Shown: positions 1 through 64,000, counted from the stretch's first letter. The stretch is 64,000 bases of DNA from an uncultured Bacteroidales bacterium (GCA_963732365.1 CAVSZC010000001.1:354526-418525); one strand, 5' to 3'. Program-made: numbers and translations. Notes: generated by a model from the sequence alone, not told the origin.

Positions 1-1
1 T

Positions 2-757
2 TTCAGGGAGGGTATCCACTGGCACATAAACCCGAATATAGATATTGAATATATCTCTGAAAATGACATGCGTGAGATCATTTCTTACGTCAGGTACACC
101 AACAAACAAACAGGAGAAGTTACTATTTACAGGGATCCAAACATTGAAATATCGGACAGCCTTATTGCCGCAACCACTACAAGGACAATGGATTGCATTG
201 ATTGTCATAACAGACCATCTCATAATTACAACTCGCCAACCGTCTATTTTGATAAAGCAATGCTCAACAGCGAGATATCAAAGGATATCCCCTTTATTAA
301 AAGGACAGCAATGGGTATCCTGAGAAACACTTTCACTGACACCGACACGGCATTTATGGAGATCAGAGATGGAATTACCAGCTATTACAAGACTGATTTC
401 AGCGATTATTTTCAAAATAATCAGGAGAAAATAGACGGCGCGGTGACCGCCCTGCAGACTGCCTTCAGCAAAAACACTTTTCCGGGAATGAAGGTTACCT
501 ATGATGCGTACCCTGACCACATCGGGCATCTTGAAACAGAAGGATGCTTCAGGTGTCATAATGATTCCTTCACTTCGGAAAACGGGCGAAAGATCACAAG
601 GGACTGCAATCTTTGCCATACCATAATTGGTCAGGGCAAACCCGATGAGATGGAATATACACAGATAAGGGAGACACTCGAGTTCCGTCATCCGATTGAT
701 ATCGGCACTCTCTGGAGCGAGGTGAACTGCTCGGAGTGCCATAAATTTCTGTATTGA
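2..757 (+). CDS. Multiheme c-type cytochrome, C-terminal part (5' end lies outside the window)
   Basis: Frame is open from position 2 (FREGIHWHINP...) into ORF 68..757. Four CxxCH motifs: CIDCH, CFRCH, CNLCH, CSECH. Confidence 0.88.
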   Translation, partial: FREGIHWHINPNIDIEYISENDMREIISYVRYTNKQTGEVTIYRDPNIEISDSLIAATTTRTMDCIDCHNRPSHNYNSPTVYFDKAMLNSEISKDIPFIKRTAMGILRNTFTDTDTAFMEIRDGITSYYKTDFSDYFQNNQEKIDGAVTALQTAFSKNTFPGMKVTYDAYPDHIGHLETEGCFRCHNDSFTSENGRKITRDCNLCHTIIGQGKPDEMEYTQIRETLEFRHPIDIGTLWSEVNCSECHKFLY

Positions 758-912
758 ATAACCTGAAATTCCGGGTAACAGATTTAAAGAGATCTTATTA
801 TTGCACTTCTGCCACATTATCATGATCCGCGTGGGTCAGGGTAAGATGTTGGTACTTTAGTGCATGCAGACCGAAGGTCCGATTGAAAATATTGACTTAA
901 TTTGTGCCCGCG

Positions 913-1818
913 ATGCTAAAGGTTTCAGTCATTCTCTGCACTTACAACTCAGCTCCGTTCATAAGGAGAACGGTCGAGTCGGTCATAGCACAGAAGGGAG
1001 CAGGAAGCGAATTCGAATTCGAATTCCTGGCCACCGATGACTGCTCAACAGACAATACATGTGACATCCTGAGATCTTACGGCATCAATCCTTACCTCAA
1101 TTCAGCCCCCAGCGGCGGACCAAACAGGGGGCGCAACAGAGGACTCAGGGACGCGACAGGCGATTTTATCGCTTTCATCGATCATGATGACACGTGGCAC
1201 CCGGAAAAGATTGCTGCTCAGCTCTCTGTCTCACACCTGGCACCAATAATAACCTCAGGATATCATCTTACAGATACTTCAAGAAAAACAGAGTCGGTCA
1301 TCGGTGCCGGTGAAGAACCTTTCCTGTTCCATGACGTCAATGTCACCTTCCGTGACCGGCTGGCACGCAGGAACAGTGGCCAGCCTGTTTATATGAGTAC
1401 CGTTATGATAAGCAAAAAGCTGTCGTCAATACTGTTCGAGGAAGAATACGGATGCGTTGATTACGACTGGCTGGTAAGACTCTTCGAGAACAATCCGTCA
1501 GTTCACTGCAACCGAACGCTTGCAAAAAGGTTTGTAGACGGAAGGAACCTCTCACTGCAAAGAAGCTACCGGGAGAAAGAGTATGCTCTCTCTCTCCGCA
1601 CAGCCGGGGAATATATGAAAAAGTACCCGGCCGAGGCGCAGGAGGCTCTTTACAGAATTAACGGCACCAGGGCAAGGTATCATTATGTCATGGGTGAGAT
1701 GAATCTGGCACGCCTCTATTTCAGAATGTCATCCCCTGGGATAAAGAGGTCTCTCTACATTCTTACCTCGTACGCAGGCAGCAGCCTGGTAAAACGCATC
1801 TTCAGGGTATTCGGGTAA
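913..1818 (+). CDS. Glycosyltransferase family 2
   Basis: VSVILCTYN, DDCSTD, RNRGL and FIAFIDHDD (GT-A DxD) motifs. ATG at 913 preferred over GTG at 904. Confidence 0.9.
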   Translation: MLKVSVILCTYNSAPFIRRTVESVIAQKGAGSEFEFEFLATDDCSTDNTCDILRSYGINPYLNSAPSGGPNRGRNRGLRDATGDFIAFIDHDDTWHPEKIAAQLSVSHLAPIITSGYHLTDTSRKTESVIGAGEEPFLFHDVNVTFRDRLARRNSGQPVYMSTVMISKKLSSILFEEEYGCVDYDWLVRLFENNPSVHCNRTLAKRFVDGRNLSLQRSYREKEYALSLRTAGEYMKKYPAEAQEALYRINGTRARYHYVMGEMNLARLYFRMSSPGIKRSLYILTSYAGSSLVKRIFRVFG

Positions 1819-1923
1819 AAGTCGGGGGAGAGTGAAGAAAAATCTTCAGTATTATAAGTTCTGTAATTATAAGGTAAAAGAGAAATACATACTGATATAA
1901 AATAACTGATAAAAAGAATAGAA

Positions 1924-2799
1924 ATGAAATCAACCGCAACACTGTTACTAATAGCCGCCCTGGGGCTGGCTGCATTCAAATCTGACAAACCGGCTTACGC
2001 CCTTTATGATAATGAAGGCAAAAAGGTGAAGTATGATAAGATGATTGAGAACATCAGTAAAACTGACGTTGTCTTCTTCGGAGAGCTTCATGACAACCCT
2101 ATCTCACACTGGCTTGAATATGAGGTAACGGCAGACCTGCATGAGGTGGTCGGAGAAAGGCTTGTGCTGGGAGCAGAGATGTTTGAGGCTGACAATCAAC
2201 TCCTTATCGATGAATATCTCTCGAAGGCTTACGAGGCTGACAAGTTCGAAGCGGAAGTAAAACTCTGGAAAAACTATAAGACAGATTACAAACCTCTTGT
2301 AGAGTTTGCACGAAAAAATAACCTTCCCTTTATAGCCACCAACGTCCCGAGGAGGTATGCCTCAATCGTCTCGAAGAAAGGACTTGAATCGCTTGATTCA
2401 CTGCCTGATGAGTCAAAGAGGTTTATTGCCCCCCTGCCGATCAATTATGATCCGGAGGTAAGGAGCTATAAGGATATGATGCAGATGACCGGGATGCCGG
2501 GTATGGGTGGCAAGGTCAACGAGAATTTCCCCAAGGCCCAGGCAATCAAGGACGCCACCATGGCCCATTTTATCCTTAAAAACCTTGAAGCAGGCAGGGT
2601 ATTCATTCACTATAACGGTTCATTCCATTCGGACAATTACTCCGGCATTATCCATTATCTTAAAAGGGAGAGGCCTGAGATCAAAGTTTCAACCATTACA
2701 ACGGTATTGCAGGCTGACACAGACAGTCTCAAGGCTGAATATCTGAATACTGCAGACTACATTATTGTTGTGCCGGAGACGATGACGAGGACCTATTGA
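1924..2799 (+). CDS. ChaN-family (heme/cofactor-binding, iron-regulated) exported protein
   Basis: Signal peptide; DVVFFGELHDNP, LGAEMFE, YKPLVEFA, ATNVPRRYAS, QAIKDATMA and HYNGSFHS motifs. Confidence 0.82.
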   Translation: MKSTATLLLIAALGLAAFKSDKPAYALYDNEGKKVKYDKMIENISKTDVVFFGELHDNPISHWLEYEVTADLHEVVGERLVLGAEMFEADNQLLIDEYLSKAYEADKFEAEVKLWKNYKTDYKPLVEFARKNNLPFIATNVPRRYASIVSKKGLESLDSLPDESKRFIAPLPINYDPEVRSYKDMMQMTGMPGMGGKVNENFPKAQAIKDATMAHFILKNLEAGRVFIHYNGSFHSDNYSGIIHYLKRERPEIKVSTITTVLQADTDSLKAEYLNTADYIIVVPETMTRTY

Positions 2800-2832
2800 A
2801 TTAAGAATTAAGAATTAAGAATTGAGAATTAA
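2798..2832. repeat. Heptamer tandem array (GAATTAA)x5, one variant GAATTGA
   Basis: Read directly; overlaps the ChaN stop codon. Confidence 0.95.
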
Positions 2833-2850
2833 GAGGTAGGGAGTATCAAT

Positions 2851-2890
2851 AAAAAACTGCCCTGGGCGAAGTGCCAGGGCAGTTTTATTT
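2851..2890. terminator. Bidirectional intrinsic terminator between ChaN and susD
   Basis: AAAACTGCCCTGG-gcgaagtg-CCAGGGCAGTTTT hairpin with A and T tracts, between convergent genes. Confidence 0.85.
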
Positions 2891-2908
2891 AATACAGGCT
2901 AAAATACC

Positions 2909-4639
2909 TTACGGTTTTGAGAACCATAATTTGGTATTCATAGCGTCAGCTCCCTGGCGTCCAATTGCAGTAGTCAGGTTTGCTCCGTTCTTGCTGTATG
3001 CACCGGAACCGTACTGCATCCTTTCAGGATAGAGTCCGTTGATAGAACCAAGACCGTAGATATCAGCGTCAGTGACACCTGCTGCCAGGCTTGCCGGGTA
3101 GCCGGTCTTCCTGACGATTGCCCATCCTTCGAACCCTTCAGTATAAGAGTTAATCCATTTCTGTGTGGCAATCTTCTCCAGTTTCTCTGCAGATGTGCCG
3201 GTGGAAATGCTGGCTATCGGTTTGGCAAGGTAGGTAGTGATGTCACCTTCAGCGCATCCCCACATCCGCATAGAGTATCTGATACCATCCTGGAAAGCTG
3301 CGTTTGCATCACCGGTTGCTCCGGAAATACCTTTTACGATAGCTTCAGCCTTAAGGAAGTATGCTTCAGCAGTGGTAAGGACTATCTCCTTGTAAATATT
3401 GGAGCCTGTTCCCTTCTTTGCAATGAAGAAATCAGTAGGTGTGCTGAAGAATGCCCTGCGTATCAGAGGCTTGATGAACCCGTTAAGTCTTACAGGCTGC
3501 CCGACATAGTTCTTATTCGGAGCCATCGAGAAGGTTACAGACTCATCAGTGACTTCATTTCCGGTTTTTGTGAAGTCAGCACCCGCAGCGGTCAGAACGT
3601 CGTAAAGATAATCGACTCTCTTTGGCCACAGATCCCTGTCAGTACCTGATGCCGGTTTTGTGAATGTAAAGGTACCGCCGAAGGCAGGTCTCGCAAACTT
3701 GGGAAGCCTCGGGTCTCCGTTATTACGAAGGTAATCAACCATTGGCTGGCTTACCGTGAATCCGCCGCCGCTCGACTCGAGTGAGCCAAAGTCAAGATAT
3801 GCTCCGGCATATGAGTCGCTGTTCCACTTGCTTATGACATTATCCTTGGTTATCAGGACATCATCTGTTGCAGTGCTCAGTAAAGGAGCTCCGAAACACT
3901 GAGAAACTGTAGCAGCGGCAAAGTCATCGCCTGTTGCACCGTAGGCACGAAGGGCAATGCGAAGCTTCAGCGTATTCGCCAGCCTTTTCCATTTCTGAAG
4001 GTCGCCGCCACAATAAAGGTCATTTGCGCCGAGATCTTCCACGCCGTCACCGGTCTTGAGGCTGCTGCCTATAGTGGTCATTGCGGCGTTCAGATCGGCA
4101 ATTATGCCTTTATAGATTGATATCTGCGTATCGTACTTGGGAAGAACAATGTCAGGATCTCCAGCCTCTGAATATGGAATTTCGCCAAAAGTTTCCGTAT
4201 ACATCTGGTAATATAATCCCTTCATTATCAACCCGACCGCATACATCAGCTCATTCTCGAAGTCACCCCCTGTGCCTGTCAGCTTCAGGAAGTTGTCAAG
4301 ATAGCCGAAGTATCCTTCATAGAAATCCCAGGTGGCATCGGTATATGAAGCGCTGTAGGCATAGCTCAGCTCGTCAGACCACCATGAATAGTTGTCACCG
4401 AAGGTATAATAACCGGCAAACCGGTCAGCATGTATCAGCATTGCCCTCCAGTAGGGATAGTTGTCCGGAGCATAAAGCTTGTACTGAGGCACAGTGATGA
4501 AGTACCTTGCACTTGCTTCGTCCGCTGTGATTGCATTGGGGTCTTTGTTTATATCCTCAAAATCTTTGGTACAACCAGCGAGGCCCGCAGCAATCAGTAT
4601 GATTATGAATAAATATTTGTATGATTTCATAATTCTCAT
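2909..4639 (-). CDS. susD: SusD/RagB-family outer-membrane lipoprotein
   Basis: Lipobox LAGC followed by TKDFEDINKDPN; FGEIPYSEA, KWKRLANTLKLRIALR, EKIATQKWI and KLWF terminus; directly downstream of susC. Start may be 4630. Confidence 0.93.
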   Translation of the reverse strand: MRIMKSYKYLFIIILIAAGLAGCTKDFEDINKDPNAITADEASARYFITVPQYKLYAPDNYPYWRAMLIHADRFAGYYTFGDNYSWWSDELSYAYSASYTDATWDFYEGYFGYLDNFLKLTGTGGDFENELMYAVGLIMKGLYYQMYTETFGEIPYSEAGDPDIVLPKYDTQISIYKGIIADLNAAMTTIGSSLKTGDGVEDLGANDLYCGGDLQKWKRLANTLKLRIALRAYGATGDDFAAATVSQCFGAPLLSTATDDVLITKDNVISKWNSDSYAGAYLDFGSLESSGGGFTVSQPMVDYLRNNGDPRLPKFARPAFGGTFTFTKPASGTDRDLWPKRVDYLYDVLTAAGADFTKTGNEVTDESVTFSMAPNKNYVGQPVRLNGFIKPLIRRAFFSTPTDFFIAKKGTGSNIYKEIVLTTAEAYFLKAEAIVKGISGATGDANAAFQDGIRYSMRMWGCAEGDITTYLAKPIASISTGTSAEKLEKIATQKWINSYTEGFEGWAIVRKTGYPASLAAGVTDADIYGLGSINGLYPERMQYGSGAYSKNGANLTTAIGRQGADAMNTKLWFSKP

Positions 4640-4649
4640 ATTTTGCTAT

Positions 4650-7600
4650 TTAGAATTTGACGCTTACATTGAACCCAACGCTTCGGGTAGTTGGCATGGT
4701 ATAGAAGAGGACACCCTGGGCAAAGTTACTTACGCTGAAGCTTCCTTCAGGATCGAAGTTATCTATTGCCCTGTAGATGAAGAAGAGATTCCTTCCGGTA
4801 ACACCGACTGAGAGTCCTTTGATGAAAGTCTTCTCAAGCATGGTCCTAGGGAGATTATAAGTAAGAGCAAGCTCCCTCAGCCTGATGTTGGTCTGATCAT
4901 AGATGTAGTTTGAGGCAATGCTTGAGTACGATCCCCAGTAGGTGCCTGCATTGATCTGAGCAGTATTCGTTGCTCCGTCAGTTCTTACACCGTCAATAAC
5001 CACACCTCCTTCGCGATACTTAAGAGTCCGTTCCGAGGTACCATTAGCATCCATACCTGCATCTGTGCCGGAATATACTTCTCCGCCGAATCTTCCGTCG
5101 ATGAGGAACCTGAGGGCAAAATTACCATAGGTGAAGGTATTGGTCATACCACCTACCCAGTCAGGCTGGTAGTTACCCACCAGTATCTTCTCAGATGCGG
5201 CAAGATATCTTCCGGTATTGTCAACAACGATGTTTCCTTCATCATCTTTCTGATATGTGTTGGCATAGATGTCGCCATAGCCGCCGCCAACTTCAGCAAC
5301 GACCTCAACGGTACCTGAATTGGTGGTTGTGAATATATACCTGTCAACACCCTCGATAAGTTTTACCAGTTCGTTCCTGTTGGTAGACATGTTGAAAGAG
5401 ATATCCCATTCTAGCTTGCCATTCTGTACCGGTATACCTCCGAACAGTATCTCGAAGCCCTTATTGGTCATCTCGCCTACGTTTGTTCTTTCATAGCTGT
5501 AGCCGGTCGAGGCAGGAATGGGGACATCCATAATCAGGTCCTTTGAGACAATGCTGTAGAATGAAAGGTCGGTATAGATCCTGTTGTTCAGGAATCTGAA
5601 TTCGCCACCGAACTCAAGAGAGCTCGTCTGCTCTGGCTTCAGTCCCGGGTTCTTTCTTGTACTTGGCCTGGTGAGTATTGTAAGGCCAAGATAACTGTCG
5701 CTGGCTGATGAGAGGTCGAATGAATTCTGCAACTGGTAAGGGCTTGTGTCATTACCTACCTTGGCCCAGTTAACCCTGATCTTGGCGAAGTCAACACCCG
5801 TTATGTCAAGGAGCTCATTCAGAAGAACCGATCCGCTTACTGACGGGTAGAAATAAGACCAGTTGTCAGAAGGAAGGGTTGAAGACCAGTCATTACGTCC
5901 GGATGCTTCAAGATAGAGGAAATTATTGTAGCTCAGCTGGATGTTACCGTAGACCGAGTTGATCATTTTTTCCTGCAACGGGCTGTAACCCGGCGAGTTT
6001 GAAGAAGCACTCGCGAGGGTCGGCTTGGTCGGGATCTTGAAGTTCTCGGCAAATATGCTCATCCCTTCATAGGTCTGATACATATGGTTGGCACCAAGGT
6101 TTGCCATGATATTGATCTTCGAGGTGATGTCCTTGTTAAACATTATAAGACCGTCTATGTTGGTCTCAGAGGTTGCCTGTGTACTTACGTTAAGACGACC
6201 GCCGGGGTAGAACCAGTGTCCATACTGTTTAATGTTTTCAATCCCCTGGGTTACCGCATCAGTACCTACTCTGAAGAAAACTGACAGCCAGTCAGTGAAT
6301 TCATAGTTACCTTTGACATAACCCTGTATCCTGCTCCTGCTGTCATCGTTGACGTCATGAAGCTGATACCAGTATGGGTTACCTGTCGATCCTGACGTGT
6401 ATGTCCTGACAGAATAAGTTGCAGGATCCTGGTAGTCCTTCAGGTCATCAATTATTGTGTTCCTCGGTATGTTATAGAGGTAAGCCATGACACCCTCGGT
6501 TCCCATAATAGGACGGTTATGTGAATTCTGAATGAAGTATGTAACCTTTGCGTCAATGCTGAACTTGTCTGTAAGGTTTGTCATACCCCTCAGGTTAAAG
6601 TTATGCCTTGACAGGTCAGAACCGGGAACTAATGAGTTAGCAGTTGTATTTGTGTATGAGAACCTAAAGCTTGACTGTTCATTTCCGCCGTCAAATGCCA
6701 GGTTGTGAGTGTAGGTCTGGCCCGTCTCAAAATAGTTCTTGACGTTATCCGGCTGAGGTGAATAGGTCTCAGGCTCCGGATCCCACAGGTCATTCCAGTA
6801 GGGTTTTACCGAACCGTCCATTTTAGCGCCCCATGATCCACCAGATGCGCGGAGGTCAGTTACGCTTGCCGGAACGTTTCCGCCGGTACCCTGGCCGTAT
6901 TCATTCTGATAGGTAGGAAGGAGCATCGGCGTCTCAAAGGTATAGTTGCCTGTGTATGTCACTCCCAGTCCTCTTCCGGCTGCACCTTTCTTGGTTGTAA
7001 TAAGGATTACACCGTTTGCAGCTCTTGCACCGTAAAGTGCGGCGGCGTTAGGGCCTTTAAGGATAGACATTGATTCAATGTCATCAGAGCTGATGTCGGA
7101 AATACCGGAGCCATAGTCTGACTTTGAGTATTCACCGGCATTGGCCGAGCTGGCAGAACCGTAGCCTGTGTTGTCCATCGGGATGCCGTCAACAACATAA
7201 AGGGGCTGGTTGTTCCCCGTTATGGAGTTGTTACCCCTGATGATGACCCTCGAGCTTGAGCCGGGGCCGAATGTACCCTGTGTCACCACAACACCGGATA
7301 CGCGCCCGGAGAGTGTATTGACAACGTTCAGGTCACGCACCAGGGCAACATCTGACCCGGAGACCTCAGTCACGGCATAACCGAGTGACTTCTTCTCCCT
7401 GGAGATACCCAGCGCGGTCACGACAACCTCATCCATCATTGTGGTGAGTGGCGCCATAACCACGTTGATCACCCTCTGGTTCTGTACCGTAAACTCCTGG
7501 GGCTCCATTCCCATAAATGAGAACGCAAGTACTGAGTTTTGTGGTACCGTAATGGAATATTTTCCATTTGTGTCAGTTACAACTCCGTTTACGGTCCCTT

Positions 7601-7754
7601 TCTGCAGAACAGTAACACCTGCAAGAGGCAATCCGTCATCTGAGCCTGTAACCACACCTGTTACTGTCACATTCTGTGCTGACACCGTCGCCAGTGTTAG
7701 CATGAATCCAACACATACAGTAATAAACTTACGCAAAAGATTTAATCTTTCCAT
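4650..7754 (-). CDS. susC: SusC/RagA-family TonB-dependent transporter
   Basis: N-terminal CarboxypepD_reg-like domain, VVVTALGI, PLYVVDG, LKGPNAAALYGARAANGVILITTKKG plug signature, C-terminal Phe. Confidence 0.97.
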   Translation of the reverse strand: MERLNLLRKFITVCVGFMLTLATVSAQNVTVTGVVTGSDDGLPLAGVTVLQKGTVNGVVTDTNGKYSITVPQNSVLAFSFMGMEPQEFTVQNQRVINVVMAPLTTMMDEVVVTALGISREKKSLGYAVTEVSGSDVALVRDLNVVNTLSGRVSGVVVTQGTFGPGSSSRVIIRGNNSITGNNQPLYVVDGIPMDNTGYGSASSANAGEYSKSDYGSGISDISSDDIESMSILKGPNAAALYGARAANGVILITTKKGAAGRGLGVTYTGNYTFETPMLLPTYQNEYGQGTGGNVPASVTDLRASGGSWGAKMDGSVKPYWNDLWDPEPETYSPQPDNVKNYFETGQTYTHNLAFDGGNEQSSFRFSYTNTTANSLVPGSDLSRHNFNLRGMTNLTDKFSIDAKVTYFIQNSHNRPIMGTEGVMAYLYNIPRNTIIDDLKDYQDPATYSVRTYTSGSTGNPYWYQLHDVNDDSRSRIQGYVKGNYEFTDWLSVFFRVGTDAVTQGIENIKQYGHWFYPGGRLNVSTQATSETNIDGLIMFNKDITSKINIMANLGANHMYQTYEGMSIFAENFKIPTKPTLASASSNSPGYSPLQEKMINSVYGNIQLSYNNFLYLEASGRNDWSSTLPSDNWSYFYPSVSGSVLLNELLDITGVDFAKIRVNWAKVGNDTSPYQLQNSFDLSSASDSYLGLTILTRPSTRKNPGLKPEQTSSLEFGGEFRFLNNRIYTDLSFYSIVSKDLIMDVPIPASTGYSYERTNVGEMTNKGFEILFGGIPVQNGKLEWDISFNMSTNRNELVKLIEGVDRYIFTTTNSGTVEVVAEVGGGYGDIYANTYQKDDEGNIVVDNTGRYLAASEKILVGNYQPDWVGGMTNTFTYGNFALRFLIDGRFGGEVYSGTDAGMDANGTSERTLKYREGGVVIDGVRTDGATNTAQINAGTYWGSYSSIASNYIYDQTNIRLRELALTYNLPRTMLEKTFIKGLSVGVTGRNLFFIYRAIDNFDPEGSFSVSNFAQGVLFYTMPTTRSVGFNVSVKF

Positions 7755-7798
7755 AGGCTGGTTTTTGGGTTGGTTATTAATAATTTATCAAAGACATG

Positions 7799-7824
7799 CA
7801 TCTGTCCCCCTATAAGGACAGATG
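7799..7824. promoter_or_regulatory. Inverted repeat in the susC leader (operator or RNA hairpin)
   Basis: CATCTGTCC-ccctataa-GGACAGATG, perfect 9-bp arms, about 45 nt upstream of the susC start, no U-tract. Confidence 0.4.
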
Positions 7825-7914
7825 AAATGATCTTTGAAACGCCAATTTAGAATAAATTTTGAAGATTGTCAATGATAAGTGGTAAAAACCGGAAAAATAA
7901 TTAGGAATAACGCT

Positions 7915-8874
7915 TTACGGATGTCTTCCGTCAAGCCTTTCGAGTGCATACCATGCGGCTCCTGTGACCGCAGCGTCATCGCCCAGGGTTGCCTTTTCTA
8001 TCCTGAGTCCCTTTGCGCACCATGACAGTGAATGGAGTCTGGTCTGTCTTCTGATTTCATTAATATAATGGTCACCGGCAAGTGCCATTCCCCCTCCTAT
8101 AATGATAATCTCCGGTGCGAAGATGCTGACTAAGTTCGCCAGTCCTATCCCTACATACCTGGCGTTCTCGTCAACCACCATTTTTGCCACGGGATCGCCG
8201 GCGGCACTTTTCCCGAAGATGGTTCTTGCCCTGAGTCTGTCAGAGCCGGACAGATCCTCTCCGCGTGCCAGGAGGTATCTTTTCACCAATGCACCTGCTG
8301 AGGCAAACTCCTCCAGGGTGCCCCTCCCCTTCATCGGATCTTCGCCCGTGCCTGTGCTAATTATCATCATCCCGATCTCTCCGCCGGTATTGTTAACACC
8401 GCGGTAAAGCTTTCCGTCAATGATGATACCCCCGCCAATGCCCGTTCTGAGGGCAATGAAGATGACATGCCTGTAACCCTTTGCCCTGCCAAACCTGTGT
8501 TCGGCAACAGTCATCAGGTTGGCATCATTGCCTGCATACACGGGAAATCCGGTTCCTGATTGCAGCAACGGGGCGAGGGGTACATTCTTCCATCCTTTAA
8601 TTCCATGGTCAGGACCGAGAACGATACCCCTGTCATGGTCAATAAAACCCGGCACAGACAACCCTACAGCGAGAGGGTTTATGCCGTTCATGGCGGCCAG
8701 CTCCCGGGTTCTCCAGATGGATGACTGAAGAGATGATATTATATTGTGACGGGTCAGTTTAACTGAGAGGGGGAATGACTCTCTGAGCATTACCTTGCCA
8801 TCATACCTCACCACTGCTGTCCGTATTGCAAATCGTCCGAGATCTGCTCCTATTGCTGCGGCGTGAGGGTACAT
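7915..8874 (-). CDS. ROK-family protein (no HTH; degenerate motifs)
   Basis: VGLSVPG, NDAN, AEHRFG, TGIGGGIIIDGKLYRG, GEIG, LEEFAS and PEIIIIGGG motifs. Confidence 0.9.
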   Translation of the reverse strand: MYPHAAAIGADLGRFAIRTAVVRYDGKVMLRESFPLSVKLTRHNIISSLQSSIWRTRELAAMNGINPLAVGLSVPGFIDHDRGIVLGPDHGIKGWKNVPLAPLLQSGTGFPVYAGNDANLMTVAEHRFGRAKGYRHVIFIALRTGIGGGIIIDGKLYRGVNNTGGEIGMMIISTGTGEDPMKGRGTLEEFASAGALVKRYLLARGEDLSGSDRLRARTIFGKSAAGDPVAKMVVDENARYVGIGLANLVSIFAPEIIIIGGGMALAGDHYINEIRRQTRLHSLSWCAKGLRIEKATLGDDAAVTGAAWYALERLDGRHP

Positions 8875-8904
8875 TGGGTATTAAGAACTTTATTAGAGAT
8901 ACAG

Positions 8905-8936
8905 GGTTATCGGTTATCAGTTATCGGTTATCGGTA
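8905..8936. repeat. Heptamer tandem array (GGTTATC)x4.5 abutting the IS
   Basis: GGTTATC GGTTATC AGTTATC GGTTATC GGTA. Confidence 0.95.
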
Positions 8937-8945
8937 AGTCAATGC

Positions 8946-9791
8946 CTAAATAACGTTGACCTTTTTTTGATTGATTTTACTTCTTTTTTTATTGATATGA
9001 TTGACTGTTGATAACGGGAGATAACCGAAAGAGTTATCCTCGTTATCAATAGTTTTTTTAAACTCAACTGGAGATAGTTTACCCAATGCCCTGTGTGGCT
9101 TACCAGTATTGTACATTAATACTGCCTTGTCTAGCAGCCTCTTAAGGGAACTCATATTAGTAGGGCCATATGGATAAAGATAATTGTTTTTAATAATGCC
9201 ATTAAGCCTCTCAGCGTGCGCATTCTCATAAACCTTTTCCTCGGTCATGGAGTTGACCATCTGAAGTTCTTTTGTAAGTGCTTTAAATTCTTTGCAATAA
9301 TACTGCCCACCGCCGTCTGAGTGAAGAATGGCGCCATTTATATTGGCTCTGCCTCGTACATTGACCAACTTGTGCAAAGCAGGTATTGTTGTGCTCTCTG
9401 TACGCAAATTGTCGCTCTCCGACCAACCAACTATCTCCCGGTTAAATAAGTCCGTGATAAAAGTAAGATAACAGGTTCTGGAGCCCATATCATAGTAAGT
9501 TATGTCACTTACAAAAACCTGGTTGACACCTGTAACCTCCAACTCCTTTATCAGGTTAGGAAAACGGGTTACGCCAAGACTGTTGGTCGTAATTCTGTAA
9601 TTCCTTAATTGCTTCAGCCTGTAGCCTGAGTCCATGCAGAAGCGCTCGAACCGATCACGACCCATGCAGCTGGGCTGCAACTTGAGATAAATATCCCTGG
9701 CGCACATACGGGGATGATCCCTGCGGATCTCATTTATCAGCGGGATCAACTGCTCCTGCTCTTCAAGCTTATATTTACGACGCTGCAGCAT
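8946..9791 (-). CDS. IS3-family transposase OrfB (DDE integrase core)
   Basis: NQVFVSDITY, ILHSDGGGQY, ENAHAERLNGIIK and YNTGKPHRALG motifs. The frame stays open upstream to the A9 run. Confidence 0.95.
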   Translation of the reverse strand: MLQRRKYKLEEQEQLIPLINEIRRDHPRMCARDIYLKLQPSCMGRDRFERFCMDSGYRLKQLRNYRITTNSLGVTRFPNLIKELEVTGVNQVFVSDITYYDMGSRTCYLTFITDLFNREIVGWSESDNLRTESTTIPALHKLVNVRGRANINGAILHSDGGGQYYCKEFKALTKELQMVNSMTEEKVYENAHAERLNGIIKNNYLYPYGPTNMSSLKRLLDKAVLMYNTGKPHRALGKLSPVEFKKTIDNEDNSFGYLPLSTVNHINKKRSKINQKKVNVI

Positions 9792-9838
9792 CTGATGAAA
9801 GGATTGTTTACTTATGCCAACTACTTCAAACAGACTGT

Positions 9839-10264
9839 TTAACTTTTTTCTGTGCTCTTCCCGGTTGAAGTAGTACCAGACGAGAGCCTGGAACCTACTT
9901 TTTTTTTGATATCCACTCCATAAGTAGCCTCCGCTATCTCTATCATCTTGTCCTTAAACTCCAGCAATAATTGCTTTTGTCCAACGATACGCTCAAGCTC
10001 TTTTATCCGCTCTTCCAGAGCCTTGATCTTTTGGGTGTCGCTCTTGGCTTCTACCACTTGTTTTACTTGTTTCTTTGCCATTACCGAATATTTATAGATC
10101 CATTTATACACCGCAGTTCTGCTGACTGAATAGGTCCTGCAAATATCGGGAATGCTTGTAACTCTTCTTTCTAATTCCCTGACTTTGTTTCTTTTGAAAT
10201 CATCACTAAAATACCTTTGATACTGAGGCTTAATCTGGTGATCGAAATAACTTACATTTGCCAT
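9839..10264 (-). CDS. IS3-family transposase OrfA (HTH)
   Basis: FSDDFKRNKV...YSVSRTAVYKW HTH, followed by a leucine-zipper-like segment LEERIKELERIVG. ATG at 10264 preferred because TTG 10288 lies within the IR. Confidence 0.9.
   Translation of the reverse strand: MANVSYFDHQIKPQYQRYFSDDFKRNKVRELERRVTSIPDICRTYSVSRTAVYKWIYKYSVMAKKQVKQVVEAKSDTQKIKALEERIKELERIVGQKQLLLEFKDKMIEIAEATYGVDIKKKVGSRLSSGTTSTGKSTEKS
9899..9907 (-). other. Programmed -1 frameshift site (A9) joining OrfA and OrfB
   Basis: Minus strand reads ATC AAA AAA AAA GTA. The -1 frame reads KKSRFQALVWYYFNREEHRKKLNSLFEVVGISKQSFHQMLQR without a stop into OrfB. Confidence 0.75.
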
Positions 10265-10315
10265 ACTGTTATCCGTTTTTTCGGTCAACGTATTTCAGGC
10301 ACCGACAGTAACTTT

Positions 10316-10350
10316 GTCTTCCGTCTTCCGTCTTCGGTCTTCGGTCTTCG
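10316..10350. repeat. Heptamer tandem array (GTCTTCS)x5
   Basis: GTCTTCC x2 then GTCTTCG x3; begins 4 nt after the nagD stop on the minus strand. Confidence 0.95.
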
Positions 10351-10354
10351 ATTG

Positions 10355-11146
10355 TTATTGGATCAGGTCGGCTACCCCTTCGAGGATATAGGTTGGGCGG
10401 TAGGGGAACTTGTCGACGGTTTTAAGGGTTGAGATGCCTGTCAGTACAAGGAGAGTATCAATCTCAGATTCGATACCTGCTATGATATCGGTATCCATCC
10501 TGTCACCGATAATGATGGTTTCCTCCGTAGAACATCCGATCTTTTTGAGTGCAATGCGCATCATGAGCGGATTGGGTTTTCCGACATAATAAGCCTGCCG
10601 GCCGGTGGCCAGCTCTATTGGCGAAACAAGGGCTTTTGTGGCAGGGATTATGCCGTTCTCAACCGGTCCTGTGACATCAGGGTTGGTTCCTATCAGCTTG
10701 GCCCCTTTAAGCACCAGGTTCACAGCCTGCTCCAGCTTCTCAAAACTGTAGCTCCTCGTATCTCCGACAACTACATAGTCAGGGTTATAGTTATTCATTG
10801 AATACCCGGCATTGTACATGGCGTTGATCAGCCCGGCCTCACCTATGATATATGCTGTCCCCCCGGGCTTCTGCATGGCAAGGAAATTTGCCGTAGCCAG
10901 TGCGCTTGTGTAAAAAACATTTTCGTCAAGATCGATTCCAAGACGGAACATCTTTTCCTGCAGCTCCTTGGCGGTTCTTTCACTTGAATTGGTGAGGAAC
11001 AGAAACTTTTTATCCTCACGCTTGAGCCATTCGACAAACTCAGGGACACCGGGCAGCAGTTTGTTGCCGTGGTAAATGACTCCGTCCATGTCGCTGATGA
11101 AGGCCTTCTTGCTCTTTATCTTTTCGATTATCTCTTTGTTTTTCAT
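10355..11146 (-). CDS. nagD: HAD-IIA hydrolase, NagD-like phosphatase
   Basis: DMDGVIYHG, LTNSS, IGTNPD, YVGKPNP and IGDRMDTDI motifs. Confidence 0.9.
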   Translation of the reverse strand: MKNKEIIEKIKSKKAFISDMDGVIYHGNKLLPGVPEFVEWLKREDKKFLFLTNSSERTAKELQEKMFRLGIDLDENVFYTSALATANFLAMQKPGGTAYIIGEAGLINAMYNAGYSMNNYNPDYVVVGDTRSYSFEKLEQAVNLVLKGAKLIGTNPDVTGPVENGIIPATKALVSPIELATGRQAYYVGKPNPLMMRIALKKIGCSTEETIIIGDRMDTDIIAGIESEIDTLLVLTGISTLKTVDKFPYRPTYILEGVADLIQ

Positions 11147-11164
11147 TTTATATCAAATGTGAAG

Positions 11165-11172
11165 CAAAATTA
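11165..11172 (-). promoter_or_regulatory. Bacteroidota sigma-A -7 element for nagD
   Basis: TAATTTTG (TAnnTTTG) on the minus strand, 18 nt upstream of the start. Confidence 0.55.
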
Positions 11173-11242
11173 ATACTATGTGTAGAATAAATGAGCTTCA
11201 AAGAATATAATGTAACAAAGATTTAACAGGAACCGTATAATT

Positions 11243-11716
11243 TCAATAGCCCTTCCCCAACTGGTGAAAAGCTGTTTCAATCTGTTTTTCAAAAATGTTT
11301 GCGGTGGCTATCCACTTGAGCATGCGGCTGCTGACATCAGGTGACCCTGAAGATCTTGCCGAGAGGATTTTATAGAGTGATTCCCGCAGCTCTGACATAG
11401 CTGATAGAAGCTCTCTGAAATAAACGGAAAAGAACCTGTCTGTCAGGTAAAAGTGCCTTTTCCTGCCGTGGTTGTATGTCCTGTAGTCGATGAGTTTTCG
11501 ATCAAGCAGGTAATTTAAAGAGTTACTGATGACGCTCTTGCTTGCACCAAAGAAAGAAACGATCTCCTCGAATGTAAGTTCTGAGTCATCAGCAACCGTA
11601 AACAGGGCAAGTATCCGGCCGTTCGTGGGTGTAATCCCGAATTTCTCCAGTATTTTGCCTGTTTCATCAATCTGCTCCCGCAGTTTTGAAGAATCTCTTC
11701 TCTTGAGCGCTGACAT
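11243..11716 (-). CDS. GbsR/MarR-family transcriptional regulator
   Basis: GITPTNGRILALF...LTFEEIVSFFGASKSVISNSLNYL...GRKRHFY winged helix; divergent from the sugar transporter. Confidence 0.85.
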   Translation of the reverse strand: MSALKRRDSSKLREQIDETGKILEKFGITPTNGRILALFTVADDSELTFEEIVSFFGASKSVISNSLNYLLDRKLIDYRTYNHGRKRHFYLTDRFFSVYFRELLSAMSELRESLYKILSARSSGSPDVSSRMLKWIATANIFEKQIETAFHQLGKGY

Positions 11717-11733
11717 GCTTATCAGAATATTAA

Positions 11734-11800
11734 CAAATTTAGTAAATTATTAATAAAGTTCTTTTCTTTCAGAACTAAAAAAACAGTTAATCACTGTTTT
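11734..11800. promoter_or_regulatory. Divergent promoter region with candidate operators
   Basis: TAAATTTG (-7 element) on the minus strand at 11734-11741; palindromes AGTTCT-N8-AGAACT (11757-11776) and AAAACAGT-N5-ACTGTTTT (11780-11800). Confidence 0.45.
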
Positions 11801-11896
11801 GCAGTTTAAAATAAAAAAGTCTAGTTTTGAAGTTCAACTGCCCGCAATGTTTTTAACTTGCAGTAAAAAGAAGATCTAACCTGTAAAAGAGAGATT

Positions 11897-13240
11897 ATGA
11901 CCCAGAGTGATGCAGCGGCGCCGATGAGCCGCAGGAATTATATCGTTGCACTGACGGTGATAGCGATATTCTTTTTCATTTTCGGATTTGTGACATGGCT
12001 CAACGGAATCCTGATACCTTTTCTCAAGACGGCATGCGAGCTGAGCGATTTTGAAGCATATTTTGTTACCACTGCCTTTTACATCTCCTACTTTGTCATG
12101 GCATTGCCCTCGTCGGCACTCCTGAAGAAGACCGGTTTCAAGTCGGGCATGGCCATCGGGTTATGGGTTATGGCTGCCGGGGCTCTAGTATTCATTCCCG
12201 CCGCCCTTACCCGCAGTTACCCGGTATTCCTTCTCGGTCTCTTTGTTCAGGGGACAGGCCTTGCTCTTCTGCAGACAGCTTCTAATCCATATGTGACTAT
12301 TATCGGCCCCCGCGAGAGTGCTGCAAAAAGGATAAGCATGATGGGCATTGCAAACAAGTTTGCAGGTGCCATCGCACCAATAATACTTGCTTCACACATC
12401 CTCAAGGATTCGCACATCCTGGAAGAGAAGCTGGGGCTGGCGGCAGATGCTGCAGCACGAGGGTTGCTGCTTGATGAACTGGCACAAAGGGTTATCAATC
12501 CCTACATCCTGATGGCAGTGATCCTTGTTGCTCTCGGATTCCTGCTTCGCTTTGCACACCTCCCTGAGGTAGACACCGATGCCGAAGAGCCTGAAACAGG
12601 GGATTCCCATGTTAACAAAACAAGCATATGGCACTTCCCGCACCTCATCCTGGGTGTCATGGCCCTCTTCTTTTATGTGGGGGTGGAGGTAATTGCCGGA
12701 GACACCATAATAAGGTACGGCCAGTCACTCGGTGTGCCGATGGAATCTGCAAAATACTTCACCTCCCTTACCATGCTGGGGATGATTATCGGCTATGTAA
12801 TTGGCATTTCACTGATACCTAAAGTACTGACGCAGGTAAATGCGCTGAGGATATCTGCCGTGCTGGGTGTCGTCTTTTCCCTGGGAGCTATTTTTACACC
12901 GGCAGCCACACAGATCACCATACCCTTCAGGGACCTCGTGACTTTGCAGGCGGTCACACTGACAATTCCGATTACGGTGCTTTATGTGGCTCTGCTGGGA
13001 CTTGCCAATGCTCTTGTCTGGCCTGCAATGTGGCCACTGGCACTCGCCGGCCTCGGAAAATATACGAAAACGGCATCGGCAATGCTGATAATGGCAATCG
13101 TAGGCGGTGCTCTGCTGCCCCTGGTATACGGCAAATTGGCCGACGTATTCTCGACTCAGGCTGCTTACTGGGTTTGCGTACCCTCCTACCTCATTGTACT
13201 TTATTATTCTCTTCACGGGTATAAGCTCAAGGGGAGATAA
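11897..13240 (+). CDS. FucP/GluP/NagP-family sugar MFS transporter
   Basis: FFIFGFVTWLNGILIP, LLQTASNPYV, FFYVGVEVIAGD and LIMAIVGGALLP motifs; about 12 hydrophobic segments. Confidence 0.92.
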   Translation: MTQSDAAAPMSRRNYIVALTVIAIFFFIFGFVTWLNGILIPFLKTACELSDFEAYFVTTAFYISYFVMALPSSALLKKTGFKSGMAIGLWVMAAGALVFIPAALTRSYPVFLLGLFVQGTGLALLQTASNPYVTIIGPRESAAKRISMMGIANKFAGAIAPIILASHILKDSHILEEKLGLAADAAARGLLLDELAQRVINPYILMAVILVALGFLLRFAHLPEVDTDAEEPETGDSHVNKTSIWHFPHLILGVMALFFYVGVEVIAGDTIIRYGQSLGVPMESAKYFTSLTMLGMIIGYVIGISLIPKVLTQVNALRISAVLGVVFSLGAIFTPAATQITIPFRDLVTLQAVTLTIPITVLYVALLGLANALVWPAMWPLALAGLGKYTKTASAMLIMAIVGGALLPLVYGKLADVFSTQAAYWVCVPSYLIVLYYSLHGYKLKGR

Positions 13241-13252
13241 TTCAGCAACAAG

Positions 13253-14353
13253 ATGTCCCCCGATATTAAAAAACTGTTCAGCTGCTTCAGGGCGGAAGGA
13301 ACATTCCTTTCCGGCGAGTCATTCGGACCGGGGCACATACACGATACTTACCGTATCATCACAGCAGAGAAAGGGTGTGATGACTATATCCTCCAGCGAC
13401 TTAACAATAAGGTATTCAAAGATATCCCCAGACTGCAGGAGAATATGGAGAGGGTTACCTCCCACCTCCGCGGGAAACTCTCTGCCATTCCAGGGAGTGA
13501 TATCAAGAGGGAGTGCCTGACCCTTATCCCTTCGCGCAGCAGCGGTTATTCATGGCATGCCGATGACGAGGGTAACCTCTGGAGGATGTTTATCTTCATT
13601 TCCGATCACCGTTCATATGAACAGGTTGATTCGCTCCATAAAGCCCGTGAAGGGGGAAGGGCAATAGGAAGGTTTCAGGCTATGCTCGCTGATCTCCCGG
13701 GCGAGCCGCTGCATGAGACGATTCCCGACTTTCACGATATAAGAAAGAGGCTTGACACTTTCCACAGAGTCATTGAAAAAGATCCGGCAGGAAGAGTCTC
13801 CGGAACAGCAGAGGAGATCAGCGAGATCAAAAGGCGCGAGGAGGAGATGAAAATAATTCTCAGGCTGGGCGACGAGGGTAAAATACCCCTGAGAATAACG
13901 CATAATGACACCAAGTTCAATAATATTCTGTTTGACAGCAATGACAAGGCGCTGTGCCTGATAGATCTCGATACCGTTATGCCCGGCTATGTCCACTATG
14001 ACTTCGGTGATGCGATACGTACGGCATCAAACAGGGTTGCTGAAGACTGTGATGATCTGTCTCAGGTATCCATGAACATAGGCATATACGAGGCCTACGC
14101 TCAGGGATACCTCGCTGAAACTGCAGGTACTCTGAATGATACTGAGAAGAAATATCTCCCCTTTGCCCCGAAACTGCTCACATATATCATGGCAACGAGG
14201 TTCCTTACAGATTATCTCGACGGGGATACTTACTACAAGATCAAGTATCCAGGGCACAATCTGCAACGGAACAGGAACCAGATAGCACTGCTGAAGAGCA
14301 TGGAGGCCCAGTATGACAGGATGGTAGAAATCATTAATAATATTACAAAATGA
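13253..14353 (+). CDS. APH-fold phosphotransferase, N-acetylhexosamine 1-kinase (NahK)-like
   Basis: GPGHIHDTY, YILQRLN, LHETIPDFHD, THNDTKFNN, IDLDTVMPG and RFLTDYLDGDTYYK motifs. Confidence 0.82.
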   Translation: MSPDIKKLFSCFRAEGTFLSGESFGPGHIHDTYRIITAEKGCDDYILQRLNNKVFKDIPRLQENMERVTSHLRGKLSAIPGSDIKRECLTLIPSRSSGYSWHADDEGNLWRMFIFISDHRSYEQVDSLHKAREGGRAIGRFQAMLADLPGEPLHETIPDFHDIRKRLDTFHRVIEKDPAGRVSGTAEEISEIKRREEEMKIILRLGDEGKIPLRITHNDTKFNNILFDSNDKALCLIDLDTVMPGYVHYDFGDAIRTASNRVAEDCDDLSQVSMNIGIYEAYAQGYLAETAGTLNDTEKKYLPFAPKLLTYIMATRFLTDYLDGDTYYKIKYPGHNLQRNRNQIALLKSMEAQYDRMVEIINNITK

Positions 14354-15030
14354 AAAGAATTCTTGCGGCATCCGCACTGATTGTATGTTTCATTGCCTAT
14401 TCGTACGGCCAGCAGCCCGGAACGGTCATTGACAGCTCTAAATACTCTGCATACTGGTGGCACAGCAAGGACCTCTTCGATCATCTTCCCGACACAAAGA
14501 ATGAGATAGTCTTTCTTGGCAACAGCATCACTGACGGAGCGGAATGGTTTGAACTGCTTGATAACAGGCGATGCCGTAACAGGGGTATAAGCGGAGATGT
14601 AACCGCCGGTGTCCTTTTGCGCCTCGACGCGGTAACAAAACTCAAACCCTCGAGCATCTTCATTATGATAGGAATAAATGACCTTTCACGCAATGTCACC
14701 GTTGACTCTGTAATGGTGAATTACAGGTTGATACTTGATCAGATCAAAAGGGAGACTCCGGGCACAAAGGTATTTATTGAGAGCGTACTGCCTGTTAATG
14801 CAGCTGTCGGGCGCTATCCTGCACTTCAGAACAAGACAGAGTTGATAATGGAGCTTAACCGCCAGCTTCGCGCCCTGGCCTCTGAATCAGGCCACACATA
14901 TATCGATCTCTTCAGCTTGATGGCAGACTCGGAAAACCAGTTACCGCGCAAATACTCGGTTGACGGACTGCACCTTAATTATGAGGCATACAGGGTCTGG
15001 ACCGAGACAATCAGGAAATATGTAAGGTAA
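14350..15030 (+). CDS. SGNH/GDSL esterase, exported (possible O-acetylesterase)
   Basis: Signal peptide; GNSIT, NRGISGD, GIND and DGLH blocks; ATGA overlap with the kinase gene. Confidence 0.9.
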   Translation: MKRILAASALIVCFIAYSYGQQPGTVIDSSKYSAYWWHSKDLFDHLPDTKNEIVFLGNSITDGAEWFELLDNRRCRNRGISGDVTAGVLLRLDAVTKLKPSSIFIMIGINDLSRNVTVDSVMVNYRLILDQIKRETPGTKVFIESVLPVNAAVGRYPALQNKTELIMELNRQLRALASESGHTYIDLFSLMADSENQLPRKYSVDGLHLNYEAYRVWTETIRKYVR

Positions 15031-15182
15031 ATATGTTCCAGCCTTAATCCGGTATTTATTAGTTTGTTATAACCGTCCGGTTGTTTCCGGTCGAAATTTG
15101 GTTTGGATATTAGCTGTAAAATGGTGACTTTTGTCATGTCGTTTTCAACGGCTTTTATGTGATATAACTTAATCCTGAAAGA

Positions 15183-16739
15183 ATGGATGTTAACGGGAAA
15201 TATTTCAAATCATACCTTGAGCGTGAGGAGGCATTCAGGCAGCAGTACAATGCCGACCGCATCAGGAAACAGCACGCCAAGGGCAAGCTGACAGCTCATG
15301 AGAGGATTGCCCTTCTCTTTGATTCAGGTACATTTGAGGAGATAGATGCCTACGTGACCCCCTCAGACCAGGGTGTTGAGTTCGGGAAGGTTGAGATGTC
15401 ATACGGCGACGGCGTTGTTACCGGGCATGGCAAGATTGACGGCAGGCTGGTGTTCGCATATGCCCAGGACTTTACAATAATGGGCGGTTCGCTGGGTATC
15501 GTCCATGCCCGTAAGATTGCCAAGATACAGGAGATGGCGCTCAAGATGGGTGCTCCCATAATAGGTATAAATGACTCCGGAGGTGCACGCATACAGGAGG
15601 GCATTGCAAGTCTTAACGGTTATGGCATCATCTTCAATAACATAATACAGTCTTCAGGTATCATACCTCAGATCTCCGTTATCATGGGTCCGGCCGCGGG
15701 CGGTGCTGTATATGCTCCTGCCCTCACTGACTGGGTCTTCATGACCAGCCATACAAGTTATATGTTTGTTACCGGTCCGAATGTTGTCAGGGAGGTGCTG
15801 AATGAGGATATCAGCAGCGAGGATCTGGGAGGGGCAGAAACACATGCGCGCAAGAGCGGAGTGGCCAACATGATCTACGATGATGAGGAGAACACTATCA
15901 TTGCATTGAGAAAATTCCTCTCTTACCTGCCCTCAAACAATCTCGAGAACCCCCCTGTCGCTGCCTATGACAACAATACCGCAGACGTTAATGAAAAGCT
16001 CCGCGATATTGTTCCTGATGATCCGAACAAGGCATATGATGTGCGTGATATCATCTCACTCATTGTTGACCGGAACAGCTTCTTCGAGACATCGGAGCTC
16101 TTCGCTCCGAATATTGTTACCGGTTTCGGGCGGATGGAGGGCAAGACGATAGGTATTGTTGCCAACCAGCCCAAAGTGCTTGCGGGAGTTCTCGACATCG
16201 ACTCGTCAACCAAGGGTGCACGCTTCATCAGGTTCTGTGACGTATTTAACATCCCGATACTCACCCTGGAAGATGTTCCGGGCTTCCTTCCCGGAAAAGA
16301 CCAGGAGCATTCAGGTATCATAAGGCATGGGGCCAAGCTTCTCTTTGCCTATGCCGAAGCAACAGTACCACGCATAACCGTCATCCTTCGCAAGGCCTAC
16401 GGCGGCGCTTATATTGTCATGAACAGCCGAAGCATGGGAGGTGACTTCAACTTTGCCTGGCCATCGGCCGAGATAGCCGTGATGGGGCCTGACGGCGCTG
16501 TGGCAATACTATACCGACGTGAGCTGGCAGATGCGAAGGACCCTGTGGCAATGAAGAAAGAACTCGTCAAGCGGTACCGGGAGAAAGTTGCCAATCCGTT
16601 CATCGCCGATGAAAAGGGGTACATTGATGAGGTAATTGATCCGGCAATGACACGGAAGAAGCTGTTATCAGCCTTCGCAGCATTGAGTAACAAGTCAGTC
16701 AAGGTACCGTCAAGAAAGCATGGGAATATGCCGTTATAG
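15183..16739 (+). CDS. pccB: Acyl-CoA carboxylase, carboxyltransferase (beta) subunit
   Basis: QHAKGKLTAHERI, DSGGARIQEG, DVPGFLPG, RKAYGGAY and RKHGNMPL motifs. Confidence 0.92.
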   Translation: MDVNGKYFKSYLEREEAFRQQYNADRIRKQHAKGKLTAHERIALLFDSGTFEEIDAYVTPSDQGVEFGKVEMSYGDGVVTGHGKIDGRLVFAYAQDFTIMGGSLGIVHARKIAKIQEMALKMGAPIIGINDSGGARIQEGIASLNGYGIIFNNIIQSSGIIPQISVIMGPAAGGAVYAPALTDWVFMTSHTSYMFVTGPNVVREVLNEDISSEDLGGAETHARKSGVANMIYDDEENTIIALRKFLSYLPSNNLENPPVAAYDNNTADVNEKLRDIVPDDPNKAYDVRDIISLIVDRNSFFETSELFAPNIVTGFGRMEGKTIGIVANQPKVLAGVLDIDSSTKGARFIRFCDVFNIPILTLEDVPGFLPGKDQEHSGIIRHGAKLLFAYAEATVPRITVILRKAYGGAYIVMNSRSMGGDFNFAWPSAEIAVMGPDGAVAILYRRELADAKDPVAMKKELVKRYREKVANPFIADEKGYIDEVIDPAMTRKKLLSAFAALSNKSVKVPSRKHGNMPL

Positions 16740-16802
16740 CAAGGAGCAAGGGGCATGGGGCATGGAGCAGGCAATAGGCAATAGGCAATAGGCAGTAAGC
16801 AG
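16740..16802. repeat. Nine-unit heptamer array with drifting unit
   Basis: CAAGGAG CAAGGGG CATGGGG CATGGAG CAGGCAA TAGGCAA TAGGCAA TAGGCAG TAAGCAG; starts at the base after the pccB stop. Confidence 0.92.
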
Positions 16803-16827
16803 TAGTGGTTATCAATTATATAAACTC

Positions 16828-16886
16828 CAGACCTTCAGACTTCAGACCTTCAGACTTTAGACCTTAGACCTTCAGACATCAGACCA
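16828..16886. repeat. 7-8 nt tandem array (CAGAC(C)TT)x8
   Basis: CAGACCTT CAGACTT CAGACCTT CAGACTTT AGACCTT AGACCTT CAGACAT CAGACCA; ends 6 nt before the accC start. Confidence 0.92.
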
Positions 16887-16892
16887 ACGAAA

Positions 16893-18401
16893 ATGAAAAA
16901 GATAAAGAGAATACTGATAGCCAACCGAGGAGAAATTGCGATCCGCATCATGAGGACGGCAAAGGCCATGGGGATAAAGTGCGTTGCTGTGCGTACTGCC
17001 GTGGAGCCGAACGCGATGTATCTCTCAATGGCTGACATCATTCATGATGATGATGAGGATGCATCTGAGATACCGGTCTTTCTTGACGTCGAGAAGCTTA
17101 TCTCCGTTGCTCTTGCAACCAAATGTGACGCGGTGCATCCGGGTTACGGCTTTCTTGCCGAGAACGCCTATTTTGCTGACAGGTGCCAGGTGAACGGCAT
17201 CATTTTCATAGGGCCTTCGCATGATGCAATATACAAGATGGGCAACAAAACCGTCGCACGTCAGATAGCACTGAAGCACAAGATACCCATGGCAATGGGC
17301 AGTCCGGGAAGCATCGCCGATGAAGACGAGGCACTGGTCCATGCAACAAGGATAGGCTATCCCGTTATCATCAAGGCTGCCTCTGGAGGAGGAGGACGCG
17401 GCATGCGCATAGTACGCCATGCATCAGAAATGGAGAAGATGTTTACCCTTGCCAGCCGTGAGGCTGAGAAGGCATTCAATGACCCCAGTGTCTTTATAGA
17501 GAAATACATCGAAAATCCAAAACATATTGAGTTTCAGATCCTTGGTGACCAGCATGGAAATATCATCCATCTGGGTGAGAGGGAGTGTTCCATCCAGAGG
17601 AAACACCAGAAGCTGCTTGAGGAAGCCCCCTCTCCTGCCCTTGACGAGGAGCTCAGAAAAACCATGGGTGATACGGCAGTGCAGATAGCCAGAGCAGTGA
17701 GCTACTATTCGGCAGGAACAGTTGAGTTCCTTCTCGACTCAGACCGTAACTTCTATTTCATGGAGATGAATACCCGTATCCAGGTTGAGCATCCTGTTAC
17801 TGAGATGATCACCGGAATAGACCTTATTGAACAGCAGATACGGATAGCCATGGGCGAGGAGCTGAAGATACGTCAGGAAGATGTCAGACTTACCGGCTGG
17901 GCAATAGAATGCCGCATCAATGCCGAGGATGTTCAGGCAGGCTTCGCCCCTTCACCGGGCAGGATAGAAAAGATCAGCTTCCCGGAGGAGCCTGGGATAA
18001 GGGTTGACACAGGCGTCAGGGCAGGTTCATCAATCGTTGCAAGCTACGACTCGATGATCGCAAAACTGATTGTCACCGGGAAAGACCGCCATGAGGCTGT
18101 CGTGAACACGAAAAAGGCTCTCGACAAGGTGTGGATCAAAGGCACCAAGACTACCCTCCCCTTCTTCCGCATGCTGATGCGAAACCACCTCTTCCAGGAG
18201 GGAACCTTCACCACCGCTTTTATTGAAAAGGATCTTGATAAATATTATAAACACGGTGAATATGAGGAGATGATAGCAGCATGGCTTGCGACAAAACTCT
18301 TCGTAGAGGAGAACCTTGATGACAAGAAAAACAATATCAGCTTTGACCAGGGTAGGGAGATCACCCCGTGGCTGCTGAGAAAGAGACTGACACAATTCTA
18401 A
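16893..18401 (+). CDS. accC: Biotin carboxylase subunit
   Basis: ILIANRGEIA, HPGYGFLAEN, KAASGGGGRGM, ERECSIQRKHQK and EMNTRIQVEHPVTE motifs. Confidence 0.95.
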   Translation: MKKIKRILIANRGEIAIRIMRTAKAMGIKCVAVRTAVEPNAMYLSMADIIHDDDEDASEIPVFLDVEKLISVALATKCDAVHPGYGFLAENAYFADRCQVNGIIFIGPSHDAIYKMGNKTVARQIALKHKIPMAMGSPGSIADEDEALVHATRIGYPVIIKAASGGGGRGMRIVRHASEMEKMFTLASREAEKAFNDPSVFIEKYIENPKHIEFQILGDQHGNIIHLGERECSIQRKHQKLLEEAPSPALDEELRKTMGDTAVQIARAVSYYSAGTVEFLLDSDRNFYFMEMNTRIQVEHPVTEMITGIDLIEQQIRIAMGEELKIRQEDVRLTGWAIECRINAEDVQAGFAPSPGRIEKISFPEEPGIRVDTGVRAGSSIVASYDSMIAKLIVTGKDRHEAVVNTKKALDKVWIKGTKTTLPFFRMLMRNHLFQEGTFTTAFIEKDLDKYYKHGEYEEMIAAWLATKLFVEENLDDKKNNISFDQGREITPWLLRKRLTQF

Positions 18402-18408
18402 CCGATAC

Positions 18409-18942
18409 ATGATGAATGCCGAGAAGCCAGAACTGAAGAAACTGTTTGCCCTGTCGAGTGACGGGCGAAAGTACTCCTTCACACTCCCTCTTAAGAACGT
18501 CATCAGAATAGGAAAGAGGGACTATAATATAGAGCTCCGCGAAGATGAGAAGTACGGTATTCACGTGCTCTGGAAGAACAGGCGCTATCCTGTGGAGATT
18601 GTGCGCACAAAGCAGAACAGGTATGAGATACTGTTCAACGATATCAGTCATGTGTTCACCGTTGAGACACCTTTCGCCATGCAGCGTAAGAAGGTGCTGC
18701 ACAGCGGAAAAGGGAAGAGTGACAAGCTCATTGTAAGGGCACCCATGCCGGGCAAGATCATTGACGTCATTGTCAGGGAGAACAGCCAGGTCCTGCGCGG
18801 TGAGGCGCTGGTAATACTGGAGGCAATGAAAATGCAGAATGAGATCCAGTCTGTTGTCAATGGCACCATCACCAAAATCGGTGTCAAACCCGGACAGAAT
18901 GTCATGAAAGATGATATCCTGGCGGAGATTACGGTTAAATAA
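18409..18942 (+). CDS. Biotin carboxyl carrier protein with N-terminal extension
   Basis: RAPMPGKI...LEAMKMQNEI biotinylation motif. Confidence 0.92.
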   Translation: MMNAEKPELKKLFALSSDGRKYSFTLPLKNVIRIGKRDYNIELREDEKYGIHVLWKNRRYPVEIVRTKQNRYEILFNDISHVFTVETPFAMQRKKVLHSGKGKSDKLIVRAPMPGKIIDVIVRENSQVLRGEALVILEAMKMQNEIQSVVNGTITKIGVKPGQNVMKDDILAEITVK

Positions 18943-18984
18943 AGGCCGGCAGAAACTAAGACTTACCAAATAATAAAAAGTAAC

Positions 18985-19003
18985 GACCCGCAATTTGCGG
19001 GTC
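18985..19003. terminator. Hairpin between convergent BCCP and pepD genes
   Basis: GACCCGCAA-T-TTGCGGGTC, with an A-rich tract on the left (U-tract for the minus strand). Confidence 0.6.
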
Positions 19004-19023
19004 ACTACATCTTATCCGATATC

Positions 19024-20484
19024 CTATTTGTTGACCGGTGCGTTTTTAAGGGTCGCCACCAGGAAATTCCAGAACTTGCCGACTGACTCTATTTCAATCT
19101 TCTCATCCGGACTGTGAGGGAAGCGGATTGTGGGGCCAAAGCTTATCGAATCAAGTTTCGGATAGGCTCCCATGATTATGCCGCACTCAAGACCTGCATG
19201 TATCGCCTTTATCTCTGGCACCTTACCGTAGAGCTTATTGTATGTAGCCTGCATGGCTGCAAGAATCGGACTCTCCATGTTGGGATTCCATCCGGGGTAG
19301 CTTCCTGTGAGATTAACGTCAGCGTCAATAAGGTGGAACCCTGCTGCTATCTGCCATGCCGTTGCCTCCTTGGCAGTGTCAACAGAGCTGCGGGTAAGAC
19401 AGTATGCCTCGAACTTACCCTCCTTCACTCTGACAATGGCCAGGTTGTTTGATGTCTCAACCAGTCCCGGCATGCTCTGGCTCATCCTCTGCACGCCATT
19501 GGGGCAGACGAAGACAGCCCTGATGATCCTGTACTGGTCACCCTCATTCATTACCCTAGCCGGTAAGGCTACTGACTCAGCGAAAAACCTGATATCCGGA
19601 TCGACCTCTTTGAACTCGGTCCTGTAGATCTTCTCATACCCCTTAACGAATTTTTCGAACTGAGCCTTTTTGATCGACGGCACGGCAACGATACCTGAAG
19701 ATTCGCGAGGTATCGCGTTACGAAGATCGCCGCCGGCATACTCTGCTATGCGGAGGCCGAAATCATGCTCAGCCTGCTGAAAGAAGCGAAACATAATTTT
19801 GTTTGCGTTTGCCCGTTCGAGATTTATGTCCACACCTGAATGACCGCCACGCAAACCTTTTGCGATAATCTTATAAGCTGTCATCCCTGCAGGTGTCTTC
19901 TCCTGTTTGTAGGTGCGTACGGCGCTTACATCAATTCCTCCAGCACATCCGACGTAAAGCTCACCCTCATCCTCCGAGTCGAGGTTTATCATAATCTCTC
20001 CCTTGAGGACACCCTTCTTCAGATTCTTTGCGCCGGTCATTCCGGTCTCTTCATCTATTGTAAACAGCGCTTCAAGGGGTCCGTGAATGATTTTTGGATC
20101 AGTCATGGCAGCCATTGCAGCCGCCACACCGATGCCGTTATCGGCTCCGAGGGTCGTGCCGTTGGCCTTGACCCATCCCTGGTCAATACGTGTCTCAATC
20201 GGATCCTTCTCGAAATCAAACACCTTGTCGGAGTTTTTCTGAGGCACCATGTCAAGGTGACCCTGAAGGATGATCCCCGTGCGGTTCTCCATACCCTTTG
20301 TGGCTGGCTTGCGAAGAATGACGTTTCCGGTCTTGTCAACAATGGTCTCAATACCGTTTTCCTTGCCAAACTTCTTCATGTACTCTATCATCGCCTTCTC
20401 TTTTTTGGAGGGGCGGGGTATCTGTGTTATTTCATAGAAATACTTCCACAGAAGCTTTGGTTCCAATTTTGTTATTTCGCTCAT
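19024..20484 (-). CDS. pepD: Aminoacyl-histidine dipeptidase (M20C)
   Basis: IPRPSKKE, LQGHLDMV, TTLGADNGIG, DEETGMTGA, NLDSEDEG, IHAGLECG and HSPDE motifs. Confidence 0.95.
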   Translation of the reverse strand: MSEITKLEPKLLWKYFYEITQIPRPSKKEKAMIEYMKKFGKENGIETIVDKTGNVILRKPATKGMENRTGIILQGHLDMVPQKNSDKVFDFEKDPIETRIDQGWVKANGTTLGADNGIGVAAAMAAMTDPKIIHGPLEALFTIDEETGMTGAKNLKKGVLKGEIMINLDSEDEGELYVGCAGGIDVSAVRTYKQEKTPAGMTAYKIIAKGLRGGHSGVDINLERANANKIMFRFFQQAEHDFGLRIAEYAGGDLRNAIPRESSGIVAVPSIKKAQFEKFVKGYEKIYRTEFKEVDPDIRFFAESVALPARVMNEGDQYRIIRAVFVCPNGVQRMSQSMPGLVETSNNLAIVRVKEGKFEAYCLTRSSVDTAKEATAWQIAAGFHLIDADVNLTGSYPGWNPNMESPILAAMQATYNKLYGKVPEIKAIHAGLECGIIMGAYPKLDSISFGPTIRFPHSPDEKIEIESVGKFWNFLVATLKNAPVNK

Positions 20485-20501
20485 CTCAAAATGAATTATG
20501 T

Positions 20502-22223
20502 TTATTCTTTTACAATATTAGGCATCTCAAGGCCATATCCCTTTTTCTTATCCTCCGCTTTCAGAAGAAATGCAAATACCAGGGCAAGTACTCCAAGACC
20601 AGCAAAAATCATCATCGGCAGAGTATAGTTGTAGAATGAAAAGACATTATTATGTTTTGAAATTTTATCTCCTTTATCAGTGACGAAATATTGAATTTCA
20701 CCTTTATCTGAATAAGAATAATCCGTAATCTTCAATTCATTTTTCTTAACGGCCTTATTCAATGATTTTTTTGTTATAAACTCCGCGCCGATGGTATCAC
20801 TGGCAGCCGTAATAACAGCCCGGACAGATCCGTCTTCATTTTTGATGAAATCTGATATTTTGACATCCATGTTCTTGCGGCTCATGGTTCCGACTTCAGA
20901 AATGGTGTAACTACTTTGATCCGCCACTACGACCTGAGAAATCCTGTCTCCCTGTGAAGTAATGAAGCCAGTGCCTGCGACAGCGAAATAGCCAATAAAA
21001 CAATATTTATTAAGAACCCAGCCGATCAAAGCAGGCACTCCCATCAATCCCCAGTTCTGAACCCAGAAGACAAGGGCGTAGGCTGTCCCCAGCTGTTTTT
21101 CAGGTATTATCTTTGGTACAGAAGGCCACATTGCTGAAGGCACCAGTGAAAATCCGACACCGAGAACAAGGATAAGCAGTATGGCAATGAACCAATGATT
21201 CAGGAAAGGAATTGTGAACATAATGTGAACGAAGATCAGCAGTATGGCGCCAATTATCATGATTGTTGCGCCTTTGCCTTTCCTGTCATACAGGTTACCG
21301 AATAAAGGGGTAAGCAATATTGTCCCGAACGGCAACATTGCAGGAATTACGCCTGCCCAGTCTTCATTTATATGGAACTTCTGGACCATCAGATCGGTTG
21401 CATATTTAAGGAATGGGAATACAGCTGAGTAGAACAATACGCAAAGGATTGCAATGTACCACCAGCCTTTGTTTCCAACAATTTTCCATATGTCGGAAAT
21501 CCTGAATGCTTCTTCATCGTCGACTTTATTGGTTGCCTTGTTGTACGCTTCGGTTGAAGCATCCAGCTTCTTATCCATAAACGTATAGATGAAGAATGCT
21601 ATCAGACCAATACACAGCATAATCAGGCAGACAAGTATGGGTGCTGAGACTGTATTGAATCCTTTTGCGATCGGGACAGAAGTGGAAAGTGCCAGTGCGG
21701 TACCCATCCTGGCAGTAGCCATCTCGAGCCCCATTGCGAGGGCCAGTTCTTTTCCCTTGAACCACTTGACTATTATTTTTGAAACCGTGATACCTGCGGT
21801 TTCAACGCCAACGCCAAATATTGCAAAGCCTAACCCTGCCATCAATACCTGTGCGTTAACGTCCCAGAAAAGCACATGCCAGGTTTGTCCATCGAGCATA
21901 TGCGTCGAGACAGCCCAGTATTTTATTGCCGTTCCGGCAACCATAATTGAGGCTGCCATCATACCGGTGAAGCGTACTCCCATCTTATCAAGGATCAGAC
22001 CTCCAACGATCAGCATCAGGAGAAAAACATTGAACCAACCGTATGCGCTCGTAAAGAACCCGAAGTCAGAGCTGTTCCAGTGCAACTGGCCTTCAAGCAA
22101 TCCTTTCAGCGGGGCCATGACATCCGTAAGATAATAACCGCATAGCATGGTAAAAGCCACGACCGCCAGAGCAGTCCATCTTGCAGCTTTGGAATCGGCA
22201 AGTGTCTTTCTTATTTTTTCCAT
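20502..22223 (-). CDS. MFS transporter with a large soluble insertion before the last helix
   Basis: GGLILDKMGVR MFS motif A, KWFKGKELALAMG, many hydrophobic helices; about 120-aa hydrophilic insert between KYC and YNYTLPM. Confidence 0.88.
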   Translation of the reverse strand: MEKIRKTLADSKAARWTALAVVAFTMLCGYYLTDVMAPLKGLLEGQLHWNSSDFGFFTSAYGWFNVFLLMLIVGGLILDKMGVRFTGMMAASIMVAGTAIKYWAVSTHMLDGQTWHVLFWDVNAQVLMAGLGFAIFGVGVETAGITVSKIIVKWFKGKELALAMGLEMATARMGTALALSTSVPIAKGFNTVSAPILVCLIMLCIGLIAFFIYTFMDKKLDASTEAYNKATNKVDDEEAFRISDIWKIVGNKGWWYIAILCVLFYSAVFPFLKYATDLMVQKFHINEDWAGVIPAMLPFGTILLTPLFGNLYDRKGKGATIMIIGAILLIFVHIMFTIPFLNHWFIAILLILVLGVGFSLVPSAMWPSVPKIIPEKQLGTAYALVFWVQNWGLMGVPALIGWVLNKYCFIGYFAVAGTGFITSQGDRISQVVVADQSSYTISEVGTMSRKNMDVKISDFIKNEDGSVRAVITAASDTIGAEFITKKSLNKAVKKNELKITDYSYSDKGEIQYFVTDKGDKISKHNNVFSFYNYTLPMMIFAGLGVLALVFAFLLKAEDKKKGYGLEMPNIVKE

Positions 22224-22342
22224 ATTGTCTGTTTAATGATTTTGTAAGTGTGTAAATGTATAAAAAAATAGATCGAATAACCTATGCAAAAAACATAGCA
22301 GATGAACTTTATGGCACAATTTTGGTTGTAAAATTGAATAAC

Positions 22343-22350
22343 TATATTTG
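22343..22350 (+). promoter_or_regulatory. Sigma-A -7 element for the thioredoxin-family gene
   Basis: TATATTTG, with TTTG at 22321-22324 as a candidate -33 element. Confidence 0.6.
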
Positions 22351-22397
22351 CGTCGTTTATATTTAAATATCTGAATATTTGTAATTATCTTATTATC

Positions 22398-22919
22398 ATG
22401 AAGAAACTGTTACTTGCAATGATACTTTTTGTACCTGTCCTGATGGCAAAAGGACAGGAAACACAGGTAAAATGGTATTCGATAGAGGAAGCTGCAGCCC
22501 TGGCGCTGACCAGTCCGCGACCTATTTTTGTTGACGCCTATACTGACTGGTGCGGGTGGTGCAAGAAACTTGACAAGGACACATTTTCGCACCCTGTGAT
22601 AGCAGAGATACTGAACACGAAGTATTATGCAGTTAAGTTTGATGCAGAATCAACAGAACCGGTGACTTTCCAGGGAAGGAAATTCGTCAATGATGGTAAG
22701 ATGGGAAAAACGCATCAGCTTGCCTATGCTCTTCTTCAGGGCAATCTCGGTTATCCGACTGTAGTCTTCCTTACAGCCAACAGTGAACTTATCACTCCTG
22801 TTTCGGGCTACAAGACCCCCAAAGATATTGAGCCGATGCTTGTCTATTTCAGCGGCACATTATGGCAGTCACAGAGTTACGCGGACTTTGTGAAGACATT
22901 CCAGGGGAAGGCGCAGTAG
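22398..22919 (+). CDS. Exported thioredoxin-family protein (DUF255-like)
   Basis: Signal peptide, YTDWCGWCK and GYPT cis-Pro motif. Confidence 0.9.
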   Translation: MKKLLLAMILFVPVLMAKGQETQVKWYSIEEAAALALTSPRPIFVDAYTDWCGWCKKLDKDTFSHPVIAEILNTKYYAVKFDAESTEPVTFQGRKFVNDGKMGKTHQLAYALLQGNLGYPTVVFLTANSELITPVSGYKTPKDIEPMLVYFSGTLWQSQSYADFVKTFQGKAQ

Positions 22920-22920
22920 G

Positions 22921-22934
22921 GTCTTCCGTCTTCC
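22921..22934. repeat. Minimal heptamer array (GTCTTCC)x2 filling the gap between convergent genes
   Basis: Same unit, and same orientation relative to a minus-strand stop, as 10316-10350. Confidence 0.65.
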
Positions 22935-24055
22935 TATTTCCCAAGAATGAAGTTCGCCGGAAGGGCGACGGTATTTCCGAACTGGTATATCAGTTTGCGT
23001 GCAGTGCATATTGTCTCATTGCCTGATGATACCCTGATCTCAACCACATCAGGCACCCTGTAGAACAGCTTGTCGGCAACAGCAATCTCTTTTTCAGATA
23101 CAACAGGCCTCACGATCAGGTTAAGGTCTCTTGTCTTTCCGGAGGGGATGAATTCAATTGATACAGTCTCTCCGCCGTTACTGCCTTCATTGGTCATGCC
23201 ACCTGTCTCCGAGAAACTGAAGAGGGTGGTCTTTTTCCCGGCCATTGTCATCTGCGGAGTCAGCCATATACGGTAATGCTTTGTCTCTGTCCAGCTCTTC
23301 CCAGCAAAAAGTGCAGTATACGCGCGGTCGAGCCTGTTTATTTCGTTAATAGCAGAGCCGTCCTGCGGAAAGATGTTTGTCTCACCCGTAAGGATCATGT
23401 GTTTTCCCTCACGAAGCTCAAGCAGTCTCTTTGCGGCCTCTGCTGCCTCCTCTTCAAGTGTAGGGCTCTTCTTCTTCTGGACGAGGTATGGAACCCTTAT
23501 GAATGCAGTGTCGGCCCTGACTACTTTATATGCTGTATCTGTCTTCAGCGAGACATACTCCTGCGCACCCATATCAGGAAACAGGAGTCCCTGGTAGTCA
23601 GACTCACCCTGGCTGTGTGCGAAAGCAGTTTCAGCATATATATCCGGATTGATATCGAGAACCAACCCGTTTTTCTTGAGAGAGAGCAGGTTGGTCTGCA
23701 TAAGCGTGGTGCCCTGAATCACATAATACTGTGAAGGGTCTAACTCTTCGACCGTGCGCAGGGTCACATCCCTCAGAGACCATATCTCATTCTCGTCTGC
23801 AATGACATCTTCGAGTCCGATCATCTCCTTCGCAAATTCAGAGTACGGGCCTGGTATCTCTATGGTTCTTTCAGCTATTATGTCAAACTCAAGAACGGTG
23901 AGCGGGAGGGCATAGACGATGCTGCCGTCAGTTACCTTTACCTCGCCTCCCAACGGCAGAATAACGATATCTGATTTTGAACCGGTCTTTGCAGGAACAC
24001 ATCCGGATGTCAATAATAAAGCTGCAAATATAAACGGTGTAAATAGTCCTCTCAT
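22934..24055 (-). CDS. DUF4831-like lipoprotein
   Basis: Lipobox LTSGC; VYALPLT, PGPYSEFA, YTALFAGK, LFYRVP and IYQFG motifs. Confidence 0.7.
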   Translation of the reverse strand: MRGLFTPFIFAALLLTSGCVPAKTGSKSDIVILPLGGEVKVTDGSIVYALPLTVLEFDIIAERTIEIPGPYSEFAKEMIGLEDVIADENEIWSLRDVTLRTVEELDPSQYYVIQGTTLMQTNLLSLKKNGLVLDINPDIYAETAFAHSQGESDYQGLLFPDMGAQEYVSLKTDTAYKVVRADTAFIRVPYLVQKKKSPTLEEEAAEAAKRLLELREGKHMILTGETNIFPQDGSAINEINRLDRAYTALFAGKSWTETKHYRIWLTPQMTMAGKKTTLFSFSETGGMTNEGSNGGETVSIEFIPSGKTRDLNLIVRPVVSEKEIAVADKLFYRVPDVVEIRVSSGNETICTARKLIYQFGNTVALPANFILGK

Positions 24056-24068
24056 TGTCTTTGCTTTT

Positions 24069-25598
24069 TTACAAATATAGGCTAAAGTTATTGAAACGTG
24101 TTTCGCGGAAGGCTCTCCCGATATTCATCAGGATATCACCTGCTATGACAGCTTCTTCAGAGTGAATTCTGAGTGCCACATCGCCGGCGGCGCCGTGGAG
24201 GTAGACACCTGCTATTGCTGCCCTGACCGGGTCATAACCCTGGGCGAGCAGTGACGCAATCATACCTGTAAGCACGTCTCCGCTGCCCCCAGTGGCCATT
24301 CCGGGGTTACCCGTGCTGTTGAAGAATATTCTGCCGTCAGGCAGGGCCACCGAGGTATGAGCCCCTTTGAGGACAAGAATGCAATCATGTTCCGCCGCAA
24401 ACCTGCTCTCCCTGTCAAGGAGCTGGTAATCAGTCATATCCTCGCCTGTTAGTCGCCTGAACTCACCGGGATGCGGAGTAAGTATTGAATGCGGGGGTAT
24501 CAGCCTTAGCAACTCCCTGTTCTGGGCCATGATGTTGAGTGCGTCTGCATCGAGCACCAGAGGTATCATGGCTGTCTCCAGGATGGTTTTCAGTACGTTG
24601 TACGTGTCAGGATCCGTTCCCATTCCCGGTCCGATTCCTGCAGAATCGTATCTGGAGAGGTCAGGCACAGATGTAATGAACTCTGCTCCGGGGTCGGGGG
24701 AGACCATTACTTCCGGCAGTGCAGCCTGCACAGGCAGTACGGCTGCCACAGGCGTGTGAACTGTCACAAGCCCGGCGCCCGTGCGCAGGGCAGCACCTGC
24801 AGCCAGCGTGGCAGCACCGGCTTTACCGTACGATCCGGCAACAATAAGTGCATGACCGTAAGTGCCCTTATGGTCAAACTTCCTCCTTTTTCTCAGCATC
24901 GGAGTTACATCTTCCCTCATGATATAATGATATCTGGAAGGTTTCTTATTGATGGTTTCCTGGTGCAGGCCAATGTCAATAACCTCCCACCTCCCAGTAA
25001 AATCATCGTTTCCGGCAAACATGAACGATATTTTAGGAAACTGGAACGTCAGCGTCATGGAAGATCTTACAATTGTGTCCCGGCTGACATCGGTATTATC
25101 CTCGCAGAAGAGTCCTGAAGGAACGTCAATAGAGATCACATTTGCACCAGTGAGGTTTATACGGCGGATAACCTCTGCGGCTATTCCTGACGGAGGCTTG
25201 CTCAGTCCGGTTCCGAATATGGCATCGATAATCACTTCACTGCGGCTGACCGCCGGAAAAAGGGAGATGTCAGCAAGAGTAAATGAAGCAACGCCGGAAC
25301 GGGCAAGCCGGTCAGCATTAAGATTAAACTCATTGCTGTGTGAAGCACCCGTTTCAACAATATAAACCCTGACGGGGTGCTGCTCTTCATGCAGCAGCCT
25401 GGCAATGACAAGACCGTCTCCCCCATTGTTTCCCGGACCGGCAAAGACTGTAACACTGTTGTCATGAGCAATGTATTCCTTTATTTTCCGGAAGGCTGCC
25501 GTGGCAGCACGCTCCATGAGTCCTCCGGGAGTAACAGGCTCAAGTGCGATTGTGGCAGCGTCTATCTCCCTTATTTCTGACGATGTAAATATCTTCAT
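24069..25598 (-). CDS. nnr: Bifunctional NAD(P)H-hydrate epimerase/dehydratase (YjeF)
   Basis: LMERAA, GPGNNGGDG, DAIFGTG, HKGTYGH, LDADALN, TPHPGEF and GMATGGSGDVL motifs. Confidence 0.95.
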   Translation of the reverse strand: MKIFTSSEIREIDAATIALEPVTPGGLMERAATAAFRKIKEYIAHDNSVTVFAGPGNNGGDGLVIARLLHEEQHPVRVYIVETGASHSNEFNLNADRLARSGVASFTLADISLFPAVSRSEVIIDAIFGTGLSKPPSGIAAEVIRRINLTGANVISIDVPSGLFCEDNTDVSRDTIVRSSMTLTFQFPKISFMFAGNDDFTGRWEVIDIGLHQETINKKPSRYHYIMREDVTPMLRKRRKFDHKGTYGHALIVAGSYGKAGAATLAAGAALRTGAGLVTVHTPVAAVLPVQAALPEVMVSPDPGAEFITSVPDLSRYDSAGIGPGMGTDPDTYNVLKTILETAMIPLVLDADALNIMAQNRELLRLIPPHSILTPHPGEFRRLTGEDMTDYQLLDRESRFAAEHDCILVLKGAHTSVALPDGRIFFNSTGNPGMATGGSGDVLTGMIASLLAQGYDPVRAAIAGVYLHGAAGDVALRIHSEEAVIAGDILMNIGRAFRETRFNNFSLYL

Positions 25599-25623
25599 AG
25601 ATTATTGTTGAATATCAAACACA

Positions 25624-25708
25624 CAAATTTATATATATAGGTGATCCAAAAATATTATGGTACAATTTTCTTCCTGACACCGGCAATTAAAAAAGATTAA
25701 TATATTTG
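25624..25708. promoter_or_regulatory. Divergent sigma-A -7 elements (nnr and POT transporter)
   Basis: TAAATTTG on the minus strand at 25624-25631; TATATTTG on the plus strand at 25701-25708. Confidence 0.55.
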
Positions 25709-25751
25709 CCTGCGTCAGAAAAAACTATAAACCAATAAACAAACAAGAATT

Positions 25752-27539
25752 ATGCTTAAGAACCATCCAAAGGGACTGCTGGTAGCATTTTTTGCCAATA
25801 TGGGAGAGCGCTTCGGGTTTTACACCATGATGGCCATCCTGGTACTCTTCCTGCAGGCCAAATACGGCTTATCGGCTGAAAAAGCCGGGGGTATTTACAG
25901 CTGGTTTTATTTCAGCATTTATGCACTGGCCCTCGTCGGCGGTATACTGGCTGATTCAACCAGAAAATACAAGACTGTGATTCTTTTCGGCATCATCATC
26001 ATGTTCGGCGGTTATCTGCTGATGGCCATTCCGGGAATGACACTCACATTCACGATCATCGGGTTGTTCACCATTGCCTTTGGCAACGGTTTATTCAAGG
26101 GCAATCTCCAGGCAGTTGTGGGTCAGATGTATGATAACCCCCAGTATTCAAAGCTGAGGGACACTGCCTTTATGATATTCTATATGGGTATCAACGTAGG
26201 TGCATTCTTTGCTCCGTTTGCTGCTACAGCTATGAGAAACTGGTGGCTGAAGACCAACGGCTTTGCCCATGACGGAAGCCTTCCGGCATTATGCCACCGG
26301 TACCTGGAAGGGAATCTTACCGACACCGAAACATTCAGCCAGCTGGCAGCAAATGTAAGTCTTAACGGCCAGGCAGCCGATCTTACGAACTTTGCCAACA
26401 CCTACCTTGAGGTATTTTCAAAGGGCTACAACTATGCCTTTGGAATCGCTGCCGGTGCCATGGTGATCTCAATGCTCGTCTACATCTTCTTCGGCAAACT
26501 GCTTCCCAACAAGGAAAAGAAAGTGACGGAAGTTGCTGAAAAAGTTGATTTCCAGCCCCTCCCGCTCGTTTTTGCAATCATTGCAATGGGTGTTGTGGCA
26601 TACGGACTTCATTTTATCAAGCAGGTTGGCTGGGCCGCAGGTTTTGCATTCGGCCTCTTCGCTGCCTTCGTTACATGGATCATGCTCAGTTCAACAAAGG
26701 AAGAGAGGGCAAGAGTAGTATCACTGATACTTGTGTTTGTGGTGGTGGTCTTCTTCTGGATGTCTTTCCACCAGAACGGATTAACCCTGACTCTCTTTGC
26801 ACGTGATTATACAGTCAAACAGGTAGACCCCTTTACAAACCTATTCTTCACACTGCCTTCAATACTTGCAGTAATAGGTTCCGTAGCAGGTCTCGTGTTG
26901 CTGGTCCAGAAATCAACCAGCGCCATGAACAGAACAATTGGAGGTGTACTGTTTGTTGCAGCTATTGTATTCTCATATTTCAGGGTCACCGGGGCAGATT
27001 CACTGAACTCTATTTCTCCTGAGATCTTCCAGTCATTCAACCCCTTATTCATTGTTGCCCTTACGTTTCCGGTAATGGGTGCTTTTGCATGGATGAACAA
27101 GAAAGGTATTGAGCCTTCCACTCCCAAAAAAATCGGTATAGGGATGATAATTGCTGCTGTAGGCTTCATTGTTGTTCTTATCGCATCACTGAACCTTTCA
27201 TCTCCGAAGCTTCTGGCCGGGTCGCCCGTACCTGACGCTGAAAGAGTCATGCCCTACTGGCTGATAAGCAGTTACCTCATACTTACCATTGCTGAGTTAT
27301 TCCTGAGTCCTATGGGTCTCTCCTTTGTGTCAAAGGTTGCTCCATCGCGCTTCCAGGGACTAATGCAGGGTGGATGGCTTCTTGCCACAGCCGTCGGTAA
27401 CAAGCTCCTTTTCGTCGGAACCCTTCTGTGGGATAAGGTTGAACTGTGGGAACTGTGGGCAGTATTCATCGTATGCTGCATCCTTTCGGCCGCATTTATT
27501 TTCTCTGTCATGAAAAGACTTGAAAATGCAACCAAATAG
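25752..27539 (+). CDS. POT/PTR-family di/tripeptide transporter
   Basis: HPKGL, MGERFGFY, GNGLFKGN, FYMGINVGAF and AELFLSPMGLS motifs. Confidence 0.93.
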   Translation: MLKNHPKGLLVAFFANMGERFGFYTMMAILVLFLQAKYGLSAEKAGGIYSWFYFSIYALALVGGILADSTRKYKTVILFGIIIMFGGYLLMAIPGMTLTFTIIGLFTIAFGNGLFKGNLQAVVGQMYDNPQYSKLRDTAFMIFYMGINVGAFFAPFAATAMRNWWLKTNGFAHDGSLPALCHRYLEGNLTDTETFSQLAANVSLNGQAADLTNFANTYLEVFSKGYNYAFGIAAGAMVISMLVYIFFGKLLPNKEKKVTEVAEKVDFQPLPLVFAIIAMGVVAYGLHFIKQVGWAAGFAFGLFAAFVTWIMLSSTKEERARVVSLILVFVVVVFFWMSFHQNGLTLTLFARDYTVKQVDPFTNLFFTLPSILAVIGSVAGLVLLVQKSTSAMNRTIGGVLFVAAIVFSYFRVTGADSLNSISPEIFQSFNPLFIVALTFPVMGAFAWMNKKGIEPSTPKKIGIGMIIAAVGFIVVLIASLNLSSPKLLAGSPVPDAERVMPYWLISSYLILTIAELFLSPMGLSFVSKVAPSRFQGLMQGGWLLATAVGNKLLFVGTLLWDKVELWELWAVFIVCCILSAAFIFSVMKRLENATK

Positions 27540-27558
27540 CCTCTGCTGAAACCAAAGC

Positions 27559-27591
27559 AGCGACCTGCAAATTGCAGGTCGCTTTTTTTTT
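27559..27591 (+). terminator. Intrinsic terminator after the POT transporter
   Basis: AGCGACCTGCAA-A-TTGCAGGTCGCT followed by a T-run. Confidence 0.88.
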
Positions 27592-27662
27592 ATCTGAAAA
27601 GGAGCCTTTTTAGCCATAAAAAATAATTATCAATATATTTGTCTGTTTTTAAAATAACGGTT

Positions 27663-27896
27663 ATGAGCGGCAGGAACCTATACGATAAGGTATTTGCAAT
27701 ATTCGGGGCGATGATGGTATTCTTTTATTTCGGCCTCGGCTATTATGTGATCTTCTCACCATACCTGGATCATATTGACCGGCCCTTAAGGGTAATCATC
27801 GGAGCCCCGCTGCTTGTCTATGCTGTTTACAGGCTGTTTGTCTCCTACACAAAAATAAAAGAGAACTTCTTCAACGGAGAAGACGATGACCGGTAA
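27663..27896 (+). CDS. Small two-helix membrane protein
   Basis: Two hydrophobic segments and YAVYRL; TATATTTG at 27634-27641 supports ATG 27663. Confidence 0.7.
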   Translation: MSGRNLYDKVFAIFGAMMVFFYFGLGYYVIFSPYLDHIDRPLRVIIGAPLLVYAVYRLFVSYTKIKENFFNGEDDDR

Positions 27897-28064
27897 AACA
27901 GGTTCAGGGGATGGGGTCAAAGGCCGGTATAGCGGTCTTATAATGATGTGGCACATACTTTGTAACAGGTAACAAAAAGTGTTACACCTGAAAATTGGCA
28001 ACCTGAGAGAAAGCATCTTAATGAGATAATTATTAATATTGTGGGCTGCAGAAGCGGGAAAACA

Positions 28065-29036
28065 ATGGGAAAGATGAAAAAGTACCTGAGAAAAAGTGAG
28101 TTGATGTCACTGATTGTGATGATGGCCATCACTGCAGTTTTCGTCGTCACCTGCAAGAACCAGGGTACTCCGTCCGTGAGGGAGACTCCGACATCGGGTG
28201 ACATTAAGATTGTGGCAGATGAATCATTTCAGCCAATTGTAGATGCAGAGGCAGCAACATTCACATCGTTGTATAAATATGCAAGGATAACTCCCGTCTA
28301 CAAACCCGAAAAGGAGATGATTGCTGATTTTCTCAACGACTCGGTAAAAGTTATTGTTACATCATGGACTCCGACGGAAGAGCATAAGCAGCTGCTGCTG
28401 GATGCACGTACGGTTATCCGCACGACAACAGTTGCCTATGATGCGCTGGCACTCGTTATGCACAAGAGCAATAGTGACTCACTTCTTACCTATGACGAGG
28501 TGGAGGGAATATTTACCGGGAAGATCACCGAATGGAAGCAGATCAATCCGTCTTCGAAACTTGGCAGAATTAATATAGTTTTCGATAACGACCGCTCAGG
28601 AAACATCAGGTATTTCAGGGAGAAGTTCTCCATTCCTGACACACTGCCTGACAACTTCTTTGCAGTCAACAATAACCCTGAGGTTATTGAATACGTTTCA
28701 GAAAGTCCTGATGCGCTTGGAATAGTAAGCGTGAACTGGATAAGCGACACTGATGATTCATTAAGCGTAAGTTTCACATACAAGGTAAAAGTGGCAGGCG
28801 TCTCGATGCAGTATCTTGACAAGTCAACCTTTTACCTGCCGGTCCAGGGTTCAATTTTTGAAAAGACCTATCCCTTTGTAAGGGAGATAAACATGGTCTC
28901 CAGGGAGACGTTTTCAGGTCTTGGTTCAGGATTTATCACATGGGTCTCCGGGGAACAGGGACAACGAATTATTTTAAAGTCAGGGCTGGTCCCCGCGACT
29001 ATGCCCATAAGGCTGATACAGGTAAAAAAAGAGTAA
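28065..29036 (+). CDS. PstS-like substrate-binding-domain protein, probable lipoprotein
   Basis: Hydrophobic leader ending VVTC; ETPTSGDIKIVADESF, VAYDALALV, ALGIVSVNW, YPFVRE and GQRIILKSGLVPA motifs. Start uncertain (28041, 28065 or 28074). Confidence 0.82.
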   Translation: MGKMKKYLRKSELMSLIVMMAITAVFVVTCKNQGTPSVRETPTSGDIKIVADESFQPIVDAEAATFTSLYKYARITPVYKPEKEMIADFLNDSVKVIVTSWTPTEEHKQLLLDARTVIRTTTVAYDALALVMHKSNSDSLLTYDEVEGIFTGKITEWKQINPSSKLGRINIVFDNDRSGNIRYFREKFSIPDTLPDNFFAVNNNPEVIEYVSESPDALGIVSVNWISDTDDSLSVSFTYKVKVAGVSMQYLDKSTFYLPVQGSIFEKTYPFVREINMVSRETFSGLGSGFITWVSGEQGQRIILKSGLVPATMPIRLIQVKKE

Positions 29037-29051
29037 CTAAACCAGATAAAG

Positions 29052-31250
29052 ATGATTAAGAGAAGTTTTAAAGTGGCGTTGCTGCCTGCAGTTTTGATCT
29101 GCATGGTTTGTGGTACAGGAGTGAAAGCTCAATCACTTCAGGAGGCCATTACCTTCACCAAGAACGAACAGTATGACAAAGCGGAAGCACTGTTCCAGCA
29201 ACTTATCAAGAACGAGCCGGGTAACAGCAAAGCATTCTTCCATTACGGCGAGAATACACTGCTGAACTATTTTTCCGATACCATTTCAAACTCACTCAAT
29301 GCAGCAACCAAAGAAGCATCCGATATATTCAACAAGGGGATTGCAGCCAATGTATCTGATCCGCTCAACTATGTAGGGCTGGCCAAGGTTTCATCCTACC
29401 AGGGTGAAGAGGCAAAGGCAGAAGAGATGAGGGTAAAAGCAAAAGGGCTTCTTCCCGCGTACAAGAAAATCACGAAGATAGAAGACCCGAAGGGTTATGC
29501 ATACACCCTCGCCAAAATAGCAGAATCATACATACGTTTCGAACAGGTCGATACCAGCAAGGCACTACCGTTCATCAGGCACGCACTGCAGATAGACCCG
29601 AGAAACAGCGAAGTGTATATAATCGCCGGTGATATCTATATCCTTGTCAACGACGGGTCAAGGGCTATAAAATATTACAACCTTGCACAGGACTGGGACC
29701 TTACATCACCTACTGCCAACATGAAGATAGGCAGCATTTATGTAAAGGGCCGCAATCTTATGGCTGCCATTCCTTTCTATGAGCAGGCTATTGCACTTGA
29801 TCAGAACTACGCCCCGGCATACCGCGAACTGGGTCAGCTATACTCTATGGCAGGAAGATTCAGTGAGTCAAAGAAATACTTTGAAAAGTATCTTGAACTA
29901 ACCCAGGGAAATATTCCTGCCAAGATCAGGTATGTGAACGCCCTCTTCTACGCCAAGGAATACGGTGAGGTAATAAAGAATGTCGAGGAGATCTTTGCCA
30001 TTGATGATTCCAGGACATACATGAACAGGATTGCCGGTTACTCAGCTTATGAGGAAGGCAATTATCCGCTCGGACTGCAGTATATGGACAAGCTCTTTGC
30101 AACCCTTCCGGAAGATCGCATTATCAAGAAGGACTATATCTATTACGCAAGGATACTTGTCAAGAAGAATCAGAACTATAATAAGTCAATCATTGAAACC
30201 GACGAACTTGCATCAGACCTTGCTGACATGAAGGGCAAGTATTCGAGCCTGAAAAGTCCTGCAAAGGAAAAGATGAAGAGTGACATGGATGCCCTTCAGG
30301 TTAAGGTCACTGAGGCCAAGGCACAGATTGCCAAAGCTGATGCTGAGATTTCCAGTGCTTTTGATGCATATGAAAAAGCAATCAATTTCAGTGACGAGGA
30401 TCTGAACCTGATATATGAGAAAGGCACCTTTCAGTACTCATTCCACAGGTATGAAGATGCGGGTGATACATGGGCACGTCTTCTTACAAAAGGCAGAAAC
30501 AGTGAGAATGATGCTCTCCAGATCGGTCGCGCCTATTATCAGGCCAAAAAATTTGACAAGGCAGAGCTCATGTTCAACCTCATGACTGAAAAATACCCTG
30601 ATAATCTTCAGGGTTATCTCTGGGCTGCAAATACTGCCTCAGCCAAGGATCCAGACTCTGAACTTGGTCTGGCAAAACCGAAATTTATAGCCCTCCTGAA
30701 GAAGGCAGAAGTTGATTCGGTGAAAAACGTTCAGGAGATATTTGATGCGCTTCGATATCTTGGTTATAACTCACTTCAGGAGAAAAACTACGAAGAGGCA
30801 AGAGCCTACTATACAAGGATAATTAACCTGGCACCATCGAACAAGGATTATCAGATCAAAGCCCACAGCTCTCTCAGCACAATGTTTCTTACCATGGGTG
30901 ACTACAACAGGGCCACGGAGGTGAATAACAGGATACTGGCGATTGACCCCTCGAATGAAAATGCAAAGGCGACTATCCAGTACATTGCAGCGCTCCAGAA
31001 GAATGCTGCACCACCCAAACATCCCAATGAGATTACCGGAATAATATTTGATGCAGCCGGTCTGCCCATTCCCGGTGCCTCTGTCCGGGTAAAAGACACT
31101 GCCGCTGAAGCATGGACCAATGCAAGGGGTGAGTACAAGTTTGTCATGCCTGAAGCCTCAGAAGTACTGGTCATCAGCGCCAAAGGGTACAGGACCCAGG
31201 AAGTTCCGGTGACAAAGAAGAGGGTTTACAACGCCACCCTGGAAAAATAA
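29052..31250 (+). CDS. Exported TPR-repeat protein with C-terminal CarboxypepD_reg-like domain
   Basis: Signal peptide; multiple TPRs (e.g. AIPFYEQAIALDQNYAPAYRELG); C-terminus ITGIIFDAAGLPIPGASVRVK...TNARGEY...LVISAKGYRTQEV. Confidence 0.88.
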   Translation: MIKRSFKVALLPAVLICMVCGTGVKAQSLQEAITFTKNEQYDKAEALFQQLIKNEPGNSKAFFHYGENTLLNYFSDTISNSLNAATKEASDIFNKGIAANVSDPLNYVGLAKVSSYQGEEAKAEEMRVKAKGLLPAYKKITKIEDPKGYAYTLAKIAESYIRFEQVDTSKALPFIRHALQIDPRNSEVYIIAGDIYILVNDGSRAIKYYNLAQDWDLTSPTANMKIGSIYVKGRNLMAAIPFYEQAIALDQNYAPAYRELGQLYSMAGRFSESKKYFEKYLELTQGNIPAKIRYVNALFYAKEYGEVIKNVEEIFAIDDSRTYMNRIAGYSAYEEGNYPLGLQYMDKLFATLPEDRIIKKDYIYYARILVKKNQNYNKSIIETDELASDLADMKGKYSSLKSPAKEKMKSDMDALQVKVTEAKAQIAKADAEISSAFDAYEKAINFSDEDLNLIYEKGTFQYSFHRYEDAGDTWARLLTKGRNSENDALQIGRAYYQAKKFDKAELMFNLMTEKYPDNLQGYLWAANTASAKDPDSELGLAKPKFIALLKKAEVDSVKNVQEIFDALRYLGYNSLQEKNYEEARAYYTRIINLAPSNKDYQIKAHSSLSTMFLTMGDYNRATEVNNRILAIDPSNENAKATIQYIAALQKNAAPPKHPNEITGIIFDAAGLPIPGASVRVKDTAAEAWTNARGEYKFVMPEASEVLVISAKGYRTQEVPVTKKRVYNATLEK

Positions 31251-31365
31251 ACACCGATAGCATAAGCAGCCAAGGTTTGATATTTATAAATGAGACTATT
31301 GTAAAAGATTAAGAGAATAATTACTTTTGCCAACTGTTTACTTAAACCAACTAAACAATACTAAA

Positions 31366-32181
31366 ATGAGCAAAGAATCCAGTAAGTTCAAAGATGTGAT
31401 GAATTCACTTTTTGCACCCGTTGCTATTATTGTAGCTTTTATCGTTGCCTATTATCTCTTTACCAATGTAATGGGTAACCCTGTAAACTTTGAGGGAAGC
31501 AACCCGAAGGGTCACCCGCTTCAGGGTAACTATCTCGGAATGATCTATAAGGGCGGTATCATTGTGCCGATACTTATGACATGCGTTCTCACCCTTATCA
31601 TCTTCGTTTTTGAAAGAGGTATTACCTTAAGCAGAGTACAGGGTAAAGGCAGGCTTAACGTTTTTGTGGCCAACATTCAGTCATTACTTTCACAGGACAA
31701 AATTGAAGAAGCTGTAACCGCATGCGACAAGCAGAAAGGTTCACTGGCGAACGTACTTAAGGCAGGCCTTGTACGTTACCGTGACCTGGCAGGTGACTCA
31801 TCACTCGAGAAAGACCAGAAGATCACCTCAATGAAGCAGGCCCTTGAAGAGGCAACTGCCCTTGAGCTTCCGACTCTTTCAAAGAACATGGTAATACTTT
31901 CAACATTAGCTTCAATCTCGGTGCTTATCGGTCTTATCGGTACTGTTCTCGGTATGATCCGCGCATTCGGTGCTCTTGCACAGGCTGGTGCTCCAGATGC
32001 ACTTGCTCTTGCAACCGGTATCTCAGAAGCGCTTATCAACACAGCATTCGGTATCACTGGATCAACATTCGCAATCATATTCTACAACTATTTCTCATCA
32101 CAAATTGACGGTTATACTTTCAAAATTGATGAGGCAGGTTTCAGCCTGACTCAGACCTTTGCAGCATCAGTCAGCAAATAA
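31366..32181 (+). CDS. exbB: MotA/TolQ/ExbB proton-channel protein
   Basis: GLIGTVLGMIRAF and GISEALINTAFGI motifs; TACTTTTG -7 element at 31322-31329 supports ATG 31366. Confidence 0.93.
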   Translation: MSKESSKFKDVMNSLFAPVAIIVAFIVAYYLFTNVMGNPVNFEGSNPKGHPLQGNYLGMIYKGGIIVPILMTCVLTLIIFVFERGITLSRVQGKGRLNVFVANIQSLLSQDKIEEAVTACDKQKGSLANVLKAGLVRYRDLAGDSSLEKDQKITSMKQALEEATALELPTLSKNMVILSTLASISVLIGLIGTVLGMIRAFGALAQAGAPDALALATGISEALINTAFGITGSTFAIIFYNYFSSQIDGYTFKIDEAGFSLTQTFAASVSK

Positions 32182-32227
32182 TCACCAGTATTTATTCTTT
32201 TGGTTACAAAAAGAAAGGATTTAGAAA

Positions 32228-32866
32228 ATGCCAAAGATTAAAATACACTCCAAACAACCTCACATCGACATGACGCCGATGGTGGACCTGTTTGCGCTGC
32301 TGCTGACCTTTTTCATGCTTACGGCAACATGGAGGCCATCAGACCCGGCTCCCGTAGATACACCTTTTTCAGTATCCGAGAAGCCCACTCCTGATGCAAA
32401 TATTATGACCGTGTTGCTTTCTGCTGACAACAGGATATTTTTCAATGTTGACAACGGCCCTGACACAATTCTTAAGTTCAGGCCCAAAATCCTTGCGGAG
32501 ATGGGGAAACGCTACAACATTGAATTCACTGAAGAAGAATTGCGCACATTTGAGAAGCTTCCGGCATCATCATTTGGCGTATCCATTCAGGACATGAAAG
32601 CTTACCTGTCAGCAACAGATGCAAATGTAAGGGCATCACTTGAAAAAGGTATCCCGATAGATTCAACTGACAACCAGCTAGCGCTATGGGTACTGTTCTC
32701 ACGCCAGATCAACCCAGCGGTAAACACGCTGATCAAAGGCGATGCTAATGCTGACTTCCCGATAGTACGGGAGGTTCTCGACATTCTCCAGGACAAAAAC
32801 GTCAACAGGTTCAACCTTGTGACCAACCTGAGGGTAATTGAAGTTACAGAAGAAATAACTGAGTAA
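32228..32866 (+). CDS. exbD: ExbD/TolR-family protein
   Basis: IDMTPMVDLFALLLTFFML and IKGDANADF motifs. Confidence 0.92.
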   Translation: MPKIKIHSKQPHIDMTPMVDLFALLLTFFMLTATWRPSDPAPVDTPFSVSEKPTPDANIMTVLLSADNRIFFNVDNGPDTILKFRPKILAEMGKRYNIEFTEEELRTFEKLPASSFGVSIQDMKAYLSATDANVRASLEKGIPIDSTDNQLALWVLFSRQINPAVNTLIKGDANADFPIVREVLDILQDKNVNRFNLVTNLRVIEVTEEITE

Positions 32867-32867
32867 G

Positions 32868-33527
32868 ATGGCAGAGATCATACAAGAGGAAAAAGGTAAA
32901 GGTGGCAAGAAGAAGCCTAAGAAGCACTCGACCCACATTGACATGACGCCGATGGTTGACCTTATGTGTCTGCTCATCACGTTCTTCATGCTCACAACAG
33001 CTTTCAGCAAACCGAAGATCATGGAAATTCTCCTTCCTGAGAAACTCAAGAAGGACGAAGTAGTTGAGCCTCCGAAAATTGCTGAGAGCCGTACTCTGAA
33101 CATCATCCTCGGTCCCGACGATAAAGTTTTCTGGTACCCGGGAAAAGCCGATCCGGAAGTTACCGTTCTCCAGGAGACTGACTTCAGCGCTACCGGAATC
33201 CGTCAGATTCTGCTTGACAGAAACAGGGCACTATTTAAGAAAATAGAACAATTTGAAACCGATGTTATCGCCGGTAAGATCGAGATCAAACAGGATTCTA
33301 TGCTCAATGCCATCAAGCAGCTCAAGAAGGATGACGATACGGGACCGATCGTTCTTATCAAAGCCTACAAGACATCCAAATACAGGAATTTCGTTGACAT
33401 CATTGACGAAATGTCTATAGTAGGCATTGCGCGTTACACATTCACTGACATCAGCTGGATAGAAGAGAACCTTGTCGCTGCCGCCATCGGCGTGGCACCG
33501 GTAATCGCTTCCGGAACAGCTAACTAG
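32868..33527 (+). CDS. exbD: ExbD/TolR-family protein (second copy)
   Basis: IDMTPMVDLMCLLITFFML and VLIKA...YRNFVDIIDEM motifs. Confidence 0.92.
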   Translation: MAEIIQEEKGKGGKKKPKKHSTHIDMTPMVDLMCLLITFFMLTTAFSKPKIMEILLPEKLKKDEVVEPPKIAESRTLNIILGPDDKVFWYPGKADPEVTVLQETDFSATGIRQILLDRNRALFKKIEQFETDVIAGKIEIKQDSMLNAIKQLKKDDDTGPIVLIKAYKTSKYRNFVDIIDEMSIVGIARYTFTDISWIEENLVAAAIGVAPVIASGTAN

Positions 33528-33538
33528 AACGACAGGAT

Positions 33539-34315
33539 ATGGCAAAGGAAAAGAAAAATTATGTAAGCTTCGATGACCTGGTCTTCGCAAACAGGAACCA
33601 GTCGTACGGAGCATACGATCTGAGGAGAAAGTACAGCCGGACAATGGCTATCTCAACTCTTGTCGGTATCATCATCATTGCAGCAGCGGTAATAGTTCCC
33701 TACATCAAGGCAAGTCGCATCGCTCACATAAAGGCGAGAGACGCCAACGAGGTAATTGCTGAAATGGCTAATGACATCAATCAGGAAGAGGCAGCTCCGC
33801 CGCCACCACCGCCACCGCCACCACCAGCTGAACAACAGACGGTTGTGAAGTATGTGGCACCAGTTGTGGTGGACACTATCAAACCTGAGGACCAGACAGA
33901 TCTCATGACCGCCGATGAAATCTCAGAGACTATTGTCGACCAGGAGGTTGTTGAGGTAGTTGAGCAGGTACAGGAAGAAGTGGAGTATGAAGCTCCGGCA
34001 GAGGTGTTCGTCGTTGTTGAAGAGATGCCATCATTCCCGGGCGGGGATGCTGAACTCTTCAAATTCATCTATGACAACATCAAGTATCCTGAAATAGCAA
34101 AGGAAAACAACATTCAGGGGAAAGTGATACTCCGTTTCTGCGTTACCTACAAGGGGACCGTTGACCAGGTATCAGTTGTCAGGGGTGTTGACCCTACTCT
34201 TGATGAAGAGGCTATCAGGGTAATAAAGATGCTCCCTCTGTGGAAACCGGGCAAACAGGGTGGTAAACCCGTTAACGTCTGGTACAGTGTGCCTATCAGC
34301 TTCCAGCTTAAGTAA
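33539..34315 (+). CDS. tonB: Energy transducer TonB
   Basis: DLVFANRNQSYGAYDLR, one TM helix, poly-Pro linker, C-domain MPSFPGG...YPEIAKENNIQGKV...WKPGKQGGKPV. Confidence 0.95.
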   Translation: MAKEKKNYVSFDDLVFANRNQSYGAYDLRRKYSRTMAISTLVGIIIIAAAVIVPYIKASRIAHIKARDANEVIAEMANDINQEEAAPPPPPPPPPPAEQQTVVKYVAPVVVDTIKPEDQTDLMTADEISETIVDQEVVEVVEQVQEEVEYEAPAEVFVVVEEMPSFPGGDAELFKFIYDNIKYPEIAKENNIQGKVILRFCVTYKGTVDQVSVVRGVDPTLDEEAIRVIKMLPLWKPGKQGGKPVNVWYSVPISFQLK

Positions 34316-34332
34316 ACTATTGCTCTGACCAT

Positions 34333-34365
34333 AAAAAAAGGTGTCTCAAAAGGACACCTTTTTTT
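34333..34365. terminator. Bidirectional intrinsic terminator
   Basis: AAAAAAAGGTGTC-tcaaaag-GACACCTTTTTTT between convergent genes. Confidence 0.9.
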
Positions 34366-34383
34366 GTTTGTATGGGGCAGATG

Positions 34384-35220
34384 CTATTTAAGCATCAAGG
34401 TGATATACCTGTCTGCCAGTGCCGCCTTCTCCCTGTCAAGTCCGCTTATAATTATAAGCCTGTCACCCTGCAGAGCCATGAACAGCAGACCGTTGAAGCC
34501 ATCGTCAAAAACATATTTAAACGATTCTTCACCTGCATTGAAGGCATCTCCGGCGAGTCTCTGTGCCATATCAGAAATTTCCTGTTTGCTCTTGCTGTTG
34601 AACAGATAGACATCAAACCTGTCATTATCAACCTCATAAGAAGCCCTGAATGAATCATGAAGGAAATCATGGCCAAGCACTCCCTCCATTATATATGTCT
34701 CCTGGTTTGCAATCAGCCCTTCGGCAGGATAAAGCTTCAGCAATGGAGGAAACTCATTTCCCCCTTCAATCCGCTCTGCAATCATTTCAGCCAGCGTCAT
34801 CATCGCTTCAGCAGCTTTTTTTGAACCGGAATGTGTCATTATCTTGACATAGAAGCGGCCTTTAAAGAAGTTTACAACTCCCTCCTCTGAGTAACCCTGC
34901 ACTCCTAATTTGATAAAACTGTAAGAGGGAGAACGCTCAAGGGAGTAAATTCCAAATGCTGTCGCCTCGTCGCCGAATGAATAGATCTCTGCCTTCAGAG
35001 ACTGCTTTCCCTTACGGTATTCGTTTATGTTGAGGTCCCTGAATCCAAGTGCCAGATACGCATCGGCTGCACCGTTGATATAATCCCACAGGTCCTCCGG
35101 AGTATAAACCGGATAATCGCTGATCTGTTTGTATCCTTTAAGCAGAGGAAACATTTCCTGCTGACCCCGGAGAGCAGGAAACGCAAAGACCAGGAAGAAG
35201 AAGATGGTCACATGTTTCAT
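34384..35220 (-). CDS. DUF6599-like exported protein
   Basis: Signal peptide; LWDYINGAADAY, AFGIYSLER, FFKGRFYVKI and VLGHDFL motifs. Confidence 0.7.
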   Translation of the reverse strand: MKHVTIFFFLVFAFPALRGQQEMFPLLKGYKQISDYPVYTPEDLWDYINGAADAYLALGFRDLNINEYRKGKQSLKAEIYSFGDEATAFGIYSLERSPSYSFIKLGVQGYSEEGVVNFFKGRFYVKIMTHSGSKKAAEAMMTLAEMIAERIEGGNEFPPLLKLYPAEGLIANQETYIMEGVLGHDFLHDSFRASYEVDNDRFDVYLFNSKSKQEISDMAQRLAGDAFNAGEESFKYVFDDGFNGLLFMALQGDRLIIISGLDREKAALADRYITLMLK

Positions 35221-35241
35221 TGACGTAACTCTTTATGTTGA

Positions 35242-36423
35242 TTAAGCTATAAGGTCATAGGGAACGTGCTTCAGCCTCGCGATATCAGTTATCTTTCCCC
35301 TGAGGTCAAATCCCTTGATACACTCAGCCGAACATGTTTCGCATAATGTACATGGGTCAGAGGTGGCATCCGTTTCCCTGAGGAGGTCCGATGCCATTGC
35401 CAGGTTTCCGTACCCGTAGGCGTACATGTATGCCCTCATCATCTCAGGTATCGGCAGGTTGGCGGGGCATCCCTTAAGGCAATTCTGACAGGCGTTGCAG
35501 TAGAGGCCGCCTGATGCAGCAGCGGCAATGAGACCACTTTTTTCTTCAGCCGTAAGGGTAATATCTGCAAGTACCTTCAGATCAGCATTCACATGATCAA
35601 ATGTAGTCATACCGGGTATTGTAGTATGGACATTCGGGTTGGAGAGAGCCCATTTCAGGGCTGCCTGAGGATTGACGGCCTTTGTCTTCTCCTTGTCAAG
35701 GAACCCTCCCGCCATTGTCTTCATGGCCACTACTCCGAGACCAGCCTTAGTGGCTGATTCAAGGGCACTGTTAAGATCATCGAGGTGTGCAAGGTTGAAA
35801 TTATAGGCTGTCAGCACAACGTCCCAAATTCCCTCTTCAACCATGGTCCTGATCACAAGAGGTTCATTCTTATGGGTCGAAACTCCAATAAACCTTGCCT
35901 TTCCCTTCTTCTTAAGGTCAAGCATGGCGGCGGTGATCTCCTTGTGTCTCACTATCTCAGCGCTGTCGGCAGCATGCATATAGAGAATGTCAACGTAATC
36001 CATTTTCAGCCTGGTAAGACTCAGTTCAAATTTAGCCAGGAAATCCTCTGCAGTCGTCTCTTTCGAAGGGAGTCCCGTGCGTGAATCTACTCCGGCTGGC
36101 TTCACCTTTGTTGCAAGTATGAATGATTCCCGGGGAACAGATTCAAAGAAGCTGCCCAGCATTTCTTCATTCCTTCCGTTCATATAGCCGTGAGCTGTGT
36201 CAAACATTCTCATTCCTCCTTCGTAAGCTGCTTTTACCAGGGCATTGTTATCCGATCTCATGACACCGAAACTCACTACAGGGACCTTCAGCCCGGTCTT
36301 GCCCAGTGTCCTGTAAATAATCTCCTGACTGGCCGGTCTGTCACCCGCCAGGGCAGTATGGTTTATTGTTGCCAGTCCTGCCGCACCTGCAAGACCTGAC
36401 CTCAGAAATGTTCTTCTTTTCAT
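35242..36423 (-). CDS. Tat-exported aldo/keto reductase with C-terminal Fe-S domain
   Basis: KRRTFL Tat motif; YRTLGKTG, DTAHGY, YVDILYMH and AMKT motifs; CNACQNC...CP and CTLCETCSAEC. Confidence 0.9.
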   Translation of the reverse strand: MKRRTFLRSGLAGAAGLATINHTALAGDRPASQEIIYRTLGKTGLKVPVVSFGVMRSDNNALVKAAYEGGMRMFDTAHGYMNGRNEEMLGSFFESVPRESFILATKVKPAGVDSRTGLPSKETTAEDFLAKFELSLTRLKMDYVDILYMHAADSAEIVRHKEITAAMLDLKKKGKARFIGVSTHKNEPLVIRTMVEEGIWDVVLTAYNFNLAHLDDLNSALESATKAGLGVVAMKTMAGGFLDKEKTKAVNPQAALKWALSNPNVHTTIPGMTTFDHVNADLKVLADITLTAEEKSGLIAAAASGGLYCNACQNCLKGCPANLPIPEMMRAYMYAYGYGNLAMASDLLRETDATSDPCTLCETCSAECIKGFDLRGKITDIARLKHVPYDLIA

Positions 36424-36536
36424 ATGGGCTGAATTTGAGTTTTAGTCTGATTAATTAACACTATGTCAGAGCCAATATACAAATATTTTATATTATTTTG
36501 GAGTAGCTGCCGGATAGCATAAAAATCAGATACATT

Positions 36537-37184
36537 ATGGGACGCTATATTCATAACCTTATCCTGCAGGGTGAAGGGATGAATCTTGATTTCAAGTACT
36601 GCATATCTGATCCTCACAAGATAGCCAGGTCACTCTCCGCGTTCTCAAACAGTGAGGGTGGAAAACTGCTGATAGGTGTCAGGGACAACGGATCACTTGC
36701 CGGGGTAAGGTCAGATGAGGAATATTACATGATTGATGCCGCAGCACGTTTATATTGCCGGCCGGAAGTAAGTGTAGGAATCAGAAGTCACACGATAAAC
36801 GGTAAAAGTATCCTTGAGGTTGATGTCCCAAGGAGCACCATCATACCTGTGAGGGCAAAGGATGAGGAAGGCAGGTGGAAGGCATACTTTCGGCAGCGTG
36901 ACCAGAATTTCCTGGCTGACAGGGTGCTTCTGCAGGTATGGCGCAGGAGCAGCCGTTCGCACGGTCTCCTTATAAGGTTTGATGATAAGGAAAACCTCCT
37001 GCTGAATCACCTGAGGGACGGCGGGAAGATTACCGTTGCTGAGTTCCGCAGACTGGCTGAGATCAACAGCAGGAGCGCAGAGAGGATATTAAGTGACTTC
37101 ATGTTGTGCGGAATAATAAGGTGTGAGGCAAGTGAAAAAGGTCTCTTCTACCGTCTCACCCGCGAATTTGAGACCTCCGGCTGA
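36537..37184 (+). CDS. Schlafen/AlbA_2-domain protein with C-terminal HTH
   Basis: QGEGMNLDFK and SAFSNSEGGKLLIGVRDNG motifs; C-terminal ITVAEFRRLAEINSRSAERIL helix-turn-helix. Confidence 0.85.
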   Translation: MGRYIHNLILQGEGMNLDFKYCISDPHKIARSLSAFSNSEGGKLLIGVRDNGSLAGVRSDEEYYMIDAAARLYCRPEVSVGIRSHTINGKSILEVDVPRSTIIPVRAKDEEGRWKAYFRQRDQNFLADRVLLQVWRRSSRSHGLLIRFDDKENLLLNHLRDGGKITVAEFRRLAEINSRSAERILSDFMLCGIIRCEASEKGLFYRLTREFETSG

Positions 37185-37188
37185 TGTT

Positions 37189-40100
37189 CTAATCAGCCTT
37201 GAAGCCCATCACCAGAATATCATCTACCTGGTGTGACGAGCCCATCCAGCTTCTGATCCGTTCATCGAGTATCTCCATCTGTTTATTCATCGGGTAATCC
37301 TGCACCTCCAGAATCAGTTTTATAAAGTTCTTCTTCATAAACTTGCGGCCAGTGGTGCCATTGAACTGATTTATATAACCGTCAGTGAAGAGGTAATATG
37401 AGATATCCCTCTCCATCACCCACTCGCTCTGTGTAAAATCCTGGTTCACCCTGGCCGAGATACCGACTGTCATCTTGCTTCCATAGACCGTCTCAAGGAG
37501 AAATCTTCCATTGGCAACAGATCCGTCATCAGTTTCAAATTCCCCTTTTTCCCATATCTCGATCTCAACTTCATTCATAGGTCTTACCTTGAAGCATGGG
37601 CTATATGCTCCTGAGAATTCGACGATGCGTCTTGTATAGTCAAACACCAGCAGGGCCATATTTATCCCGTCCCTCCTTTCATCTGCCTCACGTGTCTGTT
37701 TAAGGGAGTCAATCACCTGTTTGCGAAGCTCATTAAGAATGTGGCTTGCTTTTCTGTATGGCTGTTTATTAATTATCTCATCGAGGAAGGATATCCCAAG
37801 GAGGCTCATGAAGGCACCCGGCACGCCGTGTCCGGTGCAGTCAGCTGCAACAAGGAAGAACTTCTCCTCCCTGCGGGCCATCCAGTAAAAGTCACCTGAA
37901 ACAACGTCGCGGGGTTTAAAAAGGATGAAGTAGTTCGGAGTCTGATCTGCCAGTATCTTCTCCGGGGGCAGCAAGGCCCTCTGAATGCGGCTGGCATAAT
38001 GAACGCTGGCATCCAGCTCATTCTTCTGACTGACAACATCTGCTGTCTTCTGCCCTGCAAGTTGTTCCAGTCGGATATTCTCATTTCGTAGGCTGCGGGA
38101 GAAGAACCTGGCTGTTGCATAGATAAGCAGCATTAACAGTATTGTATACATAGCCAGGGCCCATGCTGTTGTGTAAAAGGGTTCCCGGACGGAGAAGCTG
38201 AAGAGGGCTTCTTCGCTCTCAAGCCCGGTACTTGTCTTGGCCTTCAGCCTGAAGGTATAATGTCCCGAAGGCAGGTTGGTGTATTCCCTGGCGTTACGTT
38301 TTTCCCACTTTGACCACTCATCGTCAAATCCGTCAAGCCTGTGCCTGTACTCAGTTTTCCCCTCTTCCACGTATGACGTGGCAGTCCATCTGAATGAGAT
38401 GTCATTCTGAAAATATCTCAGTACAGGGAGCTTACCCTCCGCTTGTGATACGGACGGAATTTTTATTCCCGTCTCTGAGGAGGTATAAAAAAGAGGGTCC
38501 ATCAGCAAGGTGCCTGACCCTGCTGTGATGCCTGTAAAGAAAGTGCTGAATGAGCCGTAGCCGTAACCCAGCTTTGCCTTATCCACTACATAAAGGTTGC
38601 GTCCCTTGACAATCCATACATTACCCTCAATGAATTCAATGTCTGCCGTGGGAATGTCAGGCAGGAAATCAAACTGCCGCCTGAAGACCACGTGCCCCTG
38701 GCGTGTAGGGGTTACCAGCGCATCGAAGTGACGCTTGTCAAATCCTGATAAGACAATATCACCCTCCGCAGTCTTAATGATCTTATGAATATTCGCATCG
38801 CCGAATGTCGCACCAACCAGTTTATTATCCTTTTCAAACAGGTCATTATAAGGATTATACAGAAACAGGCCATTTCCGGTGCATATGTACAGGTTATTAT
38901 CTGCAGTAACAATCCGGTTAAGGGTTTTGCTGGTCAGCCCGCTGGTCTCGTCATAGGGAACAAATGTCGTATCAGAGGGTGTGCACTGCATCCTATAAAG
39001 GCGGTCAGGTGAGGCAGTGAGCACCCACCACTCCCCTTCCGCAGAGAGCTCAATATTGCTTACCGCACCTATAGTGGCATTCCTGTAACTGATGTTAGCC
39101 ACCTTCCATCTGCCATTGAGATATTTTATTGTAAGTATTTTACCGTCATCAGTTCCTGCCAGCAGCAGGTCGGGCCTTGTTGTATCAGATTTTACAGCAG
39201 TAATATTCACCTGATCAAGCACCACCGATACCTGTTCGTATTCATCGATCTGGAACAGCCCTTCCGTTGTCCCGGCAATTAGTACTTCCCAGTCAGAATT
39301 CTTACATACGATCAAATCAAAAACCTTACTTTTCACCCCATCCAGCTTCAGAAACTGCATCTTGTTATCATGGTCCACAAAGCTCCTGAAGAGGCCAAGA
39401 TCATGACCTGCGTAAATGTATCCGCCAAACTCCATTGCATTCCTCAGTGATGTTTCAGTGAAGAATTCATTCACCGGGAGCGAGACGTATGCCCTGTCAA
39501 TATATCCCTGTGTACAGAACCAGAGCTGCGAGTTGGACAGATAGTCGCAGAACATAGCCGTTATTGCTGCCTCCGGTATACCTGTCGTTTCTGAGGAAAT
39601 CTGCTGCTGCAGCCTTCCGTCGTTGCTGAAGATGGAGATACCTTCTCCGTCATTGACGCCAACCGCAAAGCGATTACCGGGGAGCCTTACTGCGCCTGAG
39701 ATGGGACCCGCTTTAAGTCTGTCGTTGTTCTCCGTCGAAAGGAAGTCAGATTTCAGTTCACCGGTTTTCAGATTAAAGAGAAAGACGCCTGAGTCGGATG
39801 ATGCAATTAACAGGTTATCCCTGTCATAAACGATGATCGACCTGAACTGCATCATCTTCATCCTGTCTCCCCCGGGTATGAGGCTTATCACACCCTCCTT
39901 CAGTTCAAAAAGACCCTCCCTGTTGTCGGCAATGATTACGCTTCCTTCCCTGGCGAGTAAGAGTGCTGCGTTTGACAGGCTGTTATCCTTGCTCAGATCA
40001 ATTACTGCGAGTTCGTTCCTGTCAATGTCATAGAGATATAGCTTCTTACCGTCTGTGAAATAAACGAATGAGCTGTCGGAAGTGATGGAACAAATCGTCC

Positions 40101-40500
40101 CGACCTCTTTTCTTGCAAGAGAATCGGTCAGCCTGTCAGCGAGCGAGACGTATGAGAGGTCACCCCTGTCGTCCGGCTGAAGGAGGCCAAAATCGTCTGT
40201 CATGCCCGCATAGACAACTCCTCTGTGATCTGAACAGAGTGAGTTTACGCTCTTTTCACCATGCACCTGCACAACTCCCCATTCAGTGCCGTCATAAGTT
40301 AAAATGCCCTTCCGCTGGCTGCCGAAGTACATCACTCCCCTCTTATCCATGGTAGCACAGATGTTATTAGGGTCTCCCGGGGTTTCCATTGCATCGAAAC
40401 AACGCACAACGGGAGCCCCCGACCTGTTAACCTGTGCCAGAAGGGCAAATTGATGAAAAGTCAGCAGAAAAATGAGAAACAGTCCGTTCTTCATTCCCAT
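37189..40500 (-). CDS. Membrane sensor (beta-propeller + Y_Y_Y) fused to a SpoIIE/PP2C phosphatase
   Basis: Signal peptide, propeller repeats, YRHRLDGFD...YTNLPSGHYTF, one TM helix, YASRIQRALLP, VSGDFYW, ADCTGHGVPGAFMS, FTDG and QVDDILV. Confidence 0.92.
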   Translation of the reverse strand: MGMKNGLFLIFLLTFHQFALLAQVNRSGAPVVRCFDAMETPGDPNNICATMDKRGVMYFGSQRKGILTYDGTEWGVVQVHGEKSVNSLCSDHRGVVYAGMTDDFGLLQPDDRGDLSYVSLADRLTDSLARKEVGTICSITSDSSFVYFTDGKKLYLYDIDRNELAVIDLSKDNSLSNAALLLAREGSVIIADNREGLFELKEGVISLIPGGDRMKMMQFRSIIVYDRDNLLIASSDSGVFLFNLKTGELKSDFLSTENNDRLKAGPISGAVRLPGNRFAVGVNDGEGISIFSNDGRLQQQISSETTGIPEAAITAMFCDYLSNSQLWFCTQGYIDRAYVSLPVNEFFTETSLRNAMEFGGYIYAGHDLGLFRSFVDHDNKMQFLKLDGVKSKVFDLIVCKNSDWEVLIAGTTEGLFQIDEYEQVSVVLDQVNITAVKSDTTRPDLLLAGTDDGKILTIKYLNGRWKVANISYRNATIGAVSNIELSAEGEWWVLTASPDRLYRMQCTPSDTTFVPYDETSGLTSKTLNRIVTADNNLYICTGNGLFLYNPYNDLFEKDNKLVGATFGDANIHKIIKTAEGDIVLSGFDKRHFDALVTPTRQGHVVFRRQFDFLPDIPTADIEFIEGNVWIVKGRNLYVVDKAKLGYGYGSFSTFFTGITAGSGTLLMDPLFYTSSETGIKIPSVSQAEGKLPVLRYFQNDISFRWTATSYVEEGKTEYRHRLDGFDDEWSKWEKRNAREYTNLPSGHYTFRLKAKTSTGLESEEALFSFSVREPFYTTAWALAMYTILLMLLIYATARFFSRSLRNENIRLEQLAGQKTADVVSQKNELDASVHYASRIQRALLPPEKILADQTPNYFILFKPRDVVSGDFYWMARREEKFFLVAADCTGHGVPGAFMSLLGISFLDEIINKQPYRKASHILNELRKQVIDSLKQTREADERRDGINMALLVFDYTRRIVEFSGAYSPCFKVRPMNEVEIEIWEKGEFETDDGSVANGRFLLETVYGSKMTVGISARVNQDFTQSEWVMERDISYYLFTDGYINQFNGTTGRKFMKKNFIKLILEVQDYPMNKQMEILDERIRSWMGSSHQVDDILVMGFKAD

Positions 40501-40615
40501 TAAGATCTCCCTGAATAAAGAGATAAATATACGAATTCATATCAAATTCAGGCGGTCAGACTTTGGCATTCTATTTGCGACAATTTTTGTTTATCTTGCT
40601 TCACTTTAAGAAGGT

Positions 40616-43600
40616 ATGAGGGTAATCAACAGAGCTATTGTTCTGCTGGCTTTTGCTGTTGCTGCAACCGGCCTGCTTAAGGCACAGGTTTCGGCTCGTG
40701 AAAGTATGGTTCCGGGGGCTGAACTGAGGCCGGAGTCACCTAACCGTGATCAAGGTATCACCTATCGCAACGGCAATCCCAGGCTGAAGAAGTCATCCGA
40801 TCCTTCCGGAAGATATTTCAGAATCTCTTTGCCGGGTCACCATTTCACTAGTGAAACAGGGAAGCCGGAACTGCCGGTATACAGTCGTCTGATAGAGGTG
40901 CCCCGCGGCATGGAAGTCCGGGTTCATATCTCTGATGTTGTGACAAGGCGGGTACACTTTTCTGACCACGGACTAAGGGGCTCTCAGATCTATCCGTCAC
41001 AGCCTGCCAGGACAAAAAACCAGCCTCCTGATGAAAAGGTTGTAATCAAGGACAAGAAGACGTACGAAACAAGAGGCATTATATCGCATGACACGGTAGT
41101 GATAAAAAGGGAAGGGATATTCAGGGGAAGGGAGCTTTATAACATAGCCCTGTATCCGGCATTCTACGACCCTTCCGGAGGGTATGTTGACCTGATCACA
41201 TCAATGAATGTTGAAATAACTCAATCGCCTTCAGAGACCAAGGGTGACGGCACCTTCCCTCCTGCCGGGGAGAAAGGAGGATTTGCATCTGAGGCGTACA
41301 TCACCGGTTATACTGACGAACCGGTGACCATGATCATTGTGACAGACTCCGTCTTCATAAAACACCTGCAGCCGCTCATAAGATGGAAGACTCTGAAAGG
41401 AATTAATACCACTGTTCTGTATAAGGGGCCCGGGTCACCCGACACGGTCTACAATGACCTTAAGAGAAGGATAACATCATTTTATTCCAGTGCAGTTGAA
41501 GCAGGCAATCCTCCGCAGTATCTGCTCATTGTTGGCGATCTTTCGAAAATACCCGCCTCACGGGGTACAGGAAATGTCTCTGACCTCTATTACGGTGAGT
41601 TTGACGGTGAGGGTGACTACATCCCGGAGCTGTTCATTGGACGCCTTCCGGTCAGTGACACCACCCAGCTCAAGGGAATGGTCAGGAAAATCATTGACTA
41701 TGAGAGCTATGCGTTTGAAGCAGGGAATAAATTCTGGTCTGGCGCGGTGGCAACGGCAGGAAATGACCAGAGCTACGAGAAATATATGAACGGCCAGATA
41801 GGGTATGTATTTGATGAATACCTGAGCCGGGATACATCCCTGAAGGCTTTTCACTGGCTCTATCCCGAAGCGTCACAGAAGGATGATTCCCTTAAGTTGC
41901 TTTTCAACAAAGGGCTGAGCATTCTTAATTATACGGGACACGGTGAGGCTAACGGATTCAGTGACCCGACCTTCAAAACAACAGATGTCAGCGGGCTCAC
42001 AAACATTAACATGTATCCGCTCATTATTTCCAATGCATGCCGTACTGCCCAGATAAATGTAGCTTCATGTTTCGGGTCAGCAATGGTAAATGCAGTGGAT
42101 AAGGGAGCGGTTGGCTTTATCGGATGTACCAACGATTCGTTCTGGGCTGATGATTTCTACTGGTCTGTAGGCCCCGGAACACCTGATACTACAGCGACCT
42201 ACAGCAACACAGGAACAGGAGCCTTTGACAGATTGTTTCACACCCATGACGAGGCACCGGGAGAGTGGTATTATACGATGGGACAGATCAACTTCGCCGG
42301 CAATATGGCTGTCTCAGCAAGCACCAGCTCCAGAAAGAAGTACTACTGGGAAACCTATATGCTTCTTGGGGACCCATCCCTTTCACCAATGATAGGAAGG
42401 CCTGACCGTTTCGAGATAACTGTACCTGATGTTTTGCCCCAGACATTGACTTCCCTTAACTTTTTCTCCAGCCCCTTCTCATATGCAGCAATCACCAATT
42501 TCGATACTCTGTGGGACGCGAGATTTATAAGCCCGTCAGGCAACGTATCACTTGAAATACCGGAAGGGATCAAAGACTCATGCCTCCTGATAGTCACAGG
42601 GCAGAATATGATACCCTTCAGAAAGACATTACGCTTCGGTTCAGTTTCCGGTCCGTTTCTCACAACAGAGAGCATCGTGCTCGATGACTCACAGGGCAAT
42701 AACAACGGTCTTCCCGACTACGGAGAAAAAATTAACCTCAGGGTCACCATCAAGAACCTGGGCAACGGAGTCTCCTCAAACCTGAATGCAGATATATCTG
42801 CCGTTGCAGGAATGATAACAGTTGAACAGGCCATGACATCCCTGGGTGATCTCGCGCCAGGTGAATCATATACTATTGATAACGCATTCATCTTCAGCAT
42901 ATCAGACGAAGCAGAGGATGGCGAAATCGCCTCTCTGCTTCTCACCCTTACCGACAACGGGAATGAGTATCTCTTCGGTTTGGACATGACAATACTGGCT
43001 CCCGATGTCAGAATAATATCATCGGTTCATGATGATAATGATACCGGCAACTCAAATTACCTGCCCGATCCGGGAGAAACGGTAAAAATCAATGTCAGAG
43101 TCAAAAATGAAGGTTCATCAGCGACAAGCGGTACGCTCTCGGTCATCGCTCCTGCCCCATGGCTTACACTGGACTCTGAGGAAATAGCCACGGGCATTCT
43201 TGACCCGGGTGTTGAAAAGGTCCTCAGCCTTGAGGCGGTGATTTCAGATTTTGCCTTACCGGGTACCGAAATCGGTTATGACGTCGCGCTTGTATGCGGA
43301 AAATATGAGGCGTCGGATTCCTACTCAATCAGAACAGGCAAGACCCGTGAGACATGGGAGTTTGACAGGTTTGATGTTTTTCCCTGGATACAGGAGAAGG
43401 ATTTTCCCTGGACAATATCTGCTTCAACATCCTTTGAAAACGTGCGGTCAGCCCGCTCAGGCAATATTCCGGACAAGGATGAGACTGTGCTGGCTATCTA
43501 TGTAAATAACCCGGTAAGTGATACCGTCTCATTTTATTCTATGGTATCGTCTGAGTTTAATTATGACGAGTTTATATTCAGAATTGACAGTGTCACCGAC

Positions 43601-44359
43601 CTGCAGATATCAGGTGAGACACCGTGGGATCTCAGGCAGGCAATTCTCAAACCCGGAGTACATTATCTCGAATGGATATACAGAAAGGATGTCTCACTGT
43701 CAGGGGGGCTTGATGCGGCATGGATAGATGAGATCACCTTCCCCGACATATCCTTTCTCGAGGCTGACTTGCAAATTGACACGGTCTTTGCACCCCCTGC
43801 CAGTGCAGATCTGAACAGCGTTGTCATCAAAGGCAGTGTCGTCAATCTTGGGCGAAATACCCTGACCAGTTTCCCTCTTGCATACAGGATAAATGACGGC
43901 GAGGCCGTAAACGAGACATTCGGCCTCAAGATCGATCCGGGCGATACTGTCAATGTAACTTTCAGCCAGACCTGCAAGCTGCTGCCTGAAACGAGCTATC
44001 GCATTTACATTATCAGCCGCCTGCCTGAAGACGGTTACTCAGGCAACGATACCGCATACACTACCTTTATTAAAACAGACATTGATGTTCCTCAGATAAC
44101 CGAGGGGAGCGTCAGATTGATGCCTAATCCCTTCATTGACAGCTTCATTCTTGAAATTGATGCTGAGGGCGAAGAGAGCGCAGAGATTCAATTTCTTGAC
44201 ATTCAGGGACGTGCCGTGCTACGGTTGAGCGAAGGGCTGATGCCGGGCACCAACAGGATTACTGTATCGTGCCGGCATCTGCAGGCAGGTACATATACCC
44301 TTCGTATTAGTGTCGGTGGAAAAGTGGGGATGATCAGGGCGGTTAAGGGAGGCAATTAG
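40616..44359 (+). CDS. C25 (gingipain-family) cysteine peptidase with propeptide, Ig-like domains and T9SS C-terminal domain
   Basis: GKPELPV propeptide; YLLIVGD, SDLYY, IGRLP, NYTGHG (catalytic His), NACRT (catalytic Cys) and LLGDP; C-terminal MPNPF...DIQGR...LQAGTYTLRI...VK. Confidence 0.9.
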   Translation: MRVINRAIVLLAFAVAATGLLKAQVSARESMVPGAELRPESPNRDQGITYRNGNPRLKKSSDPSGRYFRISLPGHHFTSETGKPELPVYSRLIEVPRGMEVRVHISDVVTRRVHFSDHGLRGSQIYPSQPARTKNQPPDEKVVIKDKKTYETRGIISHDTVVIKREGIFRGRELYNIALYPAFYDPSGGYVDLITSMNVEITQSPSETKGDGTFPPAGEKGGFASEAYITGYTDEPVTMIIVTDSVFIKHLQPLIRWKTLKGINTTVLYKGPGSPDTVYNDLKRRITSFYSSAVEAGNPPQYLLIVGDLSKIPASRGTGNVSDLYYGEFDGEGDYIPELFIGRLPVSDTTQLKGMVRKIIDYESYAFEAGNKFWSGAVATAGNDQSYEKYMNGQIGYVFDEYLSRDTSLKAFHWLYPEASQKDDSLKLLFNKGLSILNYTGHGEANGFSDPTFKTTDVSGLTNINMYPLIISNACRTAQINVASCFGSAMVNAVDKGAVGFIGCTNDSFWADDFYWSVGPGTPDTTATYSNTGTGAFDRLFHTHDEAPGEWYYTMGQINFAGNMAVSASTSSRKKYYWETYMLLGDPSLSPMIGRPDRFEITVPDVLPQTLTSLNFFSSPFSYAAITNFDTLWDARFISPSGNVSLEIPEGIKDSCLLIVTGQNMIPFRKTLRFGSVSGPFLTTESIVLDDSQGNNNGLPDYGEKINLRVTIKNLGNGVSSNLNADISAVAGMITVEQAMTSLGDLAPGESYTIDNAFIFSISDEAEDGEIASLLLTLTDNGNEYLFGLDMTILAPDVRIISSVHDDNDTGNSNYLPDPGETVKINVRVKNEGSSATSGTLSVIAPAPWLTLDSEEIATGILDPGVEKVLSLEAVISDFALPGTEIGYDVALVCGKYEASDSYSIRTGKTRETWEFDRFDVFPWIQEKDFPWTISASTSFENVRSARSGNIPDKDETVLAIYVNNPVSDTVSFYSMVSSEFNYDEFIFRIDSVTDLQISGETPWDLRQAILKPGVHYLEWIYRKDVSLSGGLDAAWIDEITFPDISFLEADLQIDTVFAPPASADLNSVVIKGSVVNLGRNTLTSFPLAYRINDGEAVNETFGLKIDPGDTVNVTFSQTCKLLPETSYRIYIISRLPEDGYSGNDTAYTTFIKTDIDVPQITEGSVRLMPNPFIDSFILEIDAEGEESAEIQFLDIQGRAVLRLSEGLMPGTNRITVSCRHLQAGTYTLRISVGGKVGMIRAVKGGN

Positions 44360-44394
44360 GAGGTAAGAGTTAAAAATTAAGAATTAAGAATTTA
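44360..44394. repeat. Degenerate heptamer array of the GAATTAA family (x5)
   Basis: GAGGTAA GAGTTAA AAATTAA GAATTAA GAATTTA; starts at the base after the stop codon. Confidence 0.8.
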
Positions 44395-44448
44395 AGGTTG
44401 TAGTATAATAGGATCTCAGCGAGTAAATAACGGGCAAAATCAGGATGT

Positions 44449-45024
44449 ATGTCAAAGACTAAGCCAACGCGTGAAGAAGGGCTGGAACTTTTCAGGAAGT
44501 ACAACAAGTCAGAGAGCCTCTACAGGCATGCACTCTCGGTAGAGGCCGTGATGCGTTATATGGCACGGAAAAACGGTGAAGACGAGGAGATGTGGGGTGT
44601 CATAGGACTCATACATGATCTTGACTACGAGATGTACCCTGAACAGCACTGCAGGATGACCGAAGTGATAATGAGAGAAGAGGGATGGCCCGAGGAATAT
44701 ATCAGGGCTGTCATAAGCCACGGCTATGGCATCTGTTCAGATGCACAGCCACAGACTCTTCTTGAAAAGACTCTTTACGCCATCGATGAACTGACAGGCC
44801 TGGTCACCACCAGCGCTCTTGTACGGCCGTCAAGAAGCGTTCTTGACATGGAGGCAAAGTCAGTGCTCAAGAAATGGAATGACCGCAAGTTTGCCGCCGG
44901 TGTTGACAGGAGCGTGATCGAAAAAGGTGCAGCCGATCTGGGTGTTGAGCTGAAAGACCTGGTAGCAGATGCAATCGCCGGCATGAGAGAGGTGGCGGAG
45001 GAGATTGGACTGAAAGGAGTATGA
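44449..45024 (+). CDS. HD/HDIG-domain metal-dependent hydrolase
   Basis: RHALSVEAVM, GLIHDLDYE, HC, SHG, DELTGL and FAAGVDRS motifs. Confidence 0.88.
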   Translation: MSKTKPTREEGLELFRKYNKSESLYRHALSVEAVMRYMARKNGEDEEMWGVIGLIHDLDYEMYPEQHCRMTEVIMREEGWPEEYIRAVISHGYGICSDAQPQTLLEKTLYAIDELTGLVTTSALVRPSRSVLDMEAKSVLKKWNDRKFAAGVDRSVIEKGAADLGVELKDLVADAIAGMREVAEEIGLKGV

Positions 45025-45202
45025 GTTTCGATTTGCGATGTGGGATGTGCGATTGATTCACAGTTGTCAGTTTTCTGTTGTCGGTTATCTGTTGTCGGTT
45101 ATCTGTTGTCGGTTATCTGTTGTCGGTTGTCTGTTATCTGTTTTCTTTGTCTTAAATCTGGATGGCATTTAAATCGAAAATCGCAAATCGCAAATCGCAA
45201 AT
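45023..45202. repeat. Tripartite heptamer locus
   Basis: GAGTTTC GATTTGC GATGTGG GATGTGC (45023-45050); 12 units of CDGTTDT including (CTGTTGT CGGTTAT)x3 (45061-45144); AAATCGA (AAATCGC)x3 AAAT (45171-45202). Confidence 0.95.
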
Positions 45203-45242
45203 AAAAAGGGCGTTCCCGTAAGATACCGGAGACGCCCTTTAT
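45203..45242. terminator. Intrinsic terminator, mainly for the minus-strand DUF1080 gene
   Basis: AAAGGGCGT...ACGCCCTTT stem with A and T tracts. Confidence 0.75.
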
Positions 45243-45260
45243 TAATTGCGCAAGCCTGAT

Positions 45261-45995
45261 TTAAAGCTCTTTAATCTTGATATTCCTGTACCATACATCA
45301 TCGCCGTGATCCTGGAGGCCTACGTAGCCCTCCGCGGCAACCTTCGCCCAATCAGGATTAAGTGCCGGGAACTTGCTGCCGGCCACCAGTGCATTCCAGT
45401 CAGGAGTCCAGAGGTGATATTCAAGAACCGTTTCTCCATTCTGAATATGCCATACAGAACCCTTGTAGACCTTTATCTCAGCAGAGTTCCATTCGCCGGC
45501 AGGCTTTGCATTCTGCGGCACGGCGGGGATCAGGTCATAAAGGGAACCTGCCTTGCGGTTGCCGTCCTTGCCGGCCTCGGCATCAGGATGACGCTCATTG
45601 TCAAGCACCTGCATCTCGGGTGCTGTCTTCCAGATAAAATCAAAGTCAGGACTCTCCTGTGCAAGGTAGAATATACCGCTGTTGCCCCCTTCTGATATCT
45701 TCCATTCAAGCTTAAGATGGAAATTGGTGAATTTCTTATCGTACAGGATGTCACCTCCGCCACCTCCTGCTTCGCCCATTCCGGATCCCTGGCAGTGAAG
45801 GGTGCCTTCAACGATTTCCCATCCCTGTTCCGGGAAGGCAGGTTTGTTGTAGCCGCGCCATCCTTCCGTGGAGGTGCCGTCAAAGAGGGTTACCCATCCT
45901 TCATCTTCAACCTTTGCCTTTTTCCCTTTTCCGGTTCCGCATGAGATGAGAGAGGCCGCAATCACCATAACAAGTACAACGTTTACTATTTTCAT
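45261..45995 (-). CDS. DUF1080 lipoprotein (3-keto-disaccharide hydrolase/eliminase family)
   Basis: Lipobox LISC; WVTLFDG, GNSGIFY, PEMQVLDN, GSLYDLIP, GEWN and LQDHGDDVWYRNIKIKEL motifs. Confidence 0.92.
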   Translation of the reverse strand: MKIVNVVLVMVIAASLISCGTGKGKKAKVEDEGWVTLFDGTSTEGWRGYNKPAFPEQGWEIVEGTLHCQGSGMGEAGGGGGDILYDKKFTNFHLKLEWKISEGGNSGIFYLAQESPDFDFIWKTAPEMQVLDNERHPDAEAGKDGNRKAGSLYDLIPAVPQNAKPAGEWNSAEIKVYKGSVWHIQNGETVLEYHLWTPDWNALVAGSKFPALNPDWAKVAAEGYVGLQDHGDDVWYRNIKIKEL

Positions 45996-46034
45996 ATGTT
46001 TTTAAGTTTAGTGTTAATATTCAGTTTATCAGAC

Positions 46035-47534
46035 TCATACCGGCATCTCGGGAAGGTTCCATCCATCACGGTATTTGTGCATTATCATCTCCTGTGCAAA
46101 CTGGTTAGCGTTCATCGGGTCAGTAAACTTCCTGTCAAAGGTGGGATGACCGTCAGTGATGCTGAAATGATCCTCAATACATATCTTCACTGTCTCAGTA
46201 TCAGTAATATTGGTGAATTCCATTTTTTCACCGTTCCATTCGAGCGTTTTATTAAGGCCCTGGAGTCTTACAGCCATGACACCCATTACAACCATTTCAT
46301 TGAACGGTCCTGCTTCCACGAAGTCGGACTTGGTCATCACCCTTGATTCCGGAGATTCCTTGCATGCGCGTACCCAATCCATCTCATGTCCGCCGCTCGT
46401 GGCATTCTCAACGCGTCTTTCGGTCTGAGGTGCATTCGGCACCCTGCCTGAGAGAAGCCATGGATTTATTCCATAGCAACCGCATATGAGCTTATCCTTC
46501 GTCCCATGGAATATAACTCCACCTCCCTGGTCATTCATATCCTTGCCGGCTGGCCATCCTTCAGGTTTCATAGGCTGGAGGCCACCGTCATACCATGTCA
46601 CCTCTACCTCAGGAAGATCAATCTTGTAGTGTGCCGGGGCAGTTCTGCCCGGATAGACCAGTTTTACCATCTGGGCATTGGGTGCACAGTCTGTAAGCAG
46701 CAGCGTAGAACTTGCCTGTACTTTTGTAGGGTAGGTGAGTTTAAGAGACTTAAAGACCGGATGAAGTATGTGGCATGCCATATCGCCCAGCGCTCCCGTT
46801 CCAAAATCCCACCAGCCTCTCCAGTTCCATGGATGATATATTGCATTATAAGGCCTTACAGAAGCAGGACCAAGGAATAGATCCCAGTCGAGTGTCTTTG
46901 GCACCTTGTCAACTGTTACAGGTCTGTTAAGCCCCTGAGGCCATATCGGACGGTCAGTGAAGGCCTCTACTTTAGTCACCTCTCCTATCTCCCTGTTCTG
47001 GATCCATTCCTGGACAAGATCCACTCCAATGGCAGATGATCCCTGATTACCCATCTGTGTTGCCACTTTGTGCTTGGCAGCCAGTTTGGTCAGTAGCCTT
47101 GACTCGTAGACGCTGTGTGTAAGCGGCTTCTGAAGGTATACGTGCTTGCCCATTGTCATGGCCTGCGCTGCTGAGATGGCGTGAGTATGGTCAGCCGTAG
47201 CAATGACAACGGCATCGATAGACTTGCCCATCTCATCATACATCTTCCTGAAGTCCCAGTATTTGGCCGCAGCAGGATAGGCATCAAATACCCTCTTTGA
47301 ATAGCCCCAGTCAACGTCGCAGAGTGCTACGATGTTTTCTGACCCTGCCACATTTCTGATGTTGGTGGCGCCGACGCCGCCGATACCGATACCTGCAATA
47401 TTCAGTTTATCGCTCGGTGCCCTGTAGCCAAATCCGCTGACAACATTGCTTGGAATGATTGTCAGACCAGCCAGTGCTGCACCAGTGGTGCCCATAAATG
47501 AACGTCTGCTAACTTTTTTTGATTCTTCTTTCAT
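46035..47534 (-). CDS. Tat-exported Gfo/Idh/MocA oxidoreductase (glycoside 3-dehydrogenase-like)
   Basis: SRRSFM Tat motif; APSDKLNIAGIGIGG, ATADHTH, QKPLTH, TQMGNQG and WRGWWDFGTGALGDMACH motifs. Confidence 0.92.
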   Translation of the reverse strand: MKEESKKVSRRSFMGTTGAALAGLTIIPSNVVSGFGYRAPSDKLNIAGIGIGGVGATNIRNVAGSENIVALCDVDWGYSKRVFDAYPAAAKYWDFRKMYDEMGKSIDAVVIATADHTHAISAAQAMTMGKHVYLQKPLTHSVYESRLLTKLAAKHKVATQMGNQGSSAIGVDLVQEWIQNREIGEVTKVEAFTDRPIWPQGLNRPVTVDKVPKTLDWDLFLGPASVRPYNAIYHPWNWRGWWDFGTGALGDMACHILHPVFKSLKLTYPTKVQASSTLLLTDCAPNAQMVKLVYPGRTAPAHYKIDLPEVEVTWYDGGLQPMKPEGWPAGKDMNDQGGGVIFHGTKDKLICGCYGINPWLLSGRVPNAPQTERRVENATSGGHEMDWVRACKESPESRVMTKSDFVEAGPFNEMVVMGVMAVRLQGLNKTLEWNGEKMEFTNITDTETVKICIEDHFSITDGHPTFDRKFTDPMNANQFAQEMIMHKYRDGWNLPEMPV

Positions 47535-47663
47535 ATTTACGATGGTTAGTATTCAATAGAAACCTTAAAAATAAATAATTCATCTGTAAAACATGGCAGT
47601 GTCACCAGATTAAAACCCTCAAATTCATTCAAAAAATTGGTAACTTGCATAAAAGGTTAAGGG

Positions 47664-48134
47664 ATGAATGAAAGAAGGTTTAATATTGACCTGTATGAGA
47701 CCGCCAGGACCGGGAGGATACTCAGGGTCACTCTCGGTGCACTGTTCATAGTTGCCACCGGGTGGTTTGCACTTAATATCAGCGGATCCGAGGCCTCCAC
47801 ATCCTCAGCATGGATTGCCGTAGTATTCCTGTTCCTTGTTTCGCTCTGGCTAATTGCATCAGGACTGGGCTACACCGACAGGTATATAATCATAGCGGAA
47901 CAACAGATTACTTTAAGAAAGAACAGAATAGCCTCACCCGCAATCTTTACGGCAGAGAATCTCAAGCGTGTCGAACTGATGCCGCTGTCTGTCATTTTCT
48001 TCACAGAAGCGGGGAAACTGTCACTGAAACTGGGGACATACTATCCTGAACATTCTGCAGCTATAATGGAAGCTGTGGAGGAGTTCTGCTCAAGGAACAA
48101 TATTGAAATTACACTCACGGAGACAGGAATATAA
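47664..48134 (+). CDS. Hypothetical two-TM membrane protein
   Basis: 156-aa ORF with two hydrophobic helices; operonic spacing to the next gene. Confidence 0.7.
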   Translation: MNERRFNIDLYETARTGRILRVTLGALFIVATGWFALNISGSEASTSSAWIAVVFLFLVSLWLIASGLGYTDRYIIIAEQQITLRKNRIASPAIFTAENLKRVELMPLSVIFFTEAGKLSLKLGTYYPEHSAAIMEAVEEFCSRNNIEITLTETGI

Positions 48135-48145
48135 AGCGAATAATT

Positions 48146-49294
48146 ATGAAAGTCAGAATGGGTATGATTGGCGGCGGTGAAGGCTCGTTCATAGGGCCGG
48201 TACACCGTATGGCAGCACGGCTTGACGGCATGATCGAACTTGTCAGCGGAGCCTTCAGCAGCGACCCCGCCGTTTCAGAGGCAGCCGGATTAAAAGAAGG
48301 GCTTGCAAAAGAAAGGATTTATGACACATGGCAGGAGATGATTAAAGGCGAGTGCCAGCTCCCTGAGAGTGAACGACCTGATTTTATTGCCATTGTCACA
48401 CCCAATCACCTTCATTATGGTCCGGCGAGAATGGCAATGGAAGCAGGCTTCGATGTCCTCTGCGACAAGCCGCTGTGTCTCAGTGTGGCTGAAGCCATCG
48501 ACCTGTATGAGACGGTAGAGCATACCGGGAGGCTGTTCTGCCTGACGCACAACTATACAGGGTATCCGATGATCAAGAGAGCCAGGGAGATGGTTCTTGG
48601 AGGTGAGATAGGTGAGATACGCAAGGTTGCTGTTGAGTATTTTCAGGGATGGCTCTCCTCCCCTGTTGAGACCACAGGCAACAGGCAGGCTGAATGGCGT
48701 GCAGACCCGCGAAGGGCAGGCATAGCCGGGACAATGGCTGACATTGGCACGCATGGGTTCAACCTGGCAGAATATGTTACTGGACTGGAGACCGTAGCCT
48801 TATCGGCTGACCTGCATTCAGTCCTGCCAGGCAGATTGCTCGACGACGACGGGAGTGTCTTCCTGATGTTCGGCAATGGCATCTGCGGCACGCTGCTGGC
48901 CAGCCAGATAGCCCTCGGAGAAGAGAATAACCTGTCAATCAGGGTGTATGGTGACAAGGGAAGCATCAGCTGGAGGCAGATGGAACCGAACAGCCTGAAG
49001 GTAATGTGGCCTGACAAACCGCTGCAGATTTACAGGACTGCGGCACCGTTTTCAGAGGCCGGGATGTCTGCCCCGCTTCATTCAAGGATTCCTGCAGGTC
49101 ATCCCGAAGGGTTCATTGAGGCCTTTGCCAATCTGTACCGCAACTTTGCAATGAATATTGTGGCAGCACGGGAAGGAAGGCAACAGGATCTGTTGTACGA
49201 CTATCCGGGCATCTATGAAGGGGTCAGGGGAATGAAATTCCTTGAGGCTGTGGTATCCTCAGCACGGAATAACTCGGTCAGAACAGCGCTCTGA
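48146..49294 (+). CDS. Gfo/Idh/MocA oxidoreductase
   Basis: GMIGGGEGSFIGPVHR, VTPNHLH, CDKP, DIGTH and PAGHPEGFIEAFANLY motifs. Confidence 0.92.
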   Translation: MKVRMGMIGGGEGSFIGPVHRMAARLDGMIELVSGAFSSDPAVSEAAGLKEGLAKERIYDTWQEMIKGECQLPESERPDFIAIVTPNHLHYGPARMAMEAGFDVLCDKPLCLSVAEAIDLYETVEHTGRLFCLTHNYTGYPMIKRAREMVLGGEIGEIRKVAVEYFQGWLSSPVETTGNRQAEWRADPRRAGIAGTMADIGTHGFNLAEYVTGLETVALSADLHSVLPGRLLDDDGSVFLMFGNGICGTLLASQIALGEENNLSIRVYGDKGSISWRQMEPNSLKVMWPDKPLQIYRTAAPFSEAGMSAPLHSRIPAGHPEGFIEAFANLYRNFAMNIVAAREGRQQDLLYDYPGIYEGVRGMKFLEAVVSSARNNSVRTAL

Positions 49295-49296
49295 CC

Positions 49297-50148
49297 CTAC
49301 TTCAGAATGTAGTTGAGGTAATAGTTGCGGCTGATTTCAATGCTCTCCATCGGGGTGTGAGTCCGGCAGTTATCCTGCTCTATGAACCAGTATCTCATCC
49401 CTGCCAGCTTCGCCTTCTCCATAATGGGTTTGAAATCGATGATACCTTCGCCCAGTGTGGCATCCTGTTTCTCAGGACTGAGATCCTTGAAGTGCCATAC
49501 TTCAAACCGTCCGGGGTATTTCCTGAAATATGCTACCGGATCTTTCCCTGCAGCAGTGATCCAGGCAAGGTCGAGTTCGAAGGTGACAAGCCTGGGATCA
49601 GTATTCTCGGCAAGGATGTCGAAAGGCACCTTGCCTTCCATCTCCGTAAACTCGACCTGATGATTGTGAAATGCAAAGGTCAGTCCTGCCTTCCGGCACT
49701 TCTCCCCGACTTTATTGAAATAATCTGCGGTCTTCTGATAAGCAGCCAGGGAATTGCTCCATTCGCCCGGCAATGAGGGAAGGATGAGGTATTTCATTCC
49801 TGCCTCTGCTGCATCCTCGATCATCTGATCCTCATTTTCAGGCCTCACAGCACTGTGCGTGCTTAAAGGATCCATCCCGTTCTTTTTTACCAGCTTGCCG
49901 TATTCTTTTGGTTTGAGACCGTAAAACGCCCTGTTGCTGTGGCTGGCAGCCTCAACCCAGTTAAAGCCTTTCGCCGCGACCGCTGCCAGAGTTGCAGCAG
50001 GGTCTTTGGCCATCTCATCACGTACAGTATAAAGTGCAAGGCCTGTCTTTTTGGACGGACCGGACACCGCAAAAAGATCACTTTTTACCACAGGTACTGC
50101 TGCTATAACTAAGGCTGAACGCTTTATAAAGATTCTCCTGGAGGTCAT
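49297..50148 (-). CDS. Tat-exported sugar-phosphate isomerase/epimerase-family TIM barrel
   Basis: SRRIFIK Tat motif; LALYTVR, FHNHQVEF, ELDLAW, HFKD, GEGIIDF and IEQD motifs; TAATTTTG -7 element at 50213-50220 (minus strand). Confidence 0.9.
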   Translation of the reverse strand: MTSRRIFIKRSALVIAAVPVVKSDLFAVSGPSKKTGLALYTVRDEMAKDPAATLAAVAAKGFNWVEAASHSNRAFYGLKPKEYGKLVKKNGMDPLSTHSAVRPENEDQMIEDAAEAGMKYLILPSLPGEWSNSLAAYQKTADYFNKVGEKCRKAGLTFAFHNHQVEFTEMEGKVPFDILAENTDPRLVTFELDLAWITAAGKDPVAYFRKYPGRFEVWHFKDLSPEKQDATLGEGIIDFKPIMEKAKLAGMRYWFIEQDNCRTHTPMESIEISRNYYLNYILK

Positions 50149-50252
50149 GTCGGTTACTAGTTGGTTTACAAATGCTGATCAGAAACATGTTGATCAAACA
50201 AACAAAGCATAGCAAAATTAGAATTAAATTTATAAGATCAAAACTCATCATT

Positions 50253-51251
50253 GTGAAGCTGGCTGAAAAACAGAACGATGACGATCATGTCAGATGTCTT
50301 CTTTGTCCTCATTCATGCCTGATTTCCAGGGGGGAGAGAGGACTGTGCGGGGTAAGGGAAAACACAGGGGACGAGATAAGGCTCAATACATACGGTGTCG
50401 TTTCCGGTTTTGCCCTCGACCCCATTGAGAAAAAACCACTCTATCACTTTTACCCGGGAAAGAATATCATATCTGCCGGATCTTACGGATGCAACCTTAA
50501 ATGTGACTTCTGCCAGAATTACCACATATCACAGAATACAGACGCCAGCGCCGGCCACAGGTTATCTCCCGGGGAGCTTGTCTCCAGGGCCCTTAAGGCC
50601 GAAGACAACATAGGTATTGCATATACATATAATGAACCTGTCATTTGGTATGAATATGTAACTGACTGCGCAAGGCTGGCAGCCGGGGAAGGACTTAAAA
50701 ACGTCATGGTTACCAACGGGTATGTCAACCGGAAGCCTCTCTTGCAACTGATTGAACTTATTGATGCTTTTAATATAGACCTTAAGTCTTTTGACAACCA
50801 GTTTTACAGGAAGTTCACCGGCGCCACACTCAAACCGGTGCTTGACTCAATAAAAGAGGTGGCTGCATCAGGGAGGCACCTTGAGATTACAACGTTAATA
50901 ATACCGGGGCTGAATGACTCTGCCGACGAGATGAGGCGCGAGGCAGAGTGGATTGCCATCAATGCCGGGGCCGGCGTCCCTTTGCACCTCAGCCGCTATT
51001 ACCCGATGTATAAAAGAGATGATCCGCCAACCCCCTCAGAGACAATATGGAAATTAAAAGAAGCAGCCTCAGAGTACCTTGATTTTGTATACACCGGAAA
51101 TATGGCTGAACCGTCTGCCGGATCTGACACAATATGTCCGCAATGCAAAACGACAGTTATCAGACGTTCAGGCTACCGCACAACAATAACGGGCCTGTCA
51201 GATGATGGCAGATGCCTGAAATGCAGTGAACTGATCGTTAAATACCGATAA
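50253..51251 (+). CDS. amrS: AmmeMemoRadiSam-system radical SAM enzyme
   Basis: CLLCPHSC, DPIEKKPLYHF, GCNLKCDFCQN, AYTYNEP and LHLSRYYP motifs; GTG 50253 preferred as start. Confidence 0.92.
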   Translation: MKLAEKQNDDDHVRCLLCPHSCLISRGERGLCGVRENTGDEIRLNTYGVVSGFALDPIEKKPLYHFYPGKNIISAGSYGCNLKCDFCQNYHISQNTDASAGHRLSPGELVSRALKAEDNIGIAYTYNEPVIWYEYVTDCARLAAGEGLKNVMVTNGYVNRKPLLQLIELIDAFNIDLKSFDNQFYRKFTGATLKPVLDSIKEVAASGRHLEITTLIIPGLNDSADEMRREAEWIAINAGAGVPLHLSRYYPMYKRDDPPTPSETIWKLKEAASEYLDFVYTGNMAEPSAGSDTICPQCKTTVIRRSGYRTTITGLSDDGRCLKCSELIVKYR

Positions 51252-51270
51252 ACTCAGGCAGGTTGGTAAT

Positions 51271-51561
51271 TCACTTTGATTTTGAAATGGCACTGAGCTT
51301 CTCAAAAAACTCGTCGACCTTTTCAAGCAGATCCTTCCGAACCGATTTGTAATAAGCCCTCACAAGTGCCGGGTTATCCTTGCCATCCGGGTGATTAACC
51401 CTCTGAATGAATTCATTACGCATACTGACAGCCTCCTCAATAAGGTTCTGGACTTCAGTCCTCTTTTCACCTGTATGAAGGCTGGTAAACATGAAACAAT
51501 CAGAAATGAATTCAAAAAAGAGAAAGTCTATGTCCTTCTTCAGGTTTTGTACACTTGCCAT
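51271..51561 (-). CDS. Small helical hypothetical protein
   Basis: 96-aa ORF with its own TATCTTTG -7 element at 51579-51586. Confidence 0.7.
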   Translation of the reverse strand: MASVQNLKKDIDFLFFEFISDCFMFTSLHTGEKRTEVQNLIEEAVSMRNEFIQRVNHPDGKDNPALVRAYYKSVRKDLLEKVDEFFEKLSAISKSK

Positions 51562-51590
51562 AATTACTGCTTTTGCTGCAAAGATACAGA

Positions 51591-52427
51591 TTAATCTGCT
51601 TCGTTATGACGTTCATATTCCCCTATGCTCTCATTCATCAATTTCTCATATTTTATCCTGAGCTCTTCCACGATCTTTTTTTCTGTGCTGAAATCAACGT
51701 TGTCAATACGCCTTGCCGATAGCACCATGGGGGAGGTGCCGGTAATGAAAACCGCAGAAAAACGAGCTATATCGATTGCTCTTACAGCTTCATAAATAAG
51801 CCTGATACCTTCTTTCCTGCAGATTTCAATAACATATTTCCGTGTAATTCCCTGAAGGACCATCGGGTCAGGTGCCGTATAAACCCTGTCATCCTTATCG
51901 AGGAAGAAGACATTCGATCTGCTCCCCTCGGTGATAAATCCCTGGCTGTTCACAAGCAGGGCTTCATAAGCCTTTTTCTTTTCAATGACTTCATTGACGG
52001 CAAGTCGCATCCTGTTATTCAGCAGTTTAACCCCGGGGTCAAACCTTTCGGCACGGTAAAGGACAAGGTCCACTCCCCGGCGGTACATCTCCACGGCCGG
52101 ATAAGAGGATTTAATATAGTATATGCTTACTGAATGTTCCTGCCCGGTAAATGAAACTGTCACCTTAACATTAATCTCAGGAAACCGCTCCGCATTTACA
52201 AGTGCCCCTATCCCTTTTCTGACAGCAGCAGGAATATCTTCAGACAGGCTGTATCTCGTGGCAATCCCGGCCGTAAGGCGTTTCATATGATCGTCAAAGA
52301 ATACCGGGGTGCCGTTCCTTGTGCGGATGACCTCATAGAAAGAGAGTTCGCACTCCGCTTCTCCGGTCTCACTTCCGGCAGAATGAATGACCCCGTCAAG
52401 GTAATAATAGGTACCGTAAATATCCAT
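51591..52427 (-). CDS. Class IV PLP aminotransferase family protein (IlvE/PabC-like)
   Basis: FYEVIR, HMKRL, ITEGSRSNVFF, LQGITRK and FITGTS motifs; TAACTTTG at 52445-52452 supports ATG 52427. Confidence 0.88.
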   Translation of the reverse strand: MDIYGTYYYLDGVIHSAGSETGEAECELSFYEVIRTRNGTPVFFDDHMKRLTAGIATRYSLSEDIPAAVRKGIGALVNAERFPEINVKVTVSFTGQEHSVSIYYIKSSYPAVEMYRRGVDLVLYRAERFDPGVKLLNNRMRLAVNEVIEKKKAYEALLVNSQGFITEGSRSNVFFLDKDDRVYTAPDPMVLQGITRKYVIEICRKEGIRLIYEAVRAIDIARFSAVFITGTSPMVLSARRIDNVDFSTEKKIVEELRIKYEKLMNESIGEYERHNEAD

Positions 52428-52506
52428 CAGATCAATTGCAGTTACAAAGTTATCAAATAACTGATAACGCATCAAAAGTAGTTATCTTCGTGTTATAGAT
52501 TCAGCA

Positions 52507-53871
52507 TTGTACGCAGTAGTTGACATAGAGACCACGGGAGGAAGCGCGAGGCTGGAAAGGATTACCGAGATAGCCGTTTACATTCATGACGGGACGAGGG
52601 TGGTTGAGGAATTCTCGACCCTGATAAATCCGGAGCGCAACATACCCTATTTTATCACCAGCCTCACCGGTATCACGAATGAGATGGTTGAAGATGCGCC
52701 CCGGTTCTTTGAGGTTGCGAAAAAGATTGTGGAGATTACCGAAGGAAGGGTCTTTGTGGCACACAATGCACGGTTTGATTATTCATTTATCAGGCAGGAG
52801 TTCAGCATGCTGGGATATAATTTCAAACGTCCGCTTCTCGACACGGTAGCTCTGAGCAGGAAGCTGCTGCCCGGCCACAGGTCATACAGTCTGGGTAACC
52901 TGTGCAAGGATCTGGGTATTGAGATTAACGGAAGGCACCGGGCATCAGGTGATGCTCTTGCCACGGTAAAACTGATGGAGCTCCTTCTGGAGAAGGACAG
53001 GGAGCTTAAAAGCGGCAGTATCATCAGAAACCGCAAAACATCGAGGCTGCATCCGGCACTTGAACCGACAAAGATTGCCGAAATACCTGAGTTACCCGGT
53101 ATCTATTACTTTTATAATGACACGGGTGAAATAATCTATGTGGGGAAAAGCCGCAACCTCTTTCAGAGGGTCAACACCCATCTGTCAAACAACAGCTCAT
53201 CCAGAGCCATGGAGATGCGTTCATTGATTGCCGACATCAGCTGGGAGCATACCGGCAGCGAACTCATTGCACTTCTGCTCGAATCAGCAGAGATAAAGGC
53301 AAAAAAACCTCTGTTCAACAGGGCTCAGCGTCGCACAGGTTTCAGATGGGGTATTTACAGCCACACTGATGAACAGGGATATATCAGGTTTGAGTACAGG
53401 AACGTCAGGGATGATGCAGTACCATTGTCTCTCTTTACATCCAGGGAAAAAGTAAGGGCAAAGCTGGAGCAGATAATACATGAATATGAGCTTTGCCAGA
53501 AGCTCTGCGGCATGTATGATACTGACGGCCCCTGTTTTCACAGGCAGGTAAGCCTGTGCCGCGGCGCCTGTTCCGGAGAGGAGAAGCCGTCATCATACAA
53601 CGAGAGAGCCATGCAGGCTCTTGACGAGTTTATCTTCACGGGACGGAATTTCTTTATCATTGACAGCGGACGTGATCCGGAGGAGAGATGTGCCGTAAAG
53701 ATCGTTAACGGAAAGTACTCAGGATACGGCTATTTCAATGTCAACGATGTCGGTTTCGGACTGGCCGCCATTCATGACTGCATTAAAGGTGCATATGATA
53801 ACCGCGATATCCAGATCATCATCAAAGGTTATCTCAGAAACCACAGGGTGGAGAGAATAATTGACTTCTGA
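52507..53871 (+). CDS. DEDDh 3'-5' exonuclease fused to a GIY-YIG (UvrC/Cho-like) nuclease
   Basis: VDIETTG, VAHNARFD and HRASGDA motifs; PGIYYF...IYVGKSRNL; TTG start. Confidence 0.92.
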   Translation: MYAVVDIETTGGSARLERITEIAVYIHDGTRVVEEFSTLINPERNIPYFITSLTGITNEMVEDAPRFFEVAKKIVEITEGRVFVAHNARFDYSFIRQEFSMLGYNFKRPLLDTVALSRKLLPGHRSYSLGNLCKDLGIEINGRHRASGDALATVKLMELLLEKDRELKSGSIIRNRKTSRLHPALEPTKIAEIPELPGIYYFYNDTGEIIYVGKSRNLFQRVNTHLSNNSSSRAMEMRSLIADISWEHTGSELIALLLESAEIKAKKPLFNRAQRRTGFRWGIYSHTDEQGYIRFEYRNVRDDAVPLSLFTSREKVRAKLEQIIHEYELCQKLCGMYDTDGPCFHRQVSLCRGACSGEEKPSSYNERAMQALDEFIFTGRNFFIIDSGRDPEERCAVKIVNGKYSGYGYFNVNDVGFGLAAIHDCIKGAYDNRDIQIIIKGYLRNHRVERIIDF

Positions 53872-53932
53872 CAGCGCAGTTACAGATACTTTTTCTTAAT
53901 ATATTTGTTTAAACCAACACCACAGAAAGCAG

Positions 53933-54583
53933 ATGTCGCTTTTTACCCGCACCACCAATGAGTTAGCTGCAAGAGTTGACGAATTCTTTGACACGATAGA
54001 GATCGGGGTATTAATATTCAAGGAAGGTGTAAAAGCATATGTCAACGGTGACCAGGATGCTTTCCAGAATCACCTCAGAAAGATTGACGAGCATGAGAGC
54101 AAGGCAGACAAACTTCAGAGGGGAATAGAGAATGACATGATCATACACTCTATTCTGCCCCAGCAGCGAAGTGACATTGTGAAGTTGCTGTGGCAGCTTG
54201 ATGAGATAATTGATACAGCCAAGAGCTCTCTGAATGAGTTTTACATTGAGATGCCACGCATTCCTGCTTCGCTGGTGCATGATTTTGCATCACTGGCGGA
54301 GGTGTCAGGCAATGCTGCAGAGGAACTTATTCCTGCAGCCAGGGCTTTCTTCCGGGAACCGCATCTCGTGAGGGAGAAGCTGCTGAAGGTCTATTTCTTT
54401 GAGAAGGAGACCGATAAGTCATCATTCAACCTGAAGAGGAAGGTCTTTCACGATATGAGCGAACTCACCCTGGCAGAAAAAGCTCATCTGCGCTATATAA
54501 CACACCATATTGAGAGCATCTCAGACAGGGCGCAGGATGCGGCCGATATGCTGGCATCAATGGCAATCAGGCAAATGCTCTGA
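53933..54583 (+). CDS. DUF47/PhoU_div phosphate-transport regulator
   Basis: EHESKADKL, EKETD and ISDRAQD motifs; directly upstream of PiT; TATATTTG at 53900-53907. Confidence 0.85.
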   Translation: MSLFTRTTNELAARVDEFFDTIEIGVLIFKEGVKAYVNGDQDAFQNHLRKIDEHESKADKLQRGIENDMIIHSILPQQRSDIVKLLWQLDEIIDTAKSSLNEFYIEMPRIPASLVHDFASLAEVSGNAAEELIPAARAFFREPHLVREKLLKVYFFEKETDKSSFNLKRKVFHDMSELTLAEKAHLRYITHHIESISDRAQDAADMLASMAIRQML

Positions 54584-54586
54584 CAT

Positions 54587-55786
54587 ATGATCATTCTCTT
54601 TATTTCAAGCGGGCTTTTTCTCGGCTGGACTCTTGGGGCGAACGATGCAGCCAATATCTTCGGCTCTGCTGTCGGTACACGTATGATCTCCTTCACGAAA
54701 GCTGCTGTCATGGCATCCGTTTTTGTGGTTCTTGGTGCTGTTATGCAGGGTTCAGGTGCCTCCGATACTCTCGGTCGTCTTGGGTCAGTAAATGCCATCG
54801 GAGGCGCTTTCACGGTCGCGCTGGCAGCAGGTATCACTGTCTATATGATGACAAAGGCCGGACTGCCGGTATCAACAACCCAGGCAATAGTAGGCGCCAT
54901 AATAGGATGGAACATCTTCACAGACAATGCCGTAGACTCGAAATCACTGACCCAGATCGTATCCACCTGGATTACCGGGCCAATCATCGGTGCGATGTTT
55001 GCATACCTGCTGTACCATACGATCAAGGTCATCAGACGAAGAATCAAAGTACACCTGCTTTTCTACGAATCATATATCCGGACCGGACTTCTGATAACCG
55101 GAGCTTTCGGAGCCTTCAGCCTGGGGGCAAACAATATTGCCAATGTCATGGGGGTATTTGTCCCCAGCATCCCTCTCGGTGAGGCCGACTTCGGCATCTT
55201 CACCCTCACGGGCGCACAGCAACTGTTCTTCCTGGGCGGGATAGCAATAGCAGCAGGAATTGTGACATACTCAAAAAAGGTTATTCAGACCCTGGGCAAT
55301 AACCTCCTTGAACTAACTCCCGAGGCAGCCCTGGTGGTAGTGCTGGCACAGGCACTGGTACTCTTTATTTTTTCATCTTCGGCGCTGTCACGCATTGTTG
55401 CAGCCACAGGGCTCCCCCCTATCCCGCTGGTACCTGTATCAAGCTCACAGGTGATTGTGGGAGCCATCCTGGGTGTCGGCCTCTACAAGGGGGTCAGGAA
55501 CATTAATCTGAAAGTATTGGGCAGCATAGCGTCAGGATGGGTTACAACACCTGTTGCAGCCGGATTGCTATCCTTCTTCCTCCTATTCTTCGTAAAGAAT
55601 CTTTTCGGAATAGAGGTAGGTCATTCGGTCAATCCGCCTGCCTCAACCGGTGACGGGCTGAACCTTGCCATGGTTGTCAGATACAGCATTATTCTGTTAC
55701 TTGTAATCACTGCTTCATACCTCGTCTACATGGTGCTTTCAGAGCGAAAGAAAACAAACCGAATCAAAAAGAACTACTATGAATAA
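54587..55786 (+). CDS. PiT-family inorganic phosphate transporter
   Basis: GANDAAN, GLPVSTTQ, GANNIAN and PVSSSQ motifs. Confidence 0.92.
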   Translation: MIILFISSGLFLGWTLGANDAANIFGSAVGTRMISFTKAAVMASVFVVLGAVMQGSGASDTLGRLGSVNAIGGAFTVALAAGITVYMMTKAGLPVSTTQAIVGAIIGWNIFTDNAVDSKSLTQIVSTWITGPIIGAMFAYLLYHTIKVIRRRIKVHLLFYESYIRTGLLITGAFGAFSLGANNIANVMGVFVPSIPLGEADFGIFTLTGAQQLFFLGGIAIAAGIVTYSKKVIQTLGNNLLELTPEAALVVVLAQALVLFIFSSSALSRIVAATGLPPIPLVPVSSSQVIVGAILGVGLYKGVRNINLKVLGSIASGWVTTPVAAGLLSFFLLFFVKNLFGIEVGHSVNPPASTGDGLNLAMVVRYSIILLLVITASYLVYMVLSERKKTNRIKKNYYE

Positions 55787-56219
55787 AAAAATACACAATC
55801 CCTCCTCATACATCACAATGAGACTGATTAAAAGCGAGGATCTGAATCACCATGGTACTCTGTTTGCAGGGAGAACTGCAGAATGGTTCGTTGAATCAGG
55901 CTTCATTGCTGCTGCCGGTCTGCTTGAACCTAAAAGCGTGGTCTGCCTGAAGATACATGGAATGTATTTTACCAGCCCTGCCAAACCCGGTGAGGTTCTT
56001 AAATTTGATTCGAGGATTGTTTATACCGGGAAAAGCAGCCTTGTATCATATATCAAGGTCTGCAAGTCAGATTGCACCATACCCCTTGTTGACGGATTCG
56101 TGACCTTTATCCACGTTGATGAAGAGACGAAACCAACTCCACACAACATTGAAACAGTGCCAGTTACTGCCGAAGACAGGGAACTGATGGAGAAGGCAGT
56201 AAGTCTTAAAACAAGATGA
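55779..56219 (+). CDS. Hotdog-fold acyl-CoA thioesterase
   Basis: EDLNHHGTLFAG motif and VTFIHVD. Confidence 0.85.
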   Translation: MNKKIHNPSSYITMRLIKSEDLNHHGTLFAGRTAEWFVESGFIAAAGLLEPKSVVCLKIHGMYFTSPAKPGEVLKFDSRIVYTGKSSLVSYIKVCKSDCTIPLVDGFVTFIHVDEETKPTPHNIETVPVTAEDRELMEKAVSLKTR

Positions 56220-56253
56220 ACCTCAATGAATCCGGTAATTACTCCTACGGAAA

Positions 56254-58299
56254 TCAATTGAGAAACGAGTATTTTCTTCCGTACTCCATCATCTGTTCCA
56301 GGTAATCATCGCAGTATTCGACTTTCACGTCAGTGATTTTCCCCTGACCGTCACGGACAGGGACGAGGCGCGGATTGACAAACCCGATGTAAGGAGCCAG
56401 ATCAAGCTTTGCATATCTTTCAAGTATTTCACCATGAAGCGACTGGTCAACTTTGACACCATATTTCTCTATCATCTCCCTGCCGGCTTCGAAATCTCCC
56501 TCAGACTTTATCCTCTGTACCTCTTTCAGCATCTCACCGAAAAGGGATCTCAGCCTTTCATAGTCATTTATCCTGACATATGTCTTCCCGTCCCTCGTGA
56601 CTGCCTCTGTCACATTATCCTGCCGGCCCTTCTCGTATACCCAGTGGGCAATGGCGGAACGGCAGCGCATATGTGCCTGTTCAATATCTTTTCCGGGAGT
56701 GATCCTTGCCAGCTGAGTCATGAAACCGTTGCGTATGTAATTATCATATGCCGCCTTTGCAACATCATCTGACTCCATTAGTCCCATCTCTCTCATTTTA
56801 GGATCCATCATATAGTACAGTGCGAAGAGGTCAGCTCTCATCTCCTCAAGGGGCGAGGCATAGTTTTTCAGGGCGTTGGGGTCAGTTCCCGGAGCCAGTT
56901 TGCCGCTGGCATGCCCAATACATTCATGCATATCGGTATGGAGGGCGTCGGCAAGAGACCCGTAGCTGACCGCCCTTTCAATCTCAGCCTCATCCCAGGC
57001 AAACTCCTGAAGGAAACCGCTTCCTCTGGCAACTATATCCTTTGCATCAGTGATATTGGCCAGTGTGACTGACTTGGAGCCAGCCTCGGTCCTTATCCAG
57101 TTAGAGTTCGGGAGATTGATACCAAGAGGAGAGGCCGGATAACAATCGCCGCCAAGCATGGCTACGTTGATGACGCTTGCCGCGACACCAGTGACCTTCT
57201 CCTTCCGGTATGCCGGGTCTACGGGGGAGTTATCTTCGAACCACTGAGCATTGGCAGTGATCAGAGCAGTCCGTTTCGAAGCTTCAATATCCTTGTAATC
57301 AACAACCGACTCCCATGTGGCCTTCATGCCGAGCGGATCACCGTAGGTCTCAATGAAACCGTTGATATAGTCGACAGTAAGTCCTGTATTGCCTGCCCAC
57401 AGGATGTTATAGTCATCCCATGTCTTCAGGTCACCGGTCCGGTAATAATCTATCAGCAGTTCTAGCTCTCTCTTCTGTGTGTCACTCAGGGCAACCTCCT
57501 TCGCCTTTTCAAGCCAGAATATGATTGAGTCTATTGCTGCACCGTAAAGCGATCCGCTTCTGTAAGTGACCTCCGTCACCTTCCCGTCTCTCTTCACAAC
57601 CTTGCTGTTAAGGCCCCATGAGACCGGCCTGGGGTCAGCGGGGTCAGCCAGGGAGGCATAATACTGTTCAACCTCTTTCTGGGTCACCCCCTCGTAAAAG
57701 TTGTTGGCTGATGAGGTTATCATATCAACTCCATCCGACTGATCCACTTTCCTTGCATAGAGACCCGGGTCAAAAAGCACCGGTGTCAGAAACGCCACGA
57801 GGTCATCAGGCGTCTGCCCCTCTTTCAGAGGGAGAAGTGATTGATCACTTCCCTTCACGATTGCGGCAAAATATTCCGGCGGGAACCCCGGCACAAACTT
57901 GTCATTTGAATAATGGTGGTGTATCCCGTTTGCAAAAAATACCCTTTTGGCATATGTGATGAAGGCCCTGAATTCATCTGTCTCCCTGTCACCTCCGTAT
58001 GACCCTATCACAGCCTCGATTGTTTTCCTTACGGGGATGTTGTACCTGAAGTTCTGATCCCAGAAGATGTCCCTTCCGCACAGGGCAGCCTCAGAAAGGT
58101 AATAGATGAACTCCTTCTCTGCTGGTGTCAGCTGCTCGAATCCCGGCAGGCGATACCTCAGAACGCTTATATCCTCAAACCGGTCAGCAATGTAGCTGAA
58201 GTCACTGTTCTCTGCCGCCTTACTTCCTTTATGACCGCATGATGTTAAAAGTACAATTCCCATAGCCGCAATTGTTCCTGTTAATAATATCTTTTTCAT
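56254..58299 (-). CDS. Dipeptidyl peptidase III (M49), lipoprotein
   Basis: Lipobox LTSC; GFIETYGDP, GINLPN, HECIGH, EEMRAD and QAHM motifs. Confidence 0.93.
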   Translation of the reverse strand: MKKILLTGTIAAMGIVLLTSCGHKGSKAAENSDFSYIADRFEDISVLRYRLPGFEQLTPAEKEFIYYLSEAALCGRDIFWDQNFRYNIPVRKTIEAVIGSYGGDRETDEFRAFITYAKRVFFANGIHHHYSNDKFVPGFPPEYFAAIVKGSDQSLLPLKEGQTPDDLVAFLTPVLFDPGLYARKVDQSDGVDMITSSANNFYEGVTQKEVEQYYASLADPADPRPVSWGLNSKVVKRDGKVTEVTYRSGSLYGAAIDSIIFWLEKAKEVALSDTQKRELELLIDYYRTGDLKTWDDYNILWAGNTGLTVDYINGFIETYGDPLGMKATWESVVDYKDIEASKRTALITANAQWFEDNSPVDPAYRKEKVTGVAASVINVAMLGGDCYPASPLGINLPNSNWIRTEAGSKSVTLANITDAKDIVARGSGFLQEFAWDEAEIERAVSYGSLADALHTDMHECIGHASGKLAPGTDPNALKNYASPLEEMRADLFALYYMMDPKMREMGLMESDDVAKAAYDNYIRNGFMTQLARITPGKDIEQAHMRCRSAIAHWVYEKGRQDNVTEAVTRDGKTYVRINDYERLRSLFGEMLKEVQRIKSEGDFEAGREMIEKYGVKVDQSLHGEILERYAKLDLAPYIGFVNPRLVPVRDGQGKITDVKVEYCDDYLEQMMEYGRKYSFLN

Positions 58300-58433
58300 G
58301 ATTGCCTGTTCTTAATAGGTCGAAACTAAGGTACCAAAAATGGCTTGCAGAAGGTTCCGGTGTTGATAATTTTTGTAATTCAGCCTTCCAGGCTCAAACA
58401 ATTTGTTAATTTTGAGAATACTAAGCATATCCA

Positions 58434-59762
58434 TTGAAAAAAAACCTGATAACCGCCCCGCTGCTGTTTTTTCTTGCAGGACTCTCGCTTGCAGGGCAGG
58501 ATATTAACACCCTGATATCAAGAGAGGTAAATGCATCTCTCACTTTTGCAGAGTCGATGTACAGAGATCTGCACCAGAACCCGGAGCTCTCCTTTCAGGA
58601 ATTCAGGACAGCCTCGAAAATGGCAGAAGAACTTAGGAAGTTAGGTTTTGACGTAACAACAGGAATCGGCGGCAATGGTGTCGTCGGAGTCATGAAGAAC
58701 GGGAACGGACCAGTAATTATGCTGCGTACTGACATGGATGCTTTACCTGTTAAGGAAGCTACCGGTCTCCCCTTTGCCAGCAATGTCACTGTCACTGATG
58801 TGAACGGTACCGAAACACCTGTGATGCATGCATGCGGGCATGATCTTCATATGACGGTATGGTGGGGTACTCTCAATACGCTGGTCAGCCTCAGGAATAA
58901 ATGGAAGGGAACAGTTATTGCCGTTGCCCAGCCCGCCGAGGAGAGAAGCGGAGGGTCAGAGCAGATGATAAAAGATGGGCTCTATACCCGTTTCCCCAAA
59001 CCTGACTATGCACTCGCTTACCACGTCGCTTCAGACATGCCTGCAGGTACTATCGGCTACCGTGAGGGGCCGATTTTTGCGGGTGTAACATCACTTGATG
59101 TAAAAATCTTCGGGATCGGCGGGCATGGTGCCATGCCGCATAAAACTGTTGATCCGATAGTTCTTGCGGCCAGAATAATACTTGATTATCAGACCATTGT
59201 TAGCAGGGAGATAAACCCTGTCTCTCCTGCTGTGATCACCGTAGGCTCTATCCACGGAGGAGTAAGACATAATATAATTCCATCAGAGGTTGACCTTCAG
59301 CTTACTGTCAGGTTTTTCTCGGACGAGGTACGTGAACAGATAATTTCAGCAATTCAGCGTATCTCACGCGGGGTGGCAATATCTGCAGGGCTGAATGAAG
59401 GTCTCCTGCCCATGGTTACTGTTCAGGACGACTTCACTCCACCGGTAGAAAATGACCCGGAACTGGTAACCAGCGCAGTCTCATCGATGAGCTCAATAGC
59501 AGGCAGGCAGAATATAATAAAAGTAGATCCGGCTACCGTTGCTGAAGACTTCGGCAAGTATGGTCGCACCGCTGAGAATGTAAAGATCGGCCTCTTCTGG
59601 CTGGGAGGAGTGAACACCTCAAAATACCAGGAAAGCATTTCAAATAGTCTTACCCTCCCGGCACTGCACAGCGAATTCTTTGCTCCTGACTTCCGCCCGG
59701 CCTATATTACCGGCGCAAGCGCGATGAGCAGGGCCATAATAGACCTGCTGCAGGCAAAATGA
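58434..59762 (+). CDS. M20D amidohydrolase, exported
   Basis: Signal peptide; HQNPELS, RTDMDALP, MHACGHD, QPAEE, AEDF and LHS motifs; TAATTTTG at 58407-58414; TTG start. Confidence 0.92.
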   Translation: MKKNLITAPLLFFLAGLSLAGQDINTLISREVNASLTFAESMYRDLHQNPELSFQEFRTASKMAEELRKLGFDVTTGIGGNGVVGVMKNGNGPVIMLRTDMDALPVKEATGLPFASNVTVTDVNGTETPVMHACGHDLHMTVWWGTLNTLVSLRNKWKGTVIAVAQPAEERSGGSEQMIKDGLYTRFPKPDYALAYHVASDMPAGTIGYREGPIFAGVTSLDVKIFGIGGHGAMPHKTVDPIVLAARIILDYQTIVSREINPVSPAVITVGSIHGGVRHNIIPSEVDLQLTVRFFSDEVREQIISAIQRISRGVAISAGLNEGLLPMVTVQDDFTPPVENDPELVTSAVSSMSSIAGRQNIIKVDPATVAEDFGKYGRTAENVKIGLFWLGGVNTSKYQESISNSLTLPALHSEFFAPDFRPAYITGASAMSRAIIDLLQAK

Positions 59763-60515
59763 TCAGATAGCAAGAAGATCAAGCACACCGTTTATGAATG
59801 CAAGCGGATGTGCCGGGTTTCCCGGTACGTAGAGATCAACAGTGTGCTCACTGATGAATTTCCTGTTCAACGCCCGGCTGCCGGAAAAGAGTCCTCCGCT
59901 GATTGCATCCGTACCTACAAGAATGATGATCTTCGGATCCGGTATGGCATCATAAGTCATCGTGAGGGCTTCAGCCATGTTCTCTGATACCGGACCTGTA
60001 ATGACAATGCCGTCAGCGTGACGCGGCGATGCCACGAACTCTATGCCGAAGCGTCCCATATCAAAGTTTACGTTCCCTGCCGCCGTTAGCTCCATCTCAC
60101 AGGAGTTGTCTCCCGCGGCAGATACCTCCCTGAGCTTAAGGGCCTTGCTGAAGAGATGCCTTATCTCTCTCCTGACAGCACTGTCGCGGAGTCTGATCTG
60201 ACTCGTCTGACCCGGCCTGACTATCAGATCTTCCCTTATGTTGACTGCGATACGATAATCGTTGGTAAATGAGATCCGGTGTGAGAGCATCAGAGCACAC
60301 TCGTTGCAGAAGAGGCACTTTCCCATGTCAATGGCGCCGCAACGGGCGTCAATTGCCCCTGCAGGGCACATGGCCGATACCTCTTTTATCTCGTCGCCGG
60401 TGATCTCACCTGAGATGACCGGTCTTCCCCTGAATTTTTCGGAAACGGGCCTGTTGCGAAGGTCACTTATATACTGCCTGCCATGGTCTGAGAGAACTTT
60501 TAATTCGTTAAGCAT
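59763..60515 (-). CDS. Ehr small subunit: ferredoxin-like domain fused to a NuoB/HycG-like domain
   Basis: CPAGAI and CLFCNEC, followed by FDMGRFGIEFVASPRHADGIVITGPV, PDPK and VDLYVPG. Confidence 0.88.
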   Translation of the reverse strand: MLNELKVLSDHGRQYISDLRNRPVSEKFRGRPVISGEITGDEIKEVSAMCPAGAIDARCGAIDMGKCLFCNECALMLSHRISFTNDYRIAVNIREDLIVRPGQTSQIRLRDSAVRREIRHLFSKALKLREVSAAGDNSCEMELTAAGNVNFDMGRFGIEFVASPRHADGIVITGPVSENMAEALTMTYDAIPDPKIIILVGTDAISGGLFSGSRALNRKFISEHTVDLYVPGNPAHPLAFINGVLDLLAI

Positions 60516-60545
60516 ATCAGATCTGACTTTTAGTTGGTTTTGTTA

Positions 60546-62060
60546 TTACAGGTCATGACCACAGTATGACAGGTTAAAGCTCTTGTTACACAGCGGGAAG
60601 TCCGATATCTCCGCCCCCCGTACCGCCAGGGCCAGCAAAGTCCAGTTATGGACCGAAGGGTCTTTTATCCTTACGGCAAGTACTTCGCCCTTTTCATCAG
60701 TGAGGATGCAGTGCGAGATCTCACCCCTCCATCCTTCTGTAAGACTGACAGCCAGGGTATCAGGTTTGAATTTCATGCGATAATCAGGTTTTGGGCTTGC
60801 TTCTGATCCCGGGCCCTGAAACCCTTCAAGCAGGTTCATTATCACACTGAATGAGAGGTCAACCTCAAGCTTTCTCATATAACCCCGCGCAAGGACATCA
60901 CCCGTATCGAGGCTTGAAGGGCTGTATTGCATCGCTGTGTATGCCTGAAACGGATGAGAGGCTCTGACATCGCGCTTCATCCCTGATGCTCTTGCAGCCA
61001 CCCCGACAGCTCCGGCATTGCGGGCCTGCACAACTGATACTGCTCCGGTGTTTTCAAACCTCGACAGTATACCGGAGTTATTGTAAACAAGATCAGTTAC
61101 ATTTTTATATCTTCTTATCACATCATTGAGTTTCTCCCGGATATTACCGGCCATCTCAACGGATAATGGGAAGTTTGTTCCGCCAGGTCTTACCAGCCCC
61201 TTTCCGAAGCGGTTGCCGCACCAATCCTGCGTTGTATTTATAACTATTGTCCTCAGTGCCTCGCATGCCGCCTGTCCCAACTGGTATCCCACATCACCGC
61301 ATAATGCAGCGGTGTCACCTATGTGAACGGCTATCCGTTCCATCTCAAGGGCAATGATCCTTTCGGCCTGAAGTTTTGAGGGAGGGATAAAACTGCCCAG
61401 AGCCTCTGCTGCCTGTGAGAATGCGAGAGAATGGCCTACTGCAGTATCACCTGCAATGGATTCTGAAAGGAGCGCCCGATGCAGCATACCCCTGCTTTCA
61501 GTCAGCAGCCTTGAAATGCCCCTGTGCTGATAACCAAGCTGTATCTCAAGATGAAGGACATTCTCACCGTGACAGATGAACCTGAAGTGGCCTGGTTCGA
61601 TGACACCTGCATGAACAGGACCAACACCTACCTCATGAAGCTCTTCACTCTCAATACTGTAAAAAGGATATGTGCTTATCGCGGCATTTTTATCAGCTCT
61701 TTCAGACGGGTATCTTAAAGGTTTCAGCCACGGATGTCCTGTAAACATTATACCCTTCTCTTCAAATATCTCCCTTTCAAATATGTGCATGGGATAATGG
61801 TGGGCAGTAAGAGAGGCCAGCGACTTCAGCTCCTTTTCCTGAACATGAGAATAGATGAAAACCGTATGTGTGTCATCGCCAGCAATGAGAATAAAGAATC
61901 TTATCTTGCCGCCGGTCAGTACAGTGAAATAGTCTATAATATGATGCTCTTTCTTCCTGAGCAGGGCAATGGTCTGCTCAGTAAACGCGTCGTACTCCAG
62001 AACAGGAATATCATTTACACTGACAGCACCCGGGTTATTTTTCAATCTCAAGAATTCCAT
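60546..62060 (-). CDS. Ehr large subunit (HyfG/HycE/NuoCD-like, lacking Ni ligands)
   Basis: FEREI, GHPWLKPLR, VGPVHAGVIEPGHFRF, LGYQHRG, EGWRGE and DPS motifs; C-terminus SDFPLCNKSFNLSYCGHDL. Confidence 0.9.
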   Translation of the reverse strand: MEFLRLKNNPGAVSVNDIPVLEYDAFTEQTIALLRKKEHHIIDYFTVLTGGKIRFFILIAGDDTHTVFIYSHVQEKELKSLASLTAHHYPMHIFEREIFEEKGIMFTGHPWLKPLRYPSERADKNAAISTYPFYSIESEELHEVGVGPVHAGVIEPGHFRFICHGENVLHLEIQLGYQHRGISRLLTESRGMLHRALLSESIAGDTAVGHSLAFSQAAEALGSFIPPSKLQAERIIALEMERIAVHIGDTAALCGDVGYQLGQAACEALRTIVINTTQDWCGNRFGKGLVRPGGTNFPLSVEMAGNIREKLNDVIRRYKNVTDLVYNNSGILSRFENTGAVSVVQARNAGAVGVAARASGMKRDVRASHPFQAYTAMQYSPSSLDTGDVLARGYMRKLEVDLSFSVIMNLLEGFQGPGSEASPKPDYRMKFKPDTLAVSLTEGWRGEISHCILTDEKGEVLAVRIKDPSVHNWTLLALAVRGAEISDFPLCNKSFNLSYCGHDL

Positions 62061-62069
62061 TCCGCCAGG

Positions 62070-63509
62070 CTATTTCATGTTCAGTATTGATATTGACATC
62101 GGTCCTGTTCCGGAGACATCTGAAAAGAGTCCGTTGAGGAAGTCAGGGATATACAGGCATGCTGCCACTGCCAGTCCGAACAGAATATACTGGCTTATAT
62201 AGTCGGTCCTCATCACCTTGTGCTGACGGTTGTAAGACGTCGCAGGCTCTCCTCCGATCACATGGAGGCTTTTGTTGAAGATGCCGTAGAATATCAGGGT
62301 AAGAAGTGTAGCTACGGCAAGGAATAAGAGCCAGTGATCAGACCCCATCTCCCTGAAGAGCATAAACTCACTGACAAAGAGTCCTGACGGGGGTATAGCA
62401 GTGATCAGCAGGACTCCGATTATCAGTATCAGGGCGCCTGCAGGATTAAGTGCCATATAGCCTGAAGCTTTCGAGAGTTTATATGATCTGAGTACCCTGT
62501 GCAGAATGCCGGCGTGGATAAAGAGTCCCGATTTTACGAATGAATGAACCGTGACCTGTATCAGGGCTATATATATACCAGGCTTGCCGAAACTCAGAGC
62601 TATAAGCACAAGACCCATATGCTCAACCGTTGAATAGGCAAATACCCGCTTAAGGTTACTGGCTTTCTGCATATAGATTGCGGCTGCCAGCAGAGAGATC
62701 ATACCTGTCAGAACGAGTACGTTGTTGATCCATCCTGCAATGGCAGATGCCGCCATGGTCTCGTAGACGCGGAAAAAGACTATGAAACCCCCGTTTACGA
62801 GAGCCGTGGAGAGGAAAGCGCTTACCGGGGCCGGAGCTACGTAGTTGGCATCAACGCCGATCGTATACAGGGGAAAGACCTCCAGCTTGGAGCTGTAGCC
62901 GGTAAGGATAAGAATAAAGGCAATCTTAAGGTAGATGGGATCGGTATTCTCGAAAGCAATTCTCAAGCCGTCATATGACATATCACCCGTCTTTCCAACA
63001 CCGGAGGCAGCACTGGCAAAGAGGATCCCTATATATGCAAGGGCAATTCCGACCGAGCAGATAAACACATACTTCCAGGTAGCCTCGAGGGAAGACATCG
63101 ACCTGTTGTGATTAATAAGACCTGCGGCAGACAATGTGGTCAGCTCGATAAAAATCCATGAAACAATGATATTATTGGCAGTATATACCCCTGTCAGCGA
63201 AAGATTTAGCATTATGAAAGAAAAGAAGAAGAGTTTTCGTTTCCAGTCATCATCCTCCCTAACATATACAATGCTATGGTAAAATACTGCAGCAGAGAGT
63301 ATTGCCATCACCATAAGAAATATGACTGACAGTGAGTCAAAAGTAAAATATTTGAGCTCGGTATTACCCTTGGCAGAAAATGCATAAACGGCCAGGGAGG
63401 CCTGGACAATGACGAACAAGAGGTTTATGGTCAGGCATACTCTTCTGTCTCTGACGATGAAGATCAGCCCGGCGAATAAAATACCTGTTATGAAATAAAT
63501 AGCCAGCAT
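62070..63509 (-). CDS. HyfF-like proton-translocating membrane subunit
   Basis: WIFIELTT, LEATWKY, APAPVSAFLS, KRVFAYSTVEHMG and IPPSGLFVSE motifs. Confidence 0.9.
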   Translation of the reverse strand: MLAIYFITGILFAGLIFIVRDRRVCLTINLLFVIVQASLAVYAFSAKGNTELKYFTFDSLSVIFLMVMAILSAAVFYHSIVYVREDDDWKRKLFFFSFIMLNLSLTGVYTANNIIVSWIFIELTTLSAAGLINHNRSMSSLEATWKYVFICSVGIALAYIGILFASAASGVGKTGDMSYDGLRIAFENTDPIYLKIAFILILTGYSSKLEVFPLYTIGVDANYVAPAPVSAFLSTALVNGGFIVFFRVYETMAASAIAGWINNVLVLTGMISLLAAAIYMQKASNLKRVFAYSTVEHMGLVLIALSFGKPGIYIALIQVTVHSFVKSGLFIHAGILHRVLRSYKLSKASGYMALNPAGALILIIGVLLITAIPPSGLFVSEFMLFREMGSDHWLLFLAVATLLTLIFYGIFNKSLHVIGGEPATSYNRQHKVMRTDYISQYILFGLAVAACLYIPDFLNGLFSDVSGTGPMSISILNMK

Positions 63510-64000
63510 CAGTCAGTCAGCTTTGTCAAACTCTCAGCTTCAAATCCTCCTGTACGATGCCCTATTCTTGTCATGAATATGCTCATTATCAGGACTGCAA
63601 TAAAAATATCAAGCAGGATACCTGCATTAACAAGGAGAGGGAACTCCTTCCCTATCGCTATCGAAAAGAGGAAGACCGAGTTCTCTATTATCAGGAATCC
63701 CACAAGATGACCAAATATGAGCTTCCGTGCGCTTATCAGCACCAGCCCGGTGAAGAGTGTAAAAAATGCAATGACAAGGAAAGTACTGTCAGCAGTATGA
63801 ATTGCCAGCATCCTTGCAAGGAGCAGGCTTATGCCGAGCGCCAGTATCATGATCATTACCGTATAGTTGCCGGCGAGAGATCTCTTGTGGACGTTGCGTA
63901 TTCCCGTACCCTGAAGTATTCTCCTGAGGAGCCATGGGACGATGACCGATTTGAATATTATCGTCTCTGCAAGGATCAGGGCAAGGTTTACATACGAAAA
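63509..64000 (-). CDS. HyfE-like membrane subunit (5' end lies outside the window)
   Basis: Frame open from 64000 (FSYVNLALILAETIIFKSVIVPWLL...); GFLIIENSVF and GILLDIF motifs; TGATG overlap with the next gene. Confidence 0.82.
   Translation of the reverse strand, partial: FSYVNLALILAETIIFKSVIVPWLLRRILQGTGIRNVHKRSLAGNYTVMIMILALGISLLLARMLAIHTADSTFLVIAFFTLFTGLVLISARKLIFGHLVGFLIIENSVFLFSIAIGKEFPLLVNAGILLDIFIAVLIMSIFMTRIGHRTGGFEAESLTKLTD

Follow-up and report, generated by a model that had tools for sequence, protein, structure and literature searches.

The window, a 64,000-nt stretch of DNA from an uncultured Bacteroidales bacterium, contains 9-11 intergenic tandem arrays with a period of 7 nt (7/8 in one case), at the places where the earlier note had reported them (Table 1). 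TRF returned 36 rows for the window, 13 of which have period 7; three weak period-7 rows (12158, 24982 and 45911) all lie within ORFs. The spacer at 22921-22934 is absent from the TRF output because its two units fall below the TRF threshold. The window arrays have 4.1-5.3 units each, except for this spacer and the nested 14-mer array. By reading, three units (GAATTAA, GTCTTCC and CGGTTAT) recur at distant loci, as had been claimed. Four loci are referred to by letter: a (the 2798 array), c (16738-16884), d (22921) and f (the 45029-45202 hairpin). G000 is the genome under study; other G and L numbers denote congener genomes and loci.

Table 1. Arrays, hairpins and insertion sequence in the window. 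Copy numbers follow the repeat unit.
Feature	Position	Strand	Remarks
GAATTAA array, x5.3	2798-2834		Overlaps TGA stop of ChaN-like gene (1924-2799); solo, without inverted partner
GC hairpin, terminator-like	2853-2886	-	13 pairs, T tail; between GAATTAA array and convergent SusD-like gene
GGTTATC array, x4.4	8905-8935		Abuts left inverted repeat of IS3-family element
IS3-family insertion sequence	8936-10309	-	Flanked by two arrays; ORFs 8946-9791 (rve) and 9839-10288 (HTH_Tnp_1), Pfam
GTCTTCC/GTCTTCG array, x5.0	10316-10350		Ends 4 nt from stop of HAD-like gene (10355-11146, minus strand)
CAWGGRG array, x4.6	16738-16769	+	Directly behind TAG of carboxyltransferase gene (15183-16739)
AGGCAAT array, x5.3	16769-16805	+	TRF
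Alternating 7/8-nt array (TCAGACT / TCAGACCT)	16824-16884	+	Also scored as period 15; 8 nt before biotin carboxylase start (16893)
Two GTCTTCC units	22921-22934		Whole spacer between two convergent stop codons; by reading
Degenerate GAATTAA-type array, x4.1	44364-44392	+	Behind TAG of C25 peptidase gene (40616-44359)
Left hairpin arm, degenerate GCGATTT type, x3.6	45029-45053	+	4 nt past TGA of HD-domain gene (44449-45024); inverted score 15.5
(GTTGTCGGTTATCT) array, x6.4, period 14	45063-45152	+	In loop of heptamer-armed hairpin; nested module
Right hairpin arm, AAATCGC, x4.6	45171-45202	+	Inverted score 16.5
GC-rich hairpin	45208-45237		Common to two convergent genes; terminator-like by fold only; whole stretch z -3.08

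Each locus was claimed to have an array beginning within 0-4 nt of a stop codon. This spacing was found at 2798 (overlapping the TGA), 16738 (0 nt), 22921 (1 nt), 44360 (0-4 nt), 45029 (4 nt) and 10350 (4 nt); it fails for 8905-8935, where the gap to the stop codon of the IS3 transposase is 10 nt. The claim that arrays of other periods are lacking is correct for the window and incorrect for the genome, where the family includes modules of period 8, some of period 6, and modules of periods 9 and 12.

At locus a, the spacer 2800-2908 folds with an MFE z of -3.84, and the hairpin beyond the GAATTAA array places the array in a 3' untranslated stretch. The IS3-family element has a 24-nt terminal inverted repeat (8938-8961 / 10283-10306), and a second copy (G000 C1:136668-138071) is 99.8% identical to it. 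GGTTATC is found at the corresponding end of both copies, with 4.4 units in the window and 6.6 in the second copy. At locus f, the left arm pairs with 45178-45196 in the fold, and 45029-45053 / 45171-45202 is the only inverted pair in the window. A consensus terminator scan called no terminator-like site at 45208-45237. A CRISPR array was rejected, as the 7-8 nt units lie head to tail without spacers and no cas domains were found in the 18 window proteins scanned. A 23S rRNA intervening sequence was also rejected, as neither an Rfam family nor a tRNA was found in the window.

The earlier note had proposed that period, distance to stop codons and strand be compared over the whole genome. Period 7 is in excess, with 111 of 241 tandem arrays at a TRF score of at least 50 (none of period 5, 14 of period 6, 19 of period 8 and 8 of period 9) and 367 of 1410 at a score of at least 30. 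Among 200 period-7 arrays with scores of at least 40, 75% lie outside crude ORF calls, which cover ~91% of the genome. In their above-chance frequency and mostly non-coding position, the arrays are long simple sequence repeats in the sense of tandem 5-11 nt units. Their sizes show no monotonic decay. The mode is 4-5 units, with 4.0-4.9 copies in 87 and 28-35 nt in 94 of 238 period-7 arrays.

The modules prefer the 3' ends of genes, directly behind stop codons. The gap on the stop side is at most 4 nt at 65 of 214 flanks, compared with 34.8 +/- 3.6 expected under uniform placement, so the anchoring reported for the window holds for the genome. On the start side such gaps occur at 16 of 168 flanks, where distances are unreliable because the gene calls are crude longest ORFs. 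Among spacers of at least 40 nt, arrays are present in 44/197 convergent, 115/983 co-directional and 23/373 divergent ones. Anchoring to stop codons would also be expected from insertion into spacers originally 10-30 nt long and bounded by selection on coding sequence. A strand bias relative to transcription was not found among 164 co-directional cases, in which the four units with the most arrays gave ratios of 11:7, 5:8, 7:2 and 3:4. An inverted partner lies within 700 nt of 26 of 264 arrays and a direct partner of 13, compared with 14 in a null that uses the flanks of another array; ~90% of the arrays of the genome are solo.

The heptamer tracts beside genes for four-helix-bundle (IVS-protein-like) proteins that the earlier note mentioned are real in this genus. 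At 30 genus loci with PF05635 (TIGR02436) genes, arrays of period 6-8 are present on both sides in 23, on one side in 4 and on neither in 3. All eight PF05635 genes of G000 have an array within 120 nt on at least one side, and four have arrays on both; the corresponding flanking count for all crude genes in G000 is 30/3106. Across phyla, 80 PF05635 loci have arrays on both sides in 42 cases, on one side in 26 and on neither in 12, and 89 of the 124 flanking arrays have period 7. Control ORFs have arrays on both sides in 4 of 412 cases. The match of the upstream flank to the reverse-complemented downstream flank reaches at least 14 in 40 of 79 PF05635 loci, compared with 1.5% for mismatched loci. 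We found a link between the arrays and PF05635 genes in no paper.

The arm units of congener PF05635 genes are the units of the window, a sharing that connects two long-unexplained features of bacterial DNA, the heptamer arrays and the four-helix-bundle gene that they bracket. GAATTAA is the arm unit in L108, L110, L121 and L122, and AGGCAAT in L093, L095, L097, L098 and L105. GTCTTCC/GTCTTCG arms the cassettes at G000 C4:183909-184262 and L104, AAATCGC arms those in L112-L114, and the 7/8 array at 16824-16884 is of the unit type of the L120 arms. The (GTTGTCGGTTATCT) array shares its unit type with the arms of G000 C5:966179-966556 and L109. The window arrays thus have the unit identity and the length (~4-5 units) of PF05635 cassette arms; an inverted partner is present for one pair only, and no gene lies between arms. 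None of the eight PF05635 genes of G000 is inside the window, none of 53 PF05635 matches in 25 congeners is on a contig syntenic with it, and no gene was found in any congener in the orthologous spacers of the five window loci checked.

The units of the genome fall into 58 types, of which the three most frequent occupy 25, 21 and 16 loci. AAATCGC is the commonest (25 arrays), the canonical CAWGGRG unit is third (16 arrays), and TAACTGA forms 3 arrays. When arrays at the genome's own PF05635 genes are set aside, 91 of the remaining 236 carry exactly an arm unit of a congener PF05635 gene, compared with 4.5 +/- 2.1 (maximum 13) for letter-shuffled units. By type, 13 of 89 units match congener arms against 0.9 expected. 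In the window, the exact match holds for 4 of 9 listed arrays, and the AGGCAAT, 7/8 and 14-mer arrays match by reading. Combinations of neighbouring arrays recur in 13 pairs (2.2 +/- 2.0 expected). Word families expand lineage-specifically: AAATCGC x3 yields between 0 and 121 hits in a congener, with hits in 20/25. It turned up in 1 of the 80 genera examined elsewhere in the order, and across all 106 genomes searched from the order the word is otherwise restricted to this genus. That random slippage does not explain this shared vocabulary, as the earlier note held, is borne out by these counts and also by the modal size.

Orthologous spacers, counted with G000 included, come from congeners, which are kin and for the most part draft MAGs, whose assemblies are broken by repeats. 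Of the 22 genus loci compared for locus c, 18 carry an array, in 15 cases with its start no more than 10 nt past the stop, and 10 different first units occur; a unit family related to AGGCAAT is seen by reading in many of the 22. At locus d an array is present in 12 of 23 loci with 8 different first units, and at locus f in 6 of 12. At locus a, TRF finds an array past the stop in 4 of 19 loci, and by reading G015 and G010 have GAATTAA there. One spacer carries different words of the vocabulary in different species. Some relatives have short or empty spacers at the corresponding places, such as G033 with its array-free spacer of ~10 nt at locus c, and compared with these the modules are additional DNA. 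In the closest congener (L082), the spacer behind the C25 peptidase gene is 19 nt, with 2.9 units of a word related to the GAATTAA type. The locus-f hairpin occurs without insert in L085, L088 and, in reverse orientation, L086. The (GTTGTCGGTTATCT) module is not in the congeners' locus-f hairpins, and the GC-rich hairpin at 45208-45237 is conserved in L085, L087 and L088. Filled and empty alleles, which a cassette-mobility system was predicted to leave, exist for PF05635 cassettes in the genus (sites A-E); no filled allele was found at the window's own loci.

Copy number shifts by whole units. Between assembled contigs, which were the basis of the comparison among samples, indels of 14-16 nt correspond to two repeat units: one RNA-library contig lacks 14 nt at 16762 (CAWGGRG array), and contigs of other samples show a 15-nt indel (16828) and an additional 16 nt (16878) in the 7/8 array. 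The RNA-library contig of a relative passes 22919 into a period-8 array. Whole-unit indels and an excess of period 7 would also be yielded by plain slippage, an observation that speaks against reading the arrays as modules.

A dedicated repeat-generating or repeat-binding system, also suggested in the earlier note, was not found: no candidate enzyme was identified in the genome, whose one RT is DRT4-like and lies beside PglZ. REP/BIME elements with a RAYT were rejected, since none of 5 Y1_Tnp hits has arrays of period 6-8 within 1.2 kb.

With moderate confidence we interpret the arrays as inserted, DNA-level repeat modules that are spread through the genus, belong to the family of cassette arms and are tuned by slippage. 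Each module would repeat one word ~4-5 times, over 28-35 nt; the word, of 7 nt or sometimes of 6, 8, 9 or 12 nt, would belong to a vocabulary that is heritable and specific to the lineage. The same modules, in opposed pairs, would be those that enclose small four-helix-bundle genes (PF05635/TIGR02436) of a kind known from intervening sequences of 23S rRNA. The modules may spread between loci by copying of DNA, and as the route we tentatively prefer short-homology recombination or gene conversion together with template switching between arrays. The four-helix-bundle gene and its own leader would be a passenger between two modules, in which case gene-less pairs and solo arrays are potential landing pads and not only scars. 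Replication slippage would adjust copy number afterwards. The position behind stop codons may be set mainly by selection, as neither coding sequence nor the last 15-30 nt upstream of a start codon would be open to invasion.

It is unlikely that every array is a scar. On that view each started out in a mobile cassette, as one of two inverted arms around a four-helix-bundle gene, and gene-less hairpins and solo arrays would be remnants after deletion of the gene and one arm. Arms and solo arrays do share units and modal length. Site E is a gene-less hairpin in G000 and contains the gene in L107 and L120, at site A two units remain of the right arm seen in the congeners, truncation or stop codons affect 5 of 61 genus PF05635 matches, and locus f is a gene-less hairpin with the arm unit of the L112-L114 cassettes. 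However, the ~90% of arrays that are solo would imply asymmetric deletions in the hundreds, the 8 PF05635 genes of G000 are not accompanied by further fragments of the family, and the unit of the empty G000 hairpin at site E differs from the congeners' arms. G005 has 121 AAATCGC hits, yet its single PF05635 gene has other arms, and the gene and leader of L120 are the same as in L107 and G000 while the arms differ. Among protein pairs with at least 70% identity, 10 of 16 have arm words in common; at 55-70% identity, 0 of 100 do. These results indicate that arms are exchangeable, and we lean towards arrays as exchangeable modules over fixed parts of a gene cassette. PF05635 copy number (0-8 per genome) does not track AAATCGC abundance, and G009, without a PF05635 match, has by reading a degenerate AGGCAAT-type run in its locus-c spacer.

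Very unlikely, in our view, are functional sites kept by selection on the flanking genes, whether strand-specific binding sites or RNA structures (sites for translational regulators, RNase III stems, terminators or mRNA stabilisers). The arrays do fall in the transcribed part 3' of genes or in intercistronic spacers, with the stop codon on one side and a terminator-like hairpin on the other at loci a and f; RNA-library contigs cover locus c, locus f folds with the z given in Table 1, and post-transcriptional roles have been proposed for TAACTGA repeats (PMC4679880). Against this, strand bias is absent, start codons are avoided, and the orthologous spacer is empty or has unrelated units in relatives. 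The presence of an array does not go with better folding of a spacer (median z -0.49 with and -0.62 without arrays; z below -3 in 21/105 and 14/90), locus c has a fold z of +2.17, and arm mismatches have no RNA-strand signature (44 G.U vs 36 A.C). No evidence of regulation of flanking genes by the window arrays was seen.

Plain slippage, in which arrays grow in place from chance duplications through an intrinsic 7-nt preference of the polymerase and shared units are coincidence or compositional bias, is already strained and highly improbable: it fits the two-unit indels between samples, the unit differences between IS copies, and the mostly non-coding excess of 5-11 nt repeats, heptamers foremost, that was reported for many prokaryotes and explained by polymerase slippage (Mrazek 2007, via PMC4679880), whereas by itself it yields neither exact unit sharing 20-fold above the shuffled control, a genus-specific vocabulary, a size mode of 4-5 units and recurrent neighbour combinations, nor opposed arm pairs around one gene family across phyla.

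The modules resemble several known systems. TAACTGA and other heptamer direct repeats occur in Beggiatoaceae, Cyanobacteria and five Bacteroidetes; the TAACTGA word lies for the most part shortly before start codons, and translational control was proposed and a role in gene rearrangement suggested (MacGregor 2015, PMC4679880). The repeats too are intergenic and sometimes mixed with other heptamers, with shorter, repeat-free spacers in close relatives and strain indels in 7-nt steps (PMC4679880). That work follows one word, whereas here dozens of words lie mostly behind stop codons without strand bias, and sections 3 and 10 of that paper make no link to a four-helix-bundle gene (PMC4679880). 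ORF-bearing intervening sequences of 23S (in CPR also 16S) rRNA encode the 23S_rRNA_IVP/PF05635 protein; there, as here, the gene lies between complementary arms, and ORF-bearing and ORF-less forms occur at the same sites (bioRxiv 10.1101/2024.02.27.582315). The present modules differ in lying outside rRNA, between protein genes, with tandem-heptamer arms, and most arrays have neither gene nor partner arm. REP/BIME elements with RAYT (Y1) are likewise short, dispersed, intergenic, 3'-biased and piled up at some spacers, whereas here the words are tandem without a conserved palindrome and the Y1_Tnp hits have no heptamer arrays nearby. The STRR (short tandemly repeated repetitive) heptamers of heterocystous cyanobacteria, reportedly described by Mazel and co-workers in 1990, are said to be short intergenic arrays of tandem 7-nt units in several dispersed families, with a lineage-specific vocabulary and no assigned function. 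The window arrays share with them the dispersed tandem heptamers, the several unit families and the lineage-specific vocabulary; the heterocystous cyanobacterial host and the named units that are said to define STRRs are absent. The host here is one of the Bacteroidales (SusC/D, Por_Secre_tail, C25 peptidase), its units are others, and the 3' bias, the mode of 4-5 units and the identity with PF05635 arms set its arrays apart.

A wider and, as we judge it, quite unlikely possibility is that heptamer modules and PF05635 genes form one widespread, undescribed mobile system. The four-helix-bundle protein, a relative of the pentameric DGR accessory protein Avd, would bind the 4-5 words of the flanking arms, each subunit taking one word, and would help the arms and their content to be copied or exchanged. 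If so, one mechanism would underlie cyanobacterial STRRs, the bacterial heptamer excess and ORF-bearing rRNA intervening sequences.

The arrays in the window are real and exceed what chance would produce. TRF recovered those listed in the earlier note except 22921-22934, which has two units only and falls below its threshold, and reading of the sequence against the ORF list showed them to be intergenic and three units to recur at distant loci. The host genome (G000; 3.88 Mb in 9 contigs, written as C with a number; the window is C1:354526-418525) contains 1410 non-overlapping arrays, 367 of them with a period of 7. At TRF scores of at least 50 the proposed enrichment of this period is clear genome-wide (111 of 241 arrays, against 0, 14, 19 and 8 for periods 5, 6, 8 and 9, respectively), but the period is not strict, as the family also includes arrays of other periods. 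Crude gene calls, made as longest ORFs and covering about 91% of the genome, leave 75% of the 200 period-7 arrays with scores of at least 40 outside, and these 200 use 58 canonical units, the three commonest of which are found at 25, 21 and 16 loci. Array density is clumped (50-kb bins: mean 3.2, variance 17.9, maximum 28; 23 of 83 bins empty); 9 arrays were counted inside the window. One hot spot on C5 holds 28 intergenic arrays of period 6 to 8 within 50 kb, and the adjacent bins are also rich. The presence of SusC/D-type, Por_Secre_tail and C25 peptidase genes identifies the host as a member of the Bacteroidales, and the named records closest to it are MAGs of Bacteroidales and Rikenellaceae.

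These arrays are heptamer modules that resemble STRRs, here in a genus of the Bacteroidales, and they fall within the family of arrays that form the arms of PF05635 cassettes, in which a small four-helix-bundle gene lies between one arm and an inverted second arm. All eight PF05635 genes of G000, whose proteins also match TIGR02436, have arrays of period 6 to 8 within 120 nt of at least one end, and four have them at both ends; the baseline for all crude G000 genes is 30 of 3106. Within the genus, PF05635 matches number 0 to 8 per genome in 22 of 26 genomes, and among 30 such loci arrays flank the gene on both sides in 23, on one side in 4 and on neither in 3, the flanks being mostly reverse complements of one another. 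Words found in the window are the arm units of PF05635 genes at genus loci (see table). Genome-wide, the units of 91 of 236 G000 arrays match a congener arm unit exactly, compared with 4.5 ± 2.1 (maximum 13) for letter-shuffled units; a match here is of TRF consensus units in any rotation on either strand, with arrays near G000's own PF05635 genes left out. Counted as unit types, 13 of 89 equal a congener arm unit, where 0.9 is expected.

The association extends across many phyla. Eighty PF05635-type loci, all relatives of the one G000 paralogue used as query, have arrays of period 5 to 11 within about 170 nt of the gene on both sides in 42 cases, on one side in 26 and on neither in 12, and 89 of the 124 arrays have period 7. 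The upstream flank aligns with the reverse-complemented downstream flank at a score of at least 14 in 40 of 79 loci, compared with 1.5% when loci are mismatched. As a control, 4 of 412 internal ORFs at 70 loci of many phyla have arrays on both sides. Bacteroides thetaiotaomicron is another carrier of the PF05635 family.

Arrays and arms are also of the same size. The copy number of period-7 arrays peaks at 4.0 to 4.9 (87 of 238) and their length at 28 to 35 nt (94 of 238), and the counts do not simply fall off above the detection limit. A length of 28 to 35 nt is about the shortest homology for efficient RecA-dependent recombination. G000 arrays occur singly (302) or in trains of two (52), three (18), four (7) or six (1), some of which include 9- and 12-nt modules, and adjacent pairs form recurrent strand-aware combinations (13 against 2.2 ± 2.0 expected). 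In one train on C5, 12-nt and 9-10-nt tandem modules directly follow a heptamer array, and parts of this train are found again at about 12 other places in the genome.

Array-bearing spacers of the window in the genus, arm words of PF05635 genes at genus loci, and positions of other features in G000. Spacer counts are of genus loci including G000, at TRF scores of at least 24.
Feature	Location or loci	Loci with array	First array ≤10 nt after stop	Different first units (n)
Locus c	carboxyltransferase to biotin carboxylase	18/22	15	10
Locus d	after thioredoxin-like gene	12/23	8	8
Locus a	after ChaN-like gene	4/19	4	3
Locus b	after HAD-like gene	6/21	2	2
Locus f	after HD-domain gene	6/12	4	3
GAATTAA arms	L108, L110, L121, L122
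AGGCAAT arms	L093, L095, L097, L098, L105
GTCTTCC / GTCTTCG arms	L104, G000 C4:183909-184262
AAATCGC arms	L112-L114
14-mer-type arms	L109
7/8-type arms	L120
IS3 copy in the window with its array	8905-10309
Second IS3 copy	C1:136668-138085
End of HD-domain gene	window 45010-45024
Array hot spot	C5:1400000-1450000
Train with 12-nt and 9-10-nt modules	C5:1416323-1416462
Site A	C5:971991-972272
Truncated Y1_Tnp ORF site	C4:45461-46114 (L268)
PF05635 gene with conserved leader	C5:391270
Arm-to-start leader	C5:391629-391713
Cluster of PF05635 genes	C5:391-442 kb
IS256-type transposase genes	C5:442029-443240, C5:670211-671422 (L123, L124)
DRT4-like RT and PglZ locus	C5:1107033-1111738 (L265)

The earlier note had every locus carry an array within 0-4 nt of a stop codon. 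This holds at most window loci, but 10 nt separate the array at 8905-8935 from the IS3 transposase stop codon. Across the 191 array-bearing spacers of G000, 65 of 214 stop-side flanks have a gap of at most 4 nt. Placing arrays uniformly in these spacers gives 34.8 ± 3.6 such flanks, with a maximum of 48 over 1000 trials. Gaps this short occur at 16 of 168 start-side flanks; start positions, taken from longest ORFs, are unreliable. When spacers of at least 40 nt are counted, arrays are present in 44 of 197 between convergent genes, 115 of 983 between co-directional genes and 23 of 373 between divergent genes. At loci a and f a GC hairpin follows the array on the side away from the stop codon (that of f was not called by the consensus scan), which places these arrays in 3' untranslated or intercistronic DNA. 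In G000 the HD-domain protein stops about 5 residues before those of congeners (L082, L085, L087 and L088), exactly where the array begins; insertion of the array seems to have given the gene a new stop codon.

Comparison of orthologous spacers reveals presence, absence and replacement of arrays. Locus c, by reading, is a spacer of about 10 nt without an array in G033 and has the word ATTTGCG in G016; in G013 (L149) GAATTAA-type units occupy the entire spacer up to a TTG start. This apparent start of the biotin carboxylase gene sits in the last such unit. In L002, which is outside the genus set, 13.8 copies of an 8-mer fill the spacer. At locus c, assembled contigs of other samples show length differences of -14, -15 and +16 nt relative to the window, and there is also a 55-nt skip; such changes fit slippage. 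In an RNA library, a type of library that can contain DNA, the contig of a relative continues beyond the stop codon at position 22919 and enters a period-8 array. Locus f is a heptamer-armed hairpin in L085, L086 and L088; the gene-less hairpin of G000 (45029-45202) has a different word, arrayed over 90 nt, in its loop.

Filled and empty cassette sites occur elsewhere in the genome. At site A seven congener loci have a PF05635 gene, and G000 has 280 nt of arrays that include a two-unit remnant of the congeners' right arm. Site E has the gene in L107 and L120 and a gene-less hairpin of a different word in G000, and sites B to D show further differences. Two GAATTAA units after a stop codon on C4 are followed by a truncated Y1_Tnp (IS200-like) ORF at a site where four congeners have a GAATTAA-armed PF05635 gene. 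At the window's own loci no filled allele was found in congeners, and none of 53 congener PF05635 matches is on a contig syntenic with the window. The earlier suggestion of a cassette system is supported in part.

One PF05635 gene and its conserved leader have the same 8-mer arm in G000 and in L107, at chromosomal sites that differ, and other arms in L120. Of the protein pairs at least 70% identical, 10 of 16 have arm words in common, as do 0 of 100 pairs at 55-70% and 3 of 2733 below 55%, and the commonest word of G005 differs from the arm of its single PF05635 gene. These sequence comparisons suggest that gene and arms are separable, and for this reason we prefer a view in which the arrays are exchangeable modules and the gene is a passenger over one in which they are mere scars. 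The leader of about 40 nt between arm and start is about 95% conserved and the coding region about 70% (G000, L107, L120); in L107 a run of N immediately follows the arm. Five of the eight G000 genes are clustered on C5. Two G000 cassettes have an IS256-type transposase between the gene and the second arm, and the two transposase (Transposase_mut) genes have identical scores.

The abundance of a word varies among congeners. Three tandem AAATCGC units (at most one mismatch) are present in 20 of 25 congeners, with 0 to 121 matches each (G005, 121; G016, 87; G017, 78), and nearly all of these genomes lack any match to the reversed control. Of the 80 further genera of the order that were searched, one matches, with one hit. 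The 20 matches to the reversed control in G021, of another genus, point to an abundant heptamer family of its own. For this word PF05635 copy number bears no relation to array abundance among congeners. The two IS3 copies, 99.8% identical over 1404 nt, both have a GGTTATC-type array directly outside the left inverted repeat (4.4 versus 6.6 units); the element either targets such arrays or carries one. A unit-like remnant lies beyond the right end of the second copy.

The arrays were also tested for a function at the RNA or regulator level. The G000 arrays show only a mild purine excess in the transcribed orientation (99 versus 58), and only 26 of 264 have an inverted partner compared with 14 in a null that used another array's flanks. 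Common words show no strand bias relative to transcription, and array-bearing spacers in G000 are no more structured than others. G.U and A.C mismatches between arms, an asymmetry of which would indicate selection on RNA stems, number 456 versus 461 under lenient scoring (92 of 108 loci), 87 versus 83 (52 of 80), and 44 versus 36 under strict scoring (40 of 80), with no asymmetry. The strand, folding, mismatch and partner results argue against such a function. Nor is there evidence for a code by which the protein would recognize its arms across phyla, since the correlation (0.219; permuted maximum 0.070) is carried solely by close orthologues. We infer the mechanism of array spread; an origin by reverse transcriptase or by a RAYT-like Y1 transposase was rejected, as the sole RVT_1 match in G000 adjoins a PglZ gene and, like all five Y1 matches, has no arrays nearby, and no enzyme candidate emerged from these matches. 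The former is a DRT4-like RT below the NCBIfam cut-off, and its locus is probably a defence island unrelated to the arrays.

Knowledge of dispersed heptamer arrays goes back to the cyanobacterial STRRs, and we know of no accepted origin or function for them. The PF05635/TIGR02436 family is abundant and occurs in rRNA intervening sequences, and to our knowledge it has no known function. PMC4679880 describes heptamer arrays in Bacteroidetes, strains that differ by 7-nt indels and relatives whose spacers have no repeats, and cites a general heptamer excess (Mrazek 2007); three other sources place PF05635 genes within cas loci (PMC3936711), link them to CRISPR (PMC10910872) and report them in rRNA insertions of CPR bacteria (bioRxiv 10.1101/2024.02.27.582315). 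No published link between PF05635, TIGR02436 or the IVS protein and heptamer or tandem repeats was found in a search that covered mainly the main text of open-access papers. The arrays break short-read assemblies, many PF05635 matches being at contig ends, and could be taken for CRISPR-like repeats; they are also markers of fast-evolving, strain-resolving loci. In this genus heptamer arrays and PF05635 genes share their vocabulary, their module size and their sites, and both questions can thereby be tested: which words are bound by which protein, and by what route a module arrives in a new spacer.
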